Source: a candidate division FCPU426 bacterium (lineage in GTDB: Bacteria; Oederibacteriota; Muellerivitia; Muellerivitales; Muellerivitaceae). Taken from it: 64,000 bases of DNA. This document shows positions 1-64,000 of this stretch, piece after piece. Position 1 is the first letter of the stretch, and each line of letters starts with the position of its first letter. Made by a program: the position numbers and the translations under genes. The notes below the pieces were generated by a model, which ran no database searches, was not told where the DNA came from, and worked only from the letters and a program-made list of their open reading frames with translations. The stretch is taken from positions 45,244 to 109,243 of the forward strand of contig CAWKAR010000039.1 of NCBI GenBank assembly GCA_963847625.1, given 5' to 3'.

Positions 1-3000
1 TGGATCCCAGCACCGTGACAATCACGGGCGGGAACGGGACCGATAACAACAGCGGCGATGGAGGTGCGGGCGGTGCGGCTACCGCGACCATCGGTTCCTT
101 GAACCTGGCGGGGGATCTGGGCGGTCCTTCCACTTATCAAGTCACCGGCGGCAACGGCGGTAATGCTACCGGAGGGATTGGAAACGGCGGCGCGGGCGGC
201 GACGGAATTTTTACTTCTTCCGGAGCGGTGTCGATTGATTCCAGCGACTTCAGTGCGGGCGGGGGCGGGGGAGGTTCCAGCTTTACCAGCATCGGCGGGA
301 ACGGCGGAAACGCGAACGTTTCCATCGGGACTGATTTAAATATAACGGCATCCAAAAATTTGTCCATGTTTGCCGTGGTAGGTGGTTTGGGTGGAGTGAA
401 TAACGGTACCGGAATTGGCGGGAACGGTGGTACGGCTTCCCTGCCGGCCGGCGGAGCGGTGTCGGTTGATTCCAGTATTGTCGGCGCGGTCGGCGGAAGC
501 GCGGTTTCTGGTAACGGGTCCGCGGGCACGACGGAGGGTTCGGGCGGGAACGCCTCGGCTTCCCTGGGAAGCTTGACGGTGACTTCCGATAATTACAACC
601 TGAATGGCATTGGAACCCCCTCCGAGTTTTTAGTCATGGGCGGAGCGGGTGGAAACGAAAATGACTTAGGGAGTGGCGGAACCGGCGGATCGGCGGACTT
701 GTCCACTTCTAACGCCGTGTCGGTGGACTCCAGCTCGGTGAGCGTGGGTGGGGGGGTAGGGGGTGCTAGTTATGGAGGCAACGGTGGAAACGGCGGGAAC
801 GCCTCGGTTTCCATAGGTTCCGATTTGATCGAAACAGCAAGCAACGTTTCCTCCGGCCTTAACGTGACCGGCGGGAATTCCGGAAACAACATTTGGAATT
901 ATGGCCATGGCACGAGCGGCACGGCTGGTTCGGCGGCCTTATCGGTCTCGGGCGCGGTGTCCGTGGATTCCAGCTCCGTGAGCGTCACGGGGGGCAACGC
1001 GGGTTATGGTTACGGATTAGGGGGCACGACCGGGGGTGCGGGTGGAAACGCCTCGGCCTCTTTGGGAAGCTTGAAGATAACCTCCGATAATTACAACCTG
1101 AATGGGATTGGAAACACTTCCAACTTTAACGTGTCGGGGGGGACGGGTGGAACCGATTATTACCAAGGCGCCGGGGGGGACGGGGGTTCGGCGGCATTGT
1201 CGGTCGCTGGCGCGGTGTCGGTTGATTCAAGCGATGTCAACGTGGACGGGGGAAAGGGTGGTTATAGTTATTACGCCAACGGTGGAAACGGGGGAGACGC
1301 TACCGTTTTCGTCGGGTCCAATTTGACCGTAACGGGGGTAAACAATACCTCCAACTTCACAGTGGTGGGTGGGGCGAGTGCCGGCAATTACCAGGGAAAC
1401 AGCGGGGTGGGCGGAGACGCGGCCTTGTCGGTCGTGGACGCGGTATCGGTGGATTCCAGCAATGTCAGCGTGGGTGGCGGTACGGGCATGATTTCCGCTT
1501 ACGGCAATGGGGATAACGGCGGCAATGTGTCAGTTTCCATTGGGTCTAACCTGAGTGTGAACAACTCCTCCAACTTGAACGTGACCGGTGGAAGCGCGGA
1601 AATCGACTATCCTTGGATTAACAATGGATCCACGGGAGCGGGTGGTTCGGGCGGTTCGGCGGCCCTGTCGGCCGTGGGGGCTGTGCCGGTGGATTCCAGC
1701 GGCGTCACCGTGGCCGGTGGAACGGGAGCTGATAGCTACGGAGGCAACGGAGGAAACGGGGGGAGTGCCTCGGTTTCCATAGGTTCCGGTTTGACCGTAA
1801 CAGCAAGCAACGATTCCTCCAGCCTGTATGTGGCCGGTGGAAACGGCGGAAACAACTATGATTGGTATGGTGTTGGAACCGGCGGCACGGGAGGTTCATC
1901 GAGTTTGTCTGTCGCTGGCGCGGTATCAGTGGATTCCAGTGACGTCAATGTGGCGGGTGGCTACACGGGCTATGGTTATGGATCAGGCTCAAGCGTGACC
2001 GAAGGGGCGGGCGGGAACGCCTCGGCTTCCCTGGGTGGTTTGACGCTAACTTCCGATAATTACAACCAGAATGGCACCGGAACCACTTCAAACTTTACCG
2101 TGGTGGGTAGGGCGGGTGGGGACGATTATGGCAATGGCAACGGCGGGAACGGCGGTTCGGCCTCCTTATCCGTGTCTGATGCGGTGTCGGTGGATTCCAG
2201 TTCGGTAAGCGTGGCCGGCGGGACAGGCGGTTATAGCGCGGGCGCTAATGGTGGAAACGGTGGAAATGCCAGCGTGTCCATCGGAACAAGTTTGACCCTG
2301 ATGAATGCCTCCAACTTGGTTTTGAGCGGTGGAGCGGGCGGAAACAATAATACGGGCGGTAACGGCGGCAATGGCGGTGATGCTTCGCTGACGGCCTCGG
2401 GTTTAACCCTGGGAGCGGGAACCATCTTCAGTATGACTGGAGGAGCGGGAGGAAGCGGAGATAGTAACGATGGGTCCATGGGGAACGCTAACGCCGTGGT
2501 CGGCACTCTGAATGGGGCGGGTTATATCACCATGGGCGGTTCAACTGCGAATCTTCAGGTTAAACAAGGTTATTTCAGCGGTGTGATCGCGGGGAATGAA
2601 AGCCTAGACGTGACGGGGGGCGGGGCACTGACCCTGACGGGCTCCAACACCTATTCAGGCGGCACGACGATGGATTCAGGCACCTTGAACCTGGGGAACA
2701 ACAACGCCCTGGGCACGGGGAACCTCACCCTGGAAGACGGCACGACCTTGCAGGCCGGGGTGAATAACCTGGCTGTCACGAATGCCGTATCCCTCAGTGG
2801 AACCGATACTTACGATTCCAATAGCGATAATTCGTCCCTGTCGGGGGTCATTAGCGGCACCGGTTCCTTGACGAAAATCAACGCGGGAGCTTTGACCCTG
2901 GCCAGCGCCAACACTTACAGCGGGGGGACGACGGTGGTTTCAGGCGCCTTGAACCTGGGGAACAACAACGCACTGGGCACGGGGAACCTGGCGCTGGAAA

Positions 3001-4754
3001 ACGGCGCGACCTTGCAGGCCGGGGTGAATAACTTGGCGGTCACGAATGGGGTGTCCCTCAACGGGGCCGATACCTTGGATAAAAACGGTTATGATTCATC
3101 CCTTTCGGGCGTCCTCAGCGGTACGGGAAGCCTGGATGTGATAGGAGGCGGGACAGTCACTCTTGCGGGATCCAATACTTACTCGGGCGGCACAAACCTT
3201 AATGGGGGTACTTTGGTAGTGGCCAATAGTAATGCCTTGGGCACAGGCTCTGTAGTGAACGGCGGTATCTTGAGCATCAACGGCCCCATGACGGTTAATA
3301 TCGGGGGCAATTACACCCAATCCTCCTCGGGAATTCTGCAATTGGGGATGGGGGGAACAGCAGCGGGAACCTGGGATGTGTTGAATGTTTCAGGCGCGGC
3401 CAGCCTGAATGGGACCCTGTGGCTGGTTTCGGACAACGGGTTCCACTTGCATATACATGGGACCGAGGACTTCGAAATCCTGTCGGCAGGAAGCGTGGGC
3501 GCAACGTTCACCACGTTTTCCGATATGATTACGGGCGATTCGGTTTCGTTGGTTTACCAGTCGAAGGATGTGCTCTTGAAGGTGACCGGCCCGAGCTTCC
3601 AGTCCTTGGGTGGGACGCCCAACGAAGCCGCTGTCGGCGGCGTGTTGGATTACCTGAACGCCCATTCGCCCGACCAGTCCTTGATCCATTATTTGAATAC
3701 CCAATCCGATGCCGCGTTGCTGGGGATTTACGACAAAATCTCGCCGGCGGACTTGACGCCACTGTACCGGATCAGTTTCAGCTCCGCCCAGGTTGAGGCG
3801 GGAATGGTGGAACAAAGGCTTGACCAGTTGTTCGGCAATTCCGGGGATGGTTCCAAGAATATTTCCTGGAACGGGGAAGAGCTCCTGTTCGCGGGCAGGC
3901 ACTCGGCCAGGAGAGAAGCGAATATGGCCAAGGACCTCCAACCCGAGCACTGGGGAGTCTTTGCCGACGGAATCGGCGACTTCGGAACCGTCTCAGCCGA
4001 CTCGAACGCCCCGGGGTACCAATATTCCACCGGCGGAATGGTCGCCGGGATGGATTACCGGTTCTCGAAGGATTTGGTGGGAGGGTTGATGCTGGGTTAC
4101 ACCCAGTCGGGCAGCAGCCAATCCACCGGAACGGTGAACGTGACGGGCGGGCAATTGGGCCTCTACGGCGGGTGGAAACAAGGCCCGCTTCACGTGGAAG
4201 CGCTGGCCGCGGGAGGGATCAACAGTTACACCACCCAACGCGACTCCTTGGGAGGCACGGCGTCGGGAAGCACACAGGGCCAACAACTTTCTGGCCAGAT
4301 CGGCGCCGGATACGATTTGACCGTTGGGAATGCGAAGGTGGTGCCTTTCGTATCGGGCCAGTACACCCGAGTGGATGTCAACGGCTTCAACGAATTCGGC
4401 TCCCAGACGCCGTTGAATTACGCGGCGCAGGGGGAAGGGTGCTTGACCAGCGACCTGGGAGCGGGGGTAAGCCGCGACTGGTTCGCGGGAAACGTCGTTT
4501 TGGCGCCTAGCGTGAGCGCGGCCTGGGAGCATGTGTTCCAGGGCAACTTGGACAGCCTGGACGCGACCCTGGGAAGCGGCGGGAGCTTCACCGTGGACGG
4601 CCCGGCGACGGGGACCGACGCGTTGGTCTTGGCCGCAGGGTTGGACGCGCAATTCACCAAAGGGTTCAAGGCCTATGTCTCGTGCCAAGGCAGGGTGGGA
4701 TTGACGAACTTCTCCGGGCAAAACTTGACAGGCGGCGTGAACTTCGGGTTTTAA
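1..4754 (+). CDS. Giant autotransporter-type adhesin, 5'-truncated by the window edge. It has Gly-rich ~80-aa periodic repeats, autotransporter-associated beta-strand (PATR) repeats, and a C-terminal beta-barrel translocator domain
   Basis: ORF 15..4754 is open to the window start. There are at least 9 repeats of AVSVDSSxVxVxGG...GGNGGNASVSIGS with ~240-nt period from about nt 230 to 2300. Three copies of LTLTGSNTYSGGTT..LNLGNNNALGTGNL (PATR-like) lie at ~2630-3250. The C-terminal ~380 aa shows alternating beta-strand character and ends NFGF (aromatic terminal residue, OMP beta-signal). Confidence 0.8.
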   Translation, partial: DPSTVTITGGNGTDNNSGDGGAGGAATATIGSLNLAGDLGGPSTYQVTGGNGGNATGGIGNGGAGGDGIFTSSGAVSIDSSDFSAGGGGGGSSFTSIGGNGGNANVSIGTDLNITASKNLSMFAVVGGLGGVNNGTGIGGNGGTASLPAGGAVSVDSSIVGAVGGSAVSGNGSAGTTEGSGGNASASLGSLTVTSDNYNLNGIGTPSEFLVMGGAGGNENDLGSGGTGGSADLSTSNAVSVDSSSVSVGGGVGGASYGGNGGNGGNASVSIGSDLIETASNVSSGLNVTGGNSGNNIWNYGHGTSGTAGSAALSVSGAVSVDSSSVSVTGGNAGYGYGLGGTTGGAGGNASASLGSLKITSDNYNLNGIGNTSNFNVSGGTGGTDYYQGAGGDGGSAALSVAGAVSVDSSDVNVDGGKGGYSYYANGGNGGDATVFVGSNLTVTGVNNTSNFTVVGGASAGNYQGNSGVGGDAALSVVDAVSVDSSNVSVGGGTGMISAYGNGDNGGNVSVSIGSNLSVNNSSNLNVTGGSAEIDYPWINNGSTGAGGSGGSAALSAVGAVPVDSSGVTVAGGTGADSYGGNGGNGGSASVSIGSGLTVTASNDSSSLYVAGGNGGNNYDWYGVGTGGTGGSSSLSVAGAVSVDSSDVNVAGGYTGYGYGSGSSVTEGAGGNASASLGGLTLTSDNYNQNGTGTTSNFTVVGRAGGDDYGNGNGGNGGSASLSVSDAVSVDSSSVSVAGGTGGYSAGANGGNGGNASVSIGTSLTLMNASNLVLSGGAGGNNNTGGNGGNGGDASLTASGLTLGAGTIFSMTGGAGGSGDSNDGSMGNANAVVGTLNGAGYITMGGSTANLQVKQGYFSGVIAGNESLDVTGGGALTLTGSNTYSGGTTMDSGTLNLGNNNALGTGNLTLEDGTTLQAGVNNLAVTNAVSLSGTDTYDSNSDNSSLSGVISGTGSLTKINAGALTLASANTYSGGTTVVSGALNLGNNNALGTGNLALENGATLQAGVNNLAVTNGVSLNGADTLDKNGYDSSLSGVLSGTGSLDVIGGGTVTLAGSNTYSGGTNLNGGTLVVANSNALGTGSVVNGGILSINGPMTVNIGGNYTQSSSGILQLGMGGTAAGTWDVLNVSGAASLNGTLWLVSDNGFHLHIHGTEDFEILSAGSVGATFTTFSDMITGDSVSLVYQSKDVLLKVTGPSFQSLGGTPNEAAVGGVLDYLNAHSPDQSLIHYLNTQSDAALLGIYDKISPADLTPLYRISFSSAQVEAGMVEQRLDQLFGNSGDGSKNISWNGEELLFAGRHSARREANMAKDLQPEHWGVFADGIGDFGTVSADSNAPGYQYSTGGMVAGMDYRFSKDLVGGLMLGYTQSGSSQSTGTVNVTGGQLGLYGGWKQGPLHVEALAAGGINSYTTQRDSLGGTASGSTQGQQLSGQIGAGYDLTVGNAKVVPFVSGQYTRVDVNGFNEFGSQTPLNYAAQGEGCLTSDLGAGVSRDWFAGNVVLAPSVSAAWEHVFQGNLDSLDATLGSGGSFTVDGPATGTDALVLAAGLDAQFTKGFKAYVSCQGRVGLTNFSGQNLTGGVNFGF

Positions 4755-4778
4755 GAAGAAAAATTTAGCTTTAAAAAC

Positions 4779-4840
4779 AAGGGGCCTCGCCCTGAAGAGA
4801 CCGACGGGTCTATTTCAGGGCTTGGCCCTTATTTTTTTGA
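4779..4840 (+). terminator. Rho-independent terminator after the autotransporter gene
   Basis: Nested inverted repeats gccctgaa...ttcagggc (with inner gacc/ggtc) followed by ttattttttt. Confidence 0.55.
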
Positions 4841-5039
4841 TACCTGAATTTTCGCCTAATCGACACCCCCGGTATTCCCCAAGAATACCCCCCCACTAAC
4901 CAAAATAATATCTAGCCACGGATGCATGGGATTCATGAGATTTTAAAAACACAAATAATTAAAGCCTTTTTCTTAGGCCTATCTGAGTGCATCCCCTGAA
5001 TCCGTGGTTAAGAGTCGGTTTTTTGGAAAACGGAGGCCG

Positions 5040-5153
5040 TTAACCCGGTGAACGCTGCTGGCACCCAGTACGCGGGGCCGGGAACCCAGTATAGGGTGCC
5101 GTAAACCCGGTATTTGGAGAGATAACCCAGTAAACGGAGACGGTAACCCAGAT
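5040..5153. repeat. Array of 6 direct repeats of a 9-bp motif (G/T)AACCC(A/G)GTA at regular 20-21 bp spacing (iteron-like or regulator-binding array)
   Basis: taacccggtg@5041, gcacccagta@5061, ggaacccagt@5081, gtaaacccgg@5101, gataacccag@5121, cggtaaccca@5141. Successive copies are 20-21 bp apart, i.e. two helical turns. Confidence 0.6.
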
Positions 5154-5276
5154 AGCATGAATGGGCCAGCGACCTTCGTAGTAGGCTTTGATCAATAGCA
5201 GCTGATCAAAATAACGCGGGTTGCTCCGTCCTCCACACCCCTTCCGTCCTGCTCTGAGTTCTCCATCTCGAAGAAC

Positions 5277-5537
5277 GTGTTTTTCCCGTCAAACGGGGCG
5301 GTATCGATTTATGTTTCCTATTGCCAGTACCCGGGTGCCTTTTCCTTAGGAATCTATAATTCGGCCGGGGAACACATCAAAACCCTGGATGAGCGGTATT
5401 TAGAAGCCCCGATTGCCGCTTCTTACCTTTGGGACGGGAAGAACAAATTTGGGGACCCCTGCGCGAGCGGAGTATATCTCATTTCCTTGATGGAACCCTA
5501 TGATCACAAGTTGAAAAGGGTCATCCTCATCAAGTAA
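5277..5537 (+). pseudogene. Orphan C-terminal sorting domain (Por-secretion-tail / FlgD-Ig-like CTD) with no upstream catalytic region; probable gene remnant
   Basis: 86-aa ORF ...YLWDGKNKFGDPCASGVYLISLMEPYDHKLKRVILIK resembles the C-terminal ~90 aa of the hydrolase at 39375..41810 (...NGLYYVVLDRLNGGHESLQIMKLLIFR). No coding sequence precedes it for >500 bp. Confidence 0.35.
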
Positions 5538-6015
5538 CTGGTTTCAAATTATTTTGTTTCACCCGATCCCACCCCCTAAAAACAAAGTTAGGAAGTTAGC
5601 CCCAACTGTTTTTTGACAGTTGGGACAACCAAGTCTCGCCATTCGACGCCGGATATTTTTAACTTTTGATCCGGCACATCTAAACCATGCCTCTCGACTT
5701 GTAGCTTCGAGGCAAGAGCTTGTAGGCTCATGGCAGGTACAGTTAGAAATTAACTGCAAAACACCAATTTAAGTGGCATCCCATTTGGGTAGGTGCATTT
5801 ATTCCTCCTTCATGTATATAATGAGCAAGGTTTTACTTTGGCCGGGTGAAAAACCAAGTCTTTTATCCGCCATAGATAGGTTGCCTATCCGAACGAATCC
5901 TATGGAAACTTTTAGATGGCATTTTTACGGGTCGGCATGAAAGCGCTTGAAAGCTTGAAACCGGAATGAAAACCGCTTTCGTGGAAAAATTTTCCTTTTA
6001 GGAACAAGGAGTCTT

Positions 6016-7044
6016 ATGTCCACCAATACCATTTATGAAGTCGCCCAAAAGGCGGGCGTTTCCATTTCCACTGTTTCACGGGTCTTGAACAAAAATCCGA
6101 ATGTCCTGGAAGAGACCCGAAGAAAGGTTTTGAAAGCCATCGAGGAACTCCACTTCAGGCCCAACCCCATTGCGCGCGGCTTGGTGATCAAGCAGACGAA
6201 CCTGATCGAGGTTTTCTTTTCCTGGCCGGGCTACCGGTTCAACCTGGAAAGCGCCTGGTACGTGGAACTCCTCAACGGCGTCAACCAAGTTGTCCAGGAA
6301 AACCAGTTCGGCCTTTTGATCAACACCATCGCGGGGGTTTTCGACCCGCAAGAGGTCTATAAGCGGGTTTTCAATAACGTCGTGGATGGGATCCTCATGG
6401 TTTCGCCTTATCTGGAGGAAAAGGATTTGGTTGAGATCCTGAGCGATCGGGTGCCCATCGTGCTCGTCGGTTACCGGACCTCGGACCCGAAACTGGATTT
6501 CGTGGACAGCGACAATGTCCAGGCTGTAGGCCAGGTGGTCGACCACCTGGCGGGATTAAAGCACAAGAAAATCGCCATCATCACGGGGCAGGTGGATAAC
6601 TCGCGCAACGCCACAGACCGCTTGGAAGGTTTCCGCTCCGCCATGGATAAACACGGATTCAAGATCCCGCCGGAATACATCGTGGGCGGGGATTTTCTTT
6701 TGGAATCCGGCGAGGAAGCCATGAAAAAACTTTTGGCGCTCCGCGACAGGCCGACGGCGGTCTTCGCGTCCAACGATCTCATGGCATTGGGGGCCATCAA
6801 GGCTCTGGAAAAAGCCAAATTGAAAGTGGGGAAGGATATCGCCTTGGTTGGCTTTGATGATATTCCCGAGGCTTCCACCCCGCCCCATTCCCTCACCACC
6901 ATTCATCAGGATTACCGGTCTATCAGCGTGGAAGCCACCCGAATCCTGTTGCAGAAGATCCGGGAACCGGAACAATGGAAGACACGCCAATTGCTGGTCC
7001 CGGCCCAACTGGTGGTACGGCAATCCTGCGGATCAAAGAAATAA
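6016..7044 (+). CDS. LacI-family transcriptional regulator
   Basis: N-terminal HTH TIYEVAQKAGVSISTVSRVLNKNPNV followed by a periplasmic-binding-protein-like sugar-binding core (342 aa). Confidence 0.85.
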   Translation: MSTNTIYEVAQKAGVSISTVSRVLNKNPNVLEETRRKVLKAIEELHFRPNPIARGLVIKQTNLIEVFFSWPGYRFNLESAWYVELLNGVNQVVQENQFGLLINTIAGVFDPQEVYKRVFNNVVDGILMVSPYLEEKDLVEILSDRVPIVLVGYRTSDPKLDFVDSDNVQAVGQVVDHLAGLKHKKIAIITGQVDNSRNATDRLEGFRSAMDKHGFKIPPEYIVGGDFLLESGEEAMKKLLALRDRPTAVFASNDLMALGAIKALEKAKLKVGKDIALVGFDDIPEASTPPHSLTTIHQDYRSISVEATRILLQKIREPEQWKTRQLLVPAQLVVRQSCGSKK

Positions 7045-7301
7045 CCCGATGTCAATGTCCGAAAGGGACGAGTACCAGGAATATTTTAACCTTTGTGATG
7101 AGGAATATAGATCCATTCGATTCTGGAGGCATGTTTCCATTTATCGTCAATTCCCGTTAAATTCGGCGCAAATTCCAAGTAATTATATTTAGTTTAACAA
7201 GGCCCATGTGCCAACTAGGGACGTTGCAGGACCCGCGCAGGGCTGATACAATGCCTCCGCTTCATCTGGATGGTCTTATTTCTTTTAATTTAGGAAACCA
7301 A

Positions 7302-7955
7302 ATGCGAGCATTTCTTTGGATTCTCGGAATTCTTTTTTTATTGGCCTTGGGATACGCCCTCGTCACTGGATTGGGATTGGGGGGAGTTTTCAAGCACCAT
7401 AAAAACTTGGCGAAGAGTTTTGTGATCACGGATTTCGAATATCCCGCCGACGATTTCGACTGGATGACCGGGGGTTACGTTAAAATCGAACCGTCAAAGG
7501 AAAACCAGACTCACGGCAAACTTTGCGCGAAGGCCACTTTCTTCCTGGAAAATCAGTTTTTCCCAACGCCCACGCCGGGCGCCGACTGGCGGCCCCAAAT
7601 GGCGCTGGACACCAATTCGGTCACCCAACTGAAGGTTTACGAGTGGCAGGAATATGCCGACCTGAAACTGGATGTCTTTAATCCGCAAGATCATCCGGTC
7701 ACCTACCATATGGAAGTGGCGGATTCCCACGCTTATGTTTTTTCCGACATCTCTGGGCCGCTGACCCCGAAAAAAGTCACCAACATCGATGTCCCCTTGG
7801 ACCAGTTGATCCAAGCCCGGCTGGATTTAAGCAATATCCGGTCCATCAAGTTTTGGGTGGATATGGCGGGGGCCACAGAACCCATCGTGGTTTACCTGGA
7901 CTACCTGCGCCTGGAGGGCGACGCAACCGCGCCCAAGCCAGCCGTTAAACATTAA
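7302..7955 (+). CDS. Membrane-anchored CBM-like (jelly-roll) protein, paralog of the lipoproteins at 15052/23642/24590
   Basis: ORF 7206..7955. The likely start is ATG 7302 (MRAFLWILGILFLLALGYALV TM anchor). Shares motifs ITDFEYPADDFDW near the N-terminus and FWVD...VVYLDYLRLEG at the C-terminus with the other family members. Confidence 0.5.
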   Translation: MRAFLWILGILFLLALGYALVTGLGLGGVFKHHKNLAKSFVITDFEYPADDFDWMTGGYVKIEPSKENQTHGKLCAKATFFLENQFFPTPTPGADWRPQMALDTNSVTQLKVYEWQEYADLKLDVFNPQDHPVTYHMEVADSHAYVFSDISGPLTPKKVTNIDVPLDQLIQARLDLSNIRSIKFWVDMAGATEPIVVYLDYLRLEGDATAPKPAVKH

Positions 7956-8581
7956 TCAAAAATCCAGTTCTGATTAATTCAATGTTTCAATTCTTAGCAA
8001 GTTATTTTGCCCTGAAATCCAATCGAATCTCTTGATTATAAGGGTTTCTGGTTTAACCTTCCTAAGATATAAGTTCTAATCAATCCTTAACCTGCGATTA
8101 GATTTGTCCTTAATTTTTATTCCTGAAAAGAAGCAATTGCGAATCAATTTTTTCTTCGTGGACGTATATCGGCTTGGAAAAGTTCATTTAAGAAACAACA
8201 AGGTTAATGCCGTCAACGACTAATGATCGGTTTTGAAACTGATGGTTGCCTGCTACCAGAATATATCTAATCAGACTGTACGTCCTAGAGACATTACTTT
8301 TCAGCCATTTTACGGACAGGACGATCTGAAAAGAAGATTTGTCAATCTGGAAGGAAACGGGAAATATCCCAAATCAGTTAGTCGAATTGAAAACGGAAAG
8401 TATAATTAAGCTATGAATAGCCTGCCGTCATGCCCGAAAAAGTTTATTCGAAAAGTTTCATGAAAAATTTTCTCCATATTTCGTTAAGGTAATAAGCCAT
8501 GGAAGTCTTTTTGAAGAATTTATTAATTCGTGAGATCTGATTTATAAAATAAAAAAGAGATTACGAAAATAAAAGAGTCTT

Positions 8582-9751
8582 ATGAATCAGATGCATTCAG
8601 GCCGAATTGAGGTTTTGGATTCCTTGCGCGGCGTTGCAGCTATGCAGGTGGTATTCAATCATTTTTTGATCGTGTTTCCTCTTTTTTTTGAAGCGACCCT
8701 CCACCTAGCGTCAAATCAACCTTTGATGGCGAAGTTGATGGTTTATACGCCGCTCCATATCCTATGGGCGGGGCATGAGGCTGTTATCTTCTTTTTCACT
8801 TTGAGCGGATTTGTTTTGTCCTTACCTTATGTGAATAGGAATCCACTTTTTTACCGACCCTACCTGATTAGGAGATTTTGCCGAATTTATATTCCTTTTT
8901 TCACTCTTATTTCTCTCTCCCTTATTTTATATAAGAGGGGTCTAGGTTTTTTTGCGATTCCAGGTGTCAGCTGTTGGACTAACAGTTTTTTTTCTAAAAC
9001 CATCACTTGGCGGGAAATGCTGAAAATCTATACCGGGTTCGACGATATCTACACCTATAACTTGGCTCCCACTGTTTGGAGTCTAAACCACGAGATGCGC
9101 ATCTCAATTGTTTTTCCCTTCTTGGCTAACATGGTGGTGAAATTAAATTGGAGAGAAAATTTGGGAATGGGTTTTTTGTTAGCAGCTCTAGGAGGGGGAT
9201 TGATCAATGAGAAAATATTATCCGCTGGAGAATTGAATAGAACATTTTTCTACACCTCTTTTTTTATCTTTGGGGCCCTTCTGGCGAAACATCGGGATTG
9301 GGTTTTAGGGGCCATTGGGAAATACAATGGCGGCCTAAGAACATTGTTCTTAGCCTCTGCTTTAATCTTGTATAACATTCGCTGGTCGGGATTGGTGGAA
9401 GAAAAATCATCTTTTTCCCCTGTTGGTCATGAAGTTTTCTGCGATTTGTCAGTAGGACTGGCGTCACTTTATTTCATCGGTGCGTCTTTGGGATGGAAGC
9501 TAAATAAAAAGAATTTTGTTCAAGGAACCTTTTTGTGGATTGGGAAAATTTCCTTCAGCCTTTATTTGATCCATCCGTTGATATTATTCATGAGTATTTA
9601 TTATTTTAGGCATTTCTTGCCAATAATCATTAGCGACTTCCTGGGTTTGTCCTTTGCAATATTTGTGGCTTGGCTTTTCTATCGTTGGATAGAATGTCCT
9701 TCCACACAATTGGGTAAAAAACTTTCCAAACATTCCATTTTCACGGGCTAG
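8582..9751 (+). CDS. Acyltransferase family 3 (OafA/NolL-like) integral membrane O-acyltransferase
   Basis: 389 aa, about 10 predicted TM helices, N-terminal LDSLRGVAAMQVVFNHF typical of PF01757. The gene sits in a low-GC island (7956-10545). Confidence 0.65.
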   Translation: MNQMHSGRIEVLDSLRGVAAMQVVFNHFLIVFPLFFEATLHLASNQPLMAKLMVYTPLHILWAGHEAVIFFFTLSGFVLSLPYVNRNPLFYRPYLIRRFCRIYIPFFTLISLSLILYKRGLGFFAIPGVSCWTNSFFSKTITWREMLKIYTGFDDIYTYNLAPTVWSLNHEMRISIVFPFLANMVVKLNWRENLGMGFLLAALGGGLINEKILSAGELNRTFFYTSFFIFGALLAKHRDWVLGAIGKYNGGLRTLFLASALILYNIRWSGLVEEKSSFSPVGHEVFCDLSVGLASLYFIGASLGWKLNKKNFVQGTFLWIGKISFSLYLIHPLILFMSIYYFRHFLPIIISDFLGLSFAIFVAWLFYRWIECPSTQLGKKLSKHSIFTG

Positions 9752-9820
9752 AAAGAAATTCCTAAAACTAAAACCCAATTCATTTATGGGAACCTCTAAA
9801 AATTCATTTAAGCCCTCGCC

Positions 9821-9912
9821 CCTTGAGGGAGAGGGTAGGGTGAGGGGTAAAAAACCTCGCTATTTCCACCCTCATCCCATCCTTCTCCCCTCTAGGGAGA
9901 AGGGGAACGGCA
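9821..9912. repeat. GC-rich imperfect palindromic element (REP/MITE-like) in an AT-rich intergenic region
   Basis: ccctcgccccttgagggagagggtagggtgagggg ... accctcatcccatccttctcccctctagggagaagggg forms two related purine/pyrimidine-skewed arms capable of extensive hairpin pairing. Confidence 0.4.
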
Positions 9913-10545
9913 ATTTATAGAGGTACCCTTATTCAGAAGCAGTTGAAATGCTTAAGGAGGTGAGTGTTCTTTGAATATTCTTGAAAATCTGGATTGTAAT
10001 GATGATAGATGTTTGCCGGCGGGAGAGGCGCAGAAATATTCGCGAGAGAATCTATTGGCATCATGCCCTGGTGGTGTGGCCCATTTCCCAGGCCGAACGC
10101 ATTTCTTTGTGCCATTCTGGACTCACTGTCTCCAGTGATGAACAAGATATGACTCTATGACCGGGTTCCTTTTTAAAACAAGTTTTAGAGCATTCGAGTA
10201 ACCCGATTTTAAAAATAAGGCTAGCATTTATCCTATCTTTCAGACTATGGACAGACCAAATCATTGTTCCATATGCACAATTAGTTGTGGGTAGCACCCC
10301 TAGGTATGCAGTTTGTAGCTTAAAAGGGGTATGGACCCCTGAATAGGTAGAGCATTAACCCCAAAACCCCGGTTGCCCTGCCTGAAATAACGGTTAAAAT
10401 AATTTTGTGCAATAGGACGGGAACCCAGTTGCAAGAAAATTAAACAAATAACATAGGTTTCGATAAATATTTTTACGGAAGATTTACCCGTTTAACCCAG
10501 CTTTTATTGATACAGGAATCTGAAAGGTTGACCCGAAAAACTTGA

Positions 10546-13500
10546 ATGGAAACCAAATTCGTTAAACCCGTACGCTACGGCGACATCATCGAAATCGACA
10601 TCCACTCCCTCGCCTTCGGGGGGGATTCAGTAGGCCGTTACCGTGATTTTGCCATATTTGTCCCGGGTGGGCTCCCTGGCGAGAGGTTGGCCGTAAAGAT
10701 CACCCGGGTCAAGGACCATTTCGCTACGGGTGAGATTGTCAACTTCCTCAAGCGTTCCCCGGACCGCATTGTCCCAGGTTGTCCCGTATTCGAGGAATGC
10801 GGTGGGTGTCAATGGCAGCACCTACACTATTCCCGACAGCTTCAAGCCAAGCGCCAGTTCGTCGTGGATGCTTTTCAAAGAATCGGGCATCTTTCCAATG
10901 TAGTGGTACAGCCCAGTCTGCCTTCGCCCAATCCATACGCTTACCGCAACAAAGCCCTGCCGGTTCTTTCGATGCGGGAGGGTCATTATGTTTCCGGGAT
11001 CTACGAACCCCGTTCCCACCACTTAGTGCCCTACCAGACATGCCCCATTCAGGGAGACGCCGTCAATGACCTGATCCAAAAAGTCCTGAATAAGATCGAT
11101 CGTTCCGGTTTGACGCCCTACCAGGAAAAAAAACACATAGGTTTTTTAAGGCATTTGGCTGTCCGTCAGGGATTGAAAACGGGCGAGATGATCTTGTCCT
11201 TTATCACCCGCGCAGAGGTGCCTGAGGAACGGCTTCAAAAACCCGCCTTGGTACTGGAATCCCTGGACCATGTCCTGCCACGTCTTGCGGCGGAGCTTAT
11301 GGAGGAGATTCCCGGCCTGGTCGGCGTCCTACAAAACATCAATCCTTCCCGCACCAACGCTGTATTCGGCTCCACCACGCGTCTCCTCGTGGGGCGGGAC
11401 CACTATTTCGAGGTTATCGATGACCTCCGGCTGAGAGTCTCTCTGATGTCCTTCCTGCAGGTCAACACTCTTCAGGCGGATATTCTTCACACCGTCGTCA
11501 GGGAGGCATTGGGAGAACCGGCTCACAAGAAAAAATGGGGGATCCTGCTGGATCTTTTCTCCGGCCTCGGCACCCTGGCCTTGGCTGTTTCCCAAAAGGT
11601 TGATTATGTGGTGGGCATCGAGGAATCAGCCCCCGCCGTGGAAGACGCCAAATTCAACGCGACGTTGAACCAACGGGACAACATCGATTTTCTGGAAGGC
11701 GACGTGGGCCGTGTTCTCATGGGTCTCAAGGAAAAAGGATTAACGCAACTGGACGCTGCGATCATGGACCCTCCCCGCAAAGGAATCCTGCCGGAAGTCC
11801 TGGCACGGTTGACGGCTTTCCACCCGGAAAGATTGGTTTATGTATCCTGTGACCCTTCCACGCTGGCTCGGGATCTTTCCCTTTTAACTAAGCACGGCTA
11901 CTCGGCTGATTGGGCCCAGCCTATCGACATGTTTCCCCAGACCTATCACGTTGAAACGGTGGTGAGACTTACCCGGCAAAAACCTCTCTCCCTTGAGACT
12001 ATGACCGGCCTTTCGGAACAAGCGCTGGAACCTTTCCGTCTTCCCAAAACGGAACCTGTAGCCCTCAATATAAAGGGTTCCTTCGAGGCGCTCTGGAAGG
12101 GGTTGGCCCTGGTATTTCAATCCATGGTGGAACTTCTTGCCAAAGGAAAGGTTAAAGTTCGTCTGTTCTTATCGGTTATGCCCTTAGGATTTAAAAAAGT
12201 TTTAAGTGCTGCTAACTTTATTTACCTCCATTCCCTTAAAACGATCCTTTGGGTATTAAAAATAATCCCAATCACATTCCGATTATTCGCTGGTTTGTTT
12301 TGGCACATGAAAAACTCGTACAATAAATTAGTTTCGGAGAAAAAACTCACCCAGGACTACGATGACTTTTCCCCGACTCCAACCGAAATCGCGAGGATGG
12401 AAGAAACCATTACAAAACCGACCCCGATTCTTTCAGAATGGGTTGAAACTCCATTCCGGGAAGAGTGGGAAGAAGAAACCGCGTTACAACCGCCAGAGGG
12501 CCCAGAGGAACCTCTTTCATCTATTCCGGCTTCCGGGGTGGTTTTATCGTCCTCTTCCATCCAAGAATTAGAGAAAAATGAAATTTCAGAGGGAGAGCTT
12601 TCCTCCGTTCCAGAGACCGGACAGGAACCGCTCCCGGAATGGCCTACTCCGCCACCTTTTCCTAAGCCTCTGACGGCACCGCTCTGGGAAAAATGGAAAT
12701 GGCTTTATAGATCCTTTTTTAAGAGGTCCTTATTCCGTTGGACGGTTTTAGCGGTTCTTTTTTTAGGTATCGGCGCTTATTGGGCCAAAGCAACCCTTTC
12801 ACCCTCCCGGCCCAAAAATTGGCTCCAGGCTCCCACTGTTTCCCAGATGATCCCGGACGCAATCGCCGTCATGCCCACCCGAACCTTCCTTCGCTACGAA
12901 ATGGTGCCCTTTGAGGTGAGGGTGAACCCGAAGAACCAGGCTTATTTCTCGGATATACACGCCTCCGTGGAGATTTTCTGTGACGGTGAACCTGTCAATA
13001 TGGTAGACGGCAGGTCCAAGTTGTATTTAAAAAAAGACCAGGCTGGAAAGAAACTCCTGGGTAATTGGCCGATTCCTTATAATCCCAAGGCTGGCACTTA
13101 TATTGCCGAGATAGCCATTACTTCGCCCCAGTGGCAAACCCCCCATACCTTCGAATCCGCCTTCACCATCGCGCCATTGAAACCGCATGGGCTTTATCCG
13201 GGTTATGCCGCCCTTACCATGGAGGGGGGGAAGCAATTAGTCAACGGGGCGATTCCTCCCCTGGACGGGAACGGATCTTCCAATACCTCCAATGCCATCG
13301 ACTGGGCGAAATTTATCGGTGCCAATCTGTTCTGCGATTTAATGGGGCAGACTTCCATTTGGGACCACCTCGTCAAGGCGGATTTTCCATTCAACCGGCT
13401 TGAAATTGAAACAGGCCACCGATACGCCCGCGCCGCACACGCCAAAGGGTTGAAGTTCGCCAGTTACATGACCACCTTCAAGGTGGAAGGCGACGCCTGG

Positions 13501-14691
13501 CAACAGGCCCCTTACGAATTCTCGCTTGGATACGACCCAGACAGTGATGAGGTGATCCAGACCCGCTTCATTTCGCTTGAGGACAAAAAGCGCCGCCAGG
13601 ATGTCATCGATTTTTTAAGAAAAATGGACCAGGAACCCCTTGTCGATATCATCGGGATGGATTACGTAAGGACCGGTTTCGCGGGTTATGAAATGGTGGA
13701 TGAGTTCGTCAAGGATTTGAACGTGCCGGGGCCGATGGATTTTTGGACCATGTCCAAGCAGGACCGCATCCATTGGCTGGCACGCACCGTGGAATTGAAG
13801 GAAAACCCGCAAGTGGTGGCTCTTTTCGAGTGGTGGAGGGCCCACAAGGTGGCGTTAACCCTGAAAGGCATTCTTGATGAGGCGAAGGTTTCCAAACCCG
13901 TCTTCACCTTCACCCTCGGTTGGGAAATGGGACATCAACACGGCCAAGATCCCGCCATGTTCATCGACGCAGGCGTGGCTTTTAACCACATCATGCTTTA
14001 TGAAGGAACCCGGGAGCACATTGAGGTCATGAAACGGCATTGGCCCGTTTATTTATCCCGGGAAAACGGGATGTACGCCATGGGAGAAATGGTTGACTTC
14101 AACTGGGTCCAGAGGACCACCGATCCTCCGGCACCGTTGGAACTTTTTAACCGGCAAAATGAGACTTTCCAAAATTGGTTTCCCGAAAATGCTTCCCTGG
14201 GCATGTTTTGGCACGACCTTTACCGATTGATTTGGGGAATCCGCGGCCCTTACACCAGCATGGAATGGGCCATATCAGGCGGAAAAGCTTTCTCCGCCTT
14301 GCAACACACCGAGGGGCTTTCACCCATCGACGTAACATTGACCGCCCCGCGGGAAGCTCCCGTTGGAGTGCCGGTTCCCTTGAGTGTGGAAATTCGTAAC
14401 CATTCCCCGGAAGATTTGAAAGGGGTGATACTCCACCAACTGGATGCTTCCAAGAATTACCTGGACGAGTTGGCCACCCTGGGGCCTTTTGACCTTCCAG
14501 CTGGAAATATGGTGAAGGTGAAGAGCCTTTTCCTGAATATGCCCAAGGAAATCCATCCCGAGAGAGACAACCGTTACATGGCGGCGGTTATGGTGGAAAG
14601 ACAGGGAGAACCGCTGAGGGTTTTCGATTTCGCCTATATAAAAGGGTTGCCGTTGGGAACTGTTGTTCGGAAGTTGGACACGCCCCAGTGA
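10546..14691 (+). CDS. Fusion ORF. N-terminal 23S rRNA (uracil-5)-methyltransferase RlmD/RumA (TRAM, 4Fe-4S, SAM-MTase), followed by TM segments, an acidic/Pro-rich linker, a second TM, and a ~650-aa extracytoplasmic TIM-barrel-like putative glycoside-hydrolase-like domain
   Basis: Residues 1-480 carry CPVFEECGGCQWQH, DLFSGLGTLALAV, MDPPRKG and VYVSCDPSTLARDL. There is no stop codon through an AT-rich hydrophobic stretch (12100-12360), then RWTVLAVLFLGIGAYWA, then DIIGMDYVRTGFAGYE-type TIM-barrel motifs. Continuous 1381-aa frame. Confidence 0.6.
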   Translation: METKFVKPVRYGDIIEIDIHSLAFGGDSVGRYRDFAIFVPGGLPGERLAVKITRVKDHFATGEIVNFLKRSPDRIVPGCPVFEECGGCQWQHLHYSRQLQAKRQFVVDAFQRIGHLSNVVVQPSLPSPNPYAYRNKALPVLSMREGHYVSGIYEPRSHHLVPYQTCPIQGDAVNDLIQKVLNKIDRSGLTPYQEKKHIGFLRHLAVRQGLKTGEMILSFITRAEVPEERLQKPALVLESLDHVLPRLAAELMEEIPGLVGVLQNINPSRTNAVFGSTTRLLVGRDHYFEVIDDLRLRVSLMSFLQVNTLQADILHTVVREALGEPAHKKKWGILLDLFSGLGTLALAVSQKVDYVVGIEESAPAVEDAKFNATLNQRDNIDFLEGDVGRVLMGLKEKGLTQLDAAIMDPPRKGILPEVLARLTAFHPERLVYVSCDPSTLARDLSLLTKHGYSADWAQPIDMFPQTYHVETVVRLTRQKPLSLETMTGLSEQALEPFRLPKTEPVALNIKGSFEALWKGLALVFQSMVELLAKGKVKVRLFLSVMPLGFKKVLSAANFIYLHSLKTILWVLKIIPITFRLFAGLFWHMKNSYNKLVSEKKLTQDYDDFSPTPTEIARMEETITKPTPILSEWVETPFREEWEEETALQPPEGPEEPLSSIPASGVVLSSSSIQELEKNEISEGELSSVPETGQEPLPEWPTPPPFPKPLTAPLWEKWKWLYRSFFKRSLFRWTVLAVLFLGIGAYWAKATLSPSRPKNWLQAPTVSQMIPDAIAVMPTRTFLRYEMVPFEVRVNPKNQAYFSDIHASVEIFCDGEPVNMVDGRSKLYLKKDQAGKKLLGNWPIPYNPKAGTYIAEIAITSPQWQTPHTFESAFTIAPLKPHGLYPGYAALTMEGGKQLVNGAIPPLDGNGSSNTSNAIDWAKFIGANLFCDLMGQTSIWDHLVKADFPFNRLEIETGHRYARAAHAKGLKFASYMTTFKVEGDAWQQAPYEFSLGYDPDSDEVIQTRFISLEDKKRRQDVIDFLRKMDQEPLVDIIGMDYVRTGFAGYEMVDEFVKDLNVPGPMDFWTMSKQDRIHWLARTVELKENPQVVALFEWWRAHKVALTLKGILDEAKVSKPVFTFTLGWEMGHQHGQDPAMFIDAGVAFNHIMLYEGTREHIEVMKRHWPVYLSRENGMYAMGEMVDFNWVQRTTDPPAPLELFNRQNETFQNWFPENASLGMFWHDLYRLIWGIRGPYTSMEWAISGGKAFSALQHTEGLSPIDVTLTAPREAPVGVPVPLSVEIRNHSPEDLKGVILHQLDASKNYLDELATLGPFDLPAGNMVKVKSLFLNMPKEIHPERDNRYMAAVMVERQGEPLRVFDFAYIKGLPLGTVVRKLDTPQ

Positions 14692-15051
14692 AATGTAATT
14701 TTGAAAAATAGGGACATCAGAATAGTTTTAGAGCATCTTAAATTGTTTAATCAATTGCCTTGTTCGATATTTCCTTGTTATGTCAAATCTGGAGTTTTAA
14801 GGATGTTTCCGAAGGCCCGATTTGACGCATTTCACGGCGGTTCGGAGTTATTTTTCCAATCAATCAGTATAAATGGAAAAGTAAAATTCAATGCCGGGCT
14901 TGTTTAACGGTAATAAACCCAATGAAAAGGGTTTTAAATAAAAGGTTCCCGGAATATGCGTTCTTTTGAATTTTCTTAAAAAAAGATTCCAGCTTTTCCA
15001 AGCTTTTTAGTAAAATACCGGCGTTTTCCCTCACCATTCTTTTCACGAAGG

Positions 15052-15825
15052 GTGTTTATGGCCTCCTCCAAATTTCTAGCCGCCTGTGGAATCTTGGGGT
15101 TTATTCTTTTGGCCGGATGCGGGGCAGTTTTTGTAAATGAAGGCTCAAAGAACGCTTCCTTGGCCCACGGCTTGGCCAATCCCGAAAAAAACACAATAAA
15201 AGTAAACGTCACTAAAGATGCTTCTGTCATTTCTAATTTCGACGACGGCTCCAATAATGGGAACCCTAAACTTTTCGGCGACGGTTCGGGAACATGGGCT
15301 ACCATGACCTGGGCCGGAAACGCGGTCAACAGCAATTTCGTGGTAAAAGGGGGTGCCAACGGCACCAAGATGGCCGCCCATGTGTTCGGCAGTCTGACCG
15401 ACAAGGGTGATGCTTCCTACCCCGAATTTGACCTGCAATTCAATTTCAAGGGAAAAGACTTGTATGACGCCAGTAATTTCGCGGGTATTAAGTTTTATTA
15501 CAAATGTCCCGCGGCCGACCAAGCCCTCAAACGCCGTTTCAATATTGCCACCGCGCCCACCCTTCCTATGTCTGACGGTGGAACCTGTGAGTCGGCTTGT
15601 TACAACCATTACGGCGCCAATTTGAAGCCCATTTCAGACTGGACGGCGTTGTCCTATAATTTCAGCGATTTAACCAGGTTACCGGGTTGGGGCTCGCCAG
15701 TGGCGCCTCCCGAGTTGACTGAACACTTGAAGGAATTCATCTATATTAAGTGGGGTCATTCCGCGGACAACGCGGCTGGGACTTATACCATCGACTATTG
15801 GGTGGATGAGGTGGAGTTTTTCTGA
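15052..15825 (+). CDS. CBM-like lipoprotein (first gene of the OMP operon)
   Basis: Lipobox LLAGC after an N-terminal signal sequence. SNFDDGS near the N-terminus and YTIDYWVDEVEFF at the C-terminus (carbohydrate-binding-module-like jelly-roll signature). Confidence 0.6.
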   Translation: MFMASSKFLAACGILGFILLAGCGAVFVNEGSKNASLAHGLANPEKNTIKVNVTKDASVISNFDDGSNNGNPKLFGDGSGTWATMTWAGNAVNSNFVVKGGANGTKMAAHVFGSLTDKGDASYPEFDLQFNFKGKDLYDASNFAGIKFYYKCPAADQALKRRFNIATAPTLPMSDGGTCESACYNHYGANLKPISDWTALSYNFSDLTRLPGWGSPVAPPELTEHLKEFIYIKWGHSADNAAGTYTIDYWVDEVEFF

Positions 15826-15873
15826 TTGTTGTTTCTATAAGTTTTTGCCCTAGTTTGACTTTAGGAGTTTTTT

Positions 15874-18800
15874 TTGAAATTTAGCTTTAAAATTTTTATA
15901 ACGTCCTTTTTCTTAAGCCTTTTTTCTTTGGCCACCGGAGCGGGTTTCCTTTTGGCTGATCCAATGGAAAACGTGGGACCCGACCAGAGTCTTTACCAAA
16001 GGGTGAAGAAGCTAGCGGATTTAGGCCTGTTAGACCCCCAGGACCAAGCGGTCCTGGATCAGGGGAAAATAGTCACCCGCCTTGAGTTGGCTTTCTATAC
16101 CGAGAAAGCCGCCGCCAGGATTGAGGCGCCTCAATTGGCATTGCCGAGTCCTACTCCTGAAGTTGTCGCACCGGCTCCGACGGAAGCGCCATTGCAAATG
16201 CCTCCTATTATTTCTGCTCCAGAATTGCCTGCTCCAGCACAACCGGCAACGGCGTTACCCTTGCCTGAAAACACCCCTGTTTCCGCTCAGCCGGCTTTAG
16301 AACTTCCAGCCCCGTCATTGCCCCCGCCGGAAAATACACCAGTTCCACCTTCGGTATTACCGGCACCCTTGCCTGAAAACACCCCGGTCTCCGCACAGCC
16401 GGCTTTAGAGCTTCCAGCACCAGCATTGCCCCCGCCGGAAAATACCCCGGCTCCGCCTCCGGCTTTACCGGCACCAGCGCCACCTTTGCCCGAAAACACT
16501 CCTGTCCCCGCCCCACCGGCTTTAGAGCTTCCAGCTCCTTCATTGCCCCCGCCGGGAAATACCCCGGTTCCGCCTCCGGCTTTACCCGAGCCGGCATTAC
16601 CTTTGCCGGAAAGCACTCCGGTTCCAGCTCTTCCAACACCTTCAACTCCTTCTCCCGTTGTTACTCCTGTTACCACGCCCATAGTCACTTCTGTTCCCAC
16701 ACCGGCTCCCATACTCCCGGAAGCCACCGGTGCCTTGAGAAATGAAATCCAAGATCTGCTGAAACAACTTCACGCGGAGGCGGTTTTTCTTCGCTCGCGT
16801 TTAAGTCTAGATGATCCCCGCATTAAAGCCCAGGAAGACGAGTTGGATAATCTCAAAAAAGTACAAGATGAAGTGGATACCACCTGGAAAAAGGCCGACA
16901 AGTCGGCGGGCATCCCCAATTTCAACACCAACATCAATACCCGATTCGAAAACATCAATGTTTCCGGAAGCCTTGCCACCGAGAGTGTCTCAAAGGCCTT
17001 GGAAGAAATCTGGTGCGGGATGTACTCGGACCTGGGGGGCAAAGGGGCTCTCTCCCTTGGGGTGGGCGGGATCTTGCCTTATGACAACGCCTCTGCCAAC
17101 TATGACTTGTGGGGTGTGTACGGCACAGGACCCGTATCCCTTTATATCGGCAACCCCAGCTGCACTTTGGACCTGTATGGAGACTTGGGCAAGTGGGACA
17201 CCACCTTTGCGGTTGAAGCCTACCAACCCGACACTACTTACGGCGATTTCAGCCGAGGTTACGCCAATAATTCTCTTAAAAGGTTCGAGAATCCTTGGAA
17301 CATTAAGAGCTTCAACGACGATAAGAACGCAAAGAACTGGGACGATTTCATGAGTAACATCAGCTACGTTCCAAGCTATTCCCCGACGGCCGGCAATGTG
17401 CAATCCACCAGCGACCGGGTTATTGATGGTATTTATGCGGTAGGGAAAAATGTGCCTTGGCTAGCCCCGGGAGGACGCATGTGGTTTCTGGCGGGCCGGA
17501 TGGGTGAAACCACAACCCAAAGCCTTCGCTGGGAGGAGGGCGCCAAAATCGACCAGCCTTGGGCCCACAATCTTATTCGGACCGCTATTTCCACCGAGTG
17601 GGTGAACGACAATTTCGGCGTAAGCAACCTGCCCATGACACCCCAGCTAGATATGAAGGATTACTCGGCCGACATCCATTTGAACCTGACCCCCGTCTTA
17701 TTCGATATCGAAGGCGGGTTTTCGCAATTCTACACCGGCAGCGTTTATCCCGGTCCTTCCTATATTCAATCGGGCCTTCTTCAGCCTGATTCCGATGTCA
17801 TTCAGGCGGGCGCGGGCCAAGCCTCCCTGGCTTTTTATCCTCTCACTTTTTACTACTTTGCTATCAGCGAGAATTACGCAGACTTCATGAGCAAAGTCAC
17901 CATGAGCGGGTTCAATTTCTTCCATCACGGGCTTTATTTCAATCCCAGCGATTTCCAAGATGTTTATGGCGCCATTGGGGAAGTAGATAACCTTCAATCC
18001 GACCGGTACGGTTGGAGGGCCAACTTGGGATGGGACGGCCGGGAACAGGATTGGATGAAGAACTGGCCTAGTTTCCTGGATACCTTTATCATCAACTTTG
18101 ACTTGTCCGAAAAGAAAGAATATGTCGCCGAGCAGGGGCAAGAGGGTTGTTTCATGGTGGAACCCACCCAAATGCTAAGCTTTTACTATCCGGACGATGA
18201 GGGTTTGTGGGGTTTGGACCTGTGGGGAAATTACGCCCCCAACGTGAATCCTTTAAGACAGACTTACATCAACAATATTGAACAGCAACGCAACGATGGG
18301 GACATCGTCAACGACGACGTGCGGTACCAGTTTAGGATGACCAGCGAGAGGCTTCCCCTAATTATGCCTATGTATGTTCAAAGTGTAGTGGTGAGCGGTG
18401 GCATCCCCGTTACAACCTATAGTCTAAATCCTGTAACAAATGGACAACCGCCTGCGACTAATAACGGGCATAATATATATGCCAATATCACCGATCTTAA
18501 AACGTACGACTACATAACCTTATCCGCCAAGCTAAAAATGGACAAGTGGTTCGGCTTGAAGACTCCCATGGACGGATTCTTCTTCGTGACCGACAACAAA
18601 GTTTCGGGTGTTGCCTCCAACGCCACCACGGTCCTTCCCACCAGCACTACTATCAACAACATAACACCCACCATCACCGTTAACATCCCCAATCTTTTTG
18701 AACAGTTGGTCTACGATGGATCCATCATGATTAACGCGGTCAAGAATGTGGATTTGATGGGGGACATAGGGGTCGAAACCTGGAAGTCGCAATATACCTA

Positions 18801-18975
18801 CCCCCAGGTGGATTATCGCACTAACGATTATGGACTAGGGCTTGCCTACGACATTCCTTGGGGCGGGGCCAAGTTGGAATTCCGCTATAAGTACCTTGAA
18901 TTCCACGACAATTACGTTCCCGGGAACAATTATTCCGGAAACCAGTATTTCTGCAAAGTTAAGTTTTTGTTTTAA
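15874..18975 (+). CDS. Outer-membrane protein paralog 1 (OmpM/Slp-like): signal peptide, one SLH-like motif, Pro-rich tandem-repeat linker, coiled coil, C-terminal beta-barrel
   Basis: TTG start with AGGAG RBS. Signal peptide. YQRVKKLADLGLLDP...IVTRLELAFYTEKAA is SLH-like. 3.5 copies of a ~36-aa Pro-rich unit. Heptad-like EIQDLLKQLHAEAVFLRSRL...LDNLKKVQDEV. About 650 aa beta-rich region ending KVKFLF. Confidence 0.65.
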   Translation: MKFSFKIFITSFFLSLFSLATGAGFLLADPMENVGPDQSLYQRVKKLADLGLLDPQDQAVLDQGKIVTRLELAFYTEKAAARIEAPQLALPSPTPEVVAPAPTEAPLQMPPIISAPELPAPAQPATALPLPENTPVSAQPALELPAPSLPPPENTPVPPSVLPAPLPENTPVSAQPALELPAPALPPPENTPAPPPALPAPAPPLPENTPVPAPPALELPAPSLPPPGNTPVPPPALPEPALPLPESTPVPALPTPSTPSPVVTPVTTPIVTSVPTPAPILPEATGALRNEIQDLLKQLHAEAVFLRSRLSLDDPRIKAQEDELDNLKKVQDEVDTTWKKADKSAGIPNFNTNINTRFENINVSGSLATESVSKALEEIWCGMYSDLGGKGALSLGVGGILPYDNASANYDLWGVYGTGPVSLYIGNPSCTLDLYGDLGKWDTTFAVEAYQPDTTYGDFSRGYANNSLKRFENPWNIKSFNDDKNAKNWDDFMSNISYVPSYSPTAGNVQSTSDRVIDGIYAVGKNVPWLAPGGRMWFLAGRMGETTTQSLRWEEGAKIDQPWAHNLIRTAISTEWVNDNFGVSNLPMTPQLDMKDYSADIHLNLTPVLFDIEGGFSQFYTGSVYPGPSYIQSGLLQPDSDVIQAGAGQASLAFYPLTFYYFAISENYADFMSKVTMSGFNFFHHGLYFNPSDFQDVYGAIGEVDNLQSDRYGWRANLGWDGREQDWMKNWPSFLDTFIINFDLSEKKEYVAEQGQEGCFMVEPTQMLSFYYPDDEGLWGLDLWGNYAPNVNPLRQTYINNIEQQRNDGDIVNDDVRYQFRMTSERLPLIMPMYVQSVVVSGGIPVTTYSLNPVTNGQPPATNNGHNIYANITDLKTYDYITLSAKLKMDKWFGLKTPMDGFFFVTDNKVSGVASNATTVLPTSTTINNITPTITVNIPNLFEQLVYDGSIMINAVKNVDLMGDIGVETWKSQYTYPQVDYRTNDYGLGLAYDIPWGGAKLEFRYKYLEFHDNYVPGNNYSGNQYFCKVKFLF
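16252..16650 (+). repeat. Intragenic tandem repeat (~108-nt unit, ~3.5 copies) encoding the Pro-rich linker LPENTPVSAQPALELPAPSLPPPENTPVPPxxLPAP
   Basis: Near-identical nucleotide units are visible at 16258, 16375, 16490 and a partial copy at 16600. Confidence 0.8.
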
Positions 18976-18992
18976 CCTTTTGAAAAGGATTA

Positions 18993-21275
18993 TTGGATAA
19001 GAAAGAAATGAAAAAAGGCCTTCAAATTCTTATAGGGTTTCTTCTCTTAAGCCCGGCATTGCCTGCCCGGGCTGATCATGGGCGTTTGGCCACGAATATC
19101 CGGGATTCCTGGATTAATCTGGGCGTGGCTGAATTGGTATCATCAGGATTGGCACAGGACCCGGGTAAGCCCATCAACCAATTGACTAACCTCGAAGTGG
19201 CTCAATTGACGGCCGAGGCCTCCCAAAAATACCTGGCCCAAGCCGATCTCAACCTTCCGGCCCCGCCTTCCGCCGATGAGCCGGCCCTGCCGCCGGAACC
19301 TCCTGCGTCCCTGGCCGCACCCCCGCCCCTGTCGGGAATGGATTCCACGGCAACCCCACAAACCACCCTTCCCAGCAAGAGCATGACGGATCTTGTAGCG
19401 GAATTCCGGAATGAGCTGAGCGCCATGGGGGTTGATGTGGATAAATTGGAACAAAGAATAAATGATTCCAAGGCCCGAAATGAGGTTTTCGCCGCACTCC
19501 AACAAAAATACCTAAAACGAACCGGAACGGATTTGGGAGGGTTCTCCAGGGGTTTTGTCTACGACTACCGGGGATTCGGCACCAATGCGGTCTATCCTGC
19601 CATGGAATATAACGCCGCCATGTTCATGGAGTGGGATTTGAAAAGCATCCCCATCCCCACCGTTTTGTTTGATGCGCGCATGAGGCTGTGGCGTTCCATG
19701 GGCATGTATTACCAGGACCCCTTCGAGCCTGACTATCAACTCAGGTGGATTTCCTTAACGGATTACAATGATTTCGCCAGTTTCACCGCCGGAGACTTTT
19801 TCAAAAGCTATACACCCCTGACCCTTTGGAATTACGAAGTGCCCGTTTACACCTTGGTGGAACCGGCATCCTTCCACCGGGTTCGTAAGGATACGGAAGA
19901 ACTGGCTTATGTGGACCATGGCTCGGACTGGCACATGAGGGGAATCCAGGCTTCCACTTCCTTTGATTGGCCCAAGGAAATGTTCCTCAGCGGGTTTGGT
20001 TTGCAGGCCATGGTGGGAACCATGATGAACGGGGGAGGTTTCAGTTTCAGCAGTTATTACGCCGGAACCCAGGGGTCCATCAGCCTTTTCAACGATTTCT
20101 TGACGGTCAAGGGCACCGGATTGCGTCTTTGGGACGATATCAATTCAGCAAATCCAAACATCGACCAAAACCTTTATATTCCATCCGCCTTTCCGAAGGA
20201 ATACCAAATCGGAAGCCTGACTGGTTCCGTCTCATTCATTTTCAGCGACAAAGCAGACTTGGTCGGGACCGTTGAGGGTGCTTTCAGCCAATATTATGAC
20301 GACCTGTACGACACTTCGAGGGAATTCCAGGATTGGGCAATACTGGGCAACGCCTCCTTGGATATTCAGGGGGTCCACTTCACCGGCAAGTACCTCAATG
20401 TCGGCCCGAATTTTTATTCCCCTGGGGCTCAAACCAACCGGTATACCCCGGCGGCCGGCTTTCAAGGCTACTGGAGCACGACCATGAACGGGGTGGATGA
20501 CGCCTTGCCGGGTTACTTGGACGACTTCGTGTTCCAAAACGTCAGTCGGCCCTCTTTCGCTCCCTACGACCGTTTATCCGAGAATTTTCTTCCTTATGGG
20601 GATTCCTCGCCAGACCGGAAAGGCATCGTGTTGGGCTTTTCGGGCGAATTGGGGGATAACAAGTGGCTGAAGCCGCAAGCTTCTTATCTTCTCAACGCCC
20701 AGGAAATCCAACCCAATTATGTTTTACAGAGTAGCAACAGCATCATCCCTGTGGACAGCAACACCACCACGACGGTGGCCCGTGTTTTTGGCGGCTATGA
20801 GGGGGCCTTGACTCTGGATTTCGCGAAAGCCTTAAACATGAAAGGGAAGACCTATGACCTCCAATTCGATTACAAACACCAGACCACGGATTTAGGCGTG
20901 GGAGCGAGCCCCTTTACAGTTAATACTATTATCGCGGCCGTGGATTTCAACATACCCCTTCATTTCGCATCCCGCTTGGTTTGGTCCGCATCCTTGGAAC
21001 AGGCCCAAGCCAGCGGCAGCGAGTACGTATTGTCAGGCGTTGGTAGTCCACCGACCTTGGCAAATTATGCCTTCTATCTGGACCCTCAGAACCAATTTAT
21101 CTATCAGTCTTTGAACATCACCCGGGACATTTTGGCCTTGGGGGCCATGTACCCCATCAGCGACAAAATCGATCTTCGATGCGATTGGTTTTTCGTGGAT
21201 TACAAGTGGACTGACAACCCTGACTTCGACCGCAGGGACCAAATTTGGAGAATGACGTATGAAGCGCATTTCTAA
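18993..21275 (+). CDS. Outer-membrane protein paralog 2 (OmpM/Slp-like)
   Basis: Signal peptide (alternative ATG at 19008). SLH-like WINLGVAELVSSGLAQDP...LTNLEVAQLTAEA. Pro-rich linker, coiled-coil segment, and a beta-rich C-terminal domain homologous to the paralogs (shared Y..D.NDF..F.AGDF..SYTPLTLWN; NVGPNFYSPGAQT). Ends TYEAHF. Confidence 0.65.
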   Translation: MDKKEMKKGLQILIGFLLLSPALPARADHGRLATNIRDSWINLGVAELVSSGLAQDPGKPINQLTNLEVAQLTAEASQKYLAQADLNLPAPPSADEPALPPEPPASLAAPPPLSGMDSTATPQTTLPSKSMTDLVAEFRNELSAMGVDVDKLEQRINDSKARNEVFAALQQKYLKRTGTDLGGFSRGFVYDYRGFGTNAVYPAMEYNAAMFMEWDLKSIPIPTVLFDARMRLWRSMGMYYQDPFEPDYQLRWISLTDYNDFASFTAGDFFKSYTPLTLWNYEVPVYTLVEPASFHRVRKDTEELAYVDHGSDWHMRGIQASTSFDWPKEMFLSGFGLQAMVGTMMNGGGFSFSSYYAGTQGSISLFNDFLTVKGTGLRLWDDINSANPNIDQNLYIPSAFPKEYQIGSLTGSVSFIFSDKADLVGTVEGAFSQYYDDLYDTSREFQDWAILGNASLDIQGVHFTGKYLNVGPNFYSPGAQTNRYTPAAGFQGYWSTTMNGVDDALPGYLDDFVFQNVSRPSFAPYDRLSENFLPYGDSSPDRKGIVLGFSGELGDNKWLKPQASYLLNAQEIQPNYVLQSSNSIIPVDSNTTTTVARVFGGYEGALTLDFAKALNMKGKTYDLQFDYKHQTTDLGVGASPFTVNTIIAAVDFNIPLHFASRLVWSASLEQAQASGSEYVLSGVGSPPTLANYAFYLDPQNQFIYQSLNITRDILALGAMYPISDKIDLRCDWFFVDYKWTDNPDFDRRDQIWRMTYEAHF

Positions 21276-23658
21276 AATAATCCTCTTTTCATTCATAGGC
21301 TTTTTCCTGGCTCAGGTGAAAAGTGTGGCTTTGGCGGGCGACAACCTTTTCACGGTTGTCCCGGCCAATGACTCGACCTATGAGAGCCTCCAGCAACTGG
21401 AACAAGCCGGGTTGCTGACTTCCGGATCTTCCCGCGCGCCCCTTACGCGTTTTGAGGTTGCCGGGCTTATCATGAAAGCCCAGAAAAAATACGACGAGAT
21501 CGTCGTAGCCGATTCCGATTTGGATCTTCCGGCCCCTTCGGATATGACAATCACCCCACCTATTTCCACTCCCACTCCTGCTGCGGCTGCACCTGCGGCG
21601 GCTGTTCCCGCTAAAACGGCAGTTCCCACGCTCTCACCCACGCCTGATGAGGCGGTTGTGCTGGCACAGGCATTGAAAAGCCTGCACAACCTGAAGGAGG
21701 CCTATCAATATGAACTCGACCGCGTAAAAGGCGATGTGAAAATGACGGAAGACCAAGAAACCACCGTGGAAAACTCACAATATGCCCTTTGGAAACGTCT
21801 CCAGGGAATCACTGAGTACCCCACCATCACCTGGCATGGGCTGGGGAGAGCTTTTGGTATTTCGCGGCAATACTGGGGCGATCCGGCATATTCCTCCTTG
21901 GGTTCAGCCGAGCGGGAAGGTTTCGGTTACCTGGATTTTCAGCCCATAGGGGTGGTTTCTAAACAAGTTCGGTGGGACGCGGTTTTGAGGTATCAAACGG
22001 CTTTTGAGTCGAACAACTATCCCGGCATCGATTGGTTGTTGTTCCGCAGAGCGACCATGGAATTCAATCCTTCCTGGTTTTCCGCTACAGTGGGGGATTT
22101 TGAGGAATCCTATACGCCTTTGACCCTTTGGAACCGAAACAACCTGGATCTGCGTTACATGCCCGAAATGTACCAGCGCGCCGACGATACTTACAAATAT
22201 GAAAATTACCTGAACCAAGAGCCGGATTGGCCGTTCCGGGGCGCTCGCGTGGGAACCGCACTATTGTGGCCCGAATCGGATCTTATGGACCAGTTTAAGG
22301 TTTCCGTCATGACGGATATGATCCGGAATGCTTTCGACGATAACAATAAGGTTGGTGTTTTTTACGGTTTCGACCAATTCACCGGCTGGATTGTCGGAAC
22401 CAACGGCGAGATCAAACTAAAAAGGTGGTACTTAGGCGGCGGAACCTCCCTCCAACTGGCATTGGACGCCTATGGACTGTTATTGGATGATCCCCTGAAC
22501 ACCAACAAGCCTGGAGCTCCCTATTCTCCCTATAACCCGGATACTTGGGGCCATCAATACCGGATTTCCAGTCTCAAGCCTTCCGTAGACGCCGGGGTTG
22601 GAGGGGATACGTCCATCGGGATGGTTTGGGAGTGGGCTTCCGTCACATATGTGGACGACAAAATGGATTCATTGAAGAATATGGAGGATTATGCGGTGAT
22701 GGGCGGACCCTATTTGCGGTTCGGCAAATCAAAAATATCATTCAATTACCTGAACGTCGGCCCCTATTTTTATTCTCCCCTGGCCCAAACCCGCCAGGAC
22801 GAGGTTTCAGCCCCTACGGCAGCCTCGCCGGTGGCATCCGGATTCTTGCCGACTTCCGAGCTCTTTACACCCGCCTTGCGAAGCCGGTTTTTCCTCAGCG
22901 ATGTGCCCCGGCCAGGTGAAATTTACAGTTTCTACGACCGGACCCAGGATAATACCTTCCCTTATGGATTGGGGACTCCCAACCGTCAGGGAACTGGTTT
23001 TGAAGTGGACGTTAAAACCCTTCCTAAGGATTCATTGAAAATCCTTGGATCGGTCTATTTTGTACAGGAAATCAGTGGTAACCTTGTTGTGGACAGCGCT
23101 GGAACGGGTTATGTGCCTGTGGACGCACCGCCATTTGAGACGGTTCCCGTCCGTAATTTCACCTATGTGAATATTGGATCTTCATTCAATTTGGGACCCG
23201 TCATCGGAATGGGCCGGGATTTGGTACTGGGGACCAATGTCCGTTACGAAAAAACCACCAGTTCGATTGGGACCTTAACCAGTATTTGGGTTTTAGGGGG
23301 GGTGAAAATCGGGGTTTTGGATGGATGGGATGTTTCCGCATCCTACGGGAGTCAAGCGGTCACCGGAACGGAAGCTGGTTATGTTTACGCTGATTCCACC
23401 GGGGTTTCGCACCAAACCTTTTTGGCCCGTTATCCCTATCTTTTCGACAATTCCGATTTGGGCTATTACCAACCATTTAGTGTCAACGGTACCAACCAGA
23501 GCGTCCAGCTGTCCAGCGAAGTCCGGACAAGCCGGAATACGAGGTTTTACGCGGATTACGGCTTCACCAGTGGCGATGTCGTACCCTATGTGGGGACTGC
23601 CAACACGGGGACCTTGCATAACGAGTTTATGGAGTTGACTTATGAAATCCAATTTTAA
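21259..23658 (+). CDS. Outer-membrane protein paralog 3 (OmpM/Slp-like)
   Basis: 17-nt overlap with the upstream gene. Signal peptide. SLH-like YESLQQLEQAGLLTS...LTRFEVAGLIMKA. Ala/Pro-rich linker, coiled coil, beta-rich domain with the same conserved blocks (VGDFEESYTPLTLWN; NVGPYFYSPLAQT). Ends LTYEIQF. Confidence 0.65.
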   Translation: MKRISKIILFSFIGFFLAQVKSVALAGDNLFTVVPANDSTYESLQQLEQAGLLTSGSSRAPLTRFEVAGLIMKAQKKYDEIVVADSDLDLPAPSDMTITPPISTPTPAAAAPAAAVPAKTAVPTLSPTPDEAVVLAQALKSLHNLKEAYQYELDRVKGDVKMTEDQETTVENSQYALWKRLQGITEYPTITWHGLGRAFGISRQYWGDPAYSSLGSAEREGFGYLDFQPIGVVSKQVRWDAVLRYQTAFESNNYPGIDWLLFRRATMEFNPSWFSATVGDFEESYTPLTLWNRNNLDLRYMPEMYQRADDTYKYENYLNQEPDWPFRGARVGTALLWPESDLMDQFKVSVMTDMIRNAFDDNNKVGVFYGFDQFTGWIVGTNGEIKLKRWYLGGGTSLQLALDAYGLLLDDPLNTNKPGAPYSPYNPDTWGHQYRISSLKPSVDAGVGGDTSIGMVWEWASVTYVDDKMDSLKNMEDYAVMGGPYLRFGKSKISFNYLNVGPYFYSPLAQTRQDEVSAPTAASPVASGFLPTSELFTPALRSRFFLSDVPRPGEIYSFYDRTQDNTFPYGLGTPNRQGTGFEVDVKTLPKDSLKILGSVYFVQEISGNLVVDSAGTGYVPVDAPPFETVPVRNFTYVNIGSSFNLGPVIGMGRDLVLGTNVRYEKTTSSIGTLTSIWVLGGVKIGVLDGWDVSASYGSQAVTGTEAGYVYADSTGVSHQTFLARYPYLFDNSDLGYYQPFSVNGTNQSVQLSSEVRTSRNTRFYADYGFTSGDVVPYVGTANTGTLHNEFMELTYEIQF

Positions 23659-24550
23659 CCGGCAAAAAGAAACCAGAATCCCTGTCCGGAAGACCCTTTC
23701 GGTCCGAATAGCAATCGGTTTTGCTATCGCTTTAATTCCATTAATCGCAGGTTTTTTGGGCTGTAAAAACAGCGTGCCTTCTTATGGAACCTATCCTGAC
23801 CCTGGTTCCACCTTGGACTGGAGCACGGTGGCTAATTTTGATTCCAATTCCGCCACCGTCAACCCGAACCTTTTTGAATCGAGTAATCCCCCCACCTACA
23901 AGTTGAAAACGGTGGGTGGCGCTGTTACGGCGGTAAACGACTGGTCGGCTTACATTACTATATCTTCGAACCCACCCACTGTGCAAAACAACACCGTTGT
24001 CCTCGGCGGGGCTACCACTTTGACGATCCCATTTGCACCCTGGTTGGACAGTCCCGGAGCGGCCGGCACATCTCATGCTTTCCACGTGACCGGCGCGCTC
24101 ATAGACCCGGGAGATTATTCAAGCTTTGACTCGGTGAAATTGCAAGCTCAGATGGAGGGAGGCGGGTTTTATGACGCCAGTTTTTTCACGGGGGTCAAGT
24201 ACTACCTGAAGGTGGCAAGCGACGACAGCACGCTTTACCGTTTTTTCAGCATCCCGGTTTACCAGACAACCAGCCCCGTTGGGGGCGGTGGATGCATGGG
24301 CGGGCCGAGGCTTTGCGACGATTCTTTCGCGGCGGATTTCAGCAGCGGCACCGGCGGCCAATGGAAACTATTCAGCTATAAATTCTCTGATCTGCATCAA
24401 TTGCAACCCGGTGTCATCACGAATCCGCCCACTTTGAGCGGGGTCAACCTTCAGCAGATATTTTTCTTGGAATGGGACGAGGGCAGGAACAATCAACCCG
24501 GTGTTTCATATTTTGATTTTTGGGTGGACGACATCGAGTTCTTTAAGTAA
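23642..24550 (+). CDS. CBM-like lipoprotein
   Basis: 17-nt overlap with OMP3. Lipobox IAGFLGC. VANFDSNS ... FFTGVKYYLK ... WKLFSYKFSDL ... FDFWVDDIEFFK. Confidence 0.6.
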   Translation: MKSNFNRQKETRIPVRKTLSVRIAIGFAIALIPLIAGFLGCKNSVPSYGTYPDPGSTLDWSTVANFDSNSATVNPNLFESSNPPTYKLKTVGGAVTAVNDWSAYITISSNPPTVQNNTVVLGGATTLTIPFAPWLDSPGAAGTSHAFHVTGALIDPGDYSSFDSVKLQAQMEGGGFYDASFFTGVKYYLKVASDDSTLYRFFSIPVYQTTSPVGGGGCMGGPRLCDDSFAADFSSGTGGQWKLFSYKFSDLHQLQPGVITNPPTLSGVNLQQIFFLEWDEGRNNQPGVSYFDFWVDDIEFFK

Positions 24551-24589
24551 CGGGGAGTCCGACATCAGGTTTGACCCCGGGAGGTTATC

Positions 24590-25507
24590 ATGAAAGGCAT
24601 ATGGCTTCGGACATCGTTGGTTTTATTTTCCGCGGTATTTACCGCGGGAGTATTGTGGCTTTCCCAGGGCTGCAATTATCAAATACCGTCCTTGGCGGCG
24701 GCAGTGGCCACTCCCCAGGCCACGAACGTGGTCAGTAATTTCACAAACGGTTCCTTGAAGATGAACCCTTCGTTAAAGGGTGCTGACGGCGGTTATTTCC
24801 AGCAGATCACCTATGGGGGAGCGCCGGGGCTCACCAACATGATCAACAACAGCCTCCAGCCCAATATCCTGGAGGCGAATCCCGGGAACGGAAGCAGCGT
24901 ATACGCGGTCCATCTTTACGGGGCGCAGTACGACTATTGCGCGACAGGCCTCGGTTCGTCCACTTACCCCGCCTTCTTTCTTTACGGTTTCTTGAGCAAC
25001 GATCCAGTGAAGCATTATCTCTTCGACCTGAGTCCATTTACAGGCGTCAAGTTCGATATCAATATCAAGATCGATGATGGAGTGGTTCTCGGCACTCAAA
25101 ACACCACCAAAACCCAGGATGGTGCTTATCAAAGAATGTTCGCCATCGGCGTGGCCCAACAAACCCCTCCCACCAACGATCCGGGAGGCATTTGCCCTCC
25201 CTCCTTCAGCTCCAATTGCTATGACTATTATTGGGGGGATAGTAGTGCCTTTCCCGGCCCCGGGTCGGGATGGAGTCCGGTCAGTTTCCTTTTTTCCAAT
25301 TTGACAACTTCGACTTGGGGCGTAAACCTTGGTGCCTTGACTGACCCTTGCAACGGCACAATTAACTATTCCGGAGTTTCTCTCCCTTGTCCATCCAGCG
25401 GTAGTATGCTCACACAGGCCCTTTTTCTCATCTGGAAATTCGGAGACAACGGCGCCTGCCACAACGTTTATGTGGATTTTTGGGTGGATAACGTCGCGTT
25501 TTATTGA
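24590..25507 (+). CDS. CBM-like lipoprotein
   Basis: Signal peptide with lipobox LSQGC. VSNFTNGS ... FTGVKFDINIK ... WSPVSFLFSNL ... YVDFWVDNVAFY. Multiple Cys pairs. Confidence 0.6.
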   Translation: MKGIWLRTSLVLFSAVFTAGVLWLSQGCNYQIPSLAAAVATPQATNVVSNFTNGSLKMNPSLKGADGGYFQQITYGGAPGLTNMINNSLQPNILEANPGNGSSVYAVHLYGAQYDYCATGLGSSTYPAFFLYGFLSNDPVKHYLFDLSPFTGVKFDINIKIDDGVVLGTQNTTKTQDGAYQRMFAIGVAQQTPPTNDPGGICPPSFSSNCYDYYWGDSSAFPGPGSGWSPVSFLFSNLTTSTWGVNLGALTDPCNGTINYSGVSLPCPSSGSMLTQALFLIWKFGDNGACHNVYVDFWVDNVAFY

Positions 25508-25668
25508 GACCTATGGGTTTAAGGCGGCTCCAAAATCTGGCGCCGCCTTTTTTATTTAAAAAATGAATGGATTCTTCGTTTGGCGAAGAAATATTTCATT
25601 TCTTCTTTTTGGAAATCCCCTACCCTATACTAGACCCCTTTAAAACCCAATATTTAAGAGGAAAGCCC

Positions 25669-27468
25669 TTGGCTCTGGAACACATTCGAAATTTCTGCAT
25701 CATCGCCCATATCGACCACGGGAAGAGTACGTTGGCGGACCGTTTACTGGAGTTCACCGGCGCCATACCGCCCCGGGAGATGCGCGCCCAGATCATGGAC
25801 CAGATGGACTTGGAACGGGAACGGGGCATTACCATCAAGGCCAAGGCGGTGCGGTTTTTTTACCAGGCCCGGGACGGCAAGACCTACGAAATGAACCTGA
25901 TCGATACGCCCGGCCATGTGGACTTCAATTACGAGGTTTCCCGCAGTCTCAAGGCCTGCGAGGGTGCCCTCCTTTTGATCGACGCCTCCCAGGGGGTGGA
26001 AGCCCAAACGCTCGCTAACGCCTTCCTGGCCATGGAACAAAACCTGACCATCATCCCCGTGATCAACAAAATCGATCTGCCGGCCGCCGATATAGTCCGT
26101 TGCAAGGCTCAAATGGAGAAATCTCTTGCTTTGGACAGTTCCGAGGCCATCCTGGCTTCGGCCAAGGAGGGAACGGGTATCCAGGAAATCCTGGAGGCGA
26201 TTGTTAAGAGGGTTCCGCATCCTAAGGGTGAAACCCAGGAGCCCCTGAAAGGACTGATCTTTGATTCCATGTTCGACCCGTACCGTGGAGTAATCGTCTT
26301 CGTCAGAATGTTCAACGGTGCGATTAGCCATGGCGCTCGGATGAAATTCATGGCCACGGGCAAGGTCTTTGAGGTAGAGGAGGTCGGCGTCTTTAAACCT
26401 AAAATGGAAAAATCGGAAAAACTCTCGGCCGGGGAAGTCGGTTACGTGGCCGCCAACATCAAAGAAGCCCGGGACGCCAAGGTGGGGGACACGATCACGG
26501 AAGAATCCCATCCCACGGACAAGCCCCTGCCTGGCTTCAAGGACGTCCTGCCCATGGTTTTTTGCGGCCTTTATCCCGTAAACTCCGAGGATTACAACGA
26601 CCTGAAGGAAGCGCTTGAAAAACTCAAGCTTTCGGACGGGGCTCTTTCCTTCGAACCCGAGACATCGGTGGCCTTGTCTTTCGGTTTTCGCTGTGGTTTC
26701 TTGGGGCTTCTTCACATGGAAATCGTCCAGGAACGGCTGGAAAGGGAATACGGCTTGAATCTCATCGCCACCGCCCCCAGTGTGGTATATCGGATTCTTA
26801 AAACCAACGGGGAGGTCATGATGGTGGACAATCCCACCAAGCTTCCCAATCCATCCGTGATTGATGAGATCAACGAGCCCTACATCGACGCCCGCATTAT
26901 TACGCCCTCGGATTACATCGGGGCCGTCATGACCCTTTGCCAGGAAAGGCGTGGCACTCACAAGGACACCCATTTCCTGGATCCAGCCCGAGCCCAGATC
27001 ACCTACGAGATGCCCCTCGCCGAGGTGGTCATGGATTTCTTCGACCGGTTGAAAAGCGGAACTAAGGGATACGCCTCCCTTGACTACGAACCCATCGGCT
27101 TTCGTCCCGGGGACGTGGTCAAGGTGGACATCCTATTGAACGGGGAACCGGTGGACGCCCTGTCCTTCATGACCCATCAGGACAAAGCCGAGGCACGGGG
27201 CCGGGGAATCGCCGGGAAACTCAAGGAAATCATTCCCCAGCAACTATTCGAGGTACCCATCCAGGCCGCCATCGGAGGAAAGATCATCGCCCGGGAAACG
27301 ATTCGGGCTCGGAGGAAAGACGTGCTGGCCAAATGCTACGGCGGTGATATCACACGAAAACGCAAGCTTCTGGACAAACAAAAGAAAGGGAAGAAGCGAA
27401 TGAAAGCCATCGGCCAAGTGGAAATCCCCCAGGAAGCTTTTCTGGCGGTCTTGAAAGTGGAAGAATAA
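25669..27468 (+). CDS. lepA: Elongation factor 4 (LepA)
   Basis: [24 protein letters not shown]-domain plus LepA-specific C-terminal domain. The ORF opens at 25567 but a TTG at 25669 with an AAGAGGA RBS gives a canonical ~600-aa protein. Confidence 0.9.
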
Positions 27469-27493
27469 CGTCTAAAGGAAAAGAGGAAAATAA

Positions 27494-28228
27494 ATGGAAA
27501 ACCTGAATTACTATCTTTACGCTGCGGCGGGCGTACTGACTCTTGTGGAAATCCTCCTGAAATGGGTTTTTACCTCGATCCGCCAAAACCAGGGCCTGAA
27601 AGGGATGGTGGAAACGGCCGATTCGCTTTGGGTGGCCATTTTGCTGGCCCTAGCATTGAAAGCTGTCCTGCTCCAGCCATTCACCATTCCCTCCGGCAGC
27701 ATGGAGGATACCCTCCTCGTCGGCGATTATATACTGGTAAAAAAGTACGAATACGGTTACTCGGTTTGGAACAGCACTCCCCGGTTTCTGCAATTCAAGA
27801 AACCGCAGAACAGGGAAATCCTGGTTTTCGTTTATCCCGGGGACCACACCAAAGACTTTGTCAAGCGATGCATCGGAATACCAGGAGATGTGATTGAATA
27901 TAAAAAAAAGGAACTTTATGTCAACGGGATCAAACAGGTTGAACCCTATGTCAAGCATATCGATCCTACTTATGAACCTCCAGGAGATTACTTCAACGGG
28001 AAACGGGATAATTTTGGGCCGGTCACGGTGGAATCGGGACATTACTTCATGATGGGGGACAACCGGGACAACAGCATGGATTCCCGCTACTGGGGCCAAT
28101 TGGACGAGAAACTCATCAAAGGAAGGGCCTGGGCGATTTACTGGCATAGCCTTCATTTTTTCAGCTTGGGCGCCCTTTGGGACTCGCTCAAATTTTGTTT
28201 CCACCGCATGTTTTCAGTGATTCATTGA
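27494..28228 (+). CDS. lepB: Signal peptidase I
   Basis: N-terminal TM, SGSMEDTLLVGDYILVKK (box B, Ser nucleophile), GDNRDNSMDSRYWG (box E). Confidence 0.9.
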   Translation: MENLNYYLYAAAGVLTLVEILLKWVFTSIRQNQGLKGMVETADSLWVAILLALALKAVLLQPFTIPSGSMEDTLLVGDYILVKKYEYGYSVWNSTPRFLQFKKPQNREILVFVYPGDHTKDFVKRCIGIPGDVIEYKKKELYVNGIKQVEPYVKHIDPTYEPPGDYFNGKRDNFGPVTVESGHYFMMGDNRDNSMDSRYWGQLDEKLIKGRAWAIYWHSLHFFSLGALWDSLKFCFHRMFSVIH

Positions 28229-28348
28229 TAAGTAATCCCGGCGAAAGTGGAGATAAAGTAAGAAATTTTTTGTTACTGAATGATTGGAACAGCGGCTAAA
28301 TCGATTAATTTAGTAAATCAGGATACGTCAATTGGCTTATTTGTTCTC

Positions 28349-29455
28349 ATGAACATTTATATTCATATTCCCTTTTGCGCCTCCATTTGCAACTACTGCG
28401 ATTTTACCTCTTTTGTCGGTCAAGACTACAAGATGGCCCCCTATGTTGATGTCCTTTGCCGGGAGATCGGGGCATCCACCCTGGAAGGTCCCTTGAGAAC
28501 CCTCTATTTCGGCGGAGGAACACCCTCAACCCTTCCCGTCCCGCTACTGGAGAAGTTATTAAGCCGTATTAAAGCCAAAGTGTTATTTAACCCCGATATT
28601 GAGATTTCCTTGGAGGCTAATCCTGAAACCGTTGATCTTCCCAAATTGGCAGGCTACCGGTTCTTGGGCGTCAACCGCCTGAGTTTCGGAGCCCAGGCCT
28701 TTCAAAGGGAACTTTTAAAAGAATTAGGCCGGGGACACGATTGGAACCAGGTTGAGCTATCCTTTCATGATGCGAGGACGGCCGGTTTTGAGAATATCAA
28801 CCTAGACCTGATGTTCGGTCTTCCGGGACAAACGCTGGAAATGTTCAAGAAATCCGTTGAAAAAGCCGTGGGATTGGGCCCGGATCATTTGTCCTTATAT
28901 GCTTTACAAGTGGAAGAGGGAACTCCCCTGTTCAAAAAGGTCAAACGGGGTTTGGCCTTGCCCTCCGAAGATGAGACGGCGGATCGGTACGCGTTTGCAC
29001 AGGAATTCCTCGCCCGGCAAGGATTCGAGCAATACGAGGTCTCCAATTTCGCCCGCGCCGGTAAACATTGCCGCCACAACTGGAACATTTGGCGGGGTGA
29101 GGATTACCGGGGTTTTGGGGTCTCGGCGGTCGGGACCGTGAAGAACACCCGATATTCCCACGGGGACAACTTGGAAGAATACCTTGAAAACGAAGGCAAA
29201 GGCCCCTCTTTGCACCTGGAAAAACTATCCAAATCCATCCTCGCATTCGAAAAAATTATGCTGGGATTACGGACCCGGGATGGAGTTTTGAAAGAGGATG
29301 TCGAACGGTACGCTGATTCAAGAGGAATATCCTACAAAGACAAATTCGCCGCATTTCTAAGGGAAGGCCTTTTATCATTGACGCAAGGCCGGTACAGGGT
29401 CACACCCAAAGGCTTCTTTGTTTTAAACGGGGTTTTGGAAGCTTTGATGGCTTAA
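28349..29455 (+). CDS. hemW: Radical SAM heme chaperone HemW (HemN-like, oxygen-independent coproporphyrinogen oxidase family)
   Basis: CASICNYCDF CxxxCxxC motif immediately after the start. HemN C-terminal domain. The ORF opens at 28280; the likely ATG is 28349. Confidence 0.85.
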   Translation: MNIYIHIPFCASICNYCDFTSFVGQDYKMAPYVDVLCREIGASTLEGPLRTLYFGGGTPSTLPVPLLEKLLSRIKAKVLFNPDIEISLEANPETVDLPKLAGYRFLGVNRLSFGAQAFQRELLKELGRGHDWNQVELSFHDARTAGFENINLDLMFGLPGQTLEMFKKSVEKAVGLGPDHLSLYALQVEEGTPLFKKVKRGLALPSEDETADRYAFAQEFLARQGFEQYEVSNFARAGKHCRHNWNIWRGEDYRGFGVSAVGTVKNTRYSHGDNLEEYLENEGKGPSLHLEKLSKSILAFEKIMLGLRTRDGVLKEDVERYADSRGISYKDKFAAFLREGLLSLTQGRYRVTPKGFFVLNGVLEALMA

Positions 29456-29551
29456 GAATTATCCTTACTTTCCAGGTTTTTATTACCGATGGATCTGGGA
29501 TAGGAAGTTGACTTTCCATGATCTCAACTTATTATTAAGGGGCTTTAACAC

Positions 29552-30610
29552 ATGGTTTTCCGGAGCTTTTCATTGGTCGCCAGCCAACCTTTAAAAAATC
29601 GCGAGGAAAAAATCCTTTCCTCAGTTATTCGACACTACGTTGAAACCGCTAAACCGGTGGGTTCGCAGGTTATCGCCCAAAGCATGGATCTTTCCTCGGC
29701 CACGGTTCGAAATGTCCTGCTGGAACTGGAGAATAAAGGTTACTTGACCCACCCCCATACCTCGGCGGGCCGCATTCCGCTGGACTTAGCCTACCGTTTT
29801 TATGTGGACCGGCTCATGCAGGCCCGGAGTTTGAACGTGAGGGAAAAACAACTCATTGAGCAGGAATACGAAAAAACCAAAGATGAAGTGGAAAACCTGA
29901 TGCGGCATACGGCCAAGATCCTCGCCGCAATGACCCGGCTGGCGGGTTTGGCGGTTTATCACACGCCCCAGGAGATATCCCTGGACCATGTCAAACTCAT
30001 CGCAATCGACTCCAGGAAGGTGATGGTGCTTCTTGTCCTGGGGAACGGTCTTCTCAAGGAGGAACTGGTTCACCTGGATGCCCCGGTTAAACTCAAGGAA
30101 GTGGCTAGGATCGGGCAACTCCTGAATTCCAGGTTTAAGGGTATGGGCCTGGTGGAAATCCGCGGGGCCCTTTTGAAAGAAGCTGAGTCGGTCAAGAACG
30201 CCCGACTGGACATCCTGGAGGCCGCCCTCAAGCTAATTGACGGCGCCCTCCGGTATGAATATGACCAGATCCATTTGGAAGGGGCTTCCCGCTTGATGGA
30301 ACAGCCCGAGTTCCGGAACGTGGAAATGATGGAAAAAGTCTTGAGGTTGGTGGAGGAAAAAGAACCCCTCGCCCAATGCTTCAACCGAAGTTGGAACCGA
30401 ACCGGTCTTTCAGTCGAAATCGGGCGCGAGCTTTCCGAACAGTCCCTCCGCGGATTTTCCTTCGTTCACCTCCCCTATACCCTCAAAGGCCGAGTGGTGG
30501 GGGCCGTGGGGGTTTTGGGACCCACGCGGATGGCTTACGACCGGGTGGCAGGAATCGTCGATCATCTGGCCAAGTTTTTGGAAGACACGTTTTCCCGAAG
30601 GGATTGGTGA
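29552..30610 (+). CDS. hrcA: Heat-inducible transcription repressor HrcA
   Basis: 352 aa. N-terminal winged helix SVIRHYVETAKPVGSQVIAQ...ATVRNVLLELENKGYL. Conserved position upstream of grpE-dnaK. Confidence 0.85.
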   Translation: MVFRSFSLVASQPLKNREEKILSSVIRHYVETAKPVGSQVIAQSMDLSSATVRNVLLELENKGYLTHPHTSAGRIPLDLAYRFYVDRLMQARSLNVREKQLIEQEYEKTKDEVENLMRHTAKILAAMTRLAGLAVYHTPQEISLDHVKLIAIDSRKVMVLLVLGNGLLKEELVHLDAPVKLKEVARIGQLLNSRFKGMGLVEIRGALLKEAESVKNARLDILEAALKLIDGALRYEYDQIHLEGASRLMEQPEFRNVEMMEKVLRLVEEKEPLAQCFNRSWNRTGLSVEIGRELSEQSLRGFSFVHLPYTLKGRVVGAVGVLGPTRMAYDRVAGIVDHLAKFLEDTFSRRDW

Positions 30611-30613
30611 ACC

Positions 30614-31225
30614 ATGGTCGAAATCCCCTTTAACGCAGGTCCTATCGACCCGGAACAGGATGTGGAGATTCTCTCCAGCTCCCCCGAACCGGCGGAGGAA
30701 GGGTTCGGCGCCAAAGAACAAACCTCAGGGAGCCAGATCTCCGGCGCCGAGGCTGAGGAGTGGAAGCAAAAACACGACGAGATCAAGGACCGGCTCGTAT
30801 GGATGGCAGCCGATTTCGATAACTATAAAAAAAGGGTCTTGAAGGAGAAGGAAGAATTCCTTAAATTCTCTCAGGCATCCTTGTTGAAGGAATTGCTGGT
30901 CGTGGTGGACAACCTTGAAAGGGCCATGCTTTCCATGCCGAAGGACGACCTGGACCAGGGGTTCCTGGGTCTCAAGCAAGGCGTGGAACTGACCCTGCGC
31001 CAGTTTCATTCCCTCTTGGGGAAAAACGGTGTGACCAAGATGAAGGTCCTGGGCGAACAATTTGACCCCCGGTTCCATCAAGTGATGTTCCAGCAAGAAA
31101 CGACCCAGTATCCGGACCAGACGGTTTTGGAGGAGTTGCAAAGCGGCTATATGCTTCAGGAACGGGTCTTACGGCCCGCCATGGTGAAAGTGGCGAAGAA
31201 CCTTGGATCTTCCCCCACCGGATGA
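30614..31225 (+). CDS. grpE: Nucleotide exchange factor GrpE
   Basis: 203 aa. DRLVWMAADFDNYKKR...LLVVVDNLERA GrpE signature. Confidence 0.9.
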   Translation: MVEIPFNAGPIDPEQDVEILSSSPEPAEEGFGAKEQTSGSQISGAEAEEWKQKHDEIKDRLVWMAADFDNYKKRVLKEKEEFLKFSQASLLKELLVVVDNLERAMLSMPKDDLDQGFLGLKQGVELTLRQFHSLLGKNGVTKMKVLGEQFDPRFHQVMFQQETTQYPDQTVLEELQSGYMLQERVLRPAMVKVAKNLGSSPTG

Positions 31226-31326
31226 CAATGGCCCGCGAATCGTTTGCGGCAAACAACCGTCAATGAATTAGACTTAAAATCCTTGCCTGATTATGGGCAA
31301 GAAACGCAAAAAAGAGGAGTCTTGAA

Positions 31327-33258
31327 ATGGCAACGAACAAAGTATTAGGAATCGATTTGGGAACGACCAATTCGTGTATGGCTATCATGGAAGGCGGCGA
31401 ACCGAAGGTTATCGCCAACTCGGAAGGGGCCCGCACGACACCCTCGGTCGTGGGTTTTTCCAAAACCGGGGAGAGACTGGTCGGACGGGTCGCCAAAAAC
31501 CAGGCCATCACCAACCCTACCAATACGGTCTATTCCATCAAGCGTTTCATGGGCCGCAAGCTCCACGACGCCGAAGTCGAAATGGACCGAAAAATGGTTC
31601 CTTATATCCTGAAAGAAGCTTCCAACGGGGACGTTCGAGTGAAGATCGACGACAAGGAATATTCCCCGCCAGAAATCTCTGCCATGATTCTGCAAAAACT
31701 CAAGACGGACGCTGAGGCTTACCTGGGCGGCGAGATCACAGAGGCCGTTATCACGGTGCCCGCTTATTTCAATGACGCTCAACGTCAAGCTACCAAGGAC
31801 GCCGGTAAAATCGCCGGCATGGAAGTGCTTCGAATCATCAATGAGCCTACGGCGGCGGCGTTGGCCTATGGTTTGGATAAGAAGCAAAAGAATGAAAAGA
31901 TTGCCGTTTATGACCTGGGCGGGGGAACCTTCGACATTTCCATCCTCGAGTTGGGGGACGGTGTGTTCGAAGTGAAGTCCACCAACGGAGACACCCACCT
32001 GGGGGGAGACGACTTCGACCAAAAAATCATCCAGTGGCTCGTGGAGGAGTTCAAGAAGGACAACGGCGTCGACTTGAAGAACGACCGCATGGCCCTTCAA
32101 CGCCTGAAAGAGGGGGCGGAAAAGGCCAAAATCGACCTTTCCACCACCCAGGAAACCGAGATCAATTTGCCCTTCATTACCGCTGACGCATCGGGCCCCA
32201 AGCACCTGAACGTCAAACTAACCCGCTCCAAGTTGGAGCAATTGGTGGGGGACTACGTGGATAAGACCATCGAGCCCTGTCGAAAAGCCCTGAAGGACGC
32301 TGGGTTGGGCGTGAATGACATCAACGAAGTGGTATTAGTAGGCGGTATGACCCGTATGCCCCTGGTCATTAAGACCGTGAAAGATTTCTTCCAAAAAGAA
32401 CCCCACAAGGGAGTCAACCCCGACGAGGTCGTGGCCGTAGGTGCCGCCATCCAGGCCGGTGTCTTGAAGGGCGAGGTCAAAGACGTTCTTCTCCTGGACG
32501 TCACGCCCCTCTCTCTGGGCGTGGAAACGCTGGGCGGCGTCATGACCCGCATCATCGACCGCAACACCACCATTCCAGTCAAGAAAAGCCAGATTTTTTC
32601 CACCGCTGCGGACGGCCAAAGCACGGTTTCCATCCATGTCCTTCAGGGAGAACGCGAGATGGCCACCGACAACCGCACCCTCGGACGGTTCGACCTGGTA
32701 GGTATCCCGCCGGCGCCGCGCGGCGTGCCTCAGATCGAAGTGACCTTCAACATCGACGCCAACGGCATATTACACGTCGCGGCCAAGGACCTGGGCACGG
32801 CCAAGGAACAGTCCATACGCATCACGCCATCCTCGGGCTTATCCGAGGACGAAATCAAGAAAATGCAAAAGGACGCTGAGGCCCATGCCGATGAGGACAT
32901 GAAAAAGAAGGAAAAAATCGAGGCAAAGAACCACGCTGATACCCTGGCCTACTCCACTGAGAAGGCCCTCAAGGAATACGGGGACAAGGTAGATGGCGAT
33001 ACTAAGAAAAAAATCGAAGAAAAGCTCGAGGCCTTGAAAAAAGTTCTCCCCGGAGACGACATCGAAGCAATCAAGAAAGCCACCGAAGAGTTGACTGAAG
33101 CCTCCATGAAACTCGGGGAGGCCATGTACAAAGCTTCCGCCGAGAAACAGGCGGCCTCCGGGGCTCAAACGTCCGAAAGCCCCAAACCCGAGGAAAAAGA
33201 AAAAAACGAGGGAGCTGTTGACGCGGAATACGAGCCCATGGATAAAGATAAAAAATAA
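31327..33258 (+). CDS. dnaK: Chaperone DnaK (Hsp70)
   Basis: [28 protein letters not shown] Hsp70 signatures; 643 aa. Confidence 0.97.
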
Positions 33259-33287
33259 TTCAAGACGATGGGTTTTATATTTTGAAT

Positions 33288-33324
33288 GATGAAAGGCGGC
33301 CGAAAGGCCGCCTTTCATGTTTTA
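33288..33324 (+). terminator. Rho-independent terminator after dnaK
   Basis: gaaaggcggccgaaaggccgcctttc perfect hairpin followed by atgtttt. Confidence 0.7.
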
Positions 33325-33408
33325 AGGCCTCGGCGGTAATTGGAGGGTGATATAATCCCAATTAATCTAAGTCATTTCGCTTGGGCCATCCAATTCGAGG
33401 TTAATGAA

Positions 33409-34566
33409 TTGTCTTTCAAAAAAATCGCCATCCTGGGTTCAACCGGCTCCATCGGCCAATCCGCCCTCAAAGTTGTTCAAAAGCTCAAACCCGGATTCCA
33501 AGTAACTGGTTTGACCGCTAACCGCAACATCCTGGAACTTGCCAAACAAATCAAGGCCTTCCGGCCCAAATTAGCCGCGCTCATGGATGAAAATCTGGTT
33601 TCCCGGCTCAAGGGCCTCGTGAAGGGCCTCCCGACCCGCGTCTTGGGCGGGGAAGAGGGACTGCTGGCGGTGGCGGCGGAATCGGGAGCCGATATGGTGC
33701 TTTCCGCCATCGTAGGTGCCGCAGGCTTGAAATCAACCTTAACCGCCATCCAAAGGGGCAAAGACATCGCGCTGGCCAACAAGGAAACCATGGTGATGGC
33801 TGGGGAAGTCGTGACGAAGGCGGCCCGGAAATCGGGTTCCAAAATCCTTCCGGTAGACAGCGAACATTGCGCCATATTCCAATGCTTGGCTGGATGCGAC
33901 AAGCCGGAAACCGAAATCCACCGGATCCTCCTTACGGCATCCGGCGGGCCCTTTCGCCTCCTGCACCGGAAGCATTTCCACAAGATAAAGCTGAAAGAAG
34001 CCCTGAACCACCCCACCTGGCGCATGGGTCCCAAGATCACCATCGATTCGGCCACTATGATGAACAAGGGGTTGGAGGTCATCGAGGCCCATTACCTGTT
34101 TGGCGCTCCCTTCCGAAAAATTGAAATCGTAATCCATCCCGAGTCCATCGTACATTCCATGGTGGAGTTCATCGACGGATCGGTGCTAGCCCAGTTGGGT
34201 ACCACCGACATGCAGATTCCCATCCAATTCGCCATCACTTATCCTATCCGGCGGAAAACTCCCGTGGAAAGACTGGACTTTGCCAAGGCGGGCAAACTTC
34301 ACTTTGAGAAACCCGACCGTAAAAAATTTCCCTGCGTGGACCTGGCTTACGAGGCGGGAGAAAAAGGCGGCACCTTTCCCGCGGTTTTAAACGCGGCCAA
34401 CGAGGTGGCGGTGGATCGATTTTTAAAAGAGGAAATCGGTTTCAGCGATATCCCTAGAATCATCGATAAAACCCTGGCAAAATACCGTCCCCTGACAAAT
34501 GGGACCCTCGATGGTATATTGATGGCCGATCGCTGGGCCCGGGCACAAGCGGCCAAAATCCTGTAA
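33409..34566 (+). CDS. dxr: 1-deoxy-D-xylulose 5-phosphate reductoisomerase
   Basis: KKIAILGSTGSIGQSALKVV NADPH-binding start plus conserved Dxr core. The ORF opens at 33340 directly after the terminator; a TTG at 33409 with a GAGG RBS is the more plausible start. Confidence 0.85.
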   Translation: MSFKKIAILGSTGSIGQSALKVVQKLKPGFQVTGLTANRNILELAKQIKAFRPKLAALMDENLVSRLKGLVKGLPTRVLGGEEGLLAVAAESGADMVLSAIVGAAGLKSTLTAIQRGKDIALANKETMVMAGEVVTKAARKSGSKILPVDSEHCAIFQCLAGCDKPETEIHRILLTASGGPFRLLHRKHFHKIKLKEALNHPTWRMGPKITIDSATMMNKGLEVIEAHYLFGAPFRKIEIVIHPESIVHSMVEFIDGSVLAQLGTTDMQIPIQFAITYPIRRKTPVERLDFAKAGKLHFEKPDRKKFPCVDLAYEAGEKGGTFPAVLNAANEVAVDRFLKEEIGFSDIPRIIDKTLAKYRPLTNGTLDGILMADRWARAQAAKIL

Positions 34567-34575
34567 GGAAACCCC

Positions 34576-35931
34576 ATGAACTCAACTCTATGGCTTATCG
34601 AAGTTATCGTGGCTTTCGGCTTCATGATTTTCATCCATGAAGGCGGACATTTCCTGTTTTGTAGGCTGTTCAAGGTGGAAGTGGAGGAATTCGCGTTGGG
34701 GTTTGGAACGCGCCTAGCCAGTTGGAAATGGGGAAAAACACTCTATTCCATCCGGGCATTACCCCTGGGGGGATTCTGCAAACCCCAAGGAGGGGACTTG
34801 AGCGGTGAAAGCGCCGAGAAAATGTACGAGAATCCCCCCCAACCCGGGGATTTCCTGAGCGCCGCCTGGTGGAAAAGGATATTTATTTTCATGGCCGGTC
34901 CCGGTATGAATTTCATCTCGGCCTTCTGTCTTTACTTCCTGCTTTTCTGGATTATCGGGGACAAGGTTCCCATGGGAAAACCCTTCCTGGGTTATATTCC
35001 CCCTCATAGCGCGGCCTCGGTGGCGGGTTTGAAGGAAGGAGACCATCTTTTAAAAGTCGACGGTTCGTATTACAAGAATCTTTACCGCGCGGTGGGAGTC
35101 ATTTTCGATAGGTTAGACAGAAGAAAAGGTTCCGGCGTCATTCTGACCCTGGAGAGAAAGGGAAAAACCTTCAATTGCGTCCTAAAGGGGGCCATAAAAA
35201 ATCCTGACTTTGAATTGGGAATATACCAGGCTCTTCCTCCTGTGATCGGGATGGTGCCTTTCTCCTCCCCGGCACGGAAGGCTGGGTTATTGGAAGGAGA
35301 CTTGATCCTGAGCGTTGACGGCCAGAAAGTTTCCGAGTGGGGTGAGCTGACTTATATTATCCACCATTCCATGACAGATGAAATCCATCTCCTCGTCTCA
35401 CGGCAGGGAAAGTCTTATCCCGTTGTTTTAAAAAAAGTTTTCGACGGAATGGGGAAACACATCGGCATCTCCCCGCCGGATGCGACGGAATTTGACGCCC
35501 AAAAAATGGGTGTATTGGAAGCTTTCAGCGCGGCCGGAACAAAGATTGTCGGAACTACCCTTCTTTACGCGGACGCACTCTGGGAAATGGTGGTGGGGAA
35601 GATATCCTTGAAAGATAATATTGGCGGCCCCGTGACCATCATGCGGGTCATGTACCAAAGAGCGTCCCTGGGCTGGCAGGAATTTCTTAATATCATCGCT
35701 TTTATTTCCCTCATCCTTTGCATCATGAACCTTCTTCCGATCCCGGTGGTGGACGGCGGCCAAGTGGTCCTTTGCCTCGTGGAGGGGATCAAACGGAAAG
35801 CCGTTTCAGTCAAGGTGCAGATGGCCTACCAGCAAGTGGGTTTCATCCTGGTGATTGGGCTCATGGTCTTTGCTGTCATCATGGATTTCTGGAGCCTCTA
35901 CCTGGAAAAATTCCACAACCAATTCCATTAA
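34576..35931 (+). CDS. rseP: Site-2 protease RseP/RasP (zinc metalloprotease with PDZ domains)
   Basis: HEGGHF HExxH in TM1, two PDZ-like segments, NLLPIPVVDGGQVV (LDG motif). Confidence 0.88.
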   Translation: MNSTLWLIEVIVAFGFMIFIHEGGHFLFCRLFKVEVEEFALGFGTRLASWKWGKTLYSIRALPLGGFCKPQGGDLSGESAEKMYENPPQPGDFLSAAWWKRIFIFMAGPGMNFISAFCLYFLLFWIIGDKVPMGKPFLGYIPPHSAASVAGLKEGDHLLKVDGSYYKNLYRAVGVIFDRLDRRKGSGVILTLERKGKTFNCVLKGAIKNPDFELGIYQALPPVIGMVPFSSPARKAGLLEGDLILSVDGQKVSEWGELTYIIHHSMTDEIHLLVSRQGKSYPVVLKKVFDGMGKHIGISPPDATEFDAQKMGVLEAFSAAGTKIVGTTLLYADALWEMVVGKISLKDNIGGPVTIMRVMYQRASLGWQEFLNIIAFISLILCIMNLLPIPVVDGGQVVLCLVEGIKRKAVSVKVQMAYQQVGFILVIGLMVFAVIMDFWSLYLEKFHNQFH

Positions 35932-36006
35932 AGAATCATTCAATTCTTGTCGGGGGCGTGGTAATAGAGCCCCCCGCCGGACATCCAAGCCTTTGGGGAG
36001 GGCTTT

Positions 36007-37179
36007 TTGAAACTTCACGAGTACCAAGCCAAGGAAATCTTCGCCAAGTACGGGCTTCCGGTGGCGCCCGGCATGGTGGTGAAACACCTTCAGGAAATGG
36101 ACGACGTCCTGAAACGCTTTCCCACAGGGCCCTGGGTGGTGAAAGCGCAGATCCACGCGGGCAGAAGGGGAAAGAGCGGGGGGGTCAAGCTGGTCAAGAC
36201 CGAGGAGGAGCTTCGCCAAAAGGCCAGCGATATCCTGGGCATGACCCTCATCTCCCCCCAGACCGGCCCCCAAGGGCGCCTGGTCAAAAAAATCTTCGTC
36301 ACCCCTGCCGTAGGATATGTCCGGGAACTTTACGTCGGTGTGGTCCTAGACCGCGTGAGCAGGCGCCCGGTGATCCTGGCGGCTTCCGAAGGCGGCACCG
36401 AGATCGAGGAGCTGGCCGCTACACAAACCGGGGCCATCCAAAAAGTACCCCTGGACCCCATAGAAGGCCTGCGGCCTTTCCAAGCCCGCCAATTGCACCT
36501 GGACCTCGGCCTATCCCGGGAAAAAATCAACCAGGGAGCCAAGTTGTTCCAGGACCTGGTGCGGATGTTCCTGGACCTGGATTTAACCCTGGCGGAAGTG
36601 AACCCCCTGGTCGTGCTGAAAAACGACGACCTCCACTGCCTGGACGCAAAAATTTCCTTCGATGACAATGGCTTGTCCCGGCACAAGGAATACGCCTCCT
36701 TGCGGGATGCGGACGAGGAAGATCCCCGCGAACTGCAAGCTTCCGAATTCGGCCTTTCCTACATCTCATTAGATGGAAGCATCGGGAGCCTGGTCACCGG
36801 GGCGGGATTGGCCATGGCCACCGCCGACGCCATCCAGCATTTCGGCGGATCGCCGGCTAATTTTCTCGACGTGGGAGATGGGGCCAGCACGAAGGCGGTC
36901 ACCGAAGCCTTCAAACTCATCCTGTCCGATAACCGGGTCAAGGCCGTCCTTGTCAACATTTTCGGGGGCATCATGAAATGCGACGTCATTGCCCAGGGTA
37001 TCCTGGACGCCGCCCGGGATGTGGGAATAAAACTGCCCATGGTCATCCGGTTGGAGGGAACCAACTTGGAACAGGGCAAGGAAATCCTGACCAAATCCGA
37101 CCTTACTTACAGCTTCGCATCCAGTATGGACGAGGCTGCGAAAGCCGCGGTAGCCGCCGCGGGCGGGCCGCGGCAATGA
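36007..37179 (+). CDS. sucC: Succinyl-CoA synthetase beta subunit
   Basis: TTG start. [20 protein letters not shown]-grasp N-terminus; C-terminal CoA-ligase domain. Confidence 0.9.
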
Positions 37180-38090
37180 GCATATTCTTAAACAAGAACG
37201 CGAAAGTCATCTGCCAGGGCATCACCGGTTTAGCCGGATTGTTTCATTCCAAGGCTTGCCGGGAATATGGCACACAAATCGTGGGAGGCGTTACGCCGGG
37301 AAAAGGCGGGACGGAGGTGGAGGGTTTCAAGGTATTCGACACCGTGTCGGAGGCGGTGGGAAAGACTGGAGCCGACACCACCATGATATTCGTGCCGGCC
37401 ATGTTTGCGGCAGACGCCATTCTGGAAGCCGCTGCGGCCGGAATCAAGCTCATCGTGTGCATCACCGAGGGGATTCCCGCCAACGACATGGCACGAGTTG
37501 TGAAGTTTCTAGAAAGCTTTCCTCAGACCCGTTTGATCGGGCCCAATTGCCCGGGAATCATTACGCCGGGTGAATCCAAAGTGGGGATCATGCCGGCCTA
37601 CATCCATAAACCCGGCCGAATCGGCATCGTTTCCCGGTCGGGGACCCTGACCTACGAGGCGGTTTGGCAGGTTACCCAATTAGGTTTAGGCCAATCCACC
37701 TGCCTGGGAATCGGTGGGGACCCCATCGTCGGAACCAGCCACCGGGAGGCCTTAGAAGCCTTCAACCGGGACAAGGGCACCCAGGCTGTCATCCTGATTG
37801 GGGAGATTGGGGGTACCGCTGAGGAAGAGGCGGCCCAATATGTTAAAAAGGAAATGAAAAAACCCGTGGCTGCTTTTATTGCTGGAATGACGGCTCCCCC
37901 GGGCAAGCGCATGGGCCATGCCGGGGCGGTCGTCTCCGGTGGACATGGTACGGCTAAAGAGAAAATTGAGGCCCTGGAAGCCGCAGGGATTGTAGTGGCC
38001 CAGAGTCCGGGGGAGATTGGAAACGCCCTGGTGGAGGTCCTCAAGAATAAGAAGGGTAAGACCAAATCCAAGACTAAAAAGGAAAAATAA
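37176..38090 (+). CDS. sucD: Succinyl-CoA synthetase alpha subunit
   Basis: ATGA overlap with suc[19 protein letters not shown]..., phosphohistidine loop SRSGTLTYE, Lys-rich tail. The ORF-track entry 36978..38090 carries a spurious N-terminal extension. Confidence 0.9.
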
Positions 38091-38160
38091 ATTCCGTTGT
38101 TTTTTTCGTATAGGCAAAAGCACTGGAAAATTTTTCTAAACTTGCAAGTTCAATGGTTTT

Positions 38161-39054
38161 TCAGGATGTGTAAAGATTTTTCATAGCTTCCAAAATGATG
38201 GCTTCTTGAGGACCCCAAATTCTCGAATCGGTCGAAGAAAAAACTGCGAAAGTTCTCAAGCCGCAGGCCGAAGCCAATTGAGTCACCCCACTGTCATTTC
38301 CGAGGAAGACCGCGGATTGGGAAAAAACAGCCGCTAAATCCCGAAGTTCCAAAGGTTGGTTCAGGACTTGGACATCCTTTAAATCCCCGAAGGCTTTTCG
38401 GATTTGGTCTATGTTTTTTTCTTCGGCTTCCCCCCAAACCACCAATACCTGCTTTTGGGATTCTTTCACGGCCCTTTCGGCCGCGTTTCTAAAAAATGAA
38501 AGTGGGGCATTCTTGGCCGGGCTTCCGCTACCGGGGTGGATCACCAGGGGAGCCGAGAGTCCCAATGAGGACAGGATGGTTTCTCCCTTTTTGCGCATGG
38601 CATCTCCGATCCGCAGTTTGGATAGCCGGAAAGGTGAATCGGGGGGCAAGCTTTTTCCTGCGGCTGTTTCTAACCAATATTCAGCCGCCCATCGGGCTTC
38701 CTTTAAAAATTCATCGAAGGTTTTGGCGGATTGATGGATTTTTAAGCCGGGAATTTCTAAAATCTTTTTTAGGATATTATCATCGGGTTCCTTAAAGAAA
38801 AGATAGGCATCACTGTAATAAGACCAGAAAGGATCTGGACCGTTAGTCATTAGATTTTGAAGAACTTTTTCCAGGGAAAGGATTTCTTGGACGCCCATCA
38901 AGTCAGCACCCAAGGAGCTGTAGGGAAAAGTGCCGGCAACCGTAACAGGTGCGGAAGATTGAAGAAATTGAAGGGCCGGTAAGGTCAAGAGACAGTCCCC
39001 CAAACTGCCGGCGGTCAGCACGATTGTTTTTTGTTTTTCCAAGGTAGATGCCAT
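38161..39054 (-). CDS. Glycosyltransferase family 9 (ADP-heptose:LPS heptosyltransferase-like)
   Basis: C-terminal LGNDSGVTQLASACGLRTFAVFSSTDSRIWGP matches the GT9 donor-binding signature; 297 aa. Confidence 0.7.
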   Translation of the reverse strand: MASTLEKQKTIVLTAGSLGDCLLTLPALQFLQSSAPVTVAGTFPYSSLGADLMGVQEILSLEKVLQNLMTNGPDPFWSYYSDAYLFFKEPDDNILKKILEIPGLKIHQSAKTFDEFLKEARWAAEYWLETAAGKSLPPDSPFRLSKLRIGDAMRKKGETILSSLGLSAPLVIHPGSGSPAKNAPLSFFRNAAERAVKESQKQVLVVWGEAEEKNIDQIRKAFGDLKDVQVLNQPLELRDLAAVFSQSAVFLGNDSGVTQLASACGLRTFAVFSSTDSRIWGPQEAIILEAMKNLYTS

Positions 39055-39374
39055 TATAAAACGTTTTTGTGATCAAGCAATTTACCGACAAACTTATGGT
39101 GAAGCCAATCGAAAATAATTTTGTAAACCGGTTCAAAAGACGAAAGCGCTTCCCAAGAATCTTAATAATCACTCTGTTTTACGTTGGTTTGAAGGCTTTT
39201 TTATGCTTTCATGGAGACCAATTTTTAAAGGACGGTTTACCTTAGTCTGACTGCCGGTAATTTCCGTTTTCTATAGGTTGGTTTAATAAGTCGTCGAAAC
39301 GTAAAACAAGTTAGTCCTATTATCAATTATCCGCGTCTTAAAATCTTATTAGTAATAAAGAGGTTTAATCTGAT

Positions 39375-41810
39375 ATGAAATTACTCAAATTCAAGATCAT
39401 TTTCTCCACGTTAATTCTGCTTGCTTGGCCTTTGTTTCTGAACGCCCAAACCCAGCCGGCTACCATTACGATCAACTCGGCTTCAACCATCACCTCATTC
39501 GTTCCCATCAGCATTTTTGGAAACAACACGGCCTATTGGACGAATAACGGTGATGACATGTCTGTGCAGCCTTTGGTCCAGGCGGTGGGAAATTATTTCA
39601 TACGATATCCAGGCGGTTCCTCCTCGGATATTTTCCATTGGAACGGATCGGGAACTTTTAATTCCAACGGTTATTGGATTCCCAGCGGAACCACTTATGC
39701 TCCTGGTCATCAATGTAATCAAACTTACGCGGGAACAACTGCATCCAATGCCGGGGGTTATTCCAATATAACAGACGGAGATATCTCCACGACCTGGCTT
39801 TCTAACGTGGACACGGATTTACCAAACCACCAGTGGGTCCAGCTTTCCGCAGGGATTCAAGTGAACGCCATTACCATTGTCTGGGGTAACCCTTACGCCA
39901 CATCATTTCAAATTCAATACTATAACGGCTGGCCTTGGAGCAATAGCGTCTTGGAAAGTGCATGGTCATCAGTGGTGACTATGACGGGCACCGGGGGAAC
40001 TCAGGGGGTGACTTTTGCCCCCATTTCCCCTCAATATATCCGCATCCTCATGACTGTCTCTTCGGGGCCGGTGACGGCCAACTTGGGTTCGGTGACGGTC
40101 ATCGGCCCCGCTTACGCCATCGCTGAGGCGTCTTTATATAATGGGACGACTTTAGTTTCCTCGAGCAATACCCAGGTTTGGGTTTCCAGTACAGATCCCG
40201 CTTCCAGCAACGGCTGGCAACCTTCCTTCGACTTTGAATCCTTCATGTCCTATATGAACGCCTTCGGCACCAACCTGAAAGCTATTCCCATCATCACCGT
40301 CAATTTTGGGACCGGAACACCGGCCGAGGCGGCCTCCTGGGTTTATTACGCCAATAAAGTGGCGCATCCACAATACCCGAACTGGGCCGGCTGCCATTAC
40401 TGGCAGATCGGCAACGAGGACGAAGGTTTCTGGGAGGCGGGTGGGCCTATTCCCACTCAGGATTATGTCAGGCGTTATATCGAGTATTACGACGCCATGA
40501 AGGCCGTGGATTCGAGCATCATTATCACGGGCCCGGTGGCAGGAGGATTCAATACGCCATCCAATATGTACGATGGAAACGGTGTGATGCAGGATTTCAT
40601 CAATATTTTAAAAGTGAAAGGAAAACTTGATCATCTCAACGCCATCGATTTCCATTGGTATCCCGAGGGAGGCAGCTATACCGATGCCAGCGCCTTGGCC
40701 AGCACCTCCTCCTTGGATTCTTATCCGGGGCAATTGAACGGCTGGCTTTCAAACGCGGGTATTGTCAGTCCATCCGCCGTGCCGGTGATGATGACCGAAT
40801 ACAACGTCGATCCTGGGAATGAAAATTTCCAGGTCCAGTTGGGGGACGGCCTTTGGCTGGCCGACGCCTTGGGACATTTCATCACGGACTTCGGGAGCCG
40901 CGGTTACTGCAACCTTTGGGACACCTTGAATGGGGGAAATAACGACGGGGATTACTACATAACCGCTGGTGATTTAGGATACCTGGACGCGGCCTATAAC
41001 TATGCACCGCGCGCTACCTATTGGGCCATGAAAATGATGACCAACGATTGGGCTATCCCTGGTGATACCAATGCCCATCAACTGATTACAGCCAACAGCA
41101 GTACTGCGTCCCTCGCGGCTTACGCGGACTATCGCCCTGATAGCATCATTTCGTTGGTGGTGGTCAATAAAGACCCGAGCAACTTTTATAATACATGGGT
41201 GACAGGCATCCCTTACACCCCCAACGCCACCGCCGATGAGTGGACCTTCGATTCCACCAATTACCAGTGGGTGATCACCGGGTCAACGCCATACCACGCC
41301 ACGCCGAATACGGCCCCGACTACCCTCACATTAAGCGGGGTAGCCAGCTCATTCCCTGTCACTTTTGGGCCTTATTCTATAACGGTTTTGCAGATTAACC
41401 ATCCAGCCACTTCTACGCCTACCTTTACTCCACCCCCCTGTACCGACGGTTCCGGACACACTTGTACTCCCACCAATACCCCCACCGCGACGATCACGCC
41501 CACTCCCACGGCGACGGTTACGAATCTCAATGTTCTTTTTCCCAACCCTATTCGGGACCAAACACCCCTGAACTTTTATTACCATTTGGATTCCAACAAT
41601 GACTGGGTGAAAGTCAAAATATTCACGACTTCATTCAGAAAAATTTACGAGCAGGACAGCTTGCCGTTTAAACAAGGAACACACCCTTACCAGCTGAATT
41701 GGGCCCAATCGGGATTAAACCCAGCCAATGGACTTTATTATGTTGTTTTGGACCGGCTAAATGGCGGTCATGAGAGCCTCCAGATCATGAAACTTCTCAT
41801 CTTTCGCTAA
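39375..41810 (+). CDS. Secreted glycoside hydrolase (clan GH-A; GH51/GH39/GH30-like catalytic barrel) with an inserted F5/8-type C (discoidin/CBM32-like) domain and a C-terminal Por-secretion-tail/FlgD-Ig-like sorting domain
   Basis: Signal peptide. FIRYPGGSSSDIFHW (GH51-like). NITDGDISTTWLS...HQWVQLS...VNAITIVWGNPYATSFQIQY (discoidin-like). WQIGNEDEG (acid/base NE). VMMTEYNV (nucleophile TE). Thr/Pro linker, then a ~90-aa CTD. Confidence 0.65.
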   Translation: MKLLKFKIIFSTLILLAWPLFLNAQTQPATITINSASTITSFVPISIFGNNTAYWTNNGDDMSVQPLVQAVGNYFIRYPGGSSSDIFHWNGSGTFNSNGYWIPSGTTYAPGHQCNQTYAGTTASNAGGYSNITDGDISTTWLSNVDTDLPNHQWVQLSAGIQVNAITIVWGNPYATSFQIQYYNGWPWSNSVLESAWSSVVTMTGTGGTQGVTFAPISPQYIRILMTVSSGPVTANLGSVTVIGPAYAIAEASLYNGTTLVSSSNTQVWVSSTDPASSNGWQPSFDFESFMSYMNAFGTNLKAIPIITVNFGTGTPAEAASWVYYANKVAHPQYPNWAGCHYWQIGNEDEGFWEAGGPIPTQDYVRRYIEYYDAMKAVDSSIIITGPVAGGFNTPSNMYDGNGVMQDFINILKVKGKLDHLNAIDFHWYPEGGSYTDASALASTSSLDSYPGQLNGWLSNAGIVSPSAVPVMMTEYNVDPGNENFQVQLGDGLWLADALGHFITDFGSRGYCNLWDTLNGGNNDGDYYITAGDLGYLDAAYNYAPRATYWAMKMMTNDWAIPGDTNAHQLITANSSTASLAAYADYRPDSIISLVVVNKDPSNFYNTWVTGIPYTPNATADEWTFDSTNYQWVITGSTPYHATPNTAPTTLTLSGVASSFPVTFGPYSITVLQINHPATSTPTFTPPPCTDGSGHTCTPTNTPTATITPTPTATVTNLNVLFPNPIRDQTPLNFYYHLDSNNDWVKVKIFTTSFRKIYEQDSLPFKQGTHPYQLNWAQSGLNPANGLYYVVLDRLNGGHESLQIMKLLIFR

Positions 41811-41942
41811 AACCCTCTTAAACGTTTTTTTCACAACTTGAAACCCACTGAAAATGTCAGGTAATATGATAATGTCTTTTTCCAAAAGTAATGGAATTGA
41901 ATAAATTCGACTTCGCCTTTAAATGTTGTTGAAGAGGCAAAC

Positions 41943-43058
41943 ATGGCTGAGCAATTCTACGAAATCAAGCGTCGCAAGACCCGAACTGTCATGGTTGGGA
42001 AGGTCCAGGTGGGAAGCGGGGCTCCCATCTCCATCCAATCCATGACCAACACCCATACCTACGATATCCAGGAAACGCTTGACCAGATCAAGCGCCTGGA
42101 AGACGCAGGGTGCGAGATCATTCGAGTAACGGTGGAGAATCAGAAATCCCTCAAGGCTCTTGGGAAGATTAAATCGAAAATGAGAGTGCCTTTGGTGGCG
42201 GACATTCATTTCGCCTACCAGCTCGCTTTGGGGGCCGTGGATGAGGGCGCGGATAAAATCCGCATCAACCCTGGAAATATCGGCGGGATGGATCGGCTGG
42301 CGCTAGTGGTCGAAAAATGCAAACAACATAACGTGGCCATGCGGGTGGGAGTGAATTCAGGTTCTTTGGAAAAGGATCTGCTAGAGAAATACGGCCATCC
42401 TACGCCCGAGGCTATCGTGGAATCTGCTCTCCGGCATATCCGCTTCATCGAGTCCCTGGGCTACCAAAGCCTGGTTATCTCCGTAAAAAGCTCCCACGTG
42501 CCTACCATGATTCGTTCCTACCGTCTCCTGGCGGAGAAGTGCGAATACCCCTTACACGTGGGAGTCACCGAGGCCGGCACCAAGACGCAAGGCATCACCA
42601 AGAGCGCTGCTGGAATCGGGGCGGTCTTGGCTGAGGGCATCGGGGACACCATCCGGGTTTCGCTCACCGCCGACCCGGTGGAGGAGATAAAAGTCGCAAC
42701 CCAGCTTTTGCGCGCAATGGGTTTGAGGAAGGAAGGGGTGGACATTGTGGCCTGCCCTACTTGCGGACGCTGTCACGTTGACCTGGAAGCGATGGTGGAT
42801 GCGGTGGAAAACGCTACTTTGAACATAAAGACCCCCCTGCGGGTGGCCGTTATGGGATGCGTAGTAAACGGTCTCGGAGAGGGGGCGGAAGCGGATATCG
42901 GCTTATGCTCCGAAAAGGGCCATGGGGTTATTTTCGAGAAGGGCAAGGTCACGACCCGCTTGAAGGAAGAAGAATTGGTGTCCCATTTGATCAACGAGGT
43001 CAAGAAAAGGGCCGAAGAAATGTCTAAAAAAGCTCAATTCCCAGCAGAAAGTACCTGA
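41943..43058 (+). CDS. ispG: 4-hydroxy-3-methylbut-2-enyl diphosphate synthase (flavodoxin)
   Basis: GcpE TIM-barrel (VPLVADIHF) plus C-terminal 4Fe-4S domain CPTCGRC...GCVVNG. Confidence 0.9.
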   Translation: MAEQFYEIKRRKTRTVMVGKVQVGSGAPISIQSMTNTHTYDIQETLDQIKRLEDAGCEIIRVTVENQKSLKALGKIKSKMRVPLVADIHFAYQLALGAVDEGADKIRINPGNIGGMDRLALVVEKCKQHNVAMRVGVNSGSLEKDLLEKYGHPTPEAIVESALRHIRFIESLGYQSLVISVKSSHVPTMIRSYRLLAEKCEYPLHVGVTEAGTKTQGITKSAAGIGAVLAEGIGDTIRVSLTADPVEEIKVATQLLRAMGLRKEGVDIVACPTCGRCHVDLEAMVDAVENATLNIKTPLRVAVMGCVVNGLGEGAEADIGLCSEKGHGVIFEKGKVTTRLKEEELVSHLINEVKKRAEEMSKKAQFPAEST

Positions 43059-43204
43059 AATTTTTTCGCCGTTTTGGCTGGATAACCTTATTTAATTCCT
43101 TGCTGAAATCACACAATTGAAGAAAATAGTTCTTCGAGAGGGGTACGGTATGCCGTACTCCTTAATTTTTACCCGCGGTTTATTTGGTGAATAAAAGGAT
43201 TTTT

Positions 43205-44932
43205 ATGCGAGTCTCCAAAGCCTTGATTCCCACCGTCAAGGAAACTCCCGGCGAGGCGGAAATTCCCTCCCATAAACTTATGCTTCGGGCTGGATTGATG
43301 CGTAAGGTGGCCTCAGGCATCTACGAGTACCTTCCCCTGGGCGTGCGTTCCATCTTGAAAGTGTCAAATATCATCCGGGAGGAAATGACCCGGGCTGGTG
43401 CCCAGGAAGTGCTTCTTCCCATCATGACACCTGCTGAACTTTGGGTGGAAACGGGCCGATGGCAGAAATACGGGAAGGAACTCATGCGCTTGAAGGACCG
43501 CCATGAGCGCGACTACGCTCTCGGACCCACGCACGAGGAGGTTATCACTGACCTTGTGCGAAGGGAACTCAAGAGTTACAAACAACTGCCCTTGAATCTT
43601 TTCCAGATCGCCACCAAATTCCGGGACGAGGTCCGTCCCCGGTTCGGGGTCATGCGCAGCCGAGAGTTTCTCATGAAGGATGGTTATTCCTTCGACGTGG
43701 ACAACGAGGCTTGCGACAAGACTTATTGGGCCATGGTGGAGGCTTACAAACGGGTTTTCAAGCGATGTGGCTTGTCTTTTTCCCCTGTGGAAGCGGACTC
43801 GGGCCTGATTGGGGGGAGCTTCACCCATGAATTCATGGTCCTAGCCGAGACCGGAGAAGCAGCCATCGCCATGTGTGAAGCTTGTGGGTATGCGGCTAAC
43901 CTAGAAAAAGCCGTTTCGGTTCCATTACCTCACACTGCTGAAGAATCTGGCCCGGCTTTCTCGAAGGTGGAAACACCCGGCAAGCACACCGTAGAAGATG
44001 TTGGCAAATTCCTGAAATTGCCGCCTCAACAATTCATCAAGACCCTCATATTCATAGCGGATGGGAAACCGGTGGCCGTCATGGCGCGAGGGGACCACGA
44101 GGTCAACGAGATCAAGGTCAAGAACTACCTCCAAGCCACCGAACTAGCCCTGGCCTCATCCGAGAAGGTCATGGAAGCAACCGAAGCCCCGGTGGGGTTT
44201 GCCGGGCCCGTGGGATTGAAAGGAATACGCGTGATTTCGGATCAAGCCCTGAAGGGAGGGCACCAATACGTGACAGGGGGGCTGGAAAAGGATATCCATC
44301 TGAAAAACGTTGAATTCGGAAGAGATTTTCCCGAGCCTGAGTGGGGCGATTTTCGAAATGTTGCCTCGGGGGAGGGATGTCCCCATTGCGGCAAGCCTGT
44401 CAAAGCGGGACGTGGCATCGAGGTGGGACAGACCTTCAAACTGGGGCTCAAGTACTCGACTTCCATGCATTGCGTTTACCTAGATGAGAAGGGCCAGGAA
44501 CGGGAGGCGGTCATGGGCTGCTATGGAATCGGCGTCACCCGCACGGTGGGCGCGGCTATCGAGCAGCATAATGACGCGGACGGCATCCGGTGGCCCATTT
44601 CTATCGCGCCCTATCAGGTGCACCTGCTTTGCCTGAATCCCGCCGAAACCGAGGTGACCCGGGTTGCCGACCAGTGTTACGTGGATTTAATGAAAGCCGG
44701 ATACGAAGTTCTTTATGATGACCGCGCCGACACCACAGCGGGGTTCAAATTCAAGGATGCGGATCTTTTGGGCATGCCGCTCGCGGTACGAGTGGGCGCC
44801 AAGGGGTTGAAGGAAGGGCTGGTCGAGGTAAAACGACGACGGGAAAAGGAAGTCTCCAAGGTCCCGATGGCAATGGTGTTGGACAAGGTCAAGGAATTAG
44901 CCAGCGAGGAATGGAAAATCTGCACCCCCTGA
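43205..44932 (+). CDS. proS: Prolyl-tRNA synthetase (bacterial type with editing domain)
   Basis: MRVSKALIPTVKE start; class II motifs FRDEVRPRFGVMRSREFLMKDGYSF; anticodon-binding C-terminus. Confidence 0.9.
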   Translation: MRVSKALIPTVKETPGEAEIPSHKLMLRAGLMRKVASGIYEYLPLGVRSILKVSNIIREEMTRAGAQEVLLPIMTPAELWVETGRWQKYGKELMRLKDRHERDYALGPTHEEVITDLVRRELKSYKQLPLNLFQIATKFRDEVRPRFGVMRSREFLMKDGYSFDVDNEACDKTYWAMVEAYKRVFKRCGLSFSPVEADSGLIGGSFTHEFMVLAETGEAAIAMCEACGYAANLEKAVSVPLPHTAEESGPAFSKVETPGKHTVEDVGKFLKLPPQQFIKTLIFIADGKPVAVMARGDHEVNEIKVKNYLQATELALASSEKVMEATEAPVGFAGPVGLKGIRVISDQALKGGHQYVTGGLEKDIHLKNVEFGRDFPEPEWGDFRNVASGEGCPHCGKPVKAGRGIEVGQTFKLGLKYSTSMHCVYLDEKGQEREAVMGCYGIGVTRTVGAAIEQHNDADGIRWPISIAPYQVHLLCLNPAETEVTRVADQCYVDLMKAGYEVLYDDRADTTAGFKFKDADLLGMPLAVRVGAKGLKEGLVEVKRRREKEVSKVPMAMVLDKVKELASEEWKICTP

Positions 44933-45026
44933 ACGGCGATCAGTGGCGATGAAACACCCACGATAAACAAAAGCTTGGTTGGGAAGCCCGACGCATTCAG
45001 CAAATCTTCTATTAAGGACCGCTTGC

Positions 45027-46181
45027 TTGAAAATCGCCCTGGTTACCGACACCTATTTTCCCCGAATCAACGGCGTTTCCGCGTCCACCCGGATTTTTGC
45101 GGAGGAATTCGATCGGCTCGGCCACGAAGTCCATATTTATGCCCCGGCTTTCCCGAACCATATCGACGAGGCGGGCCGCATCCAGGTCCACCGTTTTCCT
45201 TCCTGGTATCTTTTTTTCGATCCCGAGGACCGTTTAGGATATCCTTCCGGGGATAAGAAACTGATTCGTCGGTTCATCGACATGAAGTTCGATGTTGTGC
45301 ATACCCAAACCCCTTTCACCATAGGGGGTCCCGCGGTGAAATGGGCCCGGCAATCAGGTGCGAAATTGGTTCACACTTACCATACCCTTTTCGCGGCTTA
45401 CGTGGAGCATTACCTCTGGTTTTTCCCCAAGAGTTTCAGCGTTTGGTACGCCAAAACCGCCAGCCGCCGCTATTGCAATTCCTGTGACCTGGTGGTAACC
45501 CCGTCCTCGGAAATGCGGGAGGTGCTCCTGGGTTACGGCGTGACAAAGCCCATCGAGGTGGTACCCACCGGTATCCGGTTGGAAAAATTCAAAGGAAGCG
45601 ATCCAAAAAGATTCCGGGAACTTAAGGGTTATAAACCCGAGGACAAGGTCCTTTTATTCATGGGCCGGGTGGCGGAGGAAAAAAACATCGATTTTTTACT
45701 TCGAGTAATCCACCGATTGGTAGCCCGGATACCTTGTTTGCATTTCCTGATCGCGGGGGAAGGAGCGGCCAAGAAACGCCTCCAGAAAATGGCTTTCGAA
45801 TTGGGCTTGGGTGACCGCGTTTTATTTGCCGGTTACTTGGACCGGGAGGATTGGCGGGATTGTTACGCCGGGGCGGACCTTTTCATTTTAGCTTCGGTCA
45901 CCGAAACCCAGGGGCTGGTTGTTACCGAGGCCATGGCAGCCGGTGTACCTGTTGTGGCGGTGGGGGAGATGGGCGTCAAGGAAGTGATGGCTTCCGGCAA
46001 GGGGGGCATCCAAACCCAGTTGGACGAAGATGAATTTTCCGAGGCTGTCTACCGAATGATGACCGACCCGGCGCTCTACGCCCAAAAAAAATCGGAAACA
46101 CTTGTTGAAGCCGAGAAATGGTCTTCCACCACCATGGCCAAGAAAATGATCAAAGCGTATGAAAACATTCCCCGGAAATGA
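45027..46181 (+). CDS. Glycosyltransferase family 4 (GT-B, group 1)
   Basis: TTG start with AAGGA RBS. KIALVTDTYFPRINGVS N-terminus. C-terminal EX7E region ASVTETQGLVVTEAMAAGVPVVA. Confidence 0.8.
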   Translation: MKIALVTDTYFPRINGVSASTRIFAEEFDRLGHEVHIYAPAFPNHIDEAGRIQVHRFPSWYLFFDPEDRLGYPSGDKKLIRRFIDMKFDVVHTQTPFTIGGPAVKWARQSGAKLVHTYHTLFAAYVEHYLWFFPKSFSVWYAKTASRRYCNSCDLVVTPSSEMREVLLGYGVTKPIEVVPTGIRLEKFKGSDPKRFRELKGYKPEDKVLLFMGRVAEEKNIDFLLRVIHRLVARIPCLHFLIAGEGAAKKRLQKMAFELGLGDRVLFAGYLDREDWRDCYAGADLFILASVTETQGLVVTEAMAAGVPVVAVGEMGVKEVMASGKGGIQTQLDEDEFSEAVYRMMTDPALYAQKKSETLVEAEKWSSTTMAKKMIKAYENIPRK

Positions 46182-47025
46182 ATGGATCGCGCGGACAAGG
46201 AATGTCTTGCCCCTAACATGGTTTGTTGCGTTGGCCTTATGCTTTCTAACGGGTTTATCGGCCCGCGCGCAAGATCTCCAGAAACCCTGGGTTTTCCTGC
46301 CGGGCCCGCCCCAGTTTAACCCACTTCTCGCCGACCCGAGGGAACCCCAAACCTCCATCATCGCCCATACCAATCAAAGCCGTTTTGAGGGTGCCGTGGG
46401 GGCCCAACTGGAGATCCTCCGTTATAACGATCCCGGCGGAACTCATTGGGCCGCAGGACTCTTCGGATCGGGTTTTATTTTACTGGATGAGAATGGCGCC
46501 ACCTTTCCCGCCCGGGCCAACGACTGGGTCGCGGGTTTGGACCTCAGCGAGAGCACCGGAATCCTTTCCCACCGCTTGGAATTCTTGCACCAAAGCTCCC
46601 ATCTTGGGGATTCCTTAGAGGGTGTTCAAGAACCTATCATCTACAATGGCGAGAACTTCAATTATGTCTGCTCCCTCCAGCCTTGGGAAAATTTAAGATT
46701 TTATGCGGGAATTGGCGCTTGGGAAAATTTATTCCCGCCGGATAACGCTTTTTTTGCCCCTTTCGGCGTGGAAGTTTTTTCCCCCCCATTGGGTTTTATC
46801 GGAACTTATATGAGGGGTTACACGGCCTGCCATTTGGAATGGAAAGGCCAGGCAGGCGGCCAATGGGATGGAGCGTTCCAATGGGGAATCCAATGGAAGT
46901 GGAAAAAAAATGAACCCCGCGCGGTCCGTTTGGCTCTCGTTTATTACGACGGTAATTACCAATTCGGGCAATTTTACCTGAGACACGATTCACATTTAGG
47001 TATTGGAATTTACTTTGACCCATGA
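46159..47025 (+). CDS. Secreted hypothetical protein, paralog A (conserved WVFLPGPPQFNPLLADPRE and HQSSHLGDS motifs; ends GIYFDP)
   Basis: Signal peptide. Tandem paralog of the next gene with shared N- and C-terminal motifs and an HxSSHLGD block. Confidence 0.5.
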   Translation: MKTFPGNEWIARTRNVLPLTWFVALALCFLTGLSARAQDLQKPWVFLPGPPQFNPLLADPREPQTSIIAHTNQSRFEGAVGAQLEILRYNDPGGTHWAAGLFGSGFILLDENGATFPARANDWVAGLDLSESTGILSHRLEFLHQSSHLGDSLEGVQEPIIYNGENFNYVCSLQPWENLRFYAGIGAWENLFPPDNAFFAPFGVEVFSPPLGFIGTYMRGYTACHLEWKGQAGGQWDGAFQWGIQWKWKKNEPRAVRLALVYYDGNYQFGQFYLRHDSHLGIGIYFDP

Positions 47026-47032
47026 GAAAACG

Positions 47033-47902
47033 ATGAAAAGATTTTTCTATCCCCTATTTGCTTTATGCCTGACGGTCGTCTTCGGGGCGGTTCAAGCCCA
47101 GGAGAGCCCTTGGGTGTTCCTGCCGACTGTGCCGGTTTTTGAACCCCTTCTGGGTGATCCGAGGGAAGTCCAAAACGGAATCAATTTCAGGACGGGACGG
47201 TTCAATTTCGAGGGTTCAGTCGGTTCCACGCTTGAGTTTCTCCAGTGGCGGCCAACCGGATCGACACGATGGGGATGGGGCATCTTGGGTGAGGGTTTTG
47301 TCAGCCTGAATACCGCGAGTCAAAACGATTATCCCAACCGGGCGGTAACCTGCGATGGAAATTTGATTTATGACGAGTTTCCGGAGATAGCAAATGATTG
47401 GTACTTTGGAATGTATTTCAGCGAATCCTCCGGTTATTTCTCAAACAGGTTTGACTACACTCACGTCAGCTCTCACCTTGGCGACGAGCTTTTCAACTAT
47501 GTAAAAAGTTTCATCTACACCCGAGAAAGTTTCCGTTTCACTTCCTCGTACCAGCCCTCGGAGCGATTCCGCTTATATGCCGGCTTGGGCTACTATCCCC
47601 ATATGTCACCGGATGGCAAACGGTTGTTCGCTCACGCGGGAACGGAGTGTTATACGGCTTTTTTCCCCTTCATTTTAGCGACAACCGGAAGGGGATATTT
47701 CACCTATGATGTGAAAGCCAAGCAGGAAGCCGGTGGAGTTGTGAACCAGGAATTCCAATTGGGTTTTCAATGGAAATGGAACAGAAAAACCCAGGAAGTC
47801 CTTCACCTTGGCATTCTTTATTTCAATGGAAATTCAGAGTACGGCCAGTTTTACCTTCAAAATGACAATCATTGGAGCTTTTTTATTTATTTTGATCCAT
47901 GA
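47033..47902 (+). CDS. Secreted hypothetical protein, paralog B (WVFLPTVPVFEPLLGDPRE, THVSSHLGDE; ends FIYFDP)
   Basis: Signal peptide MKRFFYPLFALCLTVVFGAVQA. Same motif set as paralog A. Confidence 0.5.
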   Translation: MKRFFYPLFALCLTVVFGAVQAQESPWVFLPTVPVFEPLLGDPREVQNGINFRTGRFNFEGSVGSTLEFLQWRPTGSTRWGWGILGEGFVSLNTASQNDYPNRAVTCDGNLIYDEFPEIANDWYFGMYFSESSGYFSNRFDYTHVSSHLGDELFNYVKSFIYTRESFRFTSSYQPSERFRLYAGLGYYPHMSPDGKRLFAHAGTECYTAFFPFILATTGRGYFTYDVKAKQEAGGVVNQEFQLGFQWKWNRKTQEVLHLGILYFNGNSEYGQFYLQNDNHWSFFIYFDP

Positions 47903-48095
47903 AATTTTTGAATTTTTGTGGTAATGATATTGGATAATATTTTTCTAAAATGAAAAAACTTTCTTGAATACATTTAGACTTCTCGCTTTTCGTTTCCTGC
48001 ATTAAAACCAAGAATAGGTTCGGGGATTCTTAAGCACCAAATGGATGAGTCATGATCGCGGATAGTTCTAGACATATTTTGGATTTTAAAAATTC

Positions 48096-48123
48096 TTGAC
48101 AAACACTCTATAGGTTGTATAGT
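48096..48123 (+). promoter_or_regulatory. Sigma70-like promoter upstream of polC
   Basis: TTGACA, 16-nt spacer, TATAGT, ~57 nt upstream of the polC start. Confidence 0.4.
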
Positions 48124-48179
48124 GCGAAAAAGTAGCCCCAACCCCTTCCAAATCCCGATAAACCGTTGCTGGAGGCAGA

Positions 48180-51100
48180 ATGACGCTCGAAGGTTCCCCG
48201 GCCGCGGAATCCGAACCCCCATCTACTCTCTTTTATGATTTTATCCAGCAAATTCCCCTCCAGTGTTTTGAAAAAGAAAGGTTCCTCCATTCGGAGCTTT
48301 TAGGGGTCCAGGTTTATCCCGAGCGCACCCTGGTTGTGATGCGGCTGAAAATGCCTGCTCCTGTCTCAGTTGAAACCTACGCGAACGTCACCCGTTGCCT
48401 GAAGGAAAGCCTGCCAGACGTAGGCCGGATCGTCTTGGATGTCCACTACGCCGCTTCCGTGATCGGGCCGGCCGACTACCTGGCGGCCCATGAAAAGGAT
48501 TTGATCTATTGCCTTTCCGAGGAAGCCGACATCTCCGAGAGCTGGTTTTCCTACTACCGCGTCGAGTTAAGGGACACGAATCTCTTGTTTCAGGTTCCCA
48601 ATGAAGCCGCCCGTCAGCAGTTGGAACGAAAAGAATGCGTGCGTGTGTTGAGGGAAATTCTCAAAAAGCGTTGTGGCGTGGATTTGAAAGTGGATCTCCA
48701 GGTCAACCCGTCCATTATTCCAGAAAAACCCCACTCGGTCGAACCACCGCCTGTTACCGCTTTTCCCAAGGGCCCGATTGAGAACATCCTATTTGGCCGG
48801 AAGATTTCAGAAACGGCCCAATCCCTGACTGTAACCGACGAGCAAAGAGGTTTTGTGGGGCAGGGGGAGGTCATCCTTTACGACGTATTCCAGACCAGAA
48901 GCGGCCGCCAATTGGCGAAAATGACCCTCACCGATTACACCGATTCCCTGGATGTGCTTTTCTTTTTTGAGAACGACGGAAAATTCAAGGGTGGGATTAA
49001 AGAAGGCGATTGGCTCAGGGTGCGGGGGGACTTGCGTTTCGACAGCCGGGATCCCAACGAAATGGTCCTGAACGCTAGGGATATCACGAGAATCAATCCA
49101 CCTGCGACCCGGATGGACCAAGCGCCTGAAAAACGAGTGGAGCTCCATTGCCACACCCAAATGAGCCGGATGGACGGACTATCCAAGATCGACCGGTTGA
49201 TTGAGACCGCCGCCCGCTGGGGGCATCCCGCTATCGCCCTCACTGATCATGGCGTGGTTCAGGCCTATCCCGAGGCACGGGCTGTGGCGAAAAAAAACGG
49301 CATCAAGCTGATTTTGGGAATGGAAGGTTACCTTGTTGACGAGTTCAAGAGGGATAAGAACCTGCCCATCTACCACATCATTCTTCTTGTGAAAAACCGG
49401 ATTGGCCTCAAAAACCTCTACCAACTCGTGACAGAAAGCCATTTAAAGTACTTTTACAAAAGGCCCTTGATTCCCCGGGCCCTCCTCGCGAAACATCGGG
49501 AAGGACTGTTCCTGGGCTCGGCTTGCGAACAAGGGGAGGTATGGCAACATTTGCTGCGCAAGGACAAACCCCTGGAGGAAGTAGCCAGCTTTTACGACTA
49601 TATCGAGATACAGCCATGCGCCAATAACGAGTTCATGATCCAAGAAGGCATGGTGAAGAGCATGGATGAACTCCAGAATTTAACCCGCACCCTTTATGAG
49701 ACCGGCAAAAAACTAGGCAAGCTGGTTCTGGCTACTGGGGATTCCCATTTTCTCAATCCCCAAGATGATGTGTACCGAAAAATCCTTCACGCCGGAATGG
49801 GTTATGGGGTGGAAAGGCAGGCACCCCTTTTCTTTAAAACCACCCAGGAACTCAAGGGGGATTTCGATTATTTTGGTGAGGAGGTGGCCCATGAGTTGGT
49901 GGTAACCAACCCTCGCAAGGTGGCGGAAATGATAGAGGAAGTGGAACCCCTCCCGACAAAGACTCTTTCCCCCCACTTGGAGGGAGCGGATGAGCTTTTA
50001 AGGAAAACAGCCACCCACGAAGTCCATCGGCTTTATGGTGACCCTCTTCCGGATTTCATTGATAAGCGTCTTCAAAAGGAACTCAACGCCATCATCAACA
50101 ACAAGTTCTCCACTCTTTACGTCATCGCCATGAAGCTTGTGAAAAAATCAATCGCGGACGGCTATGTGGTCGGAAGCCGTGGCTCGGTAGGGAGTTCCCT
50201 TGTGGCTTTTCTCAGCGGAATCACGGAGGTGAACCCCTTACCGCCGCATTGGCGTTGTGAGGAAGGGCACTACCACGAATTTCCGGAAAAACCTGCCTCC
50301 ACGGCTGGCGTGGATCTGCCGGAAAAAAACTGCCCAACTTGCGCTAAACCTTTGCTGAGGGACGGCTTTTCCATTGCCTTCGAAGTGTTCATGGGTTTCG
50401 AGGGAGATAAAATGCCGGACATCGACCTGAATTTCTCCGGCGAATATCAACATGTGGCCCATAAATATGTGGAAGAGCTTTTCGGTAAAGAGTACTGTTT
50501 CCGAGCGGGAACCATTTCGGCCGTGAAGGACCGGATCGCCTTTGGCTTCGTGAAAAAATACGTGGAACAATCGGGCCGCAAGACCCGTAACGCCGAGTTG
50601 AACCGCCTAGTCAAGGGATGCTCGGGAGTTTCCAAAACAACAGGCCAGCATCCGGGTGGCATCGTCATCTTGCCCAAGAACATGGAAATCACCGACGTCT
50701 GCCCCGTCCAGTATCCCGCGGACAACAAAGACGGGGACGTCATCACCACCCATTTCGATTACGACAGCATGCATGACTGCCTCGTCAAACTGGATATCCT
50801 AGGCCATGACAACCCCACCAGCCTCAGGCGGCTCGAGAACATGACAGGCGTTTCACCTGCCAAAATTCCCTTGAACGACGCTAAGACCATGAGCCTTTTT
50901 TCCGGCATCCAAGCGCTTGGCTTGAGGGAAAAAATCGATAAGGACCTGGGCACCCTGGGCGTACCCGAATTCGGGACATTTTTCGCCATGGACATGCTTC
51001 GGGATACCCGGCCCACGAAATTCGAAGAATTAGTAAGACTTTCTGGCCTAGCTCACGGTACAAACGTTTGGCTGGGTAACGCCCAGAATTTGATCAAGAA

Positions 51101-51842
51101 AGGCACTGCGGGCCTATCAACGGTCATCTCTACACGCGACGATATGCTGAACGACCTGAGAGCCCGGAAAATGGATGAGGCTTTGGCTTTCAAAATCATG
51201 GAGTCGGTGAGAAGAGGGAAAGGATTGACAGCCGATTTTGAAAGTGCCATGGCGGAAGCCAATACGCCCGCTTGGTACGTGGAAAGTTGTAGGAAAATCA
51301 AGTATATCTTCCCGAAGGCCCACGCCGTGGCTTATTGCATCATGAGTTTTAAGATTGCTTGGTTCAAGGTTCACCATCCCCTGGCCTTTTATGCGGACTA
51401 TTTCACCAACAAGAGCTTCGGCTTCGACGCTACCGTCGCCTGTGATGGGATCAGCCGGGTCAAGGACCGAATCAAGCATATCCAGTCCATCGAGAAACCT
51501 ACGGCAAAAGAATTGGACGAGTCCTCCGTGTTGGAAGTGGCCGAGGAAACTTACGCCCGGGGTTTTCGTTTCCTCCCGGTGGATCTCTACCAGTCCACTA
51601 GCCGAACCTTTCAAATCGAGGAGCAATCGGGGGAAAAAATGCTCCGCCCACCGTTGATTTGCTTGCCCGGCTTGGGAGAGACCGCCGCAGAAGCCATTGT
51701 AGAGGAACGCAAAAAGGGTGCCTTTAATTCGGTGGAAGACCTCCAACAGCAATGTAGCGTGAATAAAAATGTGGTGGAAATCCTCAAAACCCATGGCTGC
51801 CTGAAGAATATTCCAGATACCAAACAAGTTTTGCTTTTTTAG
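48180..51842 (+). CDS. polC: PolC-type DNA polymerase III alpha subunit lacking the 3'-5' exonuclease insert
   Basis: PolC N-terminal domain, OB domain, PHP (HCHTQMSRMDG...ALTDHGVVQAYPE...LILGMEGYLVDEF), then directly YHIILLVKNRIGLKNLYQLV... (the second half of PHP) with no DEDD exonuclease block. Palm (PDIDLNF), fingers, and (HhH)2 C-terminus. 1220 aa versus ~1430 for canonical PolC. Confidence 0.8.
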   Translation: MTLEGSPAAESEPPSTLFYDFIQQIPLQCFEKERFLHSELLGVQVYPERTLVVMRLKMPAPVSVETYANVTRCLKESLPDVGRIVLDVHYAASVIGPADYLAAHEKDLIYCLSEEADISESWFSYYRVELRDTNLLFQVPNEAARQQLERKECVRVLREILKKRCGVDLKVDLQVNPSIIPEKPHSVEPPPVTAFPKGPIENILFGRKISETAQSLTVTDEQRGFVGQGEVILYDVFQTRSGRQLAKMTLTDYTDSLDVLFFFENDGKFKGGIKEGDWLRVRGDLRFDSRDPNEMVLNARDITRINPPATRMDQAPEKRVELHCHTQMSRMDGLSKIDRLIETAARWGHPAIALTDHGVVQAYPEARAVAKKNGIKLILGMEGYLVDEFKRDKNLPIYHIILLVKNRIGLKNLYQLVTESHLKYFYKRPLIPRALLAKHREGLFLGSACEQGEVWQHLLRKDKPLEEVASFYDYIEIQPCANNEFMIQEGMVKSMDELQNLTRTLYETGKKLGKLVLATGDSHFLNPQDDVYRKILHAGMGYGVERQAPLFFKTTQELKGDFDYFGEEVAHELVVTNPRKVAEMIEEVEPLPTKTLSPHLEGADELLRKTATHEVHRLYGDPLPDFIDKRLQKELNAIINNKFSTLYVIAMKLVKKSIADGYVVGSRGSVGSSLVAFLSGITEVNPLPPHWRCEEGHYHEFPEKPASTAGVDLPEKNCPTCAKPLLRDGFSIAFEVFMGFEGDKMPDIDLNFSGEYQHVAHKYVEELFGKEYCFRAGTISAVKDRIAFGFVKKYVEQSGRKTRNAELNRLVKGCSGVSKTTGQHPGGIVILPKNMEITDVCPVQYPADNKDGDVITTHFDYDSMHDCLVKLDILGHDNPTSLRRLENMTGVSPAKIPLNDAKTMSLFSGIQALGLREKIDKDLGTLGVPEFGTFFAMDMLRDTRPTKFEELVRLSGLAHGTNVWLGNAQNLIKKGTAGLSTVISTRDDMLNDLRARKMDEALAFKIMESVRRGKGLTADFESAMAEANTPAWYVESCRKIKYIFPKAHAVAYCIMSFKIAWFKVHHPLAFYADYFTNKSFGFDATVACDGISRVKDRIKHIQSIEKPTAKELDESSVLEVAEETYARGFRFLPVDLYQSTSRTFQIEEQSGEKMLRPPLICLPGLGETAAEAIVEERKKGAFNSVEDLQQQCSVNKNVVEILKTHGCLKNIPDTKQVLLF

Positions 51843-52230
51843 AAACGGAAAGCTTGAAATATTTCCTTGGCCTGTTTGGTTTTCTATTCTTATTTGGGTT
51901 ATAAGAACTTTATAACCGGTTGCTCAGACCCCGCCTACGGCAACTTGGCTGAATTACTTCAGGGAAGTAAAATTGTTCTCCGGATTTGATCTGATAGGGG
52001 TGAAGAAGCAAAATGAAGAGTGATTCCTTGATAAAAACGGCTTCTTTTGAATCGCGATTTTTATAGGGATATTGATTTTGCCATGTTCATTGGAAGTTTA
52101 CTATCTTTTTGGACCCTACCATCAAATTTGGAAGATTCCCAATTCTCATTGAGTTAATCTCAAGTCCGTTGAATTTTACAAAACCTATGGAGTCTTAAAG
52201 GAAAAAACCAGGATAGCGGGGGATGGAGCC

Positions 52231-52875
52231 TTGCTTTTTGATTTGCTTCCCGCCGTTTCGGATCAAACCCTAGTGATTACTTGTCACCCGTTCGACGCAG
52301 CCCATAATCCCCATTTAAAGTTCGAGAACGTCCATTGGACGGCCCTATTAATGAATATCAATTGTGAACCATTTCACTGCCAGCGTTTTCCGGAGGGACA
52401 GTGGATAAATCTTTCGGAGGAGTTGCCGTCTTTTCTGGAAGGCGGAGTTTTGGAAATTATCCCGGTCTTGCCCGGAAATAAAGAAACGTTGGGAGGATTT
52501 TTTTACGCAAACCAGGCTAGCCAGAAGATAACCAATTTGATCATGCAACATCGTTGGAACACTTTCCAGGAAGATATTCTTCAAGACCTTGAAAAAATTT
52601 ATCCTTTCTTTCGAAACGATCCATTCCTTGAAACCTGTTTTTGGGACAAAGTTTTTTTCCATTCCCAAAAGGATCATTTAGATCAGCAATCTTTTCATGA
52701 TATCGAAAGGGCTTTAAAATTCGGATATCCCGCGGCAAACCTTTTTTACAGTCAGGGAATCTATTTTTATCGGTTTGGATTTATCAAGAAAGCCATCTCA
52801 TCCCTTGAGGCGGCATCACGCCTTCCGGTGAATAGGACGCCTGCGCAACAATTTTTTGGATGTATTGAAAAGTAA
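52231..52875 (+). CDS. Hypothetical protein (C-terminal TPR-like helix pair) in an AT-rich insertion
   Basis: 214-aa ORF at ~40% GC, flanked by ~380 bp of AT-rich non-coding sequence on each side, located between polC and rimP. Confidence 0.4.
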   Translation: MLFDLLPAVSDQTLVITCHPFDAAHNPHLKFENVHWTALLMNINCEPFHCQRFPEGQWINLSEELPSFLEGGVLEIIPVLPGNKETLGGFFYANQASQKITNLIMQHRWNTFQEDILQDLEKIYPFFRNDPFLETCFWDKVFFHSQKDHLDQQSFHDIERALKFGYPAANLFYSQGIYFYRFGFIKKAISSLEAASRLPVNRTPAQQFFGCIEK

Positions 52876-53223
52876 ATGCCATTAAAACTTTTTATTTTCA
52901 GCGGTTGTTGCATAAATCTGTTTTATTGTAGCTTCGATAGAGTTTTGAGTATTAAAAGTATCGTGTTTTGGCTTGATTTTAGGGCTTTCCCCTTGCCAGA
53001 ACCCTTTGTTTTTGCTAAAACATAAGAGTTAATTAAGGCTGTCCCAAAAAGTGGGTCCCTTTCATGGCCCGCTTTTTTTTTCATCAAATAGGTGTTTGTT
53101 AGGAATGTGACAGGGTATTTCCGGAAGGGGGTTAACTCCATCCGGAAATACGTTATTAGGTTAGCTTAAAGTTCATTCAGAACGGCCGCAAGGCCGTTTG
53201 TCGTTTATAGGGATGGAAATGGC

Positions 53224-53697
53224 ATGAGTTTTTTGGACGAATTTGGGCGTGCTCAACTCAAAGCCATTGCGGAGGAGGTTGTTAAGGAAAACTTTTTAGT
53301 ACTTTTCGATTTTCGGGTCCGTCCCCAGGGATCAAAACTGGTTCTAACCTTGGTGGTTGACAAGAAAATTGGTGAAATTTCGGTCGGGGATTGCGAGATC
53401 GTCAGCAGGGAAATGGAAAAAAGGCTGGACGAAATGGACATCATCCAGACTCCTTACCTTCTAGAAGTTTCTTCCCCTGGAATGGACCGTCCCTTGTTGA
53501 ATTTGAGTGATTGCGAACGTTTCAAGGGCCGCTTGGCCCAATTTATTCTCAAGGAGCCCTGGGAGGGTTTGTTGACCTTCCAAGGCAGGCTGAATGGGGT
53601 TCGGGAGGGGAAAGTAGACCTTTTAGTAGGCAAAGAAAGGATCCTTTGTTTACCGTTCGATAGGGTTAAAACTGCCCATTTGGTTGTTGAAATATAA
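53224..53697 (+). CDS. rimP: Ribosome maturation factor RimP
   Basis: 157 aa. LVLFDFRVRPQGSKLVLTLVVDKKIGEISVGDCEIVSREM. Conserved position upstream of nusA. Confidence 0.85.
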   Translation: MSFLDEFGRAQLKAIAEEVVKENFLVLFDFRVRPQGSKLVLTLVVDKKIGEISVGDCEIVSREMEKRLDEMDIIQTPYLLEVSSPGMDRPLLNLSDCERFKGRLAQFILKEPWEGLLTFQGRLNGVREGKVDLLVGKERILCLPFDRVKTAHLVVEI

Positions 53698-53725
53698 GAC
53701 TGAATGATTTAGAGGGGTTGGAGCC

Positions 53726-55045
53726 ATGAGCAACGAATTGGCCTTGGTGATGAGCCAAATCGAGCACACCAAGCGCATTGACAAAAAAAAACTAGTCGAA
53801 GCGATACAGGCTGCCTTGTCTTCCGCAGCAAAAAAGATATTTGGCATCGGCCAGGAGGTTGAAGTCGAATTCGACGAGACTAATTATGAATTCATCGCCT
53901 ATTACCTCAAGGAAGTTGTCGAAAAAGTTGAGGAACCCGGCATCCAGATCACCCTTGAGGATGCGCGCAAATATAAAACCGACGCTCAATTGAATGAGGT
54001 CGTCAAGATCCGTATCCCATCCGATCAGTTCGGCCGGATCGCGGCCCAAACCGCCAAGCAGGTCATCGTTCAGCGCGTCCAAGACGCTGAGCGTCAGAGC
54101 GTCTACGACCAGTTTAAGGATAAGGAGGGTGAGCTCATCACGGGGAGCGTACTGCGTTACGAAGGGCGTAACGTCATTATTTCCTTTGGAGACGCGGAAG
54201 CCCTGATTCCAGCCAAGGAACAGGTTCCGCGCGAGCGCTATTCCACGGGTGAGCGAATGAAATTCCTCGTGCTGGAGGTTCGCAAGACGCTGAAGGGCCC
54301 TTCCATCATCGTCAGCCGGGCCCATCCCAATCTGGTGCGAAAATTATTCGAGTTGGAAGTGCCGGAAATTTACGAAGGAGCGGTTAAGATTGAAAGCGTG
54401 GCCCGTGAGGCCGGCGCCCGTACCAAGATTTCGGTCCGGGTAGTGAATGACGATCGCATTGATGCAGTCGGGGCTTGCGTTGGCGTCAAGGGCATTCGCG
54501 TTCAAAACATCGTTGATGAGATCCGAGGGGAGAAGGTGGATATCGTTCGTTGGGACGCGGAACCACACGCCTATCTTTCCAACGCCTTATCTCCAGCGAA
54601 AATCGCCCGCATCGTTTTTCATCCAGAGATACCCTCGGCGGAGGTCATCGTTCCAAATGACCAATTGTCCTTGGCCATCGGCAAAAAGGGCCAAAACGCC
54701 CGCCTAGCGGCTCGTCTTACCGGCATCAAAATCGACATTAAAAACGAGGAACAATACGCCCAGGAGGAAAGGGCGCGCATGGACGCTCATTTCCAGGAAG
54801 TCTCCCAGGAAACGGCCGCTGCTATCTCCGGGGCCAAGGTGGACGCCCCTTCGGCCGAAGCTGCGGCGGCATTGACCATAGATGAAAAAAAAGATGCGCC
54901 GCCCGATGAAATTGATGAGGGATCGGTTAAGGCCGAAGACCCCCCCCTGATTCCATTGCTCACGCGTGATATGGACGGCATGCCATCGATCCCGCCCTCG
55001 CCGGATGTACCCGCGGACACCAGCGTCAAAACTGATCAGGAGTGA
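53726..55045 (+). CDS. nusA: Transcription termination/antitermination factor NusA
   Basis: N-terminal domain, S1, and two KH domains (GACVGVKGIRVQNIVDEIRGEKVDIV; LSLAIGKKGQNARLAARLTG); acidic tail. Confidence 0.92.
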   Translation: MSNELALVMSQIEHTKRIDKKKLVEAIQAALSSAAKKIFGIGQEVEVEFDETNYEFIAYYLKEVVEKVEEPGIQITLEDARKYKTDAQLNEVVKIRIPSDQFGRIAAQTAKQVIVQRVQDAERQSVYDQFKDKEGELITGSVLRYEGRNVIISFGDAEALIPAKEQVPRERYSTGERMKFLVLEVRKTLKGPSIIVSRAHPNLVRKLFELEVPEIYEGAVKIESVAREAGARTKISVRVVNDDRIDAVGACVGVKGIRVQNIVDEIRGEKVDIVRWDAEPHAYLSNALSPAKIARIVFHPEIPSAEVIVPNDQLSLAIGKKGQNARLAARLTGIKIDIKNEEQYAQEERARMDAHFQEVSQETAAAISGAKVDAPSAEAAAALTIDEKKDAPPDEIDEGSVKAEDPPLIPLLTRDMDGMPSIPPSPDVPADTSVKTDQE

Positions 55046-55057
55046 ATATAAACCCAT

Positions 55058-57346
55058 ATGGGAAAAAGACTTTTTGAATTTGCCAAAGAATTGGGCCTTT
55101 CCAGCCGAGAAGTTTTGGAACGCTGCAAGAAACTGGGTTTTTCCATACCCAGCCAATTGACGGTGGTGGATGAGAAAATCCAGTCCGATATTCGACGCGA
55201 CTTGGGCATGGCTGATTTAAGCACCGCCACCAGCCATTCCCCAGCAACCACCCCGGCGGCCGTAAAGCCAGCTCACGGAAAAACGCGGACGTTGACCGCG
55301 CGCCCGGCGAATGTGGAGACTTCCTCCAAGACCCAATCAAAAACACCATCCACACTCACATCGCCAACTGCCACCTATCCCTCCTTGAAAACCGGACAGG
55401 GTAAAGCAGGACTTCGTAAATCCTCCTCGGCATCGAGAAAAAGTTCAGGACCAAAACCCCTGCCAAAAGGGCATGGACTCGCGGCCGGACGGCCCAAAAC
55501 TATTACCGCGTCCATTGCTAAAGAGGAAATTCCAGAGGAAAAGGCCAAATCCGAAGGCCAGGCTGAAAACGTTGAAACAGTGGAACCCAAGGTTCTCACT
55601 AAAATCAAGATTACTGAAGGAATAACCGTTTCAGAACTGGCCCAAAAATTGAACGTCAAAGCCGGGGTACTCATCAAGGAACTCATGGATCTCAAGATCC
55701 TGGCAACGATCAACCAACGTTTGGATATTACGGTGGCTGAAACCTTGTCTTCCGCGCATGATGCGGTAGTGGAAGTGGTTCCCCTTTACGGCGCGGAAAT
55801 GTTCCGCGATGAACCTGATGACCCTAAGGATCTCATGCCTCGTTCCCCCGTTGTGACGATCATGGGACACGTCGATCATGGGAAGACTCTTCTGCTGGAT
55901 TCCATCCGCAAGACCAAAGTGGCAGAGGGAGAAGCCGGAGGCATCACACAGCATATCGGCGCTTACCAGGTGAAACATGAAAAGGGCACTATCACTTTCC
56001 TGGATACGCCAGGTCACGAAGCTTTCACCCTGATGAGGGCCCGTGGAGCCAAGGCCACAGATATCGTGGTGCTGGTGGTGGCCGCAGACGACGGTGTCAT
56101 GCCCCAAACCCTCGAGGCTATCGATCATGCCAGGGAAGCGAAAGTGCCCATTTTGGTGGCGGTCAATAAAATCGACAAGCCTGAAGCCAACCCTGATCGG
56201 GTAAAAAACCAACTTGCGGAACGTGGACTCGTACCCGAGGAATGGGGAGGAACAAACATTTTCGTGGAAGTCTCCGCTAAGAAACGCCTGAACCTCGATA
56301 AACTCCTAGACATGATTCTCCTGCAAGCCGAAATTCTTGAACTCAAAGCCAATCCCCATCGTTCAGGAAAAGGCGTCGTCCTGGAGGCCCGATTGGAAAA
56401 GGATAGCGGCCCCGTGGCTACTCTCCTCGTTGAAAAGGGAACTCTTAAGATCGGGGATAACCTTTTGGCCGGAAGCACCTACGGCCGTGTAAAAGCCATG
56501 CAGGATGATTTGGGAAAATCCATTAAAAGCGCTGGGCCCACTATGCCGGTGGAAGTTTTGGGCCTTTCCGATGTGCCCCAGGCCGGGGATATGTTCTATG
56601 TTATGACCGACCCTAAGGTCGCCAGGGAAATTTCCACCCGACGCGCTGAGGCCTTAAAGGACAATCGTCTCGTGGGAGCCATGAAACATATCACCCTTGA
56701 CAACCTTTTCGAGCAGATAAAGGAAGGCCAGATTAAAGAACTCAAAGTCATTGTGAAAGCCGATGTCCAAGGGTCTGTGGAAGCCCTGACTTCTTCCTTG
56801 GAAAAACTGTCTACCGAAAAAGTATCCCTCCGCGTGATCCACAGCGGAACCGGCAACATCGTCAACTCGGATATATTACTGGCTTCCGCTTCCAACGCCA
56901 TCGTGGTCGGCTTCAACGTCCAAGCGGATCCAACCTCCAAAAGCACCGCTGAAAAAGAGGACGTGGATGTTCGTATCTATAGGATCATCTATGACGCTGT
57001 GGAAGATGTCCGCAAGGCCATGGAGGGGCTCTTGGAACCGACGCTCCGCCAAGTCTCCATCGGGAAGGCCGAAGTCAGGCAGCTTTTCAAGACTTCCAAA
57101 GGTGTCGTAGCCGGTTGCATGGTTATTTCCGGAAAGATCAGCAATAAAGCCAAGATCAAGATCCTCCGCGGTGAGGAGATGGTCCATGAAGGGTCCGTAT
57201 CCTCGCTCAAGCGTTTTAAAGACGATGTTAAGGAAGTTGGCACGGGTTTTGAATGCGGAATCGTTCTGGAGACTTTTGAGGATTTCCAAGTTGGGGATCA
57301 AGTGGATGCCTATATCCTGGAATCGGTCGCTCAAAAACTCAACTGA
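55058..57346 (+). CDS. infB: Translation initiation factor IF-2
   Basis: [30 protein letters not shown]-domain motifs plus IF-2 C-terminal domains; 762 aa. Confidence 0.95.
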
Positions 57347-57440
57347 CGGCAAGCTTGATGATGAAAACATTGTTTATTTTGCCGTTAAATTGGCGATTTG
57401 AAAATTTCCTAAAACTAAAAAATCAAAGAGGGATTTATAT

Positions 57441-57722
57441 TTGGTCATCGGCCTTTTACGGGTTGATTTGCATTTTCCCGAAAGCAGTTCGCTTAAATCC
57501 AAACGGTTCATCCTTAAAAGCCTGACGGACCGTCTACGCAGGCATTTCAATGTCAGCGTGTCGGAAGTGGAATACCAGGATCTTTGGCAAAGGTCTGTTA
57601 TGGGGATTGTCACCATCAACACGGATCGGAGAAATGCCGATTCCACCCTCTCCAAGGTGTTGGACATCCTGGAAAACGAAAGGGAGTTGCAGGTCTTGGG
57701 TGTTCAGACCGAATTCCTTTAA
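57441..57722 (+). CDS. DUF503 family protein (YlxP-like)
   Basis: 93 aa. LLRVDLHFPESSSLKSKRFILKSLTDRLRRHFNVSVSEV. Conserved position between infB and rbfA. Confidence 0.75.
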   Translation: MVIGLLRVDLHFPESSSLKSKRFILKSLTDRLRRHFNVSVSEVEYQDLWQRSVMGIVTINTDRRNADSTLSKVLDILENERELQVLGVQTEFL

Positions 57723-57828
57723 AATCTTAATTCAACCAGATGTTTGACTTGGTGGAGTTCCCGGAAAACCTCAAGTTGGTGTTAAATTCAGGTAAGAATT
57801 GAAAATCGAGAATGAAGCAGGTGTCGTT

Positions 57829-58194
57829 ATGAGTTTTAAGCGGGCGAACCGGGTGTCGGAAGCTATCAAACGGGAAATCAGTTTGATGCTGACCCGGGAA
57901 GTCAAAGATCCGGGAATCCACTTCGTGACAGTGACTGCGGTGGAAGTCTCCGATGACCTGCGTAACGCGAAAATTTACGTTTCTGTCCTAGGAGACGAAA
58001 ATACCAGGAACGAATCCTTGGCGGGCCTGGAAAGGGCCAAGGGTTTCCTAAGGGGCGAGATCGGTCATCGCCTGCGATTGCGTTATGTTCCCGAAATCCT
58101 CTTCTTCCTCGACAAGTCCCTGGACCATGCTTTTAAGATCAAGGGGATATTGGAAAGTTTGAAGCCAAAGGAAAACCCGGACAATGAATCATAA
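57829..58194 (+). CDS. rbfA: Ribosome-binding factor A
   Basis: MSFKRANRVSEAIKREISLML...VTVTAVEVSDDLRNAKIYVSV. Confidence 0.88.
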   Translation: MSFKRANRVSEAIKREISLMLTREVKDPGIHFVTVTAVEVSDDLRNAKIYVSVLGDENTRNESLAGLERAKGFLRGEIGHRLRLRYVPEILFFLDKSLDHAFKIKGILESLKPKENPDNES

Positions 58195-59200
58195 AGATAA
58201 AACCAAATTGGCGCCATTGAACCCGAAGGTTCGACATGCTGATTCCTTGGGCCAAGTGGTCCGACTCATCAAAATACACAAAACCTTTTTAATTACCACA
58301 CACCTCAATCCCGACGGGGACGGATTGGGTTCCGAGTCGGCTCTCTTTCAGGCATTGAAGAAAATGAGAAAGAAAGTCATGGTTGTCAACCACGACCCCC
58401 TTCCTGGACGGTTTGAGTATCTCGTCTTCCAAAAGCATTATCGGACCGCGGACACCCTTCCCCCCCTTGAGGTTTGCTTCACCTTGGACGCTAGTGATTT
58501 ATCGAGAATCCGTAATGGGATCAAGCGGGAAGATTTCGGAATTATCGTCAACATCGACCACCATTATTTCAACGGTTATTTCGGGGATTATAACCTGGTT
58601 TTTCCCGGAGCTTCGGCTACAGGTGAGATCGTATACCGATTGATCCGAGCTTTGAATATTAAAATCGATCGGGGCATCGCAGAAAGTATCTATACTTCTA
58701 TCTCCACCGATACGGGAGGGTTCCGATATTCCAACACCAGTCCCCAAATTTTGCGGTTAGCCGCGGAGTTAGTGGAGGCGGGCGCCAAGCCGCAAAAAAT
58801 CAATGACAGGATTTTCGCCGATTACAGCCGAGAGGCGCTGGAACTCATCCGTTTGTCCCTGGGGAATGTTCAAACTCACATGGGCGGGCGGCTCGCTTCC
58901 ATGACTTTGTCCAAAGAAGAGTTGAAAAAAACGGGCGCGTCCAAGGACGACACGGAAAACTTGATCAATTTTCTCCGAATTCTCCAAGACGTGAAGGTTG
59001 CTTTTTTCCTCCATGAACTCCAGGATGGTCGAATTAAATTATCCCTTCGGTCCGGCGCGGGCGTGAATGTGGCCGTCATCGCCAAGGCATTCGGCGGGGG
59101 TGGCCACAGCTATGCGGCCGGGGCGCTTATATCTGGGCCAATGGAAAAGGCTTTTCGGCGGGTTTTCGGGGCATGCCGGTCGGCCTTGAAGCCAAGCTGA
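58184..59200 (+). CDS. nrnA: DHH/DHHA1-family bifunctional oligoribonuclease / pAp phosphatase NrnA-like
   Basis: ITTHLNPDGDGLGSESAL (DHH motifs) and C-terminal GGGH (DHHA1); 338 aa. Confidence 0.78.
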   Translation: MNHKDKTKLAPLNPKVRHADSLGQVVRLIKIHKTFLITTHLNPDGDGLGSESALFQALKKMRKKVMVVNHDPLPGRFEYLVFQKHYRTADTLPPLEVCFTLDASDLSRIRNGIKREDFGIIVNIDHHYFNGYFGDYNLVFPGASATGEIVYRLIRALNIKIDRGIAESIYTSISTDTGGFRYSNTSPQILRLAAELVEAGAKPQKINDRIFADYSREALELIRLSLGNVQTHMGGRLASMTLSKEELKKTGASKDDTENLINFLRILQDVKVAFFLHELQDGRIKLSLRSGAGVNVAVIAKAFGGGGHSYAAGALISGPMEKAFRRVFGACRSALKPS

Positions 59201-59220
59201 TTCGGGACAATCGCCGAAAC

Positions 59221-60102
59221 ATGAACGGTATCTTAAACCTGAACAAGCCTGCCTCACACACTTCGCATGATGTGGTAGCGCTCACACGCGGGATAATAAA
59301 AGAACGTCGTATCGGGCATTTGGGGACCTTGGATCCTATGGCAACCGGAGTTCTTCCCTTGGCCATCGGCATTGCCACCCGGCTCATTGAGTTCACCTCT
59401 TTTACCAAGGAATACGTGGCGACGTGCCTTTTGGGCCGAACCACCGACAGCTGCGACGTGACTGGGAAAATCCTGCAGGAAAAGCCGACAGAATTCCTTT
59501 CGGAAATTAACGTGAGGGAAGAAACGGGCCGCCTGCGATCAGTTACCCAACAAGTTCCCCCCATGGTATCCGCGGTAAAAAAAGGCGGCCAAAAGTTATA
59601 CGAATTAGCCCGCAAGGGGATCAAGGTGGAACGGGAAGCCCGGCCGGTTCAAATTAATGATGTGGAAGTTCTCCAAATCAAAATTCCACGGGTTACTTTT
59701 CGAATTTCTTGTTCTGCGGGAACCTACGTGCGGGTGCTTTGCCTCAGCCTCGGAGAAACGTTGGGTGTGGGAGGGTGCTTGGAAAGTCTTGAACGAACCC
59801 GGGTCGGGCCTTTGTCCCTCCGGGATGCCCTAAACCTTGACGAGATTAAACAAAAAGCGAGAAATAATACTTTATCAGATGTATTGTCCCCGCCTAGTTT
59901 GTTGGTCCAACACCTGCCGGAATTCATCCTGGAGGGGAAAGACCTTTCCGACTTCTGCCGCGGAAGGGAGCTTTCTTTTTCATGCCTACCAGGTTTCTAT
60001 AGGATATTGAACCGGCATGGATTGCTTTGCGCCATCGGAGTGGTCCGGAACGATGAGCGATTAAAACCAAAAAAAGTTTTCGGCGAGGAAGGAATCCTTT
60101 GA
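59221..60102 (+). CDS. truB: tRNA pseudouridine(55) synthase
   Basis: GILNLNKPASHTSHDVV...GHLGTLDPMATGVLPLAIG catalytic Asp motif; PUA-like C-terminus. Confidence 0.9.
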   Translation: MNGILNLNKPASHTSHDVVALTRGIIKERRIGHLGTLDPMATGVLPLAIGIATRLIEFTSFTKEYVATCLLGRTTDSCDVTGKILQEKPTEFLSEINVREETGRLRSVTQQVPPMVSAVKKGGQKLYELARKGIKVEREARPVQINDVEVLQIKIPRVTFRISCSAGTYVRVLCLSLGETLGVGGCLESLERTRVGPLSLRDALNLDEIKQKARNNTLSDVLSPPSLLVQHLPEFILEGKDLSDFCRGRELSFSCLPGFYRILNRHGLLCAIGVVRNDERLKPKKVFGEEGIL

Positions 60103-61001
60103 AACGACGTCCATCCATCGTAGCTACCATTGGCGTTTTTGACGGAGTACATCTCGGACACCAAGCCCTCATCCGCGAGACGGTCAAAATGGCCCGGCGG
60201 CTTCATGCGAAGCCCGTGGTCTTTACCTTCAGGGATCATCCCTTACATGCTTTGCGAGGCGGGCCCCGGATTCCATTCCTGCTTCCCAGGGAGGAAACAT
60301 TCCGCCTCTTGAAAAAGTCAGGTTTGGGGGAAGTCCATATCCTTTCCTTCACCCTGGCTTTTTCTCACCAGAACCCGGAACAGTTTATCCAATGGCTTAA
60401 AAAAACCTGGTGTTTGAAAGGAATCGTGGTGGGGAAGAACTTCAGGTTTGGGCGCAACGCCCGGGGCGACGCAAAACTGCTGAAATGCCTTGGAAAGGAA
60501 GTCGGCTTTGAGGTGAAAGTGTTAAAGGCTGTTCGAGTCCGAGGACAGGTCGTTTCCTCAAGTCGCATTCGACGGCTTTTGGCTGAGGGAAAAACCGGAT
60601 TAGCCAATCGGATGTTGGGTAGGGCCTATACCGTTTCTGGAGAGGTTGTGCATGGCAAACACGTAGGTCATAAGATAGGGTTTCCCACGGCCAACTTAAG
60701 CTACATTTGTGAATTTCTTCCCAGAGATGGAGTATATGCCTGCAGGGTTGAACTAGGCGGAAAGTCTTTCAGGGCAGGAATGAACCTTGGAAAGCGGCCG
60801 ACCTTTAAAGATGATGATCACCATCGTCAGGCTGAGGTTCATATACTTCATTACGGGGGTAAACTATACGGAAGAAAAATGAAGATTTTTCTTCTGGAGT
60901 ATCTTCGCCCTGAAATCAAGTTCAAATCATCCGCTCTTTTAGCCCGTCAGATCCAAAGGGATTTAGTAAGGGTCAAAAAAACCCTTCTCCTCCCGTTGTA
61001 A
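60099..61001 (+). CDS. ribF: Bifunctional riboflavin kinase / FAD synthetase
   Basis: TTG start overlapping the truB stop. GVFDGVHLGHQALI nucleotidyltransferase motif; C-terminal riboflavin kinase (PTANL, GxY.R..E). Confidence 0.88.
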   Translation: MKRRPSIVATIGVFDGVHLGHQALIRETVKMARRLHAKPVVFTFRDHPLHALRGGPRIPFLLPREETFRLLKKSGLGEVHILSFTLAFSHQNPEQFIQWLKKTWCLKGIVVGKNFRFGRNARGDAKLLKCLGKEVGFEVKVLKAVRVRGQVVSSSRIRRLLAEGKTGLANRMLGRAYTVSGEVVHGKHVGHKIGFPTANLSYICEFLPRDGVYACRVELGGKSFRAGMNLGKRPTFKDDDHHRQAEVHILHYGGKLYGRKMKIFLLEYLRPEIKFKSSALLARQIQRDLVRVKKTLLLPL

Positions 61002-61229
61002 GTCGTATAAAAGCCCAGGGGAATCAATCTCCCACGTGAGTCATATGCCTTTACACCCCGGGGCAAAGCCCCTAGAATACTGCCCTTGCGCCTAAGGTTT
61101 TGAGCGCGGGTCCGAACTCCAGAAGCCGGGGGTGGGCGGGTTTTGATCCCTTTCTCGGCGTCCGTTCACTCAAACGGCCGCTTGGATGAGGGGGAACCTA
61201 GTAAAAATTATTTTGAGGAGTACCATGCC
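61002..61229 (+). promoter_or_regulatory. Long (~230 nt) GC-rich structured 5' leader of rpsO; candidate S15 autoregulatory element
   Basis: Several stable local hairpins (ggggcaaagcccc; gcgcc...gagcgc; ccgttcactcaaacgg) lie immediately upstream of the GAGGAG RBS of rpsO. Confidence 0.35.
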
Positions 61230-61496
61230 ATGATGACGAAGGAAAAGAAAACACAGCTTATCCAGGATTTCAAGCTAAAGGAAGGGGACACGGGTTCCCC
61301 GGATGTCCAGATCGCGCTCGTCACTGAGCGCATCAAGTATTTAAACGAGCATTTCAAATCCCATCCCAAGGATCACGCTTCTCGCCGGGGCCTTTTGAAA
61401 CTCGTCGGCCAACGGCGCCGTCTTTTAGACTACCTAAAAAAATGCGACGTGAAGCGTTATGCCGCCCTCTTGGATCGCTTGGGCCTGCGCAAATAA
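61230..61496 (+). CDS. rpsO: 30S ribosomal protein S15
   Basis: [68 protein letters not shown]; 88 aa. GAGGAG RBS 8 nt upstream. Confidence 0.93.
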
Positions 61497-61533
61497 TCCT
61501 AAATCAACTATAACTTATAGAGGAGGAATTAAC

Positions 61534-63642
61534 ATGGAACGTGTGAGTTGCACACTCGCGAATTCGACGTTGTCGTTTGAAACCGGCCGCATGGCTAAAC
61601 AGGCGGATGGGGCCGTCTTGGCCCAGTTTGGGGAAACGGTAGTATTAGTCGCTGTGGTAGGAGCCAAAGAGCCCATGCCTGGAAAGGATTTCTTTCCACT
61701 CACGGTTGAATACCGGGAAAAAACATCCGCCGCCGGCCGCATTCCCGGAGGCTGGTTCAAGAGGGAAGGAAGACCCCGCACGAAAGAAACCCTGACTTCC
61801 CGATTGATCGATCGCCCGATTCGGCCCCTTTTCCCGGACGGTTATTTCAACGAGATCCAGTTGATGGCGACCGTTATTTCCTCCGACCAAGAAAATGACT
61901 CCGACGTCTTGGCTGTTTCCGCCGCCTCGGCAGCCTTGGCGATTTCCGACATCCCCGTGGCCAATATGTTCGGGTGTGTGCGTGTGGGCCGGGTGAACGG
62001 CGACTTGATCGTCAACCCTACATTCAAACAGATGGAAATCAGCACTCTGGACCTGGTGGTGGCCGCCAGCCGAAAGGCGGTCATCATGGTTGAGGGTAGC
62101 GCTCATGAGGAATCGGAATCCGTGATCTTGGAGGCCGTCAAACAGGCCCACCAGGCGTGCCAGAAAATCATCGAACTTCAAGAGCAGCTGGTTAAAAAGA
62201 TCGGCAAGCCAAAGCGTGCCTTGACGCTCGTGAAGCCCGACGAGTCCCTCGTTGCCGACGTGAAAGCCTTCGCCCTTCCAAGAATGAAAGTTGCCATGGG
62301 TGAAAAAGACAAACTATCCCGCCAGGAAAAAGTCGCCCAGGTGGGAAAAGACGCTTGTGAGGCCCTGAAGGGAAAATATCCCGAGAAAGACAAGGACATA
62401 CTGGGTATCTTGCATTCCATCGAATCCGACATGGTGCGAGAGGCCATTTTGGACCAGCATGAACGGCAGGATGGAAGAAAGTTCGACGAATTTAGGCCCA
62501 TTACATGTGAAGTGGGAGTGTTACCCAGAACCCACGGCTCGGCGCTTTTTACACGTGGGCAAACCCAGGCTTTGGTCGTCACAACCCTGGGTACCAAAGA
62601 CGACCAGCAAATTTTGGAGGAACTGGAAGGAGAGCAGAAGAAGCATTTCATGCTCCATTATAATTTCCCTCCTTATTCAGTGGGCGAGATCAAGAGATTA
62701 TCCGGACCCGGCCGCCGGGAAATAGGCCATGGCGCCTTGGCTGAAAGAGCCTTGGAGTCCCTTCTGCCCGTCCGCGACCAGTTTCCCTACACTATCCAAG
62801 TAAACTCGGACATCCTGGAATCCAACGGCTCCTCCTCCATGGCTTCCGTGTGCGGCGCTTCCCTGTCCTTGATGGACGCGGGAGTACCCATCAAGAGCGC
62901 TTGCGCGGGTGTGGCCCTCGGGTTGATTTCTAGCGAAGACATGTCCAAGTACGCCATCCTGACTGATATCCAAGGTCTAGAAGATCATTTTGGGGACATG
63001 GATTTTAAAGTGGCGGGAACCCGCAAGGGAATCACGGCCATTCAAATGGACATCAAAATTTTGGGTTTGTCTTTTGAAATTATCGAGAAAGGATTAGCTC
63101 AGGCCAAGCAAGGGCGCCTGACGATCCTGGACTTGATGGATCAAAGCCTAAAAACACCTCGGGAGAAATTATCCCCATACGCCCCACGAATCGTCACTAT
63201 CAAGGTGCCCGTGGACAGGATCCGTGAGATCATCGGTAAGGGTGGATCAACCATCAAGAAAATCCAGGATGACTTCCATGTGGAAGTAAGCGTGGAAGAC
63301 GATGGCTCGGTTCATATCTCCTCGGCGAACGGCAAGGATATCGAGGACGCCCAAAAGTTCATCGGAAACCTCATGGCAGAGGCTGAGGAAGGGAAGATTT
63401 ATTTGGGAACCGTAAAAAAAATCATGGATTTCGGCGCTTTTGTTGAAATCATTCCTGGAACCGACGGACTCGTGCATATTTCCCAACTGGACCGGAAGCG
63501 CGTGGAGCGCGTGGAAGATGTTCTCAAGGAGGGCGACGAGTTGCTTGTAAAATGCATCGGGATTGATCCTAAAACGAAGAAAATAAAGCTTTCTCGAAAG
63601 GACGCCCTCGACTTGAAAATCGAGGATTACAGAAACAAGTAA
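61534..63642 (+). CDS. pnp: Polynucleotide phosphorylase
   Basis: AGGAGG RBS. Two RNase PH domains, KH (IKVPVDRIREIIGKGGSTIKKI) and S1 (GKIYLGTVKKIMDFGAFVEI). About 702 aa from ATG 61534. Confidence 0.93.
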   Translation: MERVSCTLANSTLSFETGRMAKQADGAVLAQFGETVVLVAVVGAKEPMPGKDFFPLTVEYREKTSAAGRIPGGWFKREGRPRTKETLTSRLIDRPIRPLFPDGYFNEIQLMATVISSDQENDSDVLAVSAASAALAISDIPVANMFGCVRVGRVNGDLIVNPTFKQMEISTLDLVVAASRKAVIMVEGSAHEESESVILEAVKQAHQACQKIIELQEQLVKKIGKPKRALTLVKPDESLVADVKAFALPRMKVAMGEKDKLSRQEKVAQVGKDACEALKGKYPEKDKDILGILHSIESDMVREAILDQHERQDGRKFDEFRPITCEVGVLPRTHGSALFTRGQTQALVVTTLGTKDDQQILEELEGEQKKHFMLHYNFPPYSVGEIKRLSGPGRREIGHGALAERALESLLPVRDQFPYTIQVNSDILESNGSSSMASVCGASLSLMDAGVPIKSACAGVALGLISSEDMSKYAILTDIQGLEDHFGDMDFKVAGTRKGITAIQMDIKILGLSFEIIEKGLAQAKQGRLTILDLMDQSLKTPREKLSPYAPRIVTIKVPVDRIREIIGKGGSTIKKIQDDFHVEVSVEDDGSVHISSANGKDIEDAQKFIGNLMAEAEEGKIYLGTVKKIMDFGAFVEIIPGTDGLVHISQLDRKRVERVEDVLKEGDELLVKCIGIDPKTKKIKLSRKDALDLKIEDYRNK

Positions 63643-63658
63643 TTTCAACTTTTAACTA

Positions 63659-63692
63659 GGCTCCGGGAGTGGTTCCCGGAGCTTTTTTTTTG
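63659..63692 (+). terminator. Rho-independent terminator after pnp
   Basis: ctccgggagtggttcccggag hairpin followed by ctttttttttg. Confidence 0.7.
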
Positions 63693-63862
63693 CCTTTTTG
63701 AAAATAAATCCACTGAATCTTAAGGAGTGAAGCTTTTTTAGACTGTAATTTTTAACTTTGGGGTTTGACTATGGGTGTAAAATAAATTTACACTTGATCA
63801 TTAACTTTTTACTATAAGTTAATTTTTTTAGGCACTGATAGGGGTTCAAGTTGAAAAAAACC

Positions 63863-64000
63863 ATGTTAAAAAAAGAAGATTGGGGGGGGTTAACCATCGT
63901 GGCCCTCTTGGCGGCTTACGTTTTTCCGCCTTATTTCGTCTATCTCATGACAATGGCGGCCTTGACCGAATTCGCCCACCTCTGGACCACCCGTCTTTCC
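63863..64000 (+). CDS. Start of a hypothetical membrane protein (3'-truncated by the window edge)
   Basis: MLKKEDWGGLTIVALLAAYVFPPYFVYLMTMAALTEFAHLW... is open to the end of the window. Function unknown. Confidence 0.25.
   Translation, partial: MLKKEDWGGLTIVALLAAYVFPPYFVYLMTMAALTEFAHLWTTRLS

Follow-up and report, generated by a model that had tools for sequence, protein, structure and literature searches.

What the six short direct repeats at positions 5042-5153 of the window are, and what they may do there, is the question raised by this locus; the window is the whole 64-kb stretch of DNA that was analysed. Sequence inspection gave six direct copies of the word AACCCRGTA on one strand, with a period of 20-21 bp. 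The initial annotation had placed six same-strand repeats between the terminator of an autotransporter gene and a sorting-domain fragment, and this position was confirmed. The non-coding region, given as about 520 bp, measures 522 bp between the stop codon of the autotransporter gene (4754) and the GTG at 5277, though a remnant frame is recognisable back to about 5203. The strict spacing of 20-21 bp stood as well, but the start-to-start distances are in the order 20, 21, 21, 20 and 21 bp, not 21, 20, 21, 20 and 21 bp, and the second copy had been placed one base off, which is trivial. The features of the locus are the following.

4773..4837, plus strand: intrinsic-terminator-like inverted repeat I1, with 24-nt arms that are 79% complementary, then a T-run
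4913..5010, no strand assigned: palindromic element of about 100 nt, with arms TAGCCACGGATGCATGGGATTCATGAGAT and inverted copy and an AT-rich loop between them
5022..5041, plus strand: pre-array spacer-like segment, TTTGGAAAACGGAGGCCGTT, with FCPU426 spacer blocks
5042..5153, plus strand: array of six AACCCRGTA cores at 5042, 5062, 5083, 5104, 5124 and 5145
5042, plus strand: core 1, AACCCGGTG, one mismatch
5062, plus strand: core 2, CACCCAGTA, one mismatch
5083, plus strand: core 3, AACCCAGTA, exact
5104, plus strand: core 4, AACCCGGTA, exact
5124, plus strand: core 5, AACCCAGTA, exact
5145, plus strand: core 6, AACCCAGAT, two mismatches
5203..5537, plus strand: decapitated 3' remnant of a secreted (surface)-protein gene, with a PT-linker tail and a FlgD_ig / T9SS-like C-terminal domain

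Both the array and its periodicity are genuine and exceed chance expectation by a wide margin. The exact 9-mer occurs five times in the 64-kb window against 0.90 expected, a count of five or more was reached in 0/100 shuffles, and three of the five exact copies fall inside the array; when one mismatch was allowed, the array was the sole cluster within 64 kb. Tandem Repeats Finder (TRF) called it independently (5063-5151, period 21, 4.3 copies, 71% matches, score 66). The core is preceded by G or T in five of the six copies, and the spacers of 11-12 bp are divergent, with a GGAG/GGGG block weakly common to them. Mismatches to the consensus were found in 6 of 54 cells of the core versus 22 of 54 in the first nine spacer positions (Fisher p = 8e-4), a p-value that is optimistic because the core was defined post hoc. 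No inverted partner array was found in the 64-kb window. Because the alternation of 20 and 21 bp is incompatible with a continuous reading frame, and because the ORFs crossing the array have no protein-family match, the array is non-coding. It is also phased, with cores every two helical turns on one DNA face, as the initial annotation had pointed out; the phasing inside any single array is not independent evidence, since tandem duplication passes on a constant period.

The terminator-like repeat (4773-4837) forms the left edge of the non-coding stretch and closes the autotransporter gene (15..4754), which encodes 1579 aa with PATR repeats and a beta-domain identified by Pfam. The palindromic element (4913-5010) has 23-nt arms that are 83% complementary, the second arm lying on the minus strand with 3 mismatches, and a DNA fold z of -4.4; it is a REP/MITE-like repeat and is separate from the array. 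The remnant to the right of the array matches FlgD_ig with E = 1.3e-4, below the curated cutoff. Upstream, its frame stays open as far as about 5203 but has no start codon, and the mechanical ORF begins at GTG 5277. Its closest homologue (P0136) shows 68% identity and spans 98% of its stretch, and another (P0137) is the mis-called C-terminus of a longer PT-linker ORF on locus L232. The FlgD_ig gene has thus been decapitated, and the remnant forms the right boundary of a scar. A LacI-family regulator (6016-7044), the only regulator near the array, follows 480 bp to the right of the remnant and has its own palindromic operator-like site at 5936-5983. Within about 5 kb of the array, the ORFs encode the autotransporter, the FlgD_ig remnant, LacI, a conserved hypothetical protein and an acyltransferase; the small ORFs near the array have no family match, and a search of 4600-6200 gave no sigma-70-like promoter. 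Housekeeping genes are spread over the window (LepA, signal peptidase, HemN, HrcA-GrpE-DnaK, Dxr, RseP, SucCD, GcpE and ProS), no tRNA genes were found in it, and it is chromosomal.

One possible explanation of such repeats is that they are the iterons of a plasmid or integrated-element origin, or a handcuffing/incompatibility array, bound by a Rep protein. Direct repeats at 20-21 bp on the same face fit textbook iteron geometry, and an AT-rich stretch of 40 bp (4936-4975) lies 65-100 bp upstream of the array. However, this stretch is the loop of the repeat-family palindrome, and the context is one of chromosomal housekeeping genes, so that the plasmid or integrative element that had been suggested was not supported. 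The proposed nearby Rep or initiator fared no better: no rep, par, mob or integrase domains were found among the neighbouring ORFs, and neither the ORF domain annotation nor a homology search of the window found Rep, Par or transposase genes near the array. Furthermore, related arrays (see below) lie at several chromosomal loci that have no Rep genes, and they reach at least 41 copies. We consider an iteron origin extremely unlikely.

A regulator close to the array could also be its binder, as the initial annotation had suggested, and LacI is the only one available. LacI orthologues are numerous at 60-75% identity, and for the synteny test we fetched seven loci for three of them (72-75% identity). 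To the right of LacI, the gene order of these relatives is the same as in the window (a hypothetical protein of about 260 aa, a TRAM/RumA fusion of about 1400 aa, a 256-aa protein and a protein of about 900 aa), and to the left they carry Inositol_P and HSP20 genes instead of the autotransporter, the array and the remnant. Neither an ACCCRGTA cluster nor a non-coding array with a period of about 21 bp was found in these seven loci, and the operator-like palindrome of LacI is conserved in the relatives, unlike the array. The array as the LacI operator was rejected, since the LacI site lies elsewhere and the orthologues have no upstream array. Because the array is missing from relatives that are syntenic to the right of LacI, it is not a conserved regulatory region and has no conserved local role. 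As the relatives differ to the left of LacI and have the operator-like palindrome but not the array, positions 1-5900 of the window are a lineage-specific rearrangement. Homologues of the autotransporter beta-domain (58-62% identity) belong to paralogous loci, in which no array or palindrome was found downstream; being paralogous, these loci are uninformative on the ancestral state. The related AACCC(A/C)G motifs that had been reported upstream of the RumA-fusion gene are enriched in number (five AACCC in 10150-10546 versus 0.77 expected; about 1% of windows of this size are as dense), but they are aperiodic, with gaps of 157, 8, 57 and 72 bp, and conservation is lacking in three relatives, and we do not regard them as meaningful.

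Searches of public collections gave the background level of the pattern. Pairs of cores at a distance of 20-21 bp occurred at at least 114 loci in a scan of 185,579 species genomes; among the matches listed, most were singletons, multi-copy IS elements or unrelated repeats, and the ORFs beside them clustered only into ubiquitous families (histidine kinases, response regulators and acyl-CoA ligases). When three cores were required, a scan of metagenomes yielded 107 loci, mostly perfect minisatellites with unrelated spacers. The spacers of the 77 distinct metagenome arrays had no common theme, and G-rich spacers occurred in 8/77, which is about chance. As a control, three scrambled versions of the word, equal to it in composition, were searched for in the viral collection, where they matched 5, 5 and 9 triple arrays and the real word 2; the viral scan with the palindrome arm gave 3 matches, all without the hairpin and by estimate about the chance number. 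A literature search on the 9-mer returned primers only. We therefore rejected a pan-bacterial family of AACCCAGTA arrays, because the scrambled controls match as often or more and the spacers are unrelated. Background minisatellites make up most of the public-database matches; a tandem repeat of about 20 bp is nothing unusual.

These counts favour a plain alternative, namely that the window array is the relic of a neutral or selfish minisatellite that expanded by slippage or unequal exchange and then decayed, so that the copy in the window would be dead and its core kept by chance or by a mutational or gene-conversion bias. The window copy is indeed degenerate and non-syntenic and lies in junk DNA, and the absence of a shared spacer theme in the metagenome arrays is in keeping with this explanation. 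The test of it comes from a few arrays whose links to the window go beyond general resemblance.

Three such loci were found in MFD01231.bin.1.41, a MAG of candidate division FCPU426: L037 (with two arrays), L073 and L025. These arrays hold about 10, 17, at least 34 and 41 cores (the upper end being given as at least 41), and their units are AACCCAGTA-C (10 bp), AACCCAGTA-TTGGAGGCCCC (20 bp) and AACCCAGTA-TTTGGAAAACCCTC (23 bp), plus variants. The window unit at 5104 (AACCCGGTATTTGGAGAGAT, which reads AACCCGGTA-TTTGGAGAGAT) resembles the FCPU426 units that begin with AACCCAGTATTTGGAAAAC and the unit AACCCAGTATTGGAGGCCCC. The 20 nt before the first window core (5022-5041) read TTTGGAAAAC-GGAGGCC-GTT and consist of blocks of two FCPU426 spacers in order, that is, the first 10 nt of the 'b' spacer (TTTGGAAAAC) and the 7-nt block of the 'c' spacer (GGAGGCC). 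Upstream, a box at 4921-4952 of the window aligns to positions 1697-1731 of L025 with a score of 33 versus 16.8 +/- 2.0 for shuffled sequences (0/300 shuffles equal), and L025 also has interrupted copies of the palindromic element. On the 3' side, no flank homology was found between the window array and L025 or L037. Since the spacer blocks and the upstream box are shared, the tie to the FCPU426 arrays is independent of the 9-mer that was searched for, and the window array is related to them. The FCPU426 arrays are built of near-identical higher-order units of 51-53 bp (TRF, 93-98% matches), which look like the products of recent slippage or unequal-exchange expansion and which suit a minisatellite well, and they are embedded in mosaics of other same-direction arrays with periods of 21-23 bp and different words.

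Two metagenome arrays are more informative about the core. L190 has 13 copies of (G/A)ACCCGGTAAA, which are 21-22 bp apart except for a few at distances of 10, 20, 31 and 32 bp and have unrelated spacers; it sits between a GH31 gene and a gene for a SASA esterase. At a separate place, the same contig carries a clean hairpin copy of the palindromic element of the window (1976-2090, z = -8.8). L190 is related to the window through an array with the ACCCGGTA core together with the shared palindromic element; the link of L190 and L203 to the window consists of an 8-mer and a co-resident palindromic element, not of array-flank homology. L203 has the same core as L190, through which alone it is tied to the family, and is flanked by arrays of another word, GGTGACAAA. 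Mismatches in L190 amount to 2/130 in the core versus 49/117 in the spacer (p = 1e-16), and those in L203 to 3/110 versus 44/99 (p = 5e-14). The core is thus under constraint in L190 and L203; neutral decay of a duplicated unit, which would strike core and spacer alike, cannot yield such a pattern.

The array of the window, those of L025, L037 and L073, and those of L190 and L203 make up what we define here as the family of phased arrays with the ACCCRGTA core. In all of them, cores on the same strand are spaced by about whole helical turns and the core is conserved well above the spacer, and there are links beyond the core, namely the spacer blocks and 5' box for FCPU426 and the palindromic element for L190. 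This small repeat family is common to the organism of the window, the FCPU426 MAG and at least one further metagenomic lineage. The repeat families in common would point to FCPU426 or a neighbouring lineage as the source of the window. Over seven arrays, the core-to-core distances were 10, 19-23 and 31-33 bp, with a single distance of 15 bp; all but the last deviate by no more than about 0.2 turn from one, two or three turns of B-DNA, which puts the cores on one side of the helix. Such spacing points to a constraint at the level of DNA. The related arrays (about 10 to at least 41 cores) occupy several chromosomal places, none with Rep genes. No conserved gene was found beside the arrays across the five contexts examined, and no candidate binding protein for the core was identified among the array neighbours. 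A neutral or selfish minisatellite fails to explain the almost invariant 10-mer among random spacers in L190 (13 units) and L203 (11 units), nor does it explain why unequal spacings are confined to about whole helical turns. We regard this alternative as rather unlikely.

Mobile elements occur beside several of these arrays, which raises the possibility that the window array is what was left of one end of a DDE transposon (IS21, Tn7 or Mu type), that is, a set of subterminal transposase-binding sites that survived an insertion and a deletion that truncated the neighbouring gene. Several direct repeats of 20-25 bp per end were seen directly in the IS21 elements of L037 and L073: one has a 25-bp unit in 3.5 copies and a 22-bp unit in 2 copies at its ends, and the other has 23-bp units in 3-4 copies and in inverted orientation at its ends. 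The FCPU426 arrays do sit among IS21 and TIRYT elements, and the window array abuts the decapitated gene. However, the IS21 element of L037 (IstA of 518 aa, IstB of 272 aa) lies inside a AACCCAGTA array. The parts of the array to either side of it point the same way, and the insertion is marked by a 5-bp target duplication, CCAAC. The array is therefore the target of the insertion and not an end, and we rejected the arrays as IS21 ends, given also that this IS21 has different end repeats of its own, 22-25 bp long. In L025, two genes for Y1_Tnp + DnaA_C-HTH proteins lie downstream of the array. Such proteins are known as TIRYT, or TnpA_REP subclass 2.1, relatives of the REP-associated Y1 transposases (PMC6006769). 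They have their own GGGGTCAC repeats immediately upstream, which argues against a transposon end and led us to reject them as binders of the 9-mer. The arrays are therefore not parts of the adjacent mobile elements. In the window itself, tblastn found no IstA or IstB homologue, and no Y1_Tnp homologue was found either. With no transposase and no inverted partner array in the window, and with related arrays of 34 to at least 41 sites, which far exceed any transposon end, we consider this origin improbable.

The array could also act after transcription, as a repeat RNA that serves, for example, as a sponge for an RNA-binding protein through repeated ACCCAGUA or through the GGA/GGAG blocks of the spacers. 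GGA or GGAG is present in many spacers, in the window, L025 and L037 the flanking genes are read in the same direction as the motif, and the region of 441 nt around the array folds with z = -3.1 on the plus strand. This signal, however, is due to the palindromic element; for the array by itself, z was -2.1 (plus strand) and 0.0 (minus strand). A strong terminator lies ahead of the array, no sigma-70-like promoter was seen in the interval given above, the array of L190 runs opposite to the genes that flank it and has no GGA in its spacers, and a spacing in helical turns would be meaningless for RNA. The search of Rfam 15 found no match at the gathering threshold in the window and, at permissive thresholds, only chance-level hits near the array (E of 5 or more), and on L025 and L190 nothing beyond generic long-hairpin miRNA noise on the palindrome of L190. 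There is no sign of a structured RNA in the array, and a transcribed repeat is in our view very unlikely.

Our preferred, and still tentative, explanation, to which we assign a probability of roughly 0.45, is that the array is a helically phased platform on one DNA face for a lineage-specific DNA-binding protein, present here as a short, partly decayed orphan copy. The multimeric binding platform that had been proposed beside the iterons is thus the part that we retain, the core of the relatives being almost invariant and their spacers random, and the iteron origin is the part that we do not, the locus being chromosomal and having no Rep. A predicted sequence-specific DNA-binding protein, encoded elsewhere in the genome, would recognise ACCCRGTA. 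With each unit of 20-21 bp offering a single core, always on the same helical face, one molecule would be bound per about two turns, and neighbouring molecules could touch and load side by side in a cooperative manner. The copy in the window would be an orphan or decaying one, with little or no local regulatory target, because it is short, half-degenerate, absent in relatives and wedged between the palindrome and the decapitated gene. We infer protein binding of the core, the cooperativity and the relic status of the window copy. Several points speak against this platform. Only three of the six cores are exact, no binder was found among the array neighbours, nothing is conserved beside the arrays, and the contrast between core and spacer in the window is post hoc. 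Furthermore, the array is absent from the syntenic loci of relatives, and the near-identical units of FCPU426 resemble selfish or neutral minisatellites.

A wider and more speculative version, built on a handful of loci, is that FCPU426-related bacteria carry a hitherto undescribed chromosomal system in which long one-face ACCCRGTA arrays, and sister arrays on other words, are coated by dedicated DNA-binding proteins, either to organise the nucleoid or form a roadblock or to serve as decoys by which initiators or transposases of invading elements are titrated; the window array would then be a small decaying member. We consider this version unlikely. On balance, the window copy probably represents a decayed member of a family of protein-binding arrays that is specific to the lineage. 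If a protein coats the arrays, they would represent an unstudied DNA-protein system in a candidate phylum without cultured members, and the invariant core would be a direct handle, as an oligonucleotide bait, for finding the putative binder. Taken by itself, the window is of practical use mainly as a warning against annotating the array as an origin, a plasmid marker or a LacI operator. The array also flags a local rearrangement scar, consisting of a truncated surface-protein gene and a palindromic repeat element.

Known systems resemble the array in part. In CRISPR arrays, repeats of about 23-50 bp alternate with unique spacers that are roughly as long, and cas genes are usually present. The window array has a 9-bp core, spacers of 11-12 bp and a period of 20-21 bp, and no cas-like domains were present among the annotated ORFs. 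Likewise, none of the ParA, ParM, ParB or ParR domains expected beside a plasmid partition centromere of the parC / parS type, in which the repeats precede a parMR or parAB-type operon, was found among the neighbouring ORFs. The TAACTGA heptamer repeats of Beggiatoaceae, Cyanobacteria and Bacteroidetes are contiguous, lie just upstream of start codons and have been proposed to act on RNA (PMC4679880). They share with the array a short conserved intergenic word, patchy lineages and a suspected binding protein, whereas in the window the word recurs every 20-21 bp and has no tie to start codons. BOX elements, MIRU-VNTR and REP/BIME clusters are also lineage-specific, intergenic and non-coding, vary in copy number and lie near palindromes and IS elements, and TIRYT (PMC6006769) adjoins one of the related arrays. 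However, the units of the array are non-palindromic, lack the REP signature of GTAG plus hairpin and have only a core of 9-10 bp conserved amid random spacer, and there is no Y1_Tnp homologue in the window that would make it a REP / RAYT (REPtron) system.

The geometry of the array is closer to that of transposon ends and plasmid iterons. The subterminal repeats of IS21, Tn7 and Mu are direct repeats of 20-25 bp in short arrays, and IS21 elements lie beside or inside FCPU426 arrays; unlike such ends, the window array has no rve / Mu-C transposase or helper ATPase beside it and no inverted set, the copy numbers of the related arrays are far too high, and the L037 array is a target. Iteron plasmids carry direct repeats on the same face at a period of 20-21 bp, and in theta plasmids and phages extra iteron arrays are sites of titration or handcuffing. 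With the iteron arrays of R6K, RK2, pPS10, P1 incC/incA and lambda ori, the window array shares a conserved core, direct repeats of about 17-22 bp, a period of about two turns and one-face placement that fits side-by-side binding of monomers. Unlike them, it has no adjacent rep gene, no evident DnaA boxes, an AT-rich stretch only in the palindrome loop and no plasmid, phage or integrated location; its family is chromosomal, with up to at least 41 copies and several arrays per genome. The array is thus like plasmid iterons or IS21/Tn7/Mu ends in geometry but without their defining genetic features, and it belongs to a known kind, the phased direct-repeat array or minisatellite, here with a putative binding partner.

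Several further features of the window lie beside the six-copy AACCCRGTA array and to the right of it:

4913-5010, an intergenic, palindromic element (~100 nt; arms TAGCCACRGATGCATGGGATKCATRRGAT)
5203-5537, the decapitated 3' part of a secreted-protein gene, with a PT linker and a FlgD_ig / T9SS-like C-terminal domain
5936-5983, a palindrome CATGAAAGCGCTT ... AACCGCTTTCGTG directly upstream of the LacI-family gene
8582..9751, plus strand, an Acyl_transf_3 gene
10546-14691, a fusion protein of 1381 aa, the N-terminal ~480 aa of which are TRAM and a RumA-type methyltransferase
16257-16622, a tandem repeat with a unit of 108-117 bp (~3 copies, 83-84% identity) inside ORF 15874..18975

The ~100-nt element is common to the window, a metagenome contig (L190 1976-2090) and the FCPU426 MAG MFD01231.bin.1.41 (L025 915-1030 and 1611-1731). 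Each of its arms contains about 2.6 copies of the 9-mer GGATKCATG. In L025, two direct copies of the element bracket a 102-aa ORF, and the arm is split by ~80 nt. Rfam gave no match for the element, which looks like a lineage-specific REP/MITE-like repeat. For the gene remnant to the right of the array, most homologues in the databases were called as short fragments of that C-terminal domain; among them, at least P0137, encoded in L232, is the mis-called end of a longer ORF.

The palindrome upstream of the LacI-family gene is probably an autoregulatory operator of that gene, and its region is ~82% conserved ahead of the LacI gene in three relatives (L226-L228). The Acyl_transf_3 gene lies within a stretch of low GC (0.37-0.41, window 8000-10000), and at its position the relatives L225-L229 carry instead a gene of ~490 aa on the minus strand; this is a second lineage-specific replacement amid otherwise conserved synteny. 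The TRAM/RumA fusion is kept in relatives at 1402-1473 aa, and no family match was obtained for its remaining ~900 aa. The 1033-aa ORF 15874..18975 had no match in Pfam, and the tandem repeat within it probably codes for Pro/Ala-rich sequence.

Further repeat-bearing loci lie outside the window:

L037 1900-6700 and L073 1600-8000 (the FCPU426 MAG), mosaics on the kilobase scale, composed of arrays that run in the same direction at periods of 21-23 bp
L257 8184-8213 and L258 6886-6916 on viral contigs, each a pair of direct ACCCGGTAAA repeats at a spacing of 20-21 bp
L103 190-960, L030, L119, L121, L125, L134, L147, L149, L185, L187, L208 and L224, arrays of the Acidobacteriota-type 10-bp repeat GTAGAACCYN
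L094 980-1320, L022 300-610 and L156 630-720 (one MAG each of Desulfobacteraceae and Bacteroidales, plus a metagenome contig), contiguous heptamer arrays (CCCAGTA/CCCAGAA/CCCGGAA)n

Five or more distinct words, among them CCCTGCCCGCAGGTG, TTTCCACCGTCCGGTG, CCACCGTCGGCATGG and CGCCTACTGGCAG, make up the arrays of the mosaics, which also contain a Phd/PIN toxin-antitoxin pair and two different IS21 elements, one nested within the other in L073. In the viral contigs, the ACCCGGTAAA pair lies upstream of a phage-gene promoter of the consensus TTGACA-N17-TATAAT, at ~20 bp in L257 and ~40 bp in L258; these pairs are plausible regulator sites that use the same word. The GTAGAACCYN repeats, which recur across soil metagenomes and in L103 form inverted sets on both sides of a ~600-bp segment, look like a separate repeat family.

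Between the end of the heptamer arrays and a start codon downstream of them lie from a few to ~35 bases. These arrays recall the STRR heptamers of cyanobacteria. They likewise resemble the TAACTGA repeats (PMC4679880).

Follow-up and report, generated by a model that had tools for sequence, protein, structure and literature searches.

In the window, a stretch of 64,000 nucleotides from an FCPU426 bacterium, three lipoprotein genes (LP1-LP3) and three genes for OmpM-like outer membrane proteins (OMP1-OMP3) constitute a single six-gene operon in the order LP1-OMP1-OMP2-OMP3-LP2-LP3. The globular parts of the three lipoproteins are divergent members of the CBM11/CIA30 beta-sandwich superfamily. 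Based on genomic inference only, we propose that this cassette is an OmpM-based, PUL-like module for the capture and uptake of glycans at the outer membrane, a proposal to which we give an even chance of being correct.

Four plus-strand open reading frames had been described in the first-pass annotation as members of one sequence family. All four are present, but the second one is better started at ATG 15058 than at GTG 15052 (the 100%-identical database protein P0001 has 255 aa), whereas ATG 7302 is the better start of the first one. Three of the four, LP1 (15058..15825), LP2 (23642..24550) and LP3 (24590..25507), are true paralogs. In BLASTP comparisons, LP1 and LP2 are 30% identical over nearly the full length (E 2e-26), and the E-values are 4e-18 for LP1 and LP3 and 3e-13 for LP2 and LP3. 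The remaining protein, encoded at 7302..7955, has no detectable homology to these paralogs, with BLASTP E-values of 0.05–0.36 and a probability of only 4.7% when a 45-sequence profile was compared with the 55-sequence profile. The previously quoted motifs are common to LP1-3, including V(I/A/V)(S)NF(D/T)xxS and F(A/T)G(I/V)K(F/Y) in the N-terminal and central parts, W...S(Y/F)xFS(D/N)L further on, and D(Y/F)WVD(E/D/N)(V/I)(E/A)F(F/Y) at the C-terminus. The proposed division into three lipoproteins and one membrane-anchored protein was confirmed. Each of LP1-3 has a lipobox behind a hydrophobic segment (LLAG|C in LP1, FLG|C in LP2 and SQG|C in LP3), as is characteristic of bacterial lipoproteins, with at least 90% conservation of the family positions G22 and C23, while the 7302 protein lacks cysteine and starts with a membrane helix at its N-terminus. 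It should be noted that the lipobox of LP3 is atypical. In LP1, a disordered linker of ~30 aa leads to the CBM11-like beta-sandwich (aa ~55-257), in which the CxxxC pair is invariant and the C-terminus reads DYWVDEVEFF. LP2 is fast-evolving, its orthologues being 33–46% identical, and LP3 carries extra loops and ends in DFWVDNVAFY.

The CBM-type beta-sandwich suggested earlier is borne out by the predicted fold for all four proteins. Model searches returned no Pfam or NCBIfam match for any of them, even at E≤1. The predicted beta-jelly-roll is superposable on CtCBM11, the prototype of CBM11 (CAZy family 11; PF03425) from Clostridium thermocellum Lic26A-Cel5E (PDB 1v0a, 6r3m). CBM11 was the top match by two methods, with a clear margin and ~20% identity, and CIA30 was the second-best structural match. 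LP1-3 themselves do not reach the curated CBM_11 threshold, whereas the broad family profile A7 matches CtCBM11 by sequence with an E-value of 8e-5 in the C-terminal half only. The last strand of CtCBM11, VVDNIKLI, is the counterpart of WVDEVEFF. The binding cleft of CtCBM11, reportedly described by Carvalho and colleagues in 2004, is said to comprise Tyr22, Tyr53, Tyr129, Asp99, His102, Arg126, Asp128, Asp146, His149 and Tyr152. In the HMMER alignment, which covers the C-terminal half and thus leaves out Tyr22 and Tyr53 of the N-terminal half, Tyr129 is aligned to the near-invariant Trp of a GWG motif (W213 in LP1), and His102 to the conserved His of a CYNH motif (H186 in LP1). Judging from this alignment, the CxxxC loop is inserted precisely where CtCBM11 has Asp99-His102 and may remodel the binding site. 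Besides this disulfide-type loop, LP1-3 differ from CtCBM11 in other long loops and in a domain size of ~200 aa versus 170. Furthermore, CtCBM11, which binds beta-glucans (PMC4416756), is an enzyme module, whereas LP1-3 are stand-alone lipoproteins of 255–305 aa and thus fall outside the CAZy definition of a CBM as a part of a carbohydrate-active enzyme for which carbohydrate binding has been demonstrated. CIA30/NDUFAF1 (PF08547), a complex I assembly factor, is mitochondrial or soluble and lacks a lipid anchor, in contrast to the lipidated LP1-3, and no complex I-related genes were found near the lipoprotein genes. The same fold also has protein-protein roles, as in CIA30/NDUFAF1, MAM domains and the FlaA1 sheath protein.

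An exhaustive profile search for LP relatives found 1819 cluster representatives. Among these, two distant relatives, P0150 and P0208, score above the Pfam CBM_11 and CIA30 thresholds, the Pfam match and the LP-family profile match covering the same region in P0150, and a third, P0218, combines a GH8 domain with two LP-type domains. These fusions, together with relatives located beside GH44, GH2 and GH31, show that relatives occur in carbohydrate contexts. Neither of the two outcomes that would have spoken against the first-pass annotation, a lack of structural similarity to beta-sandwich CBMs or an exclusively non-carbohydrate setting, was observed. It is conceivable that the CBM11 likeness reflects merely a common galactose-binding-domain-like fold, in which case the lipoproteins would bind a protein, lipid or metal, or serve as inert spacers. 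The lack of any curated model match for LP1-3 and the altered loop at the binding site are in line with such a role; however, we consider it very improbable in view of the margin by which both methods selected CBM11, the family profile that reaches CBM11 from sequence alone, the relatives that are fused to GH8 or exceed the Pfam CBM_11 threshold, and the aromatic residue conserved at the Tyr129 position.

The 7302 protein (plus strand) belongs to the same fold class as LP1-3, with its membrane helix followed by a CBM11-like beta-sandwich. Its KFWVD stretch lies on the penultimate rather than the terminal strand (model strand 179-186), and therefore the motif match of the first-pass annotation was out of register; the counterpart of the DYWVDEVEFF strand in the predicted model is VVYLDYLRLEG (195-207). 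Because the protein is anchored in the inner membrane, it faces the periplasm and not the cell surface. A gene for a LacI-family regulator with Pfam LacI and Peripla_BP_3 matches (6016..7044, plus strand) is located directly upstream, and this synteny is conserved in all type-A loci. The adjacency behind the suggestion of LacI control is confirmed, but it concerns only the non-homologous 7302 gene; at the lipoprotein operon, our search for a LacI-type operator found none.

The region between LP1 and LP2 encodes three OmpM-like proteins, which had been overlooked although they are bracketed by the lipoprotein genes. In OMP1 (15874..18975, plus strand; 1033 aa), the signal peptide is followed by an SLH-like domain that carries a TRLE motif, by ~200 aa of Pro-rich repeat linker, by a coiled coil and by a large C-terminal part of ~690 aa that ends in KVKFLF. 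OMP2 (18993..21275, plus strand; 760 aa) combines a signal peptide and an SLH-like domain with a short Pro-rich linker, a coiled coil and a C-terminal part of ~585 aa that ends in MTYEAHF. OMP3 (21259..23658, plus strand; 799 aa) has an OMP2-like architecture, ends in LTYEIQF and is a full-length paralog of OMP2 (E 3e-37). The T-R-x-E motif is retained in OMP1 and OMP3 and reads T-N-L-E in OMP2. A Pfam search with OMP1-3 gave no match, including the Pfam SLH model. The family profiles, on the other hand, match OmpM1 from Veillonella parvula. The OMP2 profile A4 matches entries 8bys, 8bym, 8byt and 8bz2, all of which are OmpM1 structures (PMC10628300), with an E-value of 3.6e-8 across the SLH domain and stalk (query 2-142), and the OMP1 profile A9 matches 8bys in the SLH region (E 1.9e-5). 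The OMP1 and OMP2 families are related across the SLH domain and the coiled coil (hhalign probability 97%, E 3e-11). Therefore, all three proteins have the N-terminal SLH domain and coiled-coil stalk of the OmpM type, which they share, along with the signal peptide and the terminal Phe, with V. parvula OmpM1 (PDB 8BYM/8BYS/8BYT/8BZ2) and the related Deinococcus SlpA.

In sequence searches, the C-terminal regions of OMP1-3 matched neither the OmpM barrel nor anything in PDB or Pfam. They are presumed to be beta-barrels from their terminal Phe, alternating hydrophobic residues, absence of an internal hydrophobic helix and near absence of cysteines (0.4% in OMP1). At 585–690 aa, they are about twice as long as the OmpM1 barrel of roughly 300 aa. 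OMP1-3 further differ from OmpM in the Pro-rich linkers between the SLH domain and the stalk, in their constant co-occurrence with CBM11-like lipoproteins, which has not been reported for OmpM, and in the presence of three distinct paralogs. The order of these paralogs never varies, a hint that they may form a heterotrimer.

Within the operon, there are 17-nt overlaps between OMP2 and OMP3 and between OMP3 and LP2, the former being kept in related loci. A -10-like promoter motif, TAGTAAAAT (15008..15016, plus strand), precedes the start of LP1 by ~40 nt within a 366-nt AT-rich intergenic region (14692-15057), and TTTTAGTA(A/G)AAT is the sole conserved block upstream of LP1 among seven orthologous loci. 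Many loci, the paralogous cassette L005 among them, carry this promoter-like motif ahead of LP1. The cassette is present in roughly 25 related loci from FCPU426-like MAGs, which are all those of sufficient length, and LP1-3 invariably occur together with the three OMP genes. This constant company, with its overlapping stop and start codons, argues against the model of the first-pass annotation, in which four independent, lineage-specific surface adhesins bind glycans without a porin complex and are partly under LacI control. That model also conflicts with the lack of detectable homology between the 7302 protein and the other three, with the periplasmic orientation of that protein and with the operator search. 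It draws on the CBM11-like fold of all four proteins, on the LacI neighbour of the 7302 gene and on the lifestyle of a related lineage, and we regard it as unlikely. The FCPU426 16S cluster has been linked to Goldbacteria, a candidate phylum with a cellulose-adhering member that was captured on cellulose; its genome, the sole one described, has abundant GH5/8/9/44 and 24 copies of CBM11, the most abundant CBM (PMC7031533).

In FCPU426/Goldbacteria-like bacteria, several cassette copies are present per genome, as exemplified by loci L001 and L005 on one contig and by paired locus tags within single MAGs. The window copy is surrounded by housekeeping genes (an RlmD fusion upstream and LepA, LepB and the DnaK operon downstream), has the same synteny across the lineage and has no recognisable glycoside hydrolase adjoining it. 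Paralogous copies have other neighbours, including GH44, GH2 and F5/8C-ASD1 in one case, GH44, GH31, SBP_bac_1 and SASA in another, and GalK with a weak NTP_transferase match in a further one; AraC/LacI regulators and a sugar-binding protein are among the neighbours of the other copies. The 45 flanking ORFs included five GH44, four GH2, six F5/8C, three AraC and one CBM_11, which cannot be counted as independent events because related genomes contribute the GH44-type neighbours from loci that are orthologous to each other.

The housekeeping neighbourhood and lineage-wide synteny of the window copy would also suit a module of envelope architecture. In this reading, LP1-3 would not be receptors for nutrients but would take part in the structure or assembly of an OmpM-like tether. 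They would be anchored in either membrane, inner or outer, with their CBM-like domains in the periplasm, where these would bind to peptidoglycan, to a secondary cell-wall glycan or to the OMPs themselves. The lipoproteins would thereby strengthen the attachment of the outer membrane to the cell wall, or else act as plugs or chaperones of the barrels (cf. LptE-LptD and CIA30-complex I). No other gene of the cassette is as conserved as LP1, which exceeds the OMPs in this respect, as expected of a structural partner. The second-best structural match is an assembly factor, the long disordered linker past the lipidated cysteine suits a periplasm-spanning tether, and the invariant cysteine pair fits an extracytoplasmic structural protein. 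In addition, the Lol system is restricted to Gracilicutes, while OmpM occurs in Terrabacteria, Lol being reported absent from OmpM-bearing lineages (PMC10628300); LP1-3 may therefore remain on the inner membrane, facing the periplasm. However, this explanation, which we consider possible but clearly short of probable, does not account for the several divergent whole-cassette copies per genome or for their glycoside hydrolase, regulator and sugar-binding-protein neighbours, and the fusion of homologous domains to secreted GH8 enzymes is classical CBM usage.

The glycan capture and uptake module that we favour resembles Bacteroidota PULs (SusC/SusD with SGBPs such as SusE/F and SGBP-B), in which an outer-membrane channel is likewise co-encoded with glycan-binding lipoproteins. 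Divergent multiple copies per genome, glycoside hydrolase and AraC/LacI-type neighbours and fast-evolving partner lipoproteins are further common traits. No TonB-dependent transporter, plug or SusD Pfam match was found among the cassette proteins; instead of a TonB-dependent transporter and a SusD-like TPR protein, the cassette has SLH-anchored putative channel proteins, and it belongs to a different phylum. The resemblance is thus a functional and organisational analogy and not membership.

OmpM acts both as a tether and as a nutrient channel (PMC10628300). By analogy, the coiled coils of OMP1-3 would assemble an OmpM-like trimer, possibly a heterotrimer, that anchors the outer membrane on peptidoglycan while supplying large channels. 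Poly- or oligosaccharides of the beta-glucan type would be bound by the membrane-tethered LP1-3 and thereby enriched at the channels, as a functional analogue of SusD/SGBP lipoproteins with SusC on an OmpM scaffold. The most conserved lipoprotein, LP1, would be the core partner, whereas LP2 and LP3, which evolve fast, would adjust the specificity. For this scheme, we infer the barrel fold, complex formation, lipoprotein location, ligand and transport.

A more speculative extension, which we put forward tentatively and expect to be wrong rather than right, is an obligate heterotrimer with one peptidoglycan-anchored stalk, in which each barrel is served by its own CBM11-like lipoprotein (a 3+3 complex). 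Diversified beside different glycoside hydrolases, such complexes would represent an independent, TonB-free PUL principle in FCPU426/Goldbacteria and might also be the apparatus behind cellulose adhesion. Since CBM11-type lipoproteins share an operon with outer membrane proteins and other copies of the cassette adjoin plant-polysaccharide-degrading enzymes, our analysis suggests a previously undescribed device for glycan capture and uptake in a poorly known soil phylum.

The first-pass annotation had described four proteins as one family of CBM4/9/22-like surface glycan-binding proteins, one of them encoded downstream of a LacI regulator gene. All four open reading frames were found on the plus strand, the second at 15052/15058–15825. 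Three of them encode clear paralogs, the lipoproteins LP1 (15058–15825), LP2 (23642–24550) and LP3 (24590–25507), with pairwise BLASTP E-values of 2e-26, 4e-18 and 3e-13 and 26–30% identity over nearly their full length, whereas the fourth, a membrane-anchored protein encoded at 7302–7955 (the 7302 protein), is an outlier with no detectable homology to them. The motif blocks listed for the family are common to LP1–3, with the C-terminal end D(Y/F)WVD(E/D/N)(V/I)(E/A)F(F/Y), and each of the three indeed possesses a signal peptide and a lipobox Cys (LLAG-C, FLG-C and SQG-C). The first-pass annotation missed three large open reading frames between LP1 and LP2, namely OMP1 (15874–18975, plus strand, 1033 aa), OMP2 (18993–21275, plus strand, 760 aa) and OMP3 (21259–23658, plus strand, 799 aa). 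The gaps are 48 nt between LP1 and OMP1, 17 nt between OMP1 and OMP2 and 39 nt between LP2 and LP3, and OMP2/OMP3 and OMP3/LP2 each overlap by 17 nt; LP1-OMP1-OMP2-OMP3-LP2-LP3 is a six-gene operon, hereafter the cassette. The 366-nt region 5' of LP1 is AT-rich and contains a conserved -10-like motif, TTTTAGTA(A/G)AAT, at 15004–15016; a generic sigma-70 and terminator scan gave matches not above shuffled expectation. A further conserved element, GTTTAACGGTA(A/T)AAACC...ATGAAAAGGGTTT with the arms AAACCC/GGGTTT, was observed at 14850–14950 and in orthologous loci, approximately 100–150 nt 5' of LP1 in several type-A loci (those carrying the orthologue of the window copy), and could serve either to terminate the upstream gene or to bind a regulator.

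Pfam and NCBIfam scans of LP1–3 and the 7302 protein matched no model. The AlphaFold2 model of LP1, built on a 55-sequence alignment, is confident (pLDDT 88.4); in it, the signal peptide leads into ~30 disordered linker residues and then, from approximately residue 55 to the C-terminus, a beta-sandwich. In an independent Foldseek comparison, the best four matches of LP1 are all entries for CtCBM11, the CBM11 of Clostridium thermocellum (E 9e-8 to 2e-6), with CIA30/NDUFAF1 next. Against the PDB sequence set, a narrow LP1 profile had no match, and only a widened profile of 66 sequences spanning the family diversity succeeded, reaching CtCBM11 at E = 8e-5 over CBM11 residues 59–168. In the resulting alignment, the near-invariant Trp of 'GWG' (LP1 W213) stands opposite CBM11 Tyr129 and the His of 'CYNH' (LP1 H186) opposite His102, an invariant CxxxC pair forms an insertion at Asp99–His102, and the N-terminal half of CBM11 (Tyr22, Tyr53) lies outside. 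The cleft residues of CtCBM11 are presumed to be those described by Carvalho et al. 2004, and their numbering agrees with the printed sequence. A phmmer search with the domain of the database relative P0208 as a bridge to Tyr22/Tyr53 gave a single non-significant match, SGBP-B, and the mapping failed.

P0208 and another relative, P0150, score above the Pfam CBM_11 and CIA30 thresholds, and in P0150 the Pfam match and the LP-family profile match fall in the same region. A third relative, P0218, carries behind its GH8 enzyme two LP-type domains together with a type IX secretion signal. Because the widened profile reaches CtCBM11 and relatives pass the CBM_11 and CIA30 thresholds, LP1–3 are assigned, at the level of sequence profiles, to the CBM11/CIA30 superfamily as a divergent branch overlooked by curated models. 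An exhaustive profile search yielded 1819 representatives of 50% identity clusters at E ≤ 1e-3, which is a lower bound for the branch, and 414 at E ≤ 1e-10; some of these relatives are long proteins of several domains in which the LP-type domain occurs two to five times. The proposed CBM-like jelly roll holds for all four proteins, but their nearest family is CBM11/CIA30 and not CBM4/9/22. The reported feature is real, with fewer family members than claimed and with a fold that was assigned correctly in essence but to a different CBM family. Taken together as one claim, the fold of the lipoproteins, their remote homology and the operon structure are very probably correct. CtCBM11 itself is a type B module that binds beta-glucans (PMC4416756).

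The 7302 protein gave BLASTP E-values of 0.05–0.36 in comparisons with the lipoproteins, and its probability of relationship to the LP family was 0.8% in the sequence-versus-profile and 4.7% in the profile-versus-profile comparison. With all three approaches failing, it was dropped as a sequence relative of LP1–3 and kept as a fold relative. Its supposedly terminal FWVD motif is a 'KFWVD' on the penultimate strand with 30 residues still to follow, and the match was therefore out of register; by the strands of the predicted models, 'DYWVDEVEFF' corresponds instead to 'VVYLDYLRLEG'. The protein forms its own family of 108 homologues, none of them named. It combines a CBM11-like sandwich with a membrane anchor, the N-terminal helix expected from the first reading, and has a LacI neighbor in all type-A loci. 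The protein may bind glycans on the periplasmic side, and no mechanistic tie to LP1–3 was found. The LacI gene (6016–7044) does lie directly before the 7302 gene, but the suggested sugar-responsive control is left without a LacI operator. A generic LacI/CcpA-type palindrome search of the window gave two matches, which is chance level, with none in the relevant intergenic regions, and inverted-repeat scans of three intergenic regions revealed no convincing operator; LacI control of the cassette was rejected on the outcome of these searches.

OMP1–3 had no match in the Pfam and NCBIfam scans. OMP2 and OMP3 are paralogous over their full length (E 3e-37), and a profile of OMP2 relatives matched Veillonella parvula OmpM1 (8BYS/8BYM/8BYT/8BZ2, OmpM1 according to PMC10628300) in the SLH domain and coiled-coil stalk at E 3.6e-8. 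The OMP1 profile matched OmpM1 at E 1.9e-5 and the OMP2 family in the N-terminal SLH/stalk region with an hhalign probability of 97% (E 3e-11). All three proteins have their sole hydrophobic segment at the N-terminus, are nearly devoid of Cys and end in a Phe after alternating hydrophobic residues; sequence similarity of their C-terminal regions to known proteins was sought and none was found. From these sequence features, OMP1–3 are read as OmpM/SlpA-like proteins with an SLH anchor, a stalk and a large presumed beta-barrel. In OMP1 (796–1038 aa among the loci), a Pro-rich linker of ~200 aa (aa ~85–290) with imperfect repeats …LPxPENTPVxxxPALELPAPxLPPP… separates the SLH domain from the coiled coil; it is far longer than the linkers of OMP2 and OMP3 and could be a spacer that sets the distance between outer membrane and peptidoglycan. 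Elsewhere in the window, a 1579-aa autotransporter (15–4754, plus strand; beta-domain E 4e-51, PATR repeats; in a high-GC stretch of 0.58–0.60) and a GT9 heptosyltransferase (38161–39054, minus strand) indicate a diderm, LPS-type envelope. Further along, two DUF1207 genes stand in tandem (46159–47902, plus strand; 288 and 299 aa) after a GT4 glycosyltransferase.

Homologues of LP1, the 7302 protein and OMP2 were found only among MAG or metagenome proteins, and among genomes the closest to the window is a 'candidate division FCPU426' MAG (84% identity in LP1). The order LP1-OMP1-OMP2-OMP3-LP2(-LP3) is kept in every related locus that is long enough, approximately 25 loci collected by scanning genomes and metagenomes, with LP identity down to ~31%. 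For the more distant single-domain relatives P0110 and P0131, the contigs are too short to show a gene context. Type-A copies have the constant order LacI, 7302-like gene, long RlmD-fusion gene, cassette and LepA. The whole type-A synteny is also present in L002 (CAWIIP010000002.1), titled 'uncultured proteobacterium', with identities of 53–65% for the core cassette proteins and 43–46% for LP2/LP3; its taxonomic label is probably wrong. The RlmD fusion (10546–14691, plus strand), always just upstream of the type-A cassette, is a single 1381-aa open reading frame. A complete 23S rRNA methyltransferase RlmD (aa 1–~480; TIGR00479 E 2e-117) continues with no stop into a conserved 'EPFRLPK' linker, then a hydrophobic segment (aa ~566–585) and finally a highly conserved C-terminal domain of ~640 aa (12769–14688), an odd union of a cytoplasmic rRNA enzyme with a membrane or extracytoplasmic domain that stays one frame (1265–1491 aa) in 13 related loci. 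A hidden glycoside hydrolase in the C-terminal 640 aa would make the window copy PUL-like; a PDB profile search and a Pfam scan of 12 orthologues gave no match for this region. An Acyl_transf_3 gene (8582–9751, plus strand) separates the 7302 gene from the RlmD fusion and lies in a stretch of low GC (8001–10000; 0.39 versus ~0.51 around). L001 and L002 lack it at the equivalent position, where several further orthologous loci carry another frame of 453–506 aa on the minus strand, and the stretch looks like a variable insertion point.

Divergent extra copies occur in the same genomes, as with L001 and L005 on one 1.6-Mb contig and the single-MAG locus-tag pairs VHE12_00795/_11920, VK859_13495/_08695 and VIJ93_12580/_07100. 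Between paralogous cassettes, LP1 is the most conserved part (53–58% identity versus 38–51% for the OMPs), and LP2 and LP3 are the most variable (27–46%), with certain downstream LPs detected by the broad profile only. The neighbors are GH44, GH2 and an F5/8C-ASD1 protein at L005; GH44, GH31, an ABC sugar-binding protein and SASA at L007; galactokinase and a weak NTP_transferase (nucleotidyltransferase) match at L009; transposases at L008; large F5/8-type-C proteins at L027, L028 and L031, with AraC-type regulators at L028; and LacI downstream of the cassette at L037 and L039. One batch of 45 flanking frames contained five GH44, four GH2, six F5/8C domains, three AraC-type regulators and one canonical CBM_11; many flanking loci are mutually orthologous, and independent associations are therefore fewer than these counts. 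The proteins immediately 5' of the cassettes at L027, L028 and L031 (842–968 aa) have an F5/8 type C domain as their sole Pfam match, as does an 811-aa protein of the window (39375–41810, plus strand; NedA-like galactose-binding), which may represent a glycoside hydrolase family not yet recognised.

That OmpM is at once an outer-membrane tether and a nutrient channel is a recent finding (PMC10628300). A link has been drawn between the FCPU426 16S cluster and the candidate phylum Goldbacteria; one member was obtained through cellulose binding and has CBM11 as its top CBM by count (24 copies), and most Goldbacteria genomes are rich in GH5/8/9/44 (PMC7031533). We propose that the cassette would be an OmpM-based outer-membrane module whose tethered CBM11-like lipoproteins would catch beta-glucan-type glycans and feed large channels, and whose several copies would have diversified, each near a different enzyme set. 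Glycan capture and uptake is the most economical reading, with about an even chance of being right. Its main rival, a purely architectural role, is possible but rather unlikely; it is favored by the position of the window copy among housekeeping genes, the very high conservation of LP1 and the function of CIA30 as an assembly factor. Moreover, Lol is confined to Gracilicutes and OmpM occurs in Terrabacteria (PMC10628300), and the lipoproteins might therefore be turned toward the periplasm, with cell-wall glycans as their ligands. The two roles are compatible with each other. In capturing and importing glycans, the cassette would be similar in logic to Bacteroidota PULs, combining a binding lipoprotein with an outer-membrane channel, but without the SusC and SusD families, for which a search gave no match. 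PUL-type glycan import is best characterised in Bacteroidota, where it requires the TonB-dependent SusC. As a speculation, the fixed triplet of distinct coiled-coil OMPs, matched in the window copy by as many lipoproteins, would point to an OMP heterotrimer with dedicated lipoprotein partners. Our literature search found no paper tying OmpM to polysaccharide utilisation and none on these lipoproteins.

More interesting than the claimed family is the operon itself, conserved and present in several copies, in which CBM11-like lipoproteins are combined with OmpM-like proteins. The CBM11-superfamily branch (at least 1819 representatives at 50% identity) is invisible to Pfam/NCBIfam annotation, and CBM counts in such genomes are therefore probably underestimates. 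If the architectural role is true, the OmpM tethering system would gain the lipoproteins as a new kind of accessory component. If glycan uptake is true, the cassette, often near GH44/GH2/GH31, would unite the themes of PUL-type import and the OmpM tether/channel, and would provide a testable model for plant-polysaccharide capture by a little-known, cellulose-associated candidate phylum of soil and peat.

Follow-up and report, generated by a model that had tools for sequence, protein, structure and literature searches.

The open reading frame studied here, found in a 64,000-nucleotide stretch of DNA from a candidate division FCPU426 bacterium (the whole of this stretch is called the window below), encodes in one unbroken frame a complete RlmD, a tether, a segment resembling a Sec signal peptide and a module of ~630 residues, and this joining of an rRNA methyltransferase to a module of a normally exported kind is almost certainly real and translated. 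The preliminary description, made from the letters of the DNA, had proposed a single ORF in which an RlmD/RumA-type methyltransferase is fused to a membrane-inserted extracytoplasmic TIM-barrel-like domain, and both the extent of the ORF (Table 1) and this headline reading are supported. On the whole, the fusion is probably an old and genuine one that was fixed in the FCPU426 lineage and is made as one polypeptide, which is predicted to be bitopic with N-in/C-out orientation and possibly cut by signal peptidase I.

Table 1. Positions in the window of the fusion gene, its parts and its neighbours.
Feature	Position	Strand	Basis
LacI-family regulator (conserved upstream gene)	6016..7044	+	Pfam, synteny
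Whole fusion ORF, 1381 aa	10546..14691 (stop included)	+	identical protein P0001 on record in NCBI, ENA, Logan
RlmD half, residues 1-477	10546..11976	+	TIGR00479, PF01938, PF05958, structure alignments, AF2
Conserved post-RlmD motif, residues 478-515	11977..12090	+	linker listing, A1/A2 consensus
Two long amphipathic/hydrophobic helices (hairpin), residues 509-544 and 548-599	12070..12342	+	AF2, moments, GC
Disordered acidic Pro/Glu/Ser-rich spacer, residues 600-711	12343..12678	+	AF2, composition, dN/dS
Internal signal-peptide-like segment	12679..12792	+	n/h/c regions, conservation in 40 sequences
Module (predicted to be exported), residues 751-1381	12796..14688	+	
Module, N-terminal beta-sandwich	12835-13170	+	
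Module, (beta/alpha)8 barrel	13207-14310	+	
Module, C-terminal beta-sandwich	14326-14649	+	
Conserved downstream cluster of six proteins without annotation, apparently exported (257, 1033, 760, 799, 302, 305 aa)	15052..25507	+	synteny
Signal peptidase I gene lepB (Peptidase_S26), after lepA and just past the cluster	27494..28228	+	

Conservation of the unbroken frame

How can we be sure that such an unusual frame does not come from two ordinary neighbour genes joined by an artefact of assembly or sequencing, or by a very recent loss of a stop? This had been left as the alternative to a genuine, odd fusion, with a suggestion to look at orthologous loci in related genomes. In all 23 species-representative loci clustering with candidate division FCPU426, a single frame with no stop between the halves is kept and the catalytic Cys is present in it, despite 50-70% divergence of the proteins and linker lengths from 220 to 415 aa (the fast-evolving tether takes 253 codons in the ORF of the window). 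Homologues of the downstream part (n=57; NCBI, ENA, JGI and Logan) are in their great majority 1260-1509 aa long and carry the TRAM and U5-MT domains. Linkers of 17 loci, 5425 codons altogether, have no in-frame stop while the other frames have 186 and 165, and the absence has a log10 P of -88.7 from composition. For the 125 codons that the preliminary description had considered, with p ~ 5e-4 for the lack of a stop, recomputation gives a close value of 9e-4 (6.9 stops expected), and over the whole 253-codon linker the probability is 2e-6. dN/dS is 0.064 for the RlmD half, ~0.3 and thus below 1 for the linker, 0.39 for its acidic spacer and 0.04 for the module, all of them rough values because dS is saturated.

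An accidental joining might still be suspected from the intergenic-like GC content of the junction DNA (0.39-0.43 at 12000-12450, whereas the coding sequence on either side has 0.52-0.55) and from a few database entries listed as two genes (P0017/P0205, P0206 and P0208). These split copies are, however, due to indels, namely a +1 frameshift in a TTTT homopolymer and another frameshift that falls within the catalytic domain, or to fragmentation of a nanopore contig. Moreover, the 23 divergent representatives with the single frame include both short- and long-read assemblies, and together with the stop-free linkers and their dN/dS this refutes a recent stop loss or assembly error, the probability of which we regard as practically nil.

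The RlmD half and the tether

To judge from sequence, residues 1-477 form an RlmD-type [4Fe-4S]/SAM 23S rRNA m5U methyltransferase, complete at about the codon 480 noted before, all catalytic residues of which are under strong purifying selection. Residues 10-477 align end to end with solved RlmCD (5xj1, 229 bits) and also with RumA (1uwv), and the AF2 model is confident over residues 1-477. In profile searches, the half scores above the curated cutoff of the RlmD family TIGR00479 (392.6 bits against 183.55, residues 24-470), of the TRAM domain PF01938 (40.3 against 21, residues 12-65) and of the U5-methyltransferase domain PF05958, tRNA_U5-meth_tr (57.1 against 23, residues 327-477). The Fe-S cysteines C79/C85/C88/C166 are invariant across 40 family members, as are the SAM motifs DLFSGLGT and DPPRKG, the nucleophile C435 (VYVSCDP) and the general base E470 (HVET), all of which are aligned with their counterparts in solved RlmCD; the motif C..F..CGGC is found in all 22 FCPU426 loci whose frame covers this region, that of the remaining locus (L006) beginning downstream. 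As for the roles of these residues as Fe-S ligands, nucleophile and base, we take them to be those in the RumA structures.

TRAM, the Fe-S cysteines, the SAM motifs, and the catalytic Cys and Glu, all of them invariant in the fusion family, are thus common to the fusion and to known RlmD/RumA of E. coli and RlmCD of Streptococcus pneumoniae and Bacillus subtilis (PDB 1uwv, 2bh2, 5xj1). RlmD and RlmCD are 23S rRNA m5U1939 / m5U747 methyltransferases, and an m5U activity is predicted for the RlmD half as well. On the other hand, known RlmD/RlmCD proteins are soluble, ~430-460 aa long and end at the HVETV strand, while the fusion runs 900 residues further; with 1381 aa, a tether, a membrane/signal segment and a putatively exported module, it departs from the soluble, single-function protein of ~430-480 aa that is typical of the family. 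A close unfused RlmD was not found: identity drops from at least 71% among fused sequences to at most 44%, the value of the nearest ordinary RlmD.

The tether begins with a motif whose family consensus is LEPFRLPKP.EP.SLNISANF.AFKEKT and which is absent from ordinary RlmDs, whose ends are HVETV... It is followed by a two-helix hairpin (AF2 pLDDT 55-79, hydrophobic moments 0.3-0.46, Lys every few residues) that is probably associated with the membrane surface; hydrophobicity of this first segment ranges from strong to weak among family members. This is the region described before as ~125 hydrophobic, AT-rich codons without a stop: it is indeed low in GC and stop-free, but the measured AT is 58% instead of ~65%, and most of it is a lysine-studded amphipathic helix and not a clean TM helix. 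The spacer that comes next has pLDDT <50 over residues 599-711, and the acidic linker that had been noticed is confirmed by 22 D/E vs 10 K/R over residues 611-730. Both length and sequence of the spacer are hypervariable across the family, yet it stays stop-free. As far as its sequence tells, the tether is weakly constrained and ends in a segment in which all sequence features expected of a Sec signal peptide are present.

The signal-like segment and the module

Past the acidic linker, where a TM-like helix had been seen, the hydrophobic segment RWTVLAVLFLGIGAYWA occupies residues 731-747. It resembles a signal peptide in having a basic n-region (..EKWKWLYRSFFKRSLFR), a 14-residue h-region WTVLAVLFLGIGAYW and a c-region A747-K-A749, after which TLSP follows. 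Sec/SPase I signal peptides likewise are tripartite, with a positive n-region, an h-region of 7-15 residues, a Gly-rich helix break and small residues, as in A-x-A, at -3/-1. A749 is the same in all of 40 sequences, and A747 and G743 in at least 90% of them; the -3..-1 triplet is AKA in 19 cases and AMA in three, ATA and AAA also occur, and it is ARA in P0054. K+R amounts to 2.96 on the N-side of the segment vs 1.81 after the site, a modest positive-inside bias. Unlike ordinary Sec signal peptides, which stand at the N-terminus of a precursor, the segment begins ~730 residues inside, behind a folded Fe-S enzyme. In homologues that consist of the module alone, the N-terminal signal peptide or lipobox is equally far from the ..RYE(M/L)V.. 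mature start, although in Zixibacteria and Coatesbacteria the signals are of the lipoprotein (SPase II) type while the segment of the fusion is SPase I-like. In the deep-branching P0054, RlmD is followed by a polar linker of ~85 aa, one hydrophobic segment ending in A-R-A, and the module. Because of the A-x-A site, cleavage by signal peptidase I is plausible, if a little short of an even chance.

Since the segment looks just like an N-terminal signal peptide, it might be asked whether this is a gene within a gene, the module being made mainly from an internal start just before the segment as a secretory precursor, and RlmD with its tether being a separate or minor product. There are ATGs at codons 588 and 618, and a promoter-like sequence around 12290-12310 and an ATG with TM-protein features had been pointed out in the preliminary description. 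Neither withstands scrutiny: the match at 12300-12329 (9/12) is at chance level, with three such matches found against 5.1 +/- 2.4 in shuffles, and M588 precedes ~140 residues of acidic spacer, which is not the start of a TM protein. Among the family loci, neither an internal start codon nor an SD was found to be conserved in front of the segment, the n-region being without any conserved start; an in-frame start with an SD within 47 codons before the h-region occurs in 2/18 loci vs ~34% expected by chance. As this genome makes only moderate use of SDs, a missing one is weak evidence. However, an internal start would also leave unexplained why the frame is never broken over a hypervariable linker of 220-415 aa, and we consider it quite improbable.

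The ~630-aa module is modelled by AF2 with pLDDT 88.9 and contains a (beta/alpha)8 barrel, in agreement with the TIM-barrel-like C-terminal domain of ~650 aa claimed before. Neither the module nor three of its stand-alone homologues matched any Pfam/NCBIfam family (E <= 10 or <= 1), GHL families included; thus the module is outside the sequence profiles of GHL10 (Cwp19-like, PF02638) and GHL13/GH153, while its barrel can be superimposed on members of these families. Identity is 9-12% to the GHL10 domain of Cwp19, a lytic transglycosylase of Clostridioides difficile (PDB 5oq2; PMC5765458, PMC6016235), and likewise to the C-terminal GH153 domain of PgaB/BpsB (PDB 6au1), and the module differs from both by a beta-sandwich added at either end and by another set of conserved polar residues. 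E143, D289, D385, D434 and H473-D474 of the module are at least 89% conserved family-wide while E431 on beta-7 is variable, and the putative catalytic residues do not fit the clan-A Glu/Glu pattern. Among stand-alone module loci in other phyla, 10 of 12 have a lipobox (nine LSCG, and VGC in L034) and the remaining two (L036 and L037) a hydrophobic signal/anchor; a signal peptide, lipobox or anchor is present at the start of 75/91 full-length representatives of the module family. The family of the module is small and unannotated; its members are normally exported and consist of three domains, with a glycoside-hydrolase-like barrel at the core. That it is a glycan-active enzyme is somewhat favoured, the label of glycosidase coming from fold matches at ~10% identity.

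Topology, possible coupling and neighbourhood

The polypeptide probably takes an N-in/C-out topology with the module exported, as far as can be predicted from its segments. RlmD would fold and work in the cytoplasm, and the internal signal-like segment would be inserted via SRP/SecYEG, delivering the module to the periplasm of the host, whose envelope is taken as diderm because the window encodes an autotransporter. There, a glycan of the envelope or from outside the cell might be the target of the module, acting jointly with the exported proteins of the conserved cluster downstream. If SPase I cuts, the module would be released and RlmD would stay behind, tail-anchored to the inner membrane by a flexible leash of ~200 residues; if it does not, the protein would be a bitopic bifunctional enzyme. 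As to the origin, the segment sits where stand-alone homologues have their N-terminal signal peptide, and therefore the simplest history would start with an rlmD upstream of a gene for an exported precursor, the two becoming one when rlmD lost its stop and was read through.

Two hydrophobic segments are seen in many members, the first of them being strongly hydrophobic, with Kyte-Doolittle values of 2.0-2.6, in P0006, P0010, P0011 and P0057. If this first segment were a true TM helix spanning the membrane once, the acidic spacer would be periplasmic, the second segment would return and the module would end in the cytoplasm. But in P0018, P0020, P0021, P0026, P0031 and P0032 this segment is weak or simply rich in Ala/Gly, P0054 and P0070/P0325 lack it and have one hydrophobic segment each, and the two-helix hairpin modelled by AF2 for the first region would cross the membrane an even number of times or not at all. 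Basic residues are concentrated N-terminally of the second segment, nearly all homologues of the module are exported, and such a reversed arrangement is highly improbable.

P0070 and P0325 belong, with P0061, to a distant lineage with the same layout, in which the RlmD-derived domain is without all catalytic motifs (P0325 is the second member of such pseudo-RlmD fusions, 70% identical). This domain is equidistant from fused and ordinary RlmDs, and the neighbour-joining bootstrap bearing on a shared origin of active-RlmD and pseudo-RlmD fusions is 14%. A catalytically dead domain is thus kept in the same position, which suggests that the cytoplasmic domain also serves the fusion in a role independent of methyl transfer.

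Could such a role be transmembrane coupling? RsgI anti-sigma factors sense polysaccharides, and RsgI and ToxR/CadC-type bitopic proteins (PMC10328401, PMC12203970) have the same order of parts, a cytoplasmic domain, one membrane segment and an extracytoplasmic module, of carbohydrate type in RsgI, as the fusion with its predicted topology. The periplasmic module might then sense or bind a glycan of the envelope or from outside the cell and control the cytoplasmic RlmD(-like) RNA-binding domain through the availability of RlmD, through regulated proteolysis that releases it from the membrane or through its placement close to membrane-bound ribosomes, and the status of envelope and carbohydrate would be linked to ribosome biogenesis. 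Retention of the dead domain in P0070, P0325 and P0061, conservation of the post-RlmD motif and helices, and co-location of the LacI regulator and the conserved exported cluster are in its favour. Signalling of this kind is, however, purely hypothetical, and a disordered, hypervariable tether is a poor conduit for conformational signals. The highly conserved active-site-like constellation of the module is more what one expects of an enzyme than of a pure sensor, and strict catalytic conservation of RlmD in FCPU426 is explained by its ordinary housekeeping function. Whereas RsgI and ToxR have an anti-sigma or DNA-binding domain in the cytoplasm with a cognate partner, the fusion has an rRNA-modifying enzyme; neither a sigma factor or other partner gene nor an autoproteolytic juxtamembrane domain was identified in the fusion or its neighbours, which are the LacI regulator and the unannotated exported proteins. 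We regard coupling as improbable beside the one-polypeptide model given above.

At L043, the pseudo-RlmD fusion also has a Peptidase_S26 gene close by, two genes upstream; the proximity of lepB in the window is circumstantial with regard to cleavage by SPase I. The six proteins of the downstream cluster gave no family match, and the cluster is syntenic with the fusion gene in ~20 loci and also in the deep P0054 lineage.

A reading frame shared by the FCPU426 lineage

The fusion gene is read in a single frame of 1381 codons, and its residues 24-470 match the RlmD equivalog TIGR00479 with 392.6 bits against a cutoff of 183.55. Beyond this match the GC content falls to 0.39-0.43, compared with 0.52-0.55 in the flanking coding sequence. 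For the 125 codons 3' of the RlmD end, which are 58% AT, 6.9 stops are expected and the probability of finding none is 9e-4; for the entire linker of 253 codons it is 2e-6. By these values the preliminary description of the locus, an open frame with an RlmD match followed by a stop-free stretch of low GC, was accurate apart from its AT figure, for which 58% is the real value.

How can such a frame have arisen? The same description left a choice between a genuine fusion and two genes joined by a recently lost stop or an assembly error. A search with residues 478-1381 retrieved 57 proteins, the great majority of them 1260-1509 aa long with TRAM and tRNA_U5-meth_tr domains, and the matches, at 50-74% identity, stem from assemblies made independently of one another (NCBI, ENA, JGI and Logan). 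When loci were scanned with one genome per species, 39 were obtained, and most of those at 52-89% identity bear the label candidate division FCPU426. All 23 FCPU426-type loci, including L006 and L011, which are cut by a contig end, have RlmD and the module in one open frame of 1146-1541 aa. The catalytic Cys is present in every one of these frames and the Fe-S cysteine motif in all except that of L006, which begins inside the methyltransferase domain and so does not cover the upstream motif. In 17 loci, where the linker spans 220-415 aa, 5425 linker codons hold no in-frame stop, against 186 and 165 stops in the other two frames. When the window gene is compared with L001, its closest relative, the RlmD part has a dN/dS of 0.064, the linker one of about 0.3 and the module one of 0.04, values that are rough because dS is saturated. 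If the RlmD half is used as the query, identity drops abruptly from at least 71% (FCPU426 proteins, fused or partial) to 44% or less, at which level the matches are ordinary RlmDs of about 455 aa from Halanaerobiales and other Firmicutes. Therefore, the FCPU426 clade is without a close unfused RlmD orthologue.

Some database entries look like unfused versions, and they were rejected as such. In the pair P0017/P0205 a +1 frameshift lies at a TTTT homopolymer (L040, about 5985-6003), and the frame is restored on deleting one T; in P0208 (L042, 5001-9232) the frameshift is within the RlmD catalytic domain; and P0206 (L041) is from a nanopore contig broken into many small ORFs. Given the 23 single frames, the stop-free linker and the frameshifts behind the split copies, the frame can be put down neither to an assembly error nor to the recent loss of a stop, and the genuine fusion is upheld by the related genomes, which keep it in one frame. 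Judged from its sequence, the gene is a genuine, lineage-wide fusion of an RlmD of active type to a predicted exported, glycoside-hydrolase-like enzyme via a putative flexible tether and an internal Sec-type signal.

It is to be noted that long-read FCPU426 assemblies (ENA 'contig_...' and '_np1212') carry indel frameshifts that divide the fusion gene into at least two called genes; gene-length statistics taken from them would wrongly point to unfused versions. Module-family members with N-terminal extensions (P0097, P0105, P0108, P0111, P0121, P0124, P0175 and P0072) were also considered; their extensions are without recognisable domains, and they are not RlmD fusions.

Positions of the features of the fusion protein (residues) and of its locus (window positions)
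Feature	Position	Strand	Basis or remark
Fusion ORF	window 10546-14691	+	
TRAM	residues 12-65	+	profile match
m5U methyltransferase domain	residues 327-477	+	profile match
Two long helices	residues 509-544, 548-599	+	AF2, pLDDT 55-79
Disordered acidic Pro/Glu/Ser spacer	residues 600-711	+	AF2, pLDDT <50
Module	residues 751-1381	+	AF2, pLDDT 88.9, pTM 0.89
Stretch of low GC	window 12000-12450		
Autotransporter gene	window 15-4754		PF03797 and PATR repeats
Gap upstream of the fusion gene	window 9752-10545		
Hairpin in that gap	window ~9813-9904		
Six downstream ORFs (p257, p1033, p760, p799, p302, p305)	window 15052-25507	+	unannotated, apparently exported, tightly packed
lepA-lepB	window 25567-28228		

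The two halves and the tether

The RlmD half (residues 1-477) can be aligned end to end with the solved structures of RlmCD and RumA, and the AF2 model is confident over its whole length. The Fe-S ligands C79, C85, C88 and C166, the DPPR motif, C435 and E470 are invariant in 40 sequences. After this half comes a motif conserved in the family and absent from ordinary RlmD, LEPFRLPKP.EP.SLNISANF.AFKEKT. The two helices that follow are amphipathic and studded with Lys in the window protein, and the same region in relatives ranges from strongly hydrophobic to merely Ala/Gly-rich. Residues 478-1381 have no match in Pfam or NCBIfam, and for the tether and the module none appeared in these scans even at lenient thresholds. 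Between the spacer and the module lies a segment that resembles a Sec signal peptide in all its parts: a basic n-region, an h-region of 14-15 residues with a Gly-rich break at its end, and a c-region of A-x-A followed by T, in which A749 is invariant. The triplet is AKA in 19 cases and AMA in three, with ATA and AAA besides; ARA was read from the sequence of P0054, a deep-branching fusion.

In the AF2 model of the module a (beta/alpha)8 barrel is set between two beta-sandwiches. When 1.84 billion representatives were searched exhaustively with phmmer (E <= 1e-3), the family came to only 198 clusters, most of them of 600-750 aa, and 75 of the 91 full-length representatives have a signal peptide, lipobox or anchor at the N-terminus. 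Twelve stand-alone loci in Zixibacteria, Coatesbacteria and unclassified MAGs encode proteins of 560-679 aa with no adjoining rlmD; ten bear a lipobox (LSCG in nine, VGC in one), and the other two (L036 and L037) start with a hydrophobic signal or anchor. Therefore, the module is normally extracytoplasmic. The stand-alone homologues, too, match no Pfam or NCBIfam family, lenient thresholds included. Polar residues conserved family-wide are, in module numbering, E143, S260, R266, D289, R292, E299, K367, H382, Q384, D385, D391, Y402, D434, R453, H473, D474, R477 and E490. E431 is variable, and therefore the classic clan-A Glu/Glu pair does not apply. Fold and context together suggest a glycan-active enzyme. 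In two of the Coatesbacteria/Zixibacteria loci (L033, 8893-9810 and 11859-12968; L027, 8887-9804 and 11894-13171) the stand-alone lipoprotein is flanked on one side by a conserved membrane-anchored protein of 305 aa, itself after glyS, and on the other by a putative group-1 glycosyltransferase. If the latter reading is correct, the context fits a role in envelope or exopolysaccharide metabolism.

Topology and processing

RlmD requires SAM, an Fe-S cluster and rRNA, all in the cytoplasm. From these needs and from the exported relatives of the module, the signal-like segment is predicted to cross the membrane N-in/C-out. Such an orientation is fitted by the basic residues, which are concentrated on its N-side, and by its distance to the module start (..RYE(M/L)V..), which equals that of the N-terminal signals in stand-alone homologues. 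It is also fitted by P0054, whose segment ends in A-R-A, and by two further fused relatives, P0070 and P0325, which have one hydrophobic segment each. What, then, is the first hydrophobic region of the core FCPU426 proteins? On these observations it most likely lies at the membrane surface or forms a hairpin, and does not cross the membrane just once. A short h-region, a Gly break and an A-x-A that hardly varies make it plausible, at slightly less than even odds, that the signal-like segment is cleaved by signal peptidase I.

Alternatively, the module might be made as a separate precursor from an internal start; the preliminary description had noted promoter-like sequence and an ATG around 12290-12310. 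The promoter-like site at 12300-12329 is a match at chance level, and the window has no in-frame start linked to a Shine-Dalgarno (SD) sequence near the signal-like segment. Across the loci there is no conserved start codon ahead of this segment, and an in-frame start with an SD was found in two of 18, compared with about 34% expected by chance, a test that is weak because SD use is moderate here (clear in six of 14 genes). An internal start is thus not supported. As a working model, a bitopic bifunctional protein with N-in/C-out orientation is the likeliest; signal peptidase I may split it, after which RlmD would be left leashed to the inner membrane. Most economically, the fusion would have arisen when rlmD came to read through into an exported protein's precursor.

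RlmD and other rRNA methyltransferases count as soluble enzymes with housekeeping roles. In the literature on FCPU426 and on RlmD fusions we found no description of such a fusion, and an RlmD that is always made as the cytoplasmic N-terminal part of a protein inserted into the membrane and exported, as the predicted topology has it, would be an unexpected trait of a lineage. It would also be a natural bacterial case in which a Sec signal stands internally, after a large folded Fe-S domain, and on which the rules that decide between signal-anchor use and signal-peptidase cleavage could be tested.

Degenerate relatives and gene neighbourhood

P0070, a protein of 1135 aa encoded on contig JAUXIB010000064.1 of GCA_030621225.1 (L043, 8001-11408), has a module 32% identical to that of the window, preceded by a domain with 24% identity to RlmD over 487 residues (E 2e-21). 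The TRAM fold and the Fe-S cysteines survive in this domain, but four catalytic elements are gone: SAM motif I, DPPRKG (HSRNEK instead), the nucleophile Cys (SCDP to AESA) and the general base (HVE to GMR). A homology search with P0070 added only P0325, 70% identical and of the same layout; P0061 and P0322 share the layout and are more degenerate, and the alignment of P0061 with P0070 extends from the degenerate Rossmann half across the TM segment into the module. Thus, an RlmD-derived domain, a membrane segment and a module occur together in at least two very divergent lineages, in one of which the methyltransferase is, from its motifs, a pseudoenzyme. The fusion may have arisen once, long ago, or twice; the neighbour-joining tree of the module is saturated, with 14% bootstrap for all fused forms together, and the pseudo-RlmD domain stands as far from fused RlmDs as from ordinary ones.

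Because such relatives exist, a non-catalytic, RNA- or ribosome-related reading is kept open. It is rather improbable that RlmD or its derivative forms the cytoplasmic part of a device that spans the envelope. If it were, an rRNA-binding domain tethered to an exported glycan-active module would couple the envelope or extracellular carbohydrate status to modification of large-subunit rRNA, or else localise translation and the assembly of ribosomes to the membrane; the tether might be freed by signal peptidase or regulated proteolysis, and the dead fold of the sister lineage would reflect binding of RNA or ribosomes, not methyl transfer. The pseudoenzyme suggests, in any case, that an RlmD fold can persist for a non-catalytic purpose, and it is a hint that the halves are functionally linked. 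If their link is merely historical, the gene would still be a clean, datable Rosetta-stone fusion and an FCPU426 synapomorphy.

The fusion gene stands at the head of a conserved same-strand cluster, with a LacI regulator and a 249-aa protein upstream and six ORFs downstream, after which come lepA, lepB (signal peptidase I), a hemN-like gene and hrcA. Synteny of the six ORFs with the fusion gene holds over about 20 FCPU426 loci and extends to the deep P0054 lineage, and their products match no Pfam or NCBIfam family even at lenient thresholds. p257 has a lipobox (LLAGC), and p1033 a signal peptide, long Pro-rich repeats and a C-terminal ..KFLF; the idea that p1033 is an SLH-domain protein was dropped, as no profile match supports it. 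Cross-matches link p257, p302 and p305 (25-38%) and p760 and p799 (25-27%). Together they look like a 'dark' envelope gene cluster, and the locus gives a handle both on this wholly 'dark' conserved cluster and on an unannotated exported enzyme family in an uncultured soil/peat phylum. In L015 lepA is directly 3' of the fusion, and the pseudo-RlmD fusion of L043 has a Peptidase_S26 gene (6268-7044) two genes upstream. The closeness of signal peptidase I to the fusion, a few genes in both lineages, would fit shared ancestral synteny as well as a functional link, and proves neither.

The window also encodes an autotransporter of 1579 aa with a beta-domain, so the FCPU426 organism is diderm. In the gap of about 800 nt between an acyltransferase-3 gene and the fusion gene there is no long forward-strand ORF, and minus-strand ORFs are of 64-78 aa. 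An Rfam scan of 9700-12900 gave no known RNA family, only sub-threshold hairpin-type matches; those of miRNA-precursor type, on both strands, fall on a long hairpin in the gap, possibly a terminator or some palindromic element. Finally, three loci with the FCPU426-type fusion and cluster (L007, L020 and L024) are in records labelled 'uncultured proteobacterium' or 'Candidatus Firestonebacteria'; probably, these labels or the binning are wrong.

Follow-up and report, generated by a model that had tools for sequence, protein, structure and literature searches.

We have identified, in the 64,000-nucleotide stretch of DNA analysed here (the window), which comes from an uncultured soil and peat bacterium of candidate phylum FCPU426, a conserved six-gene cassette of three OmpM/SlpA-type outer-membrane proteins (OMP1–OMP3) and CBM-type lipoproteins (LP1–LP3). 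We hold with moderate confidence that it works in capturing and taking up glycans, with a probable second role in anchoring the outer membrane to the cell wall. Since additional copies lie next to enzymes that degrade plant polysaccharides, the cassette has the look of a glycan capture and import system not described before. The initial annotation had proposed glycan capture and import from the nucleotide sequence, and our results support that reading, the function itself being inferred.

The six open reading frames lie on the forward strand at the positions originally described, and the same six genes came from an independent gene call on a Logan contig (Table 1). Both reported 17-nt overlaps are present, and in each the downstream ATG lies within the T-Y-E codons that belong to the TYExxF-stop tail of the preceding protein. 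The OMP2/OMP3 junction is kept in orthologous loci and, judged from coordinates, the OMP3/LP2 overlap occurs in nearly all loci. Remaining intergenic gaps of the block are 48, 17, 39 and 59 nt. The sole long non-coding gap within or adjoining the block is the one upstream of LP1, which we infer is likely to be the operon promoter region. In a promoter and terminator scan consensus matches did not rise above those in shuffled sequence and no promoter was assigned; co-transcription of the block therefore rests on gene spacing alone. Also upstream is an RlmD fusion whose C-terminal extension has no Pfam or PDB match, even by a 20-sequence profile.

Table 1. Features of the cassette in window coordinates, with residue numbers for protein segments
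Feature	Nucleotides	Residues	Strand	Remarks
AT-rich intergenic region	14692-15051		+	360 nt, 5' of LP1; read from sequence
LP1	15052-15825		+	Lipoprotein ORF; probable true start, ATG at 15058
LP1 CBM11-like beta-sandwich		~50-257	+	Fold comparison of structure model
OMP1	15874-18975		+	1033 aa
OMP1 SLH-like domain	15979-16119	~36-82	+	hhalign to OmpM profile; after signal peptide
OMP1 tandem repeat	16257-16586		+	108 nt x 3, encodes Pro-rich linker; TRF, 84% matches, score 420
OMP1 coiled coil	16723-16893	~284-340	+
OMP1 orphan C-terminal domain	16906-18972	345-1033	+	Canonical beta-signal end, KVKFLF; fold unverified
OMP2	18993-21275		+	760 aa
OMP2 SLH-like domain	19092-19232	~34-80	+	Trp kept; TRxE Arg replaced by invariant Asn
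OMP2 coiled coil	19353-19517	~121-175	+	After short linker
OMP2 barrel		178-760	+	Homologous to OMP3 barrel
OMP2/OMP3 overlap	21259-21275		+	OMP3 ATG within OMP2 T-Y-E codons; GGAG 8 nt upstream
OMP3	21259-23658		+	799 aa
OMP3 SLH-like helical domain	21355-21519	33-87	+	After signal peptide
OMP3 disordered linker		83-131	+
OMP3 55-residue helix	21649-21816	131-186	+	Structure model
OMP3 outer-membrane barrel		189-798	+	22-stranded; structure model
OMP3/LP2 overlap	23642-23658		+	Identical GGAG-N8-ATG-in-TYE design
LP2	23642-24550		+	Lipoprotein, LP1 paralog; variable downstream class
LP3	24590-25507		+	Lipoprotein, paralog of LP1 and LP2; variable downstream class

Pfam and NCBIfam scans returned no match for any of the six proteins, including to the SLH, CBM_11, CIA30, porin and TonB families. 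The SLH-like motifs noted in the three OMPs nevertheless proved to be real homology and not chance. A profile of the OmpM SLH domain and stalk (28 sequences, every one PF00395) aligned by hhalign with OMP1 (probability 93.7%, E=1.9e-7), with OMP2 (95.8%, E=6.5e-9), where the alignment continues through the stalk, and with OMP3 (93.1%, E=3e-7). Each OMP family profile also matched Veillonella OmpM in the PDB (8bys, 8bym, 8bz2), OMP1 hitting 8bys/8bz2 and OMP2 hitting 8bys, both at E=1e-4. PF00395 itself did not match OMP1, OMP2 or OMP3 even at E≤1, nor any of 32 OMP1 orthologs scanned member by member; on sequence grounds the domain is a divergent relative of Pfam SLH. A coiled-coil stalk separates it from the C-terminal domain, those of OMP1 and OMP2 aligning with one another, and orthologs have as few as 3 or as many as 211 aa in the Pro-rich linker from SLH to stalk. 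Each OMP, we find, is exported and carries a single divergent SLH motif, followed by a flexible linker rich in Pro and a coiled-coil helix of ~55 residues. The C-terminal residue is Phe in all 32 OMP1 and all 45 OMP3 orthologs and in 30 of 33 for OMP2 (Tyr in the other three), which together with the profile matches bears out the OmpM-type architecture (signal peptide, SLH, coiled coil, terminal Phe) assigned at the outset.

The SLH ligand residues are divided among the three proteins. At the positions that hhalign places opposite W34, G58 and R64 of VpOmpM1 (residues taken from PMC10628300), OMP1 has S/G/R, OMP2 W/P/N and OMP3 S/S/R, each set conserved within its own family; Asn66 of OMP2, replacing the TRxE Arg, is invariant in orthologs. 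The full Trp/Gly/Arg (TRAE) set is absent from any single chain of OMP1, OMP2 or OMP3, and is present only across the three combined. It is nearly an even call, in our estimation, that OMP1, OMP2 and OMP3 form one hetero-oligomer, in its simplest form a 1:1:1 heterotrimer with a shared single coiled coil and three-SLH module. A tentative alternative, which we place below even, is that they are three independent homotrimeric OmpM-like porins with differing pores, co-regulated only, the lipoproteins being separate surface glycan binders. The ligand residues speak against it: Trp is missing in OMP1 and OMP3, and the invariant Asn would leave an OMP2 homotrimer without arginine in any SLH groove. 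The 17-nt overlaps are likewise unfavourable to independent homotrimers, whereas precedent is on their side, since every characterised OmpM/SlpA protein is homotrimeric (PMC10628300, PMC9388160) and tandem ompM paralogs occur in Veillonella too (PMC10628300).

The C-terminal domains bear on the same choice. The model of OMP3 satisfies the earlier expectation of a barrel with 16 or more strands. OMP2 and OMP3 are 25% identical (BLASTP E=1e-36) and their barrels align with a probability of 100% (hhalign E=8e-62); we find the C termini of both to be 22-stranded outer-membrane barrels, OMP3 by model and OMP2 by homology. The OMP3 model matched outer-membrane barrels only, generically and with low TM-scores (0.2–0.34), and TBDT barrels matched it only as generic 22-stranded barrels. 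Its most conserved parts are extracellular loops L3 (284–323) and L7 (501–575). The three OMPs had been called paralogous, which holds over the full length of OMP2 and OMP3 but for OMP1 extends no further than the common SLH and coiled-coil module. Three paralogous barrels were ruled out: neither BLASTP nor hhalign, in global or in local mode, aligned the OMP1 C-domain to the OMP2/OMP3 barrels, and its ~690 aa have no detectable homology to them (hhalign probability 0.2%). An exhaustive phmmer search with this domain against 1.84e9 representatives recovered 31 orthologs or fragments only and no relatives outside the lineage, so that no remote family can be assigned. The domain has a canonical C-terminal hairpin and a composition resembling OMP2/3, and a home-made amphipathic-strand score, to which we give no weight, failed to separate OMP1 from verified barrels. 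OMP1 also matched the '50 kDa outer membrane protein' (10aw_A, E=8e-5) over a stretch that takes in the coiled coil and the beginning of the C-domain. With this C-domain unrelated to and larger than those of OMP2/OMP3, and with linker lengths differing greatly, a symmetric barrel trimer is awkward, a point in favour of independent homotrimers.

The flanking genes encode lipoproteins, as first suggested. Of 113 LP-family ORFs, at least 97 satisfy a strict rule for a signal peptide followed by Cys, and most of the others visibly carry xEGC. The lipobox is LLAGC in LP1, FLGC in LP2 and SQGC in LP3; Cys23 of LP1 is conserved at ≥90%, and LP1 has a conserved tether after the Cys (CGAVFVNEGSK). LP1 is related to LP2 (31% identity, BLASTP E=2e-27) and LP3 (E=4e-17), as are LP2 and LP3 to each other (E=4e-12). 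The beta-sandwich expected of a CBM-like lipoprotein was obtained for LP1, whose model is all-beta with a jelly-roll superposable on CBM11. CBM11 is clearly its best fold match (22% identity) and CIA30 the second, with SGBP-B structures also among the matches. Only fold comparison gave the CBM11 likeness: the LP profile had no match among PDB sequences, Pfam CBM_11 and CIA30 did not match LP1–LP3, and in a member-by-member scan CIA30 was touched by one of 49 LP family members (E=0.043). Going by the model, we find the lipoproteins to be CBM11-like beta-sandwiches, as predicted folds, on flexible tethers; there are no binding data. LP1 is the best-conserved cassette protein (50–84% identity between loci), and downstream lipoproteins (the LP2 class) are 25–48% identical, with zero to three genes of this class following OMP3 in other loci.

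As part of the same overall explanation, we think it reasonably probable that the cassette is confined to FCPU426 and Firestonebacteria and that the window holds its primary copy, of which each genome has one. Primary copies sit among housekeeping genes, in a fixed setting that is conserved all the way from Firestonebacteria to the deep branches of FCPU426. LP-OMP1-OMP2-OMP3 stays together as a four-gene core and has been duplicated as a unit; in 49 loci, and through several ancient duplications of the block, none of its genes has gone missing or changed place, which tells against three independent homotrimers. A mobile-element or phage origin was dropped because the locus keeps its synteny throughout the phylum and does not stand out in base composition. 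Genomes carry one to three further complete cassettes, and the glycoside hydrolases, sugar ABC binding proteins and LacI/AraC regulators around these accessory copies vary from locus to locus, the neighbours including GH44, GH2, GH29, GH67, a GH42-like protein, SASA, SBP and galactokinase. No CAZymes or sugar-responsive regulator were found beside the window's own primary locus.

The housekeeping setting could instead point to a purely structural envelope module without nutrient capture, in which the OMPs are OmpM-type tethers from outer membrane to cell wall and general porins, and the lipoproteins have glycans of the cell itself as ligands (secondary cell-wall polymer, peptidoglycan or LPS) or aid complex assembly. 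CIA30 helps assemble complex I, and its place as second-best structural match of LP1 fits such a role, as do the strong conservation of LP1 and of its post-Cys segment, suggestive of a fixed protein partner, and the single primary copy per genome. In diderm Terrabacteria, moreover, OmpM serves as the principal tether (PMC10628300, PMC9388160). We nonetheless consider this module improbable, as it leaves unexplained why extra cassettes directly adjoin glycoside hydrolases, an esterase, SBPs and LacI/AraC genes and why downstream lipoproteins vary in sequence and number, and CBM11 remains the better match for LP1. A role of the barrels in secreting or anchoring polysaccharide or the adjacent hydrolases, with the CBM lipoproteins holding the cell on insoluble substrate like a cellulosome anchor, is very doubtful indeed, the neighbours being catabolic or uptake genes and not glycosyltransferases or secretion ATPases, and the barrel matches being merely generic.

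Under the preferred reading of glycan capture and uptake, the SLH motifs would trimerise and bind peptidoglycan or secondary cell-wall polymer, and lipoproteins on the outer leaflet would bind beta-glucan or hemicellulose fragments freed by neighbouring enzymes. These fragments might then diffuse through the large barrels without TonB energy, with the conserved loops L3 and L7 as gates, to be taken up by periplasmic-binding-protein ABC systems. The primary copy would act as a constitutive tether and general channel, and accessory copies would be substrate-specific and regulated. PULs of other kinds are SusCD and the Gram-positive ABC PULs; that the cassette is a third, TonB-independent kind, an obligate heterotrimeric OmpM-type complex with docked CBM11-like lipoproteins, is a conjunction we regard as unlikely. 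In it, each of three different subunits would supply a degenerate SLH motif, so that the three-repeat SLH module of S-layer proteins is restored in trans, together with a strand of the heterotrimeric stalk and a large barrel (22-stranded in two of them, of a new type in the third). CBM11-like lipoproteins at the surface would dock onto this complex, which may have arisen when a deep-branching diderm phylum put its ancestral outer-membrane tether to new use. The split SLH residues offer a direct test of SLH-groove assembly from different polypeptides.

The link between outer membrane and cell wall that OmpM/SlpA connectors provide is regarded as ancestral, and these connectors are so far known only as one-protein homotrimers. 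In this lineage the module has become three separate genes, fixed and not interchangeable; the barrels have grown to 22 strands, CBM-type lipoproteins have been joined to them, and the cassette has been copied into loci with differing glycoside hydrolases and regulators. Our literature search found nothing on OmpM with Firestonebacteria, on SLH porin heterotrimers, or on OmpM/SLH with polysaccharide utilisation. Among comparable systems, Veillonella parvula OmpM1 shares the signal peptide, single N-terminal SLH, coiled-coil stalk and C-terminal barrel with terminal Phe, with homology detectable in SLH and stalk; OmpM is both tether and porin (PMC10628300). Its barrel is 16-stranded, however, without sequence similarity to the cassette barrels, it lacks the disordered linker between SLH and stalk, and it is a homotrimer, in contrast to three OMP types in fixed order together with lipoproteins. 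SlpA/Slp of Deinococcus-Thermus (7zgx, 7zgy) is also homotrimeric; its stalk is very long and its barrel 28–30-stranded, and we know of no CBM lipoproteins or CAZyme loci associated with it. DcaP of Acinetobacter (6eus) and 10aw are coiled-coil porins without SLH, with smaller barrels and no operon with lipoproteins. Compared with CBM11 of Clostridium thermocellum Lic26A-Cel5E (1v0a) and with CIA30, LP1 stands alone as a lipoprotein instead of forming part of an enzyme; unlike CBM11, it has extra insertions (257 versus 170 aa) and an invariant Cys pair.

The analogy first drawn with Sus-type loci, built from unrelated parts, stands. The cassette has no TonB-dependent transporter (no plug, TonB box, or TonB_dep_Rec or Plug Pfam match) and no SusD-type helical (TPR) lipoprotein, LP1 being an all-beta sandwich. 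Unlike SusC, its barrels bear SLH and coiled-coil periplasmic modules, uptake would be passive, and the primary copy adjoins no CAZyme. As in the SusC/SusD PULs of Bacteroidota, a transport and binding cassette is repeated in several copies per genome beside differing GH families and a regulator; as in Sus systems with SGBP lipoproteins, CBM-like beta-sandwich lipoproteins are present, one component being conserved and further binding lipoproteins variable. Should the functional reading be true, PUL-like glycan import across the outer membrane arose independently of SusCD and without TonB, and the four-gene core would be a sequence marker for predicting which substrates uncultured FCPU426 and Firestonebacteria use in peat and soil carbon turnover.

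The six genes were recovered as open reading frames at exactly the positions proposed in the initial annotation (see table), comprising the predicted CBM11-like lipoproteins LP1–LP3 and the SLH/coiled-coil outer-membrane proteins OMP1–OMP3. A Logan contig bearing an identical OMP3, on which genes were called independently, yields the same six, LP1, OMP1 and OMP2 starting slightly later. The two 17-nt overlaps reported previously, OMP2/OMP3 and OMP3/LP2, were confirmed and are built alike: the start ATG of the downstream gene falls within the T-Y-E codons of the upstream TYExxF-stop tail, with GGAG 8 nt 5′ of the ATG. The other intergenic gaps are 48, 17, 39 and 59 nt, and a 360-nt AT-rich spacer precedes LP1. 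Promoter and terminator consensus scans of the cassette region gave nothing above shuffled sequence, so that operon status rests only on spacing and conservation.

Cassette genes and other features of the window
Feature	Position (nt)	Strand	Details
Autotransporter, classical	15–4754	+	1579 aa; Autotransporter beta-domain E 4e-51, PATR repeats
LacI-family regulator	6016–7044	+	
Low-GC patch	8001–10000		GC 0.39
Acyl_transf_3 membrane acyltransferase	8582–9751		
RlmD fusion	10546–14691	+	aa 1–477, RlmD (TIGR00479 E 2e-117)
LP1	15052–15825	+	257 aa
LP1 post-Cys segment	15118–15150		aa 23–33
OMP1	15874–18975	+	1033 aa
OMP1 linker repeat	16257–16586	+	108 nt x 3, tandem, 84% matches
OMP2	18993–21275	+	760 aa
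OMP3	21259–23658	+	799 aa
LP2	23642–24550	+	302 aa
LP3	24590–25507	+	305 aa
GT9 heptosyltransferase	38161–39054	-	LPS inner-core type
F5/8-type-C (galactose-binding-like) protein	39375–41810	+	811 aa
GT4 glycosyltransferase	44979–46181	+	
DNA polymerase III alpha subunit	48180–51842	+	PolC-type N-terminal domain (PF11490), PHP domain
Low-GC patch	52001–54000		GC 0.43

Pfam and NCBIfam scans matched none of the six cassette proteins. Family profiles built from orthologs matched Veillonella OmpM PDB structures across the SLH and stalk region (E of 1e-4, 1e-4 and 7e-3 for OMP1, OMP2 and OMP3, top or near-top among 177,635 sequences). Against a reference profile made from the N-termini of 28 bona fide OmpM proteins, each annotated with PF00395, hhalign gave probabilities of 93.7% for the OMP1 family (E 1.9e-7), 95.8% for OMP2 (E 6.5e-9) and 93.1% for OMP3 (E 3.1e-7); the OMP2 match extends through the stalk, where OmpM LADEFSNELNSLGVRVSRLEDRV aligns with OMP2 LVAEFRNELSAMGVDVDKLEQRI. 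Pfam's own SLH model was reached by none of the three. Hence, the single SLH-like motif previously assigned to each OMP is upheld, as that of a divergent SLH relative. In OmpM the ligand residues are W34, G58 and R64 of TRYE (PMC10628300); their equivalents are S/G/R in OMP1, W/P/N in OMP2, where the Asn is invariant, and S/S/R in OMP3. The linker between SLH domain and stalk spans 3–211 aa among OMP1 orthologs, 0–58 aa in OMP2 and 19–135 aa in OMP3. The OMP1 range indicates rapid expansion and contraction; in the window its Pro-rich linker is encoded by a tandem repeat. Two of 32 OMP1 orthologs (alignment A3) matched several TPR repeat families (best E 1.7e-7), which suggests that certain lineages have a TPR insertion in the periplasmic part or that ORF starts were set too far upstream.

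The description of the OMPs as three paralogs needs correction. It holds for the periplasmic module of all three and for the C-terminal domains of OMP2 and OMP3, which are paralogous over their full length (25% identity, E 1e-36) with matching barrel domains (hhalign 100%, E 8e-62). It does not hold for the C-terminal domain of OMP1; what OMP1 has in common with OMP2 and OMP3 is confined to the N-terminal domain and the coiled coil (hhalign 97%, E 3e-11 and 1e-10). Its C-terminal ~690 residues have no match in the OMP2 or OMP3 barrels (probability 0.2%), and a comparison with 1.84 billion representative proteins gave them only 31 relatives, all orthologs or fragments. LP1, LP2 and LP3 are mutually paralogous (BLASTP E 2e-27, 4e-17 and 4e-12). 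These homologies and domain architectures we regard as established, as we do the folds of OMP3 and LP1 that follow, both taken from predicted structures.

OMP3 was modelled with AlphaFold2 from an alignment of 45 sequences (pLDDT 75.8, pTM 0.69). The model runs from a signal peptide through a helical domain (33–87) in the SLH region, a disordered linker (83–131) and a long helix (131–186) to a predicted barrel of 22 strands, whose turns on the periplasmic side are short and whose extracellular loops are long. Conservation peaks at loops L3 (SYTPLTLWNRNN, helix-bearing) and L7 (YDRTQDNTFPYGxxTPNRxG). In OmpM1 the pore is narrowed by loops 3 and 7 (PMC10628300), and by analogy we infer that L3 and L7 may do so in OMP3. 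The terminal Phe noted in the window's OMPs is kept in 32/32 OMP1, 30/33 OMP2 (Tyr in the other three) and 45/45 OMP3 orthologs. For the lipoproteins, the predicted structure of LP1 has the CBM11/CIA30 fold, bearing out their CBM-like character, though the lipoprotein sequences fall below the thresholds of both families. Lipoprotein tethers are variable as a rule; the LP1 segment directly after the lipobox Cys, CGAVFVNEGSK, is near-invariant among orthologs. It might act as a signal for sorting or surface export, or as a peptide that docks onto one of the barrels.

OMP3 has 77 database relatives, none annotated. When one genome was scanned per GTDB species, 49 cassette loci emerged. Nearly all belong to MAGs of candidate division FCPU426 recovered from peat, bog and soil; one is in a Firestonebacteria MAG. 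To our knowledge, FCPU426 is known solely through surveys and MAGs. One paper ties its 16S cluster to the cellulose-binding Goldbacteria (PMC7031533). The window's autotransporter, as predicted from its sequence, independently attests to a BAM-type outer membrane, and the GT9 and GT4 genes are consistent with one containing LPS; from autotransporter and heptosyltransferase together, the organism is a diderm with LPS. The window also encodes a replicase with a PolC-type domain. Replicases of the PolC kind are characteristic of Firmicutes-type lineages, and the presence of one here bears on the placement of this diderm phylum relative to Terrabacteria.

Every locus with enough flank has the order LP-OMP1-OMP2-OMP3 followed by 0–3 further LP genes, and in none of these is an OMP missing or permuted. 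Between-locus pairwise identities correlate strongly across components (r 0.87–0.92 between OMPs, 0.76–0.82 between OMPs and LP1), establishing that the cassette was duplicated and diverged as a block. The window's copy belongs to a primary class of ~20–22 loci, one per genome, lying between an RlmD fusion and LepA LepB HemW HrcA GrpE DnaK, with members in Firestonebacteria (L043) and in deep branches (L044, L047). Primary-bearing genomes carry 1–3 accessory copies elsewhere; MFD01231.bin.1.41, for example, has primary L002 plus L005, L013 and L035. OMP1, OMP2 and OMP3 frames are fragmented in accessory loci L045 (MFD04780.bin.2.20, 4848–12221) and L049 (8896–13486), reflecting either decaying pseudogene cassettes or long-read assembly frameshift errors.

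Throughout the phylum, at least 20 loci have the RlmD fusion directly upstream of their primary cassette. Beyond the 23S rRNA methyltransferase, its ~900 residues comprise a low-complexity stretch, a hydrophobic segment (aa 566–586) and a highly conserved ~640-aa domain without Pfam or PDB match, probably a membrane or extracytoplasmic extension. This is an odd partner for a cytoplasmic rRNA enzyme, and the fixed adjacency raises a possible functional link to the envelope cassette.

Pfam scans of recurrent flank families identified GH44 immediately upstream of six accessory cassettes, GH2 and GH29 alpha-L-fucosidase directly downstream of L013 and L015, respectively, and GH67 alpha-glucuronidase at L049. 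Accessory flanks also included a GH42-like protein, a SASA carbohydrate esterase, an F5/8-type-C galactose-binding protein, a sugar ABC solute-binding protein, galactokinase with an NDP-sugar transferase, and LacI and AraC regulators. The loci are of at least seven distinct types. What defines a polysaccharide utilisation locus (PUL) is a repeated binding/transport cassette next to a regulator and CAZymes that vary. The accessory loci have this layout, their association with CAZymes being established without a genome-wide background of CAZyme density. No glycoside hydrolase occurs among the ~30 window proteins scanned; the window does encode F5/8-type-C and LacI-family proteins, domain types that also flank accessory cassettes in other genomes. 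Its two low-GC patches (against a GC of ~0.51 for the window), the first containing the acyltransferase gene, may be horizontally acquired surface-modification genes.

The evidence for this finding, and for any mechanism drawn from it, consists solely of MAG sequence and two predicted structures. By analogy with OmpM and SlpA, the SLH motifs would trimerise and bind the wall. The lipoproteins would be surface-exposed and bind glycan, oligosaccharides would cross the barrels passively, and ABC systems would complete uptake; the barrels lack a plug, a TonB box and any TonB family match. The primary copy may double as a constitutive tether, with accessory copies regulated and substrate-specific. 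We weakly favour, at slightly under even odds, a hetero-oligomer of OMP1–3, because no locus has lost any of the three, because the gene junctions are laid out for translational coupling and because the OmpM ligand residues are split between them. The three tandem SLH repeats of P. alvei SpaA-type S-layer proteins are reportedly similarly non-equivalent, one without Arg, and E. coli OmpC, OmpF and PhoE are able to assemble into mixed trimers. The case against a hetero-oligomer is that every solved OmpM/SlpA protein is a homotrimer, the OMP1 C-terminal domain is larger than and unrelated to those of OMP2 and OMP3, and the linkers differ widely in length.

The initial observation is confirmed, with the correction to OMP1, and its interpretation is supported. 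OmpM-type connectors and PUL-style organisation are each known; their combination and this gene arrangement have not been described in the literature searched, which excluded most subscription journals. The finding is surprising for the outer-membrane-tethering and PUL fields alike, and its predictions are clear and testable. The proposed analogy to a Sus-type locus built from unrelated parts is sustained: the cassette would work likewise but falls outside that class, tests having shown that it has neither the plug and TonB box of SusC nor the SusD fold. The periplasmic module is homologous with that of OmpM and SlpA, whose connector role we read into the OMPs. They differ from these in barrel size (22 strands in the OMP3 model versus 16 in OmpM and 28–30 in SlpA), in the disordered linker inserted between SLH domain and stalk, in their degenerate ligand residues and in occurring as a fixed trio.
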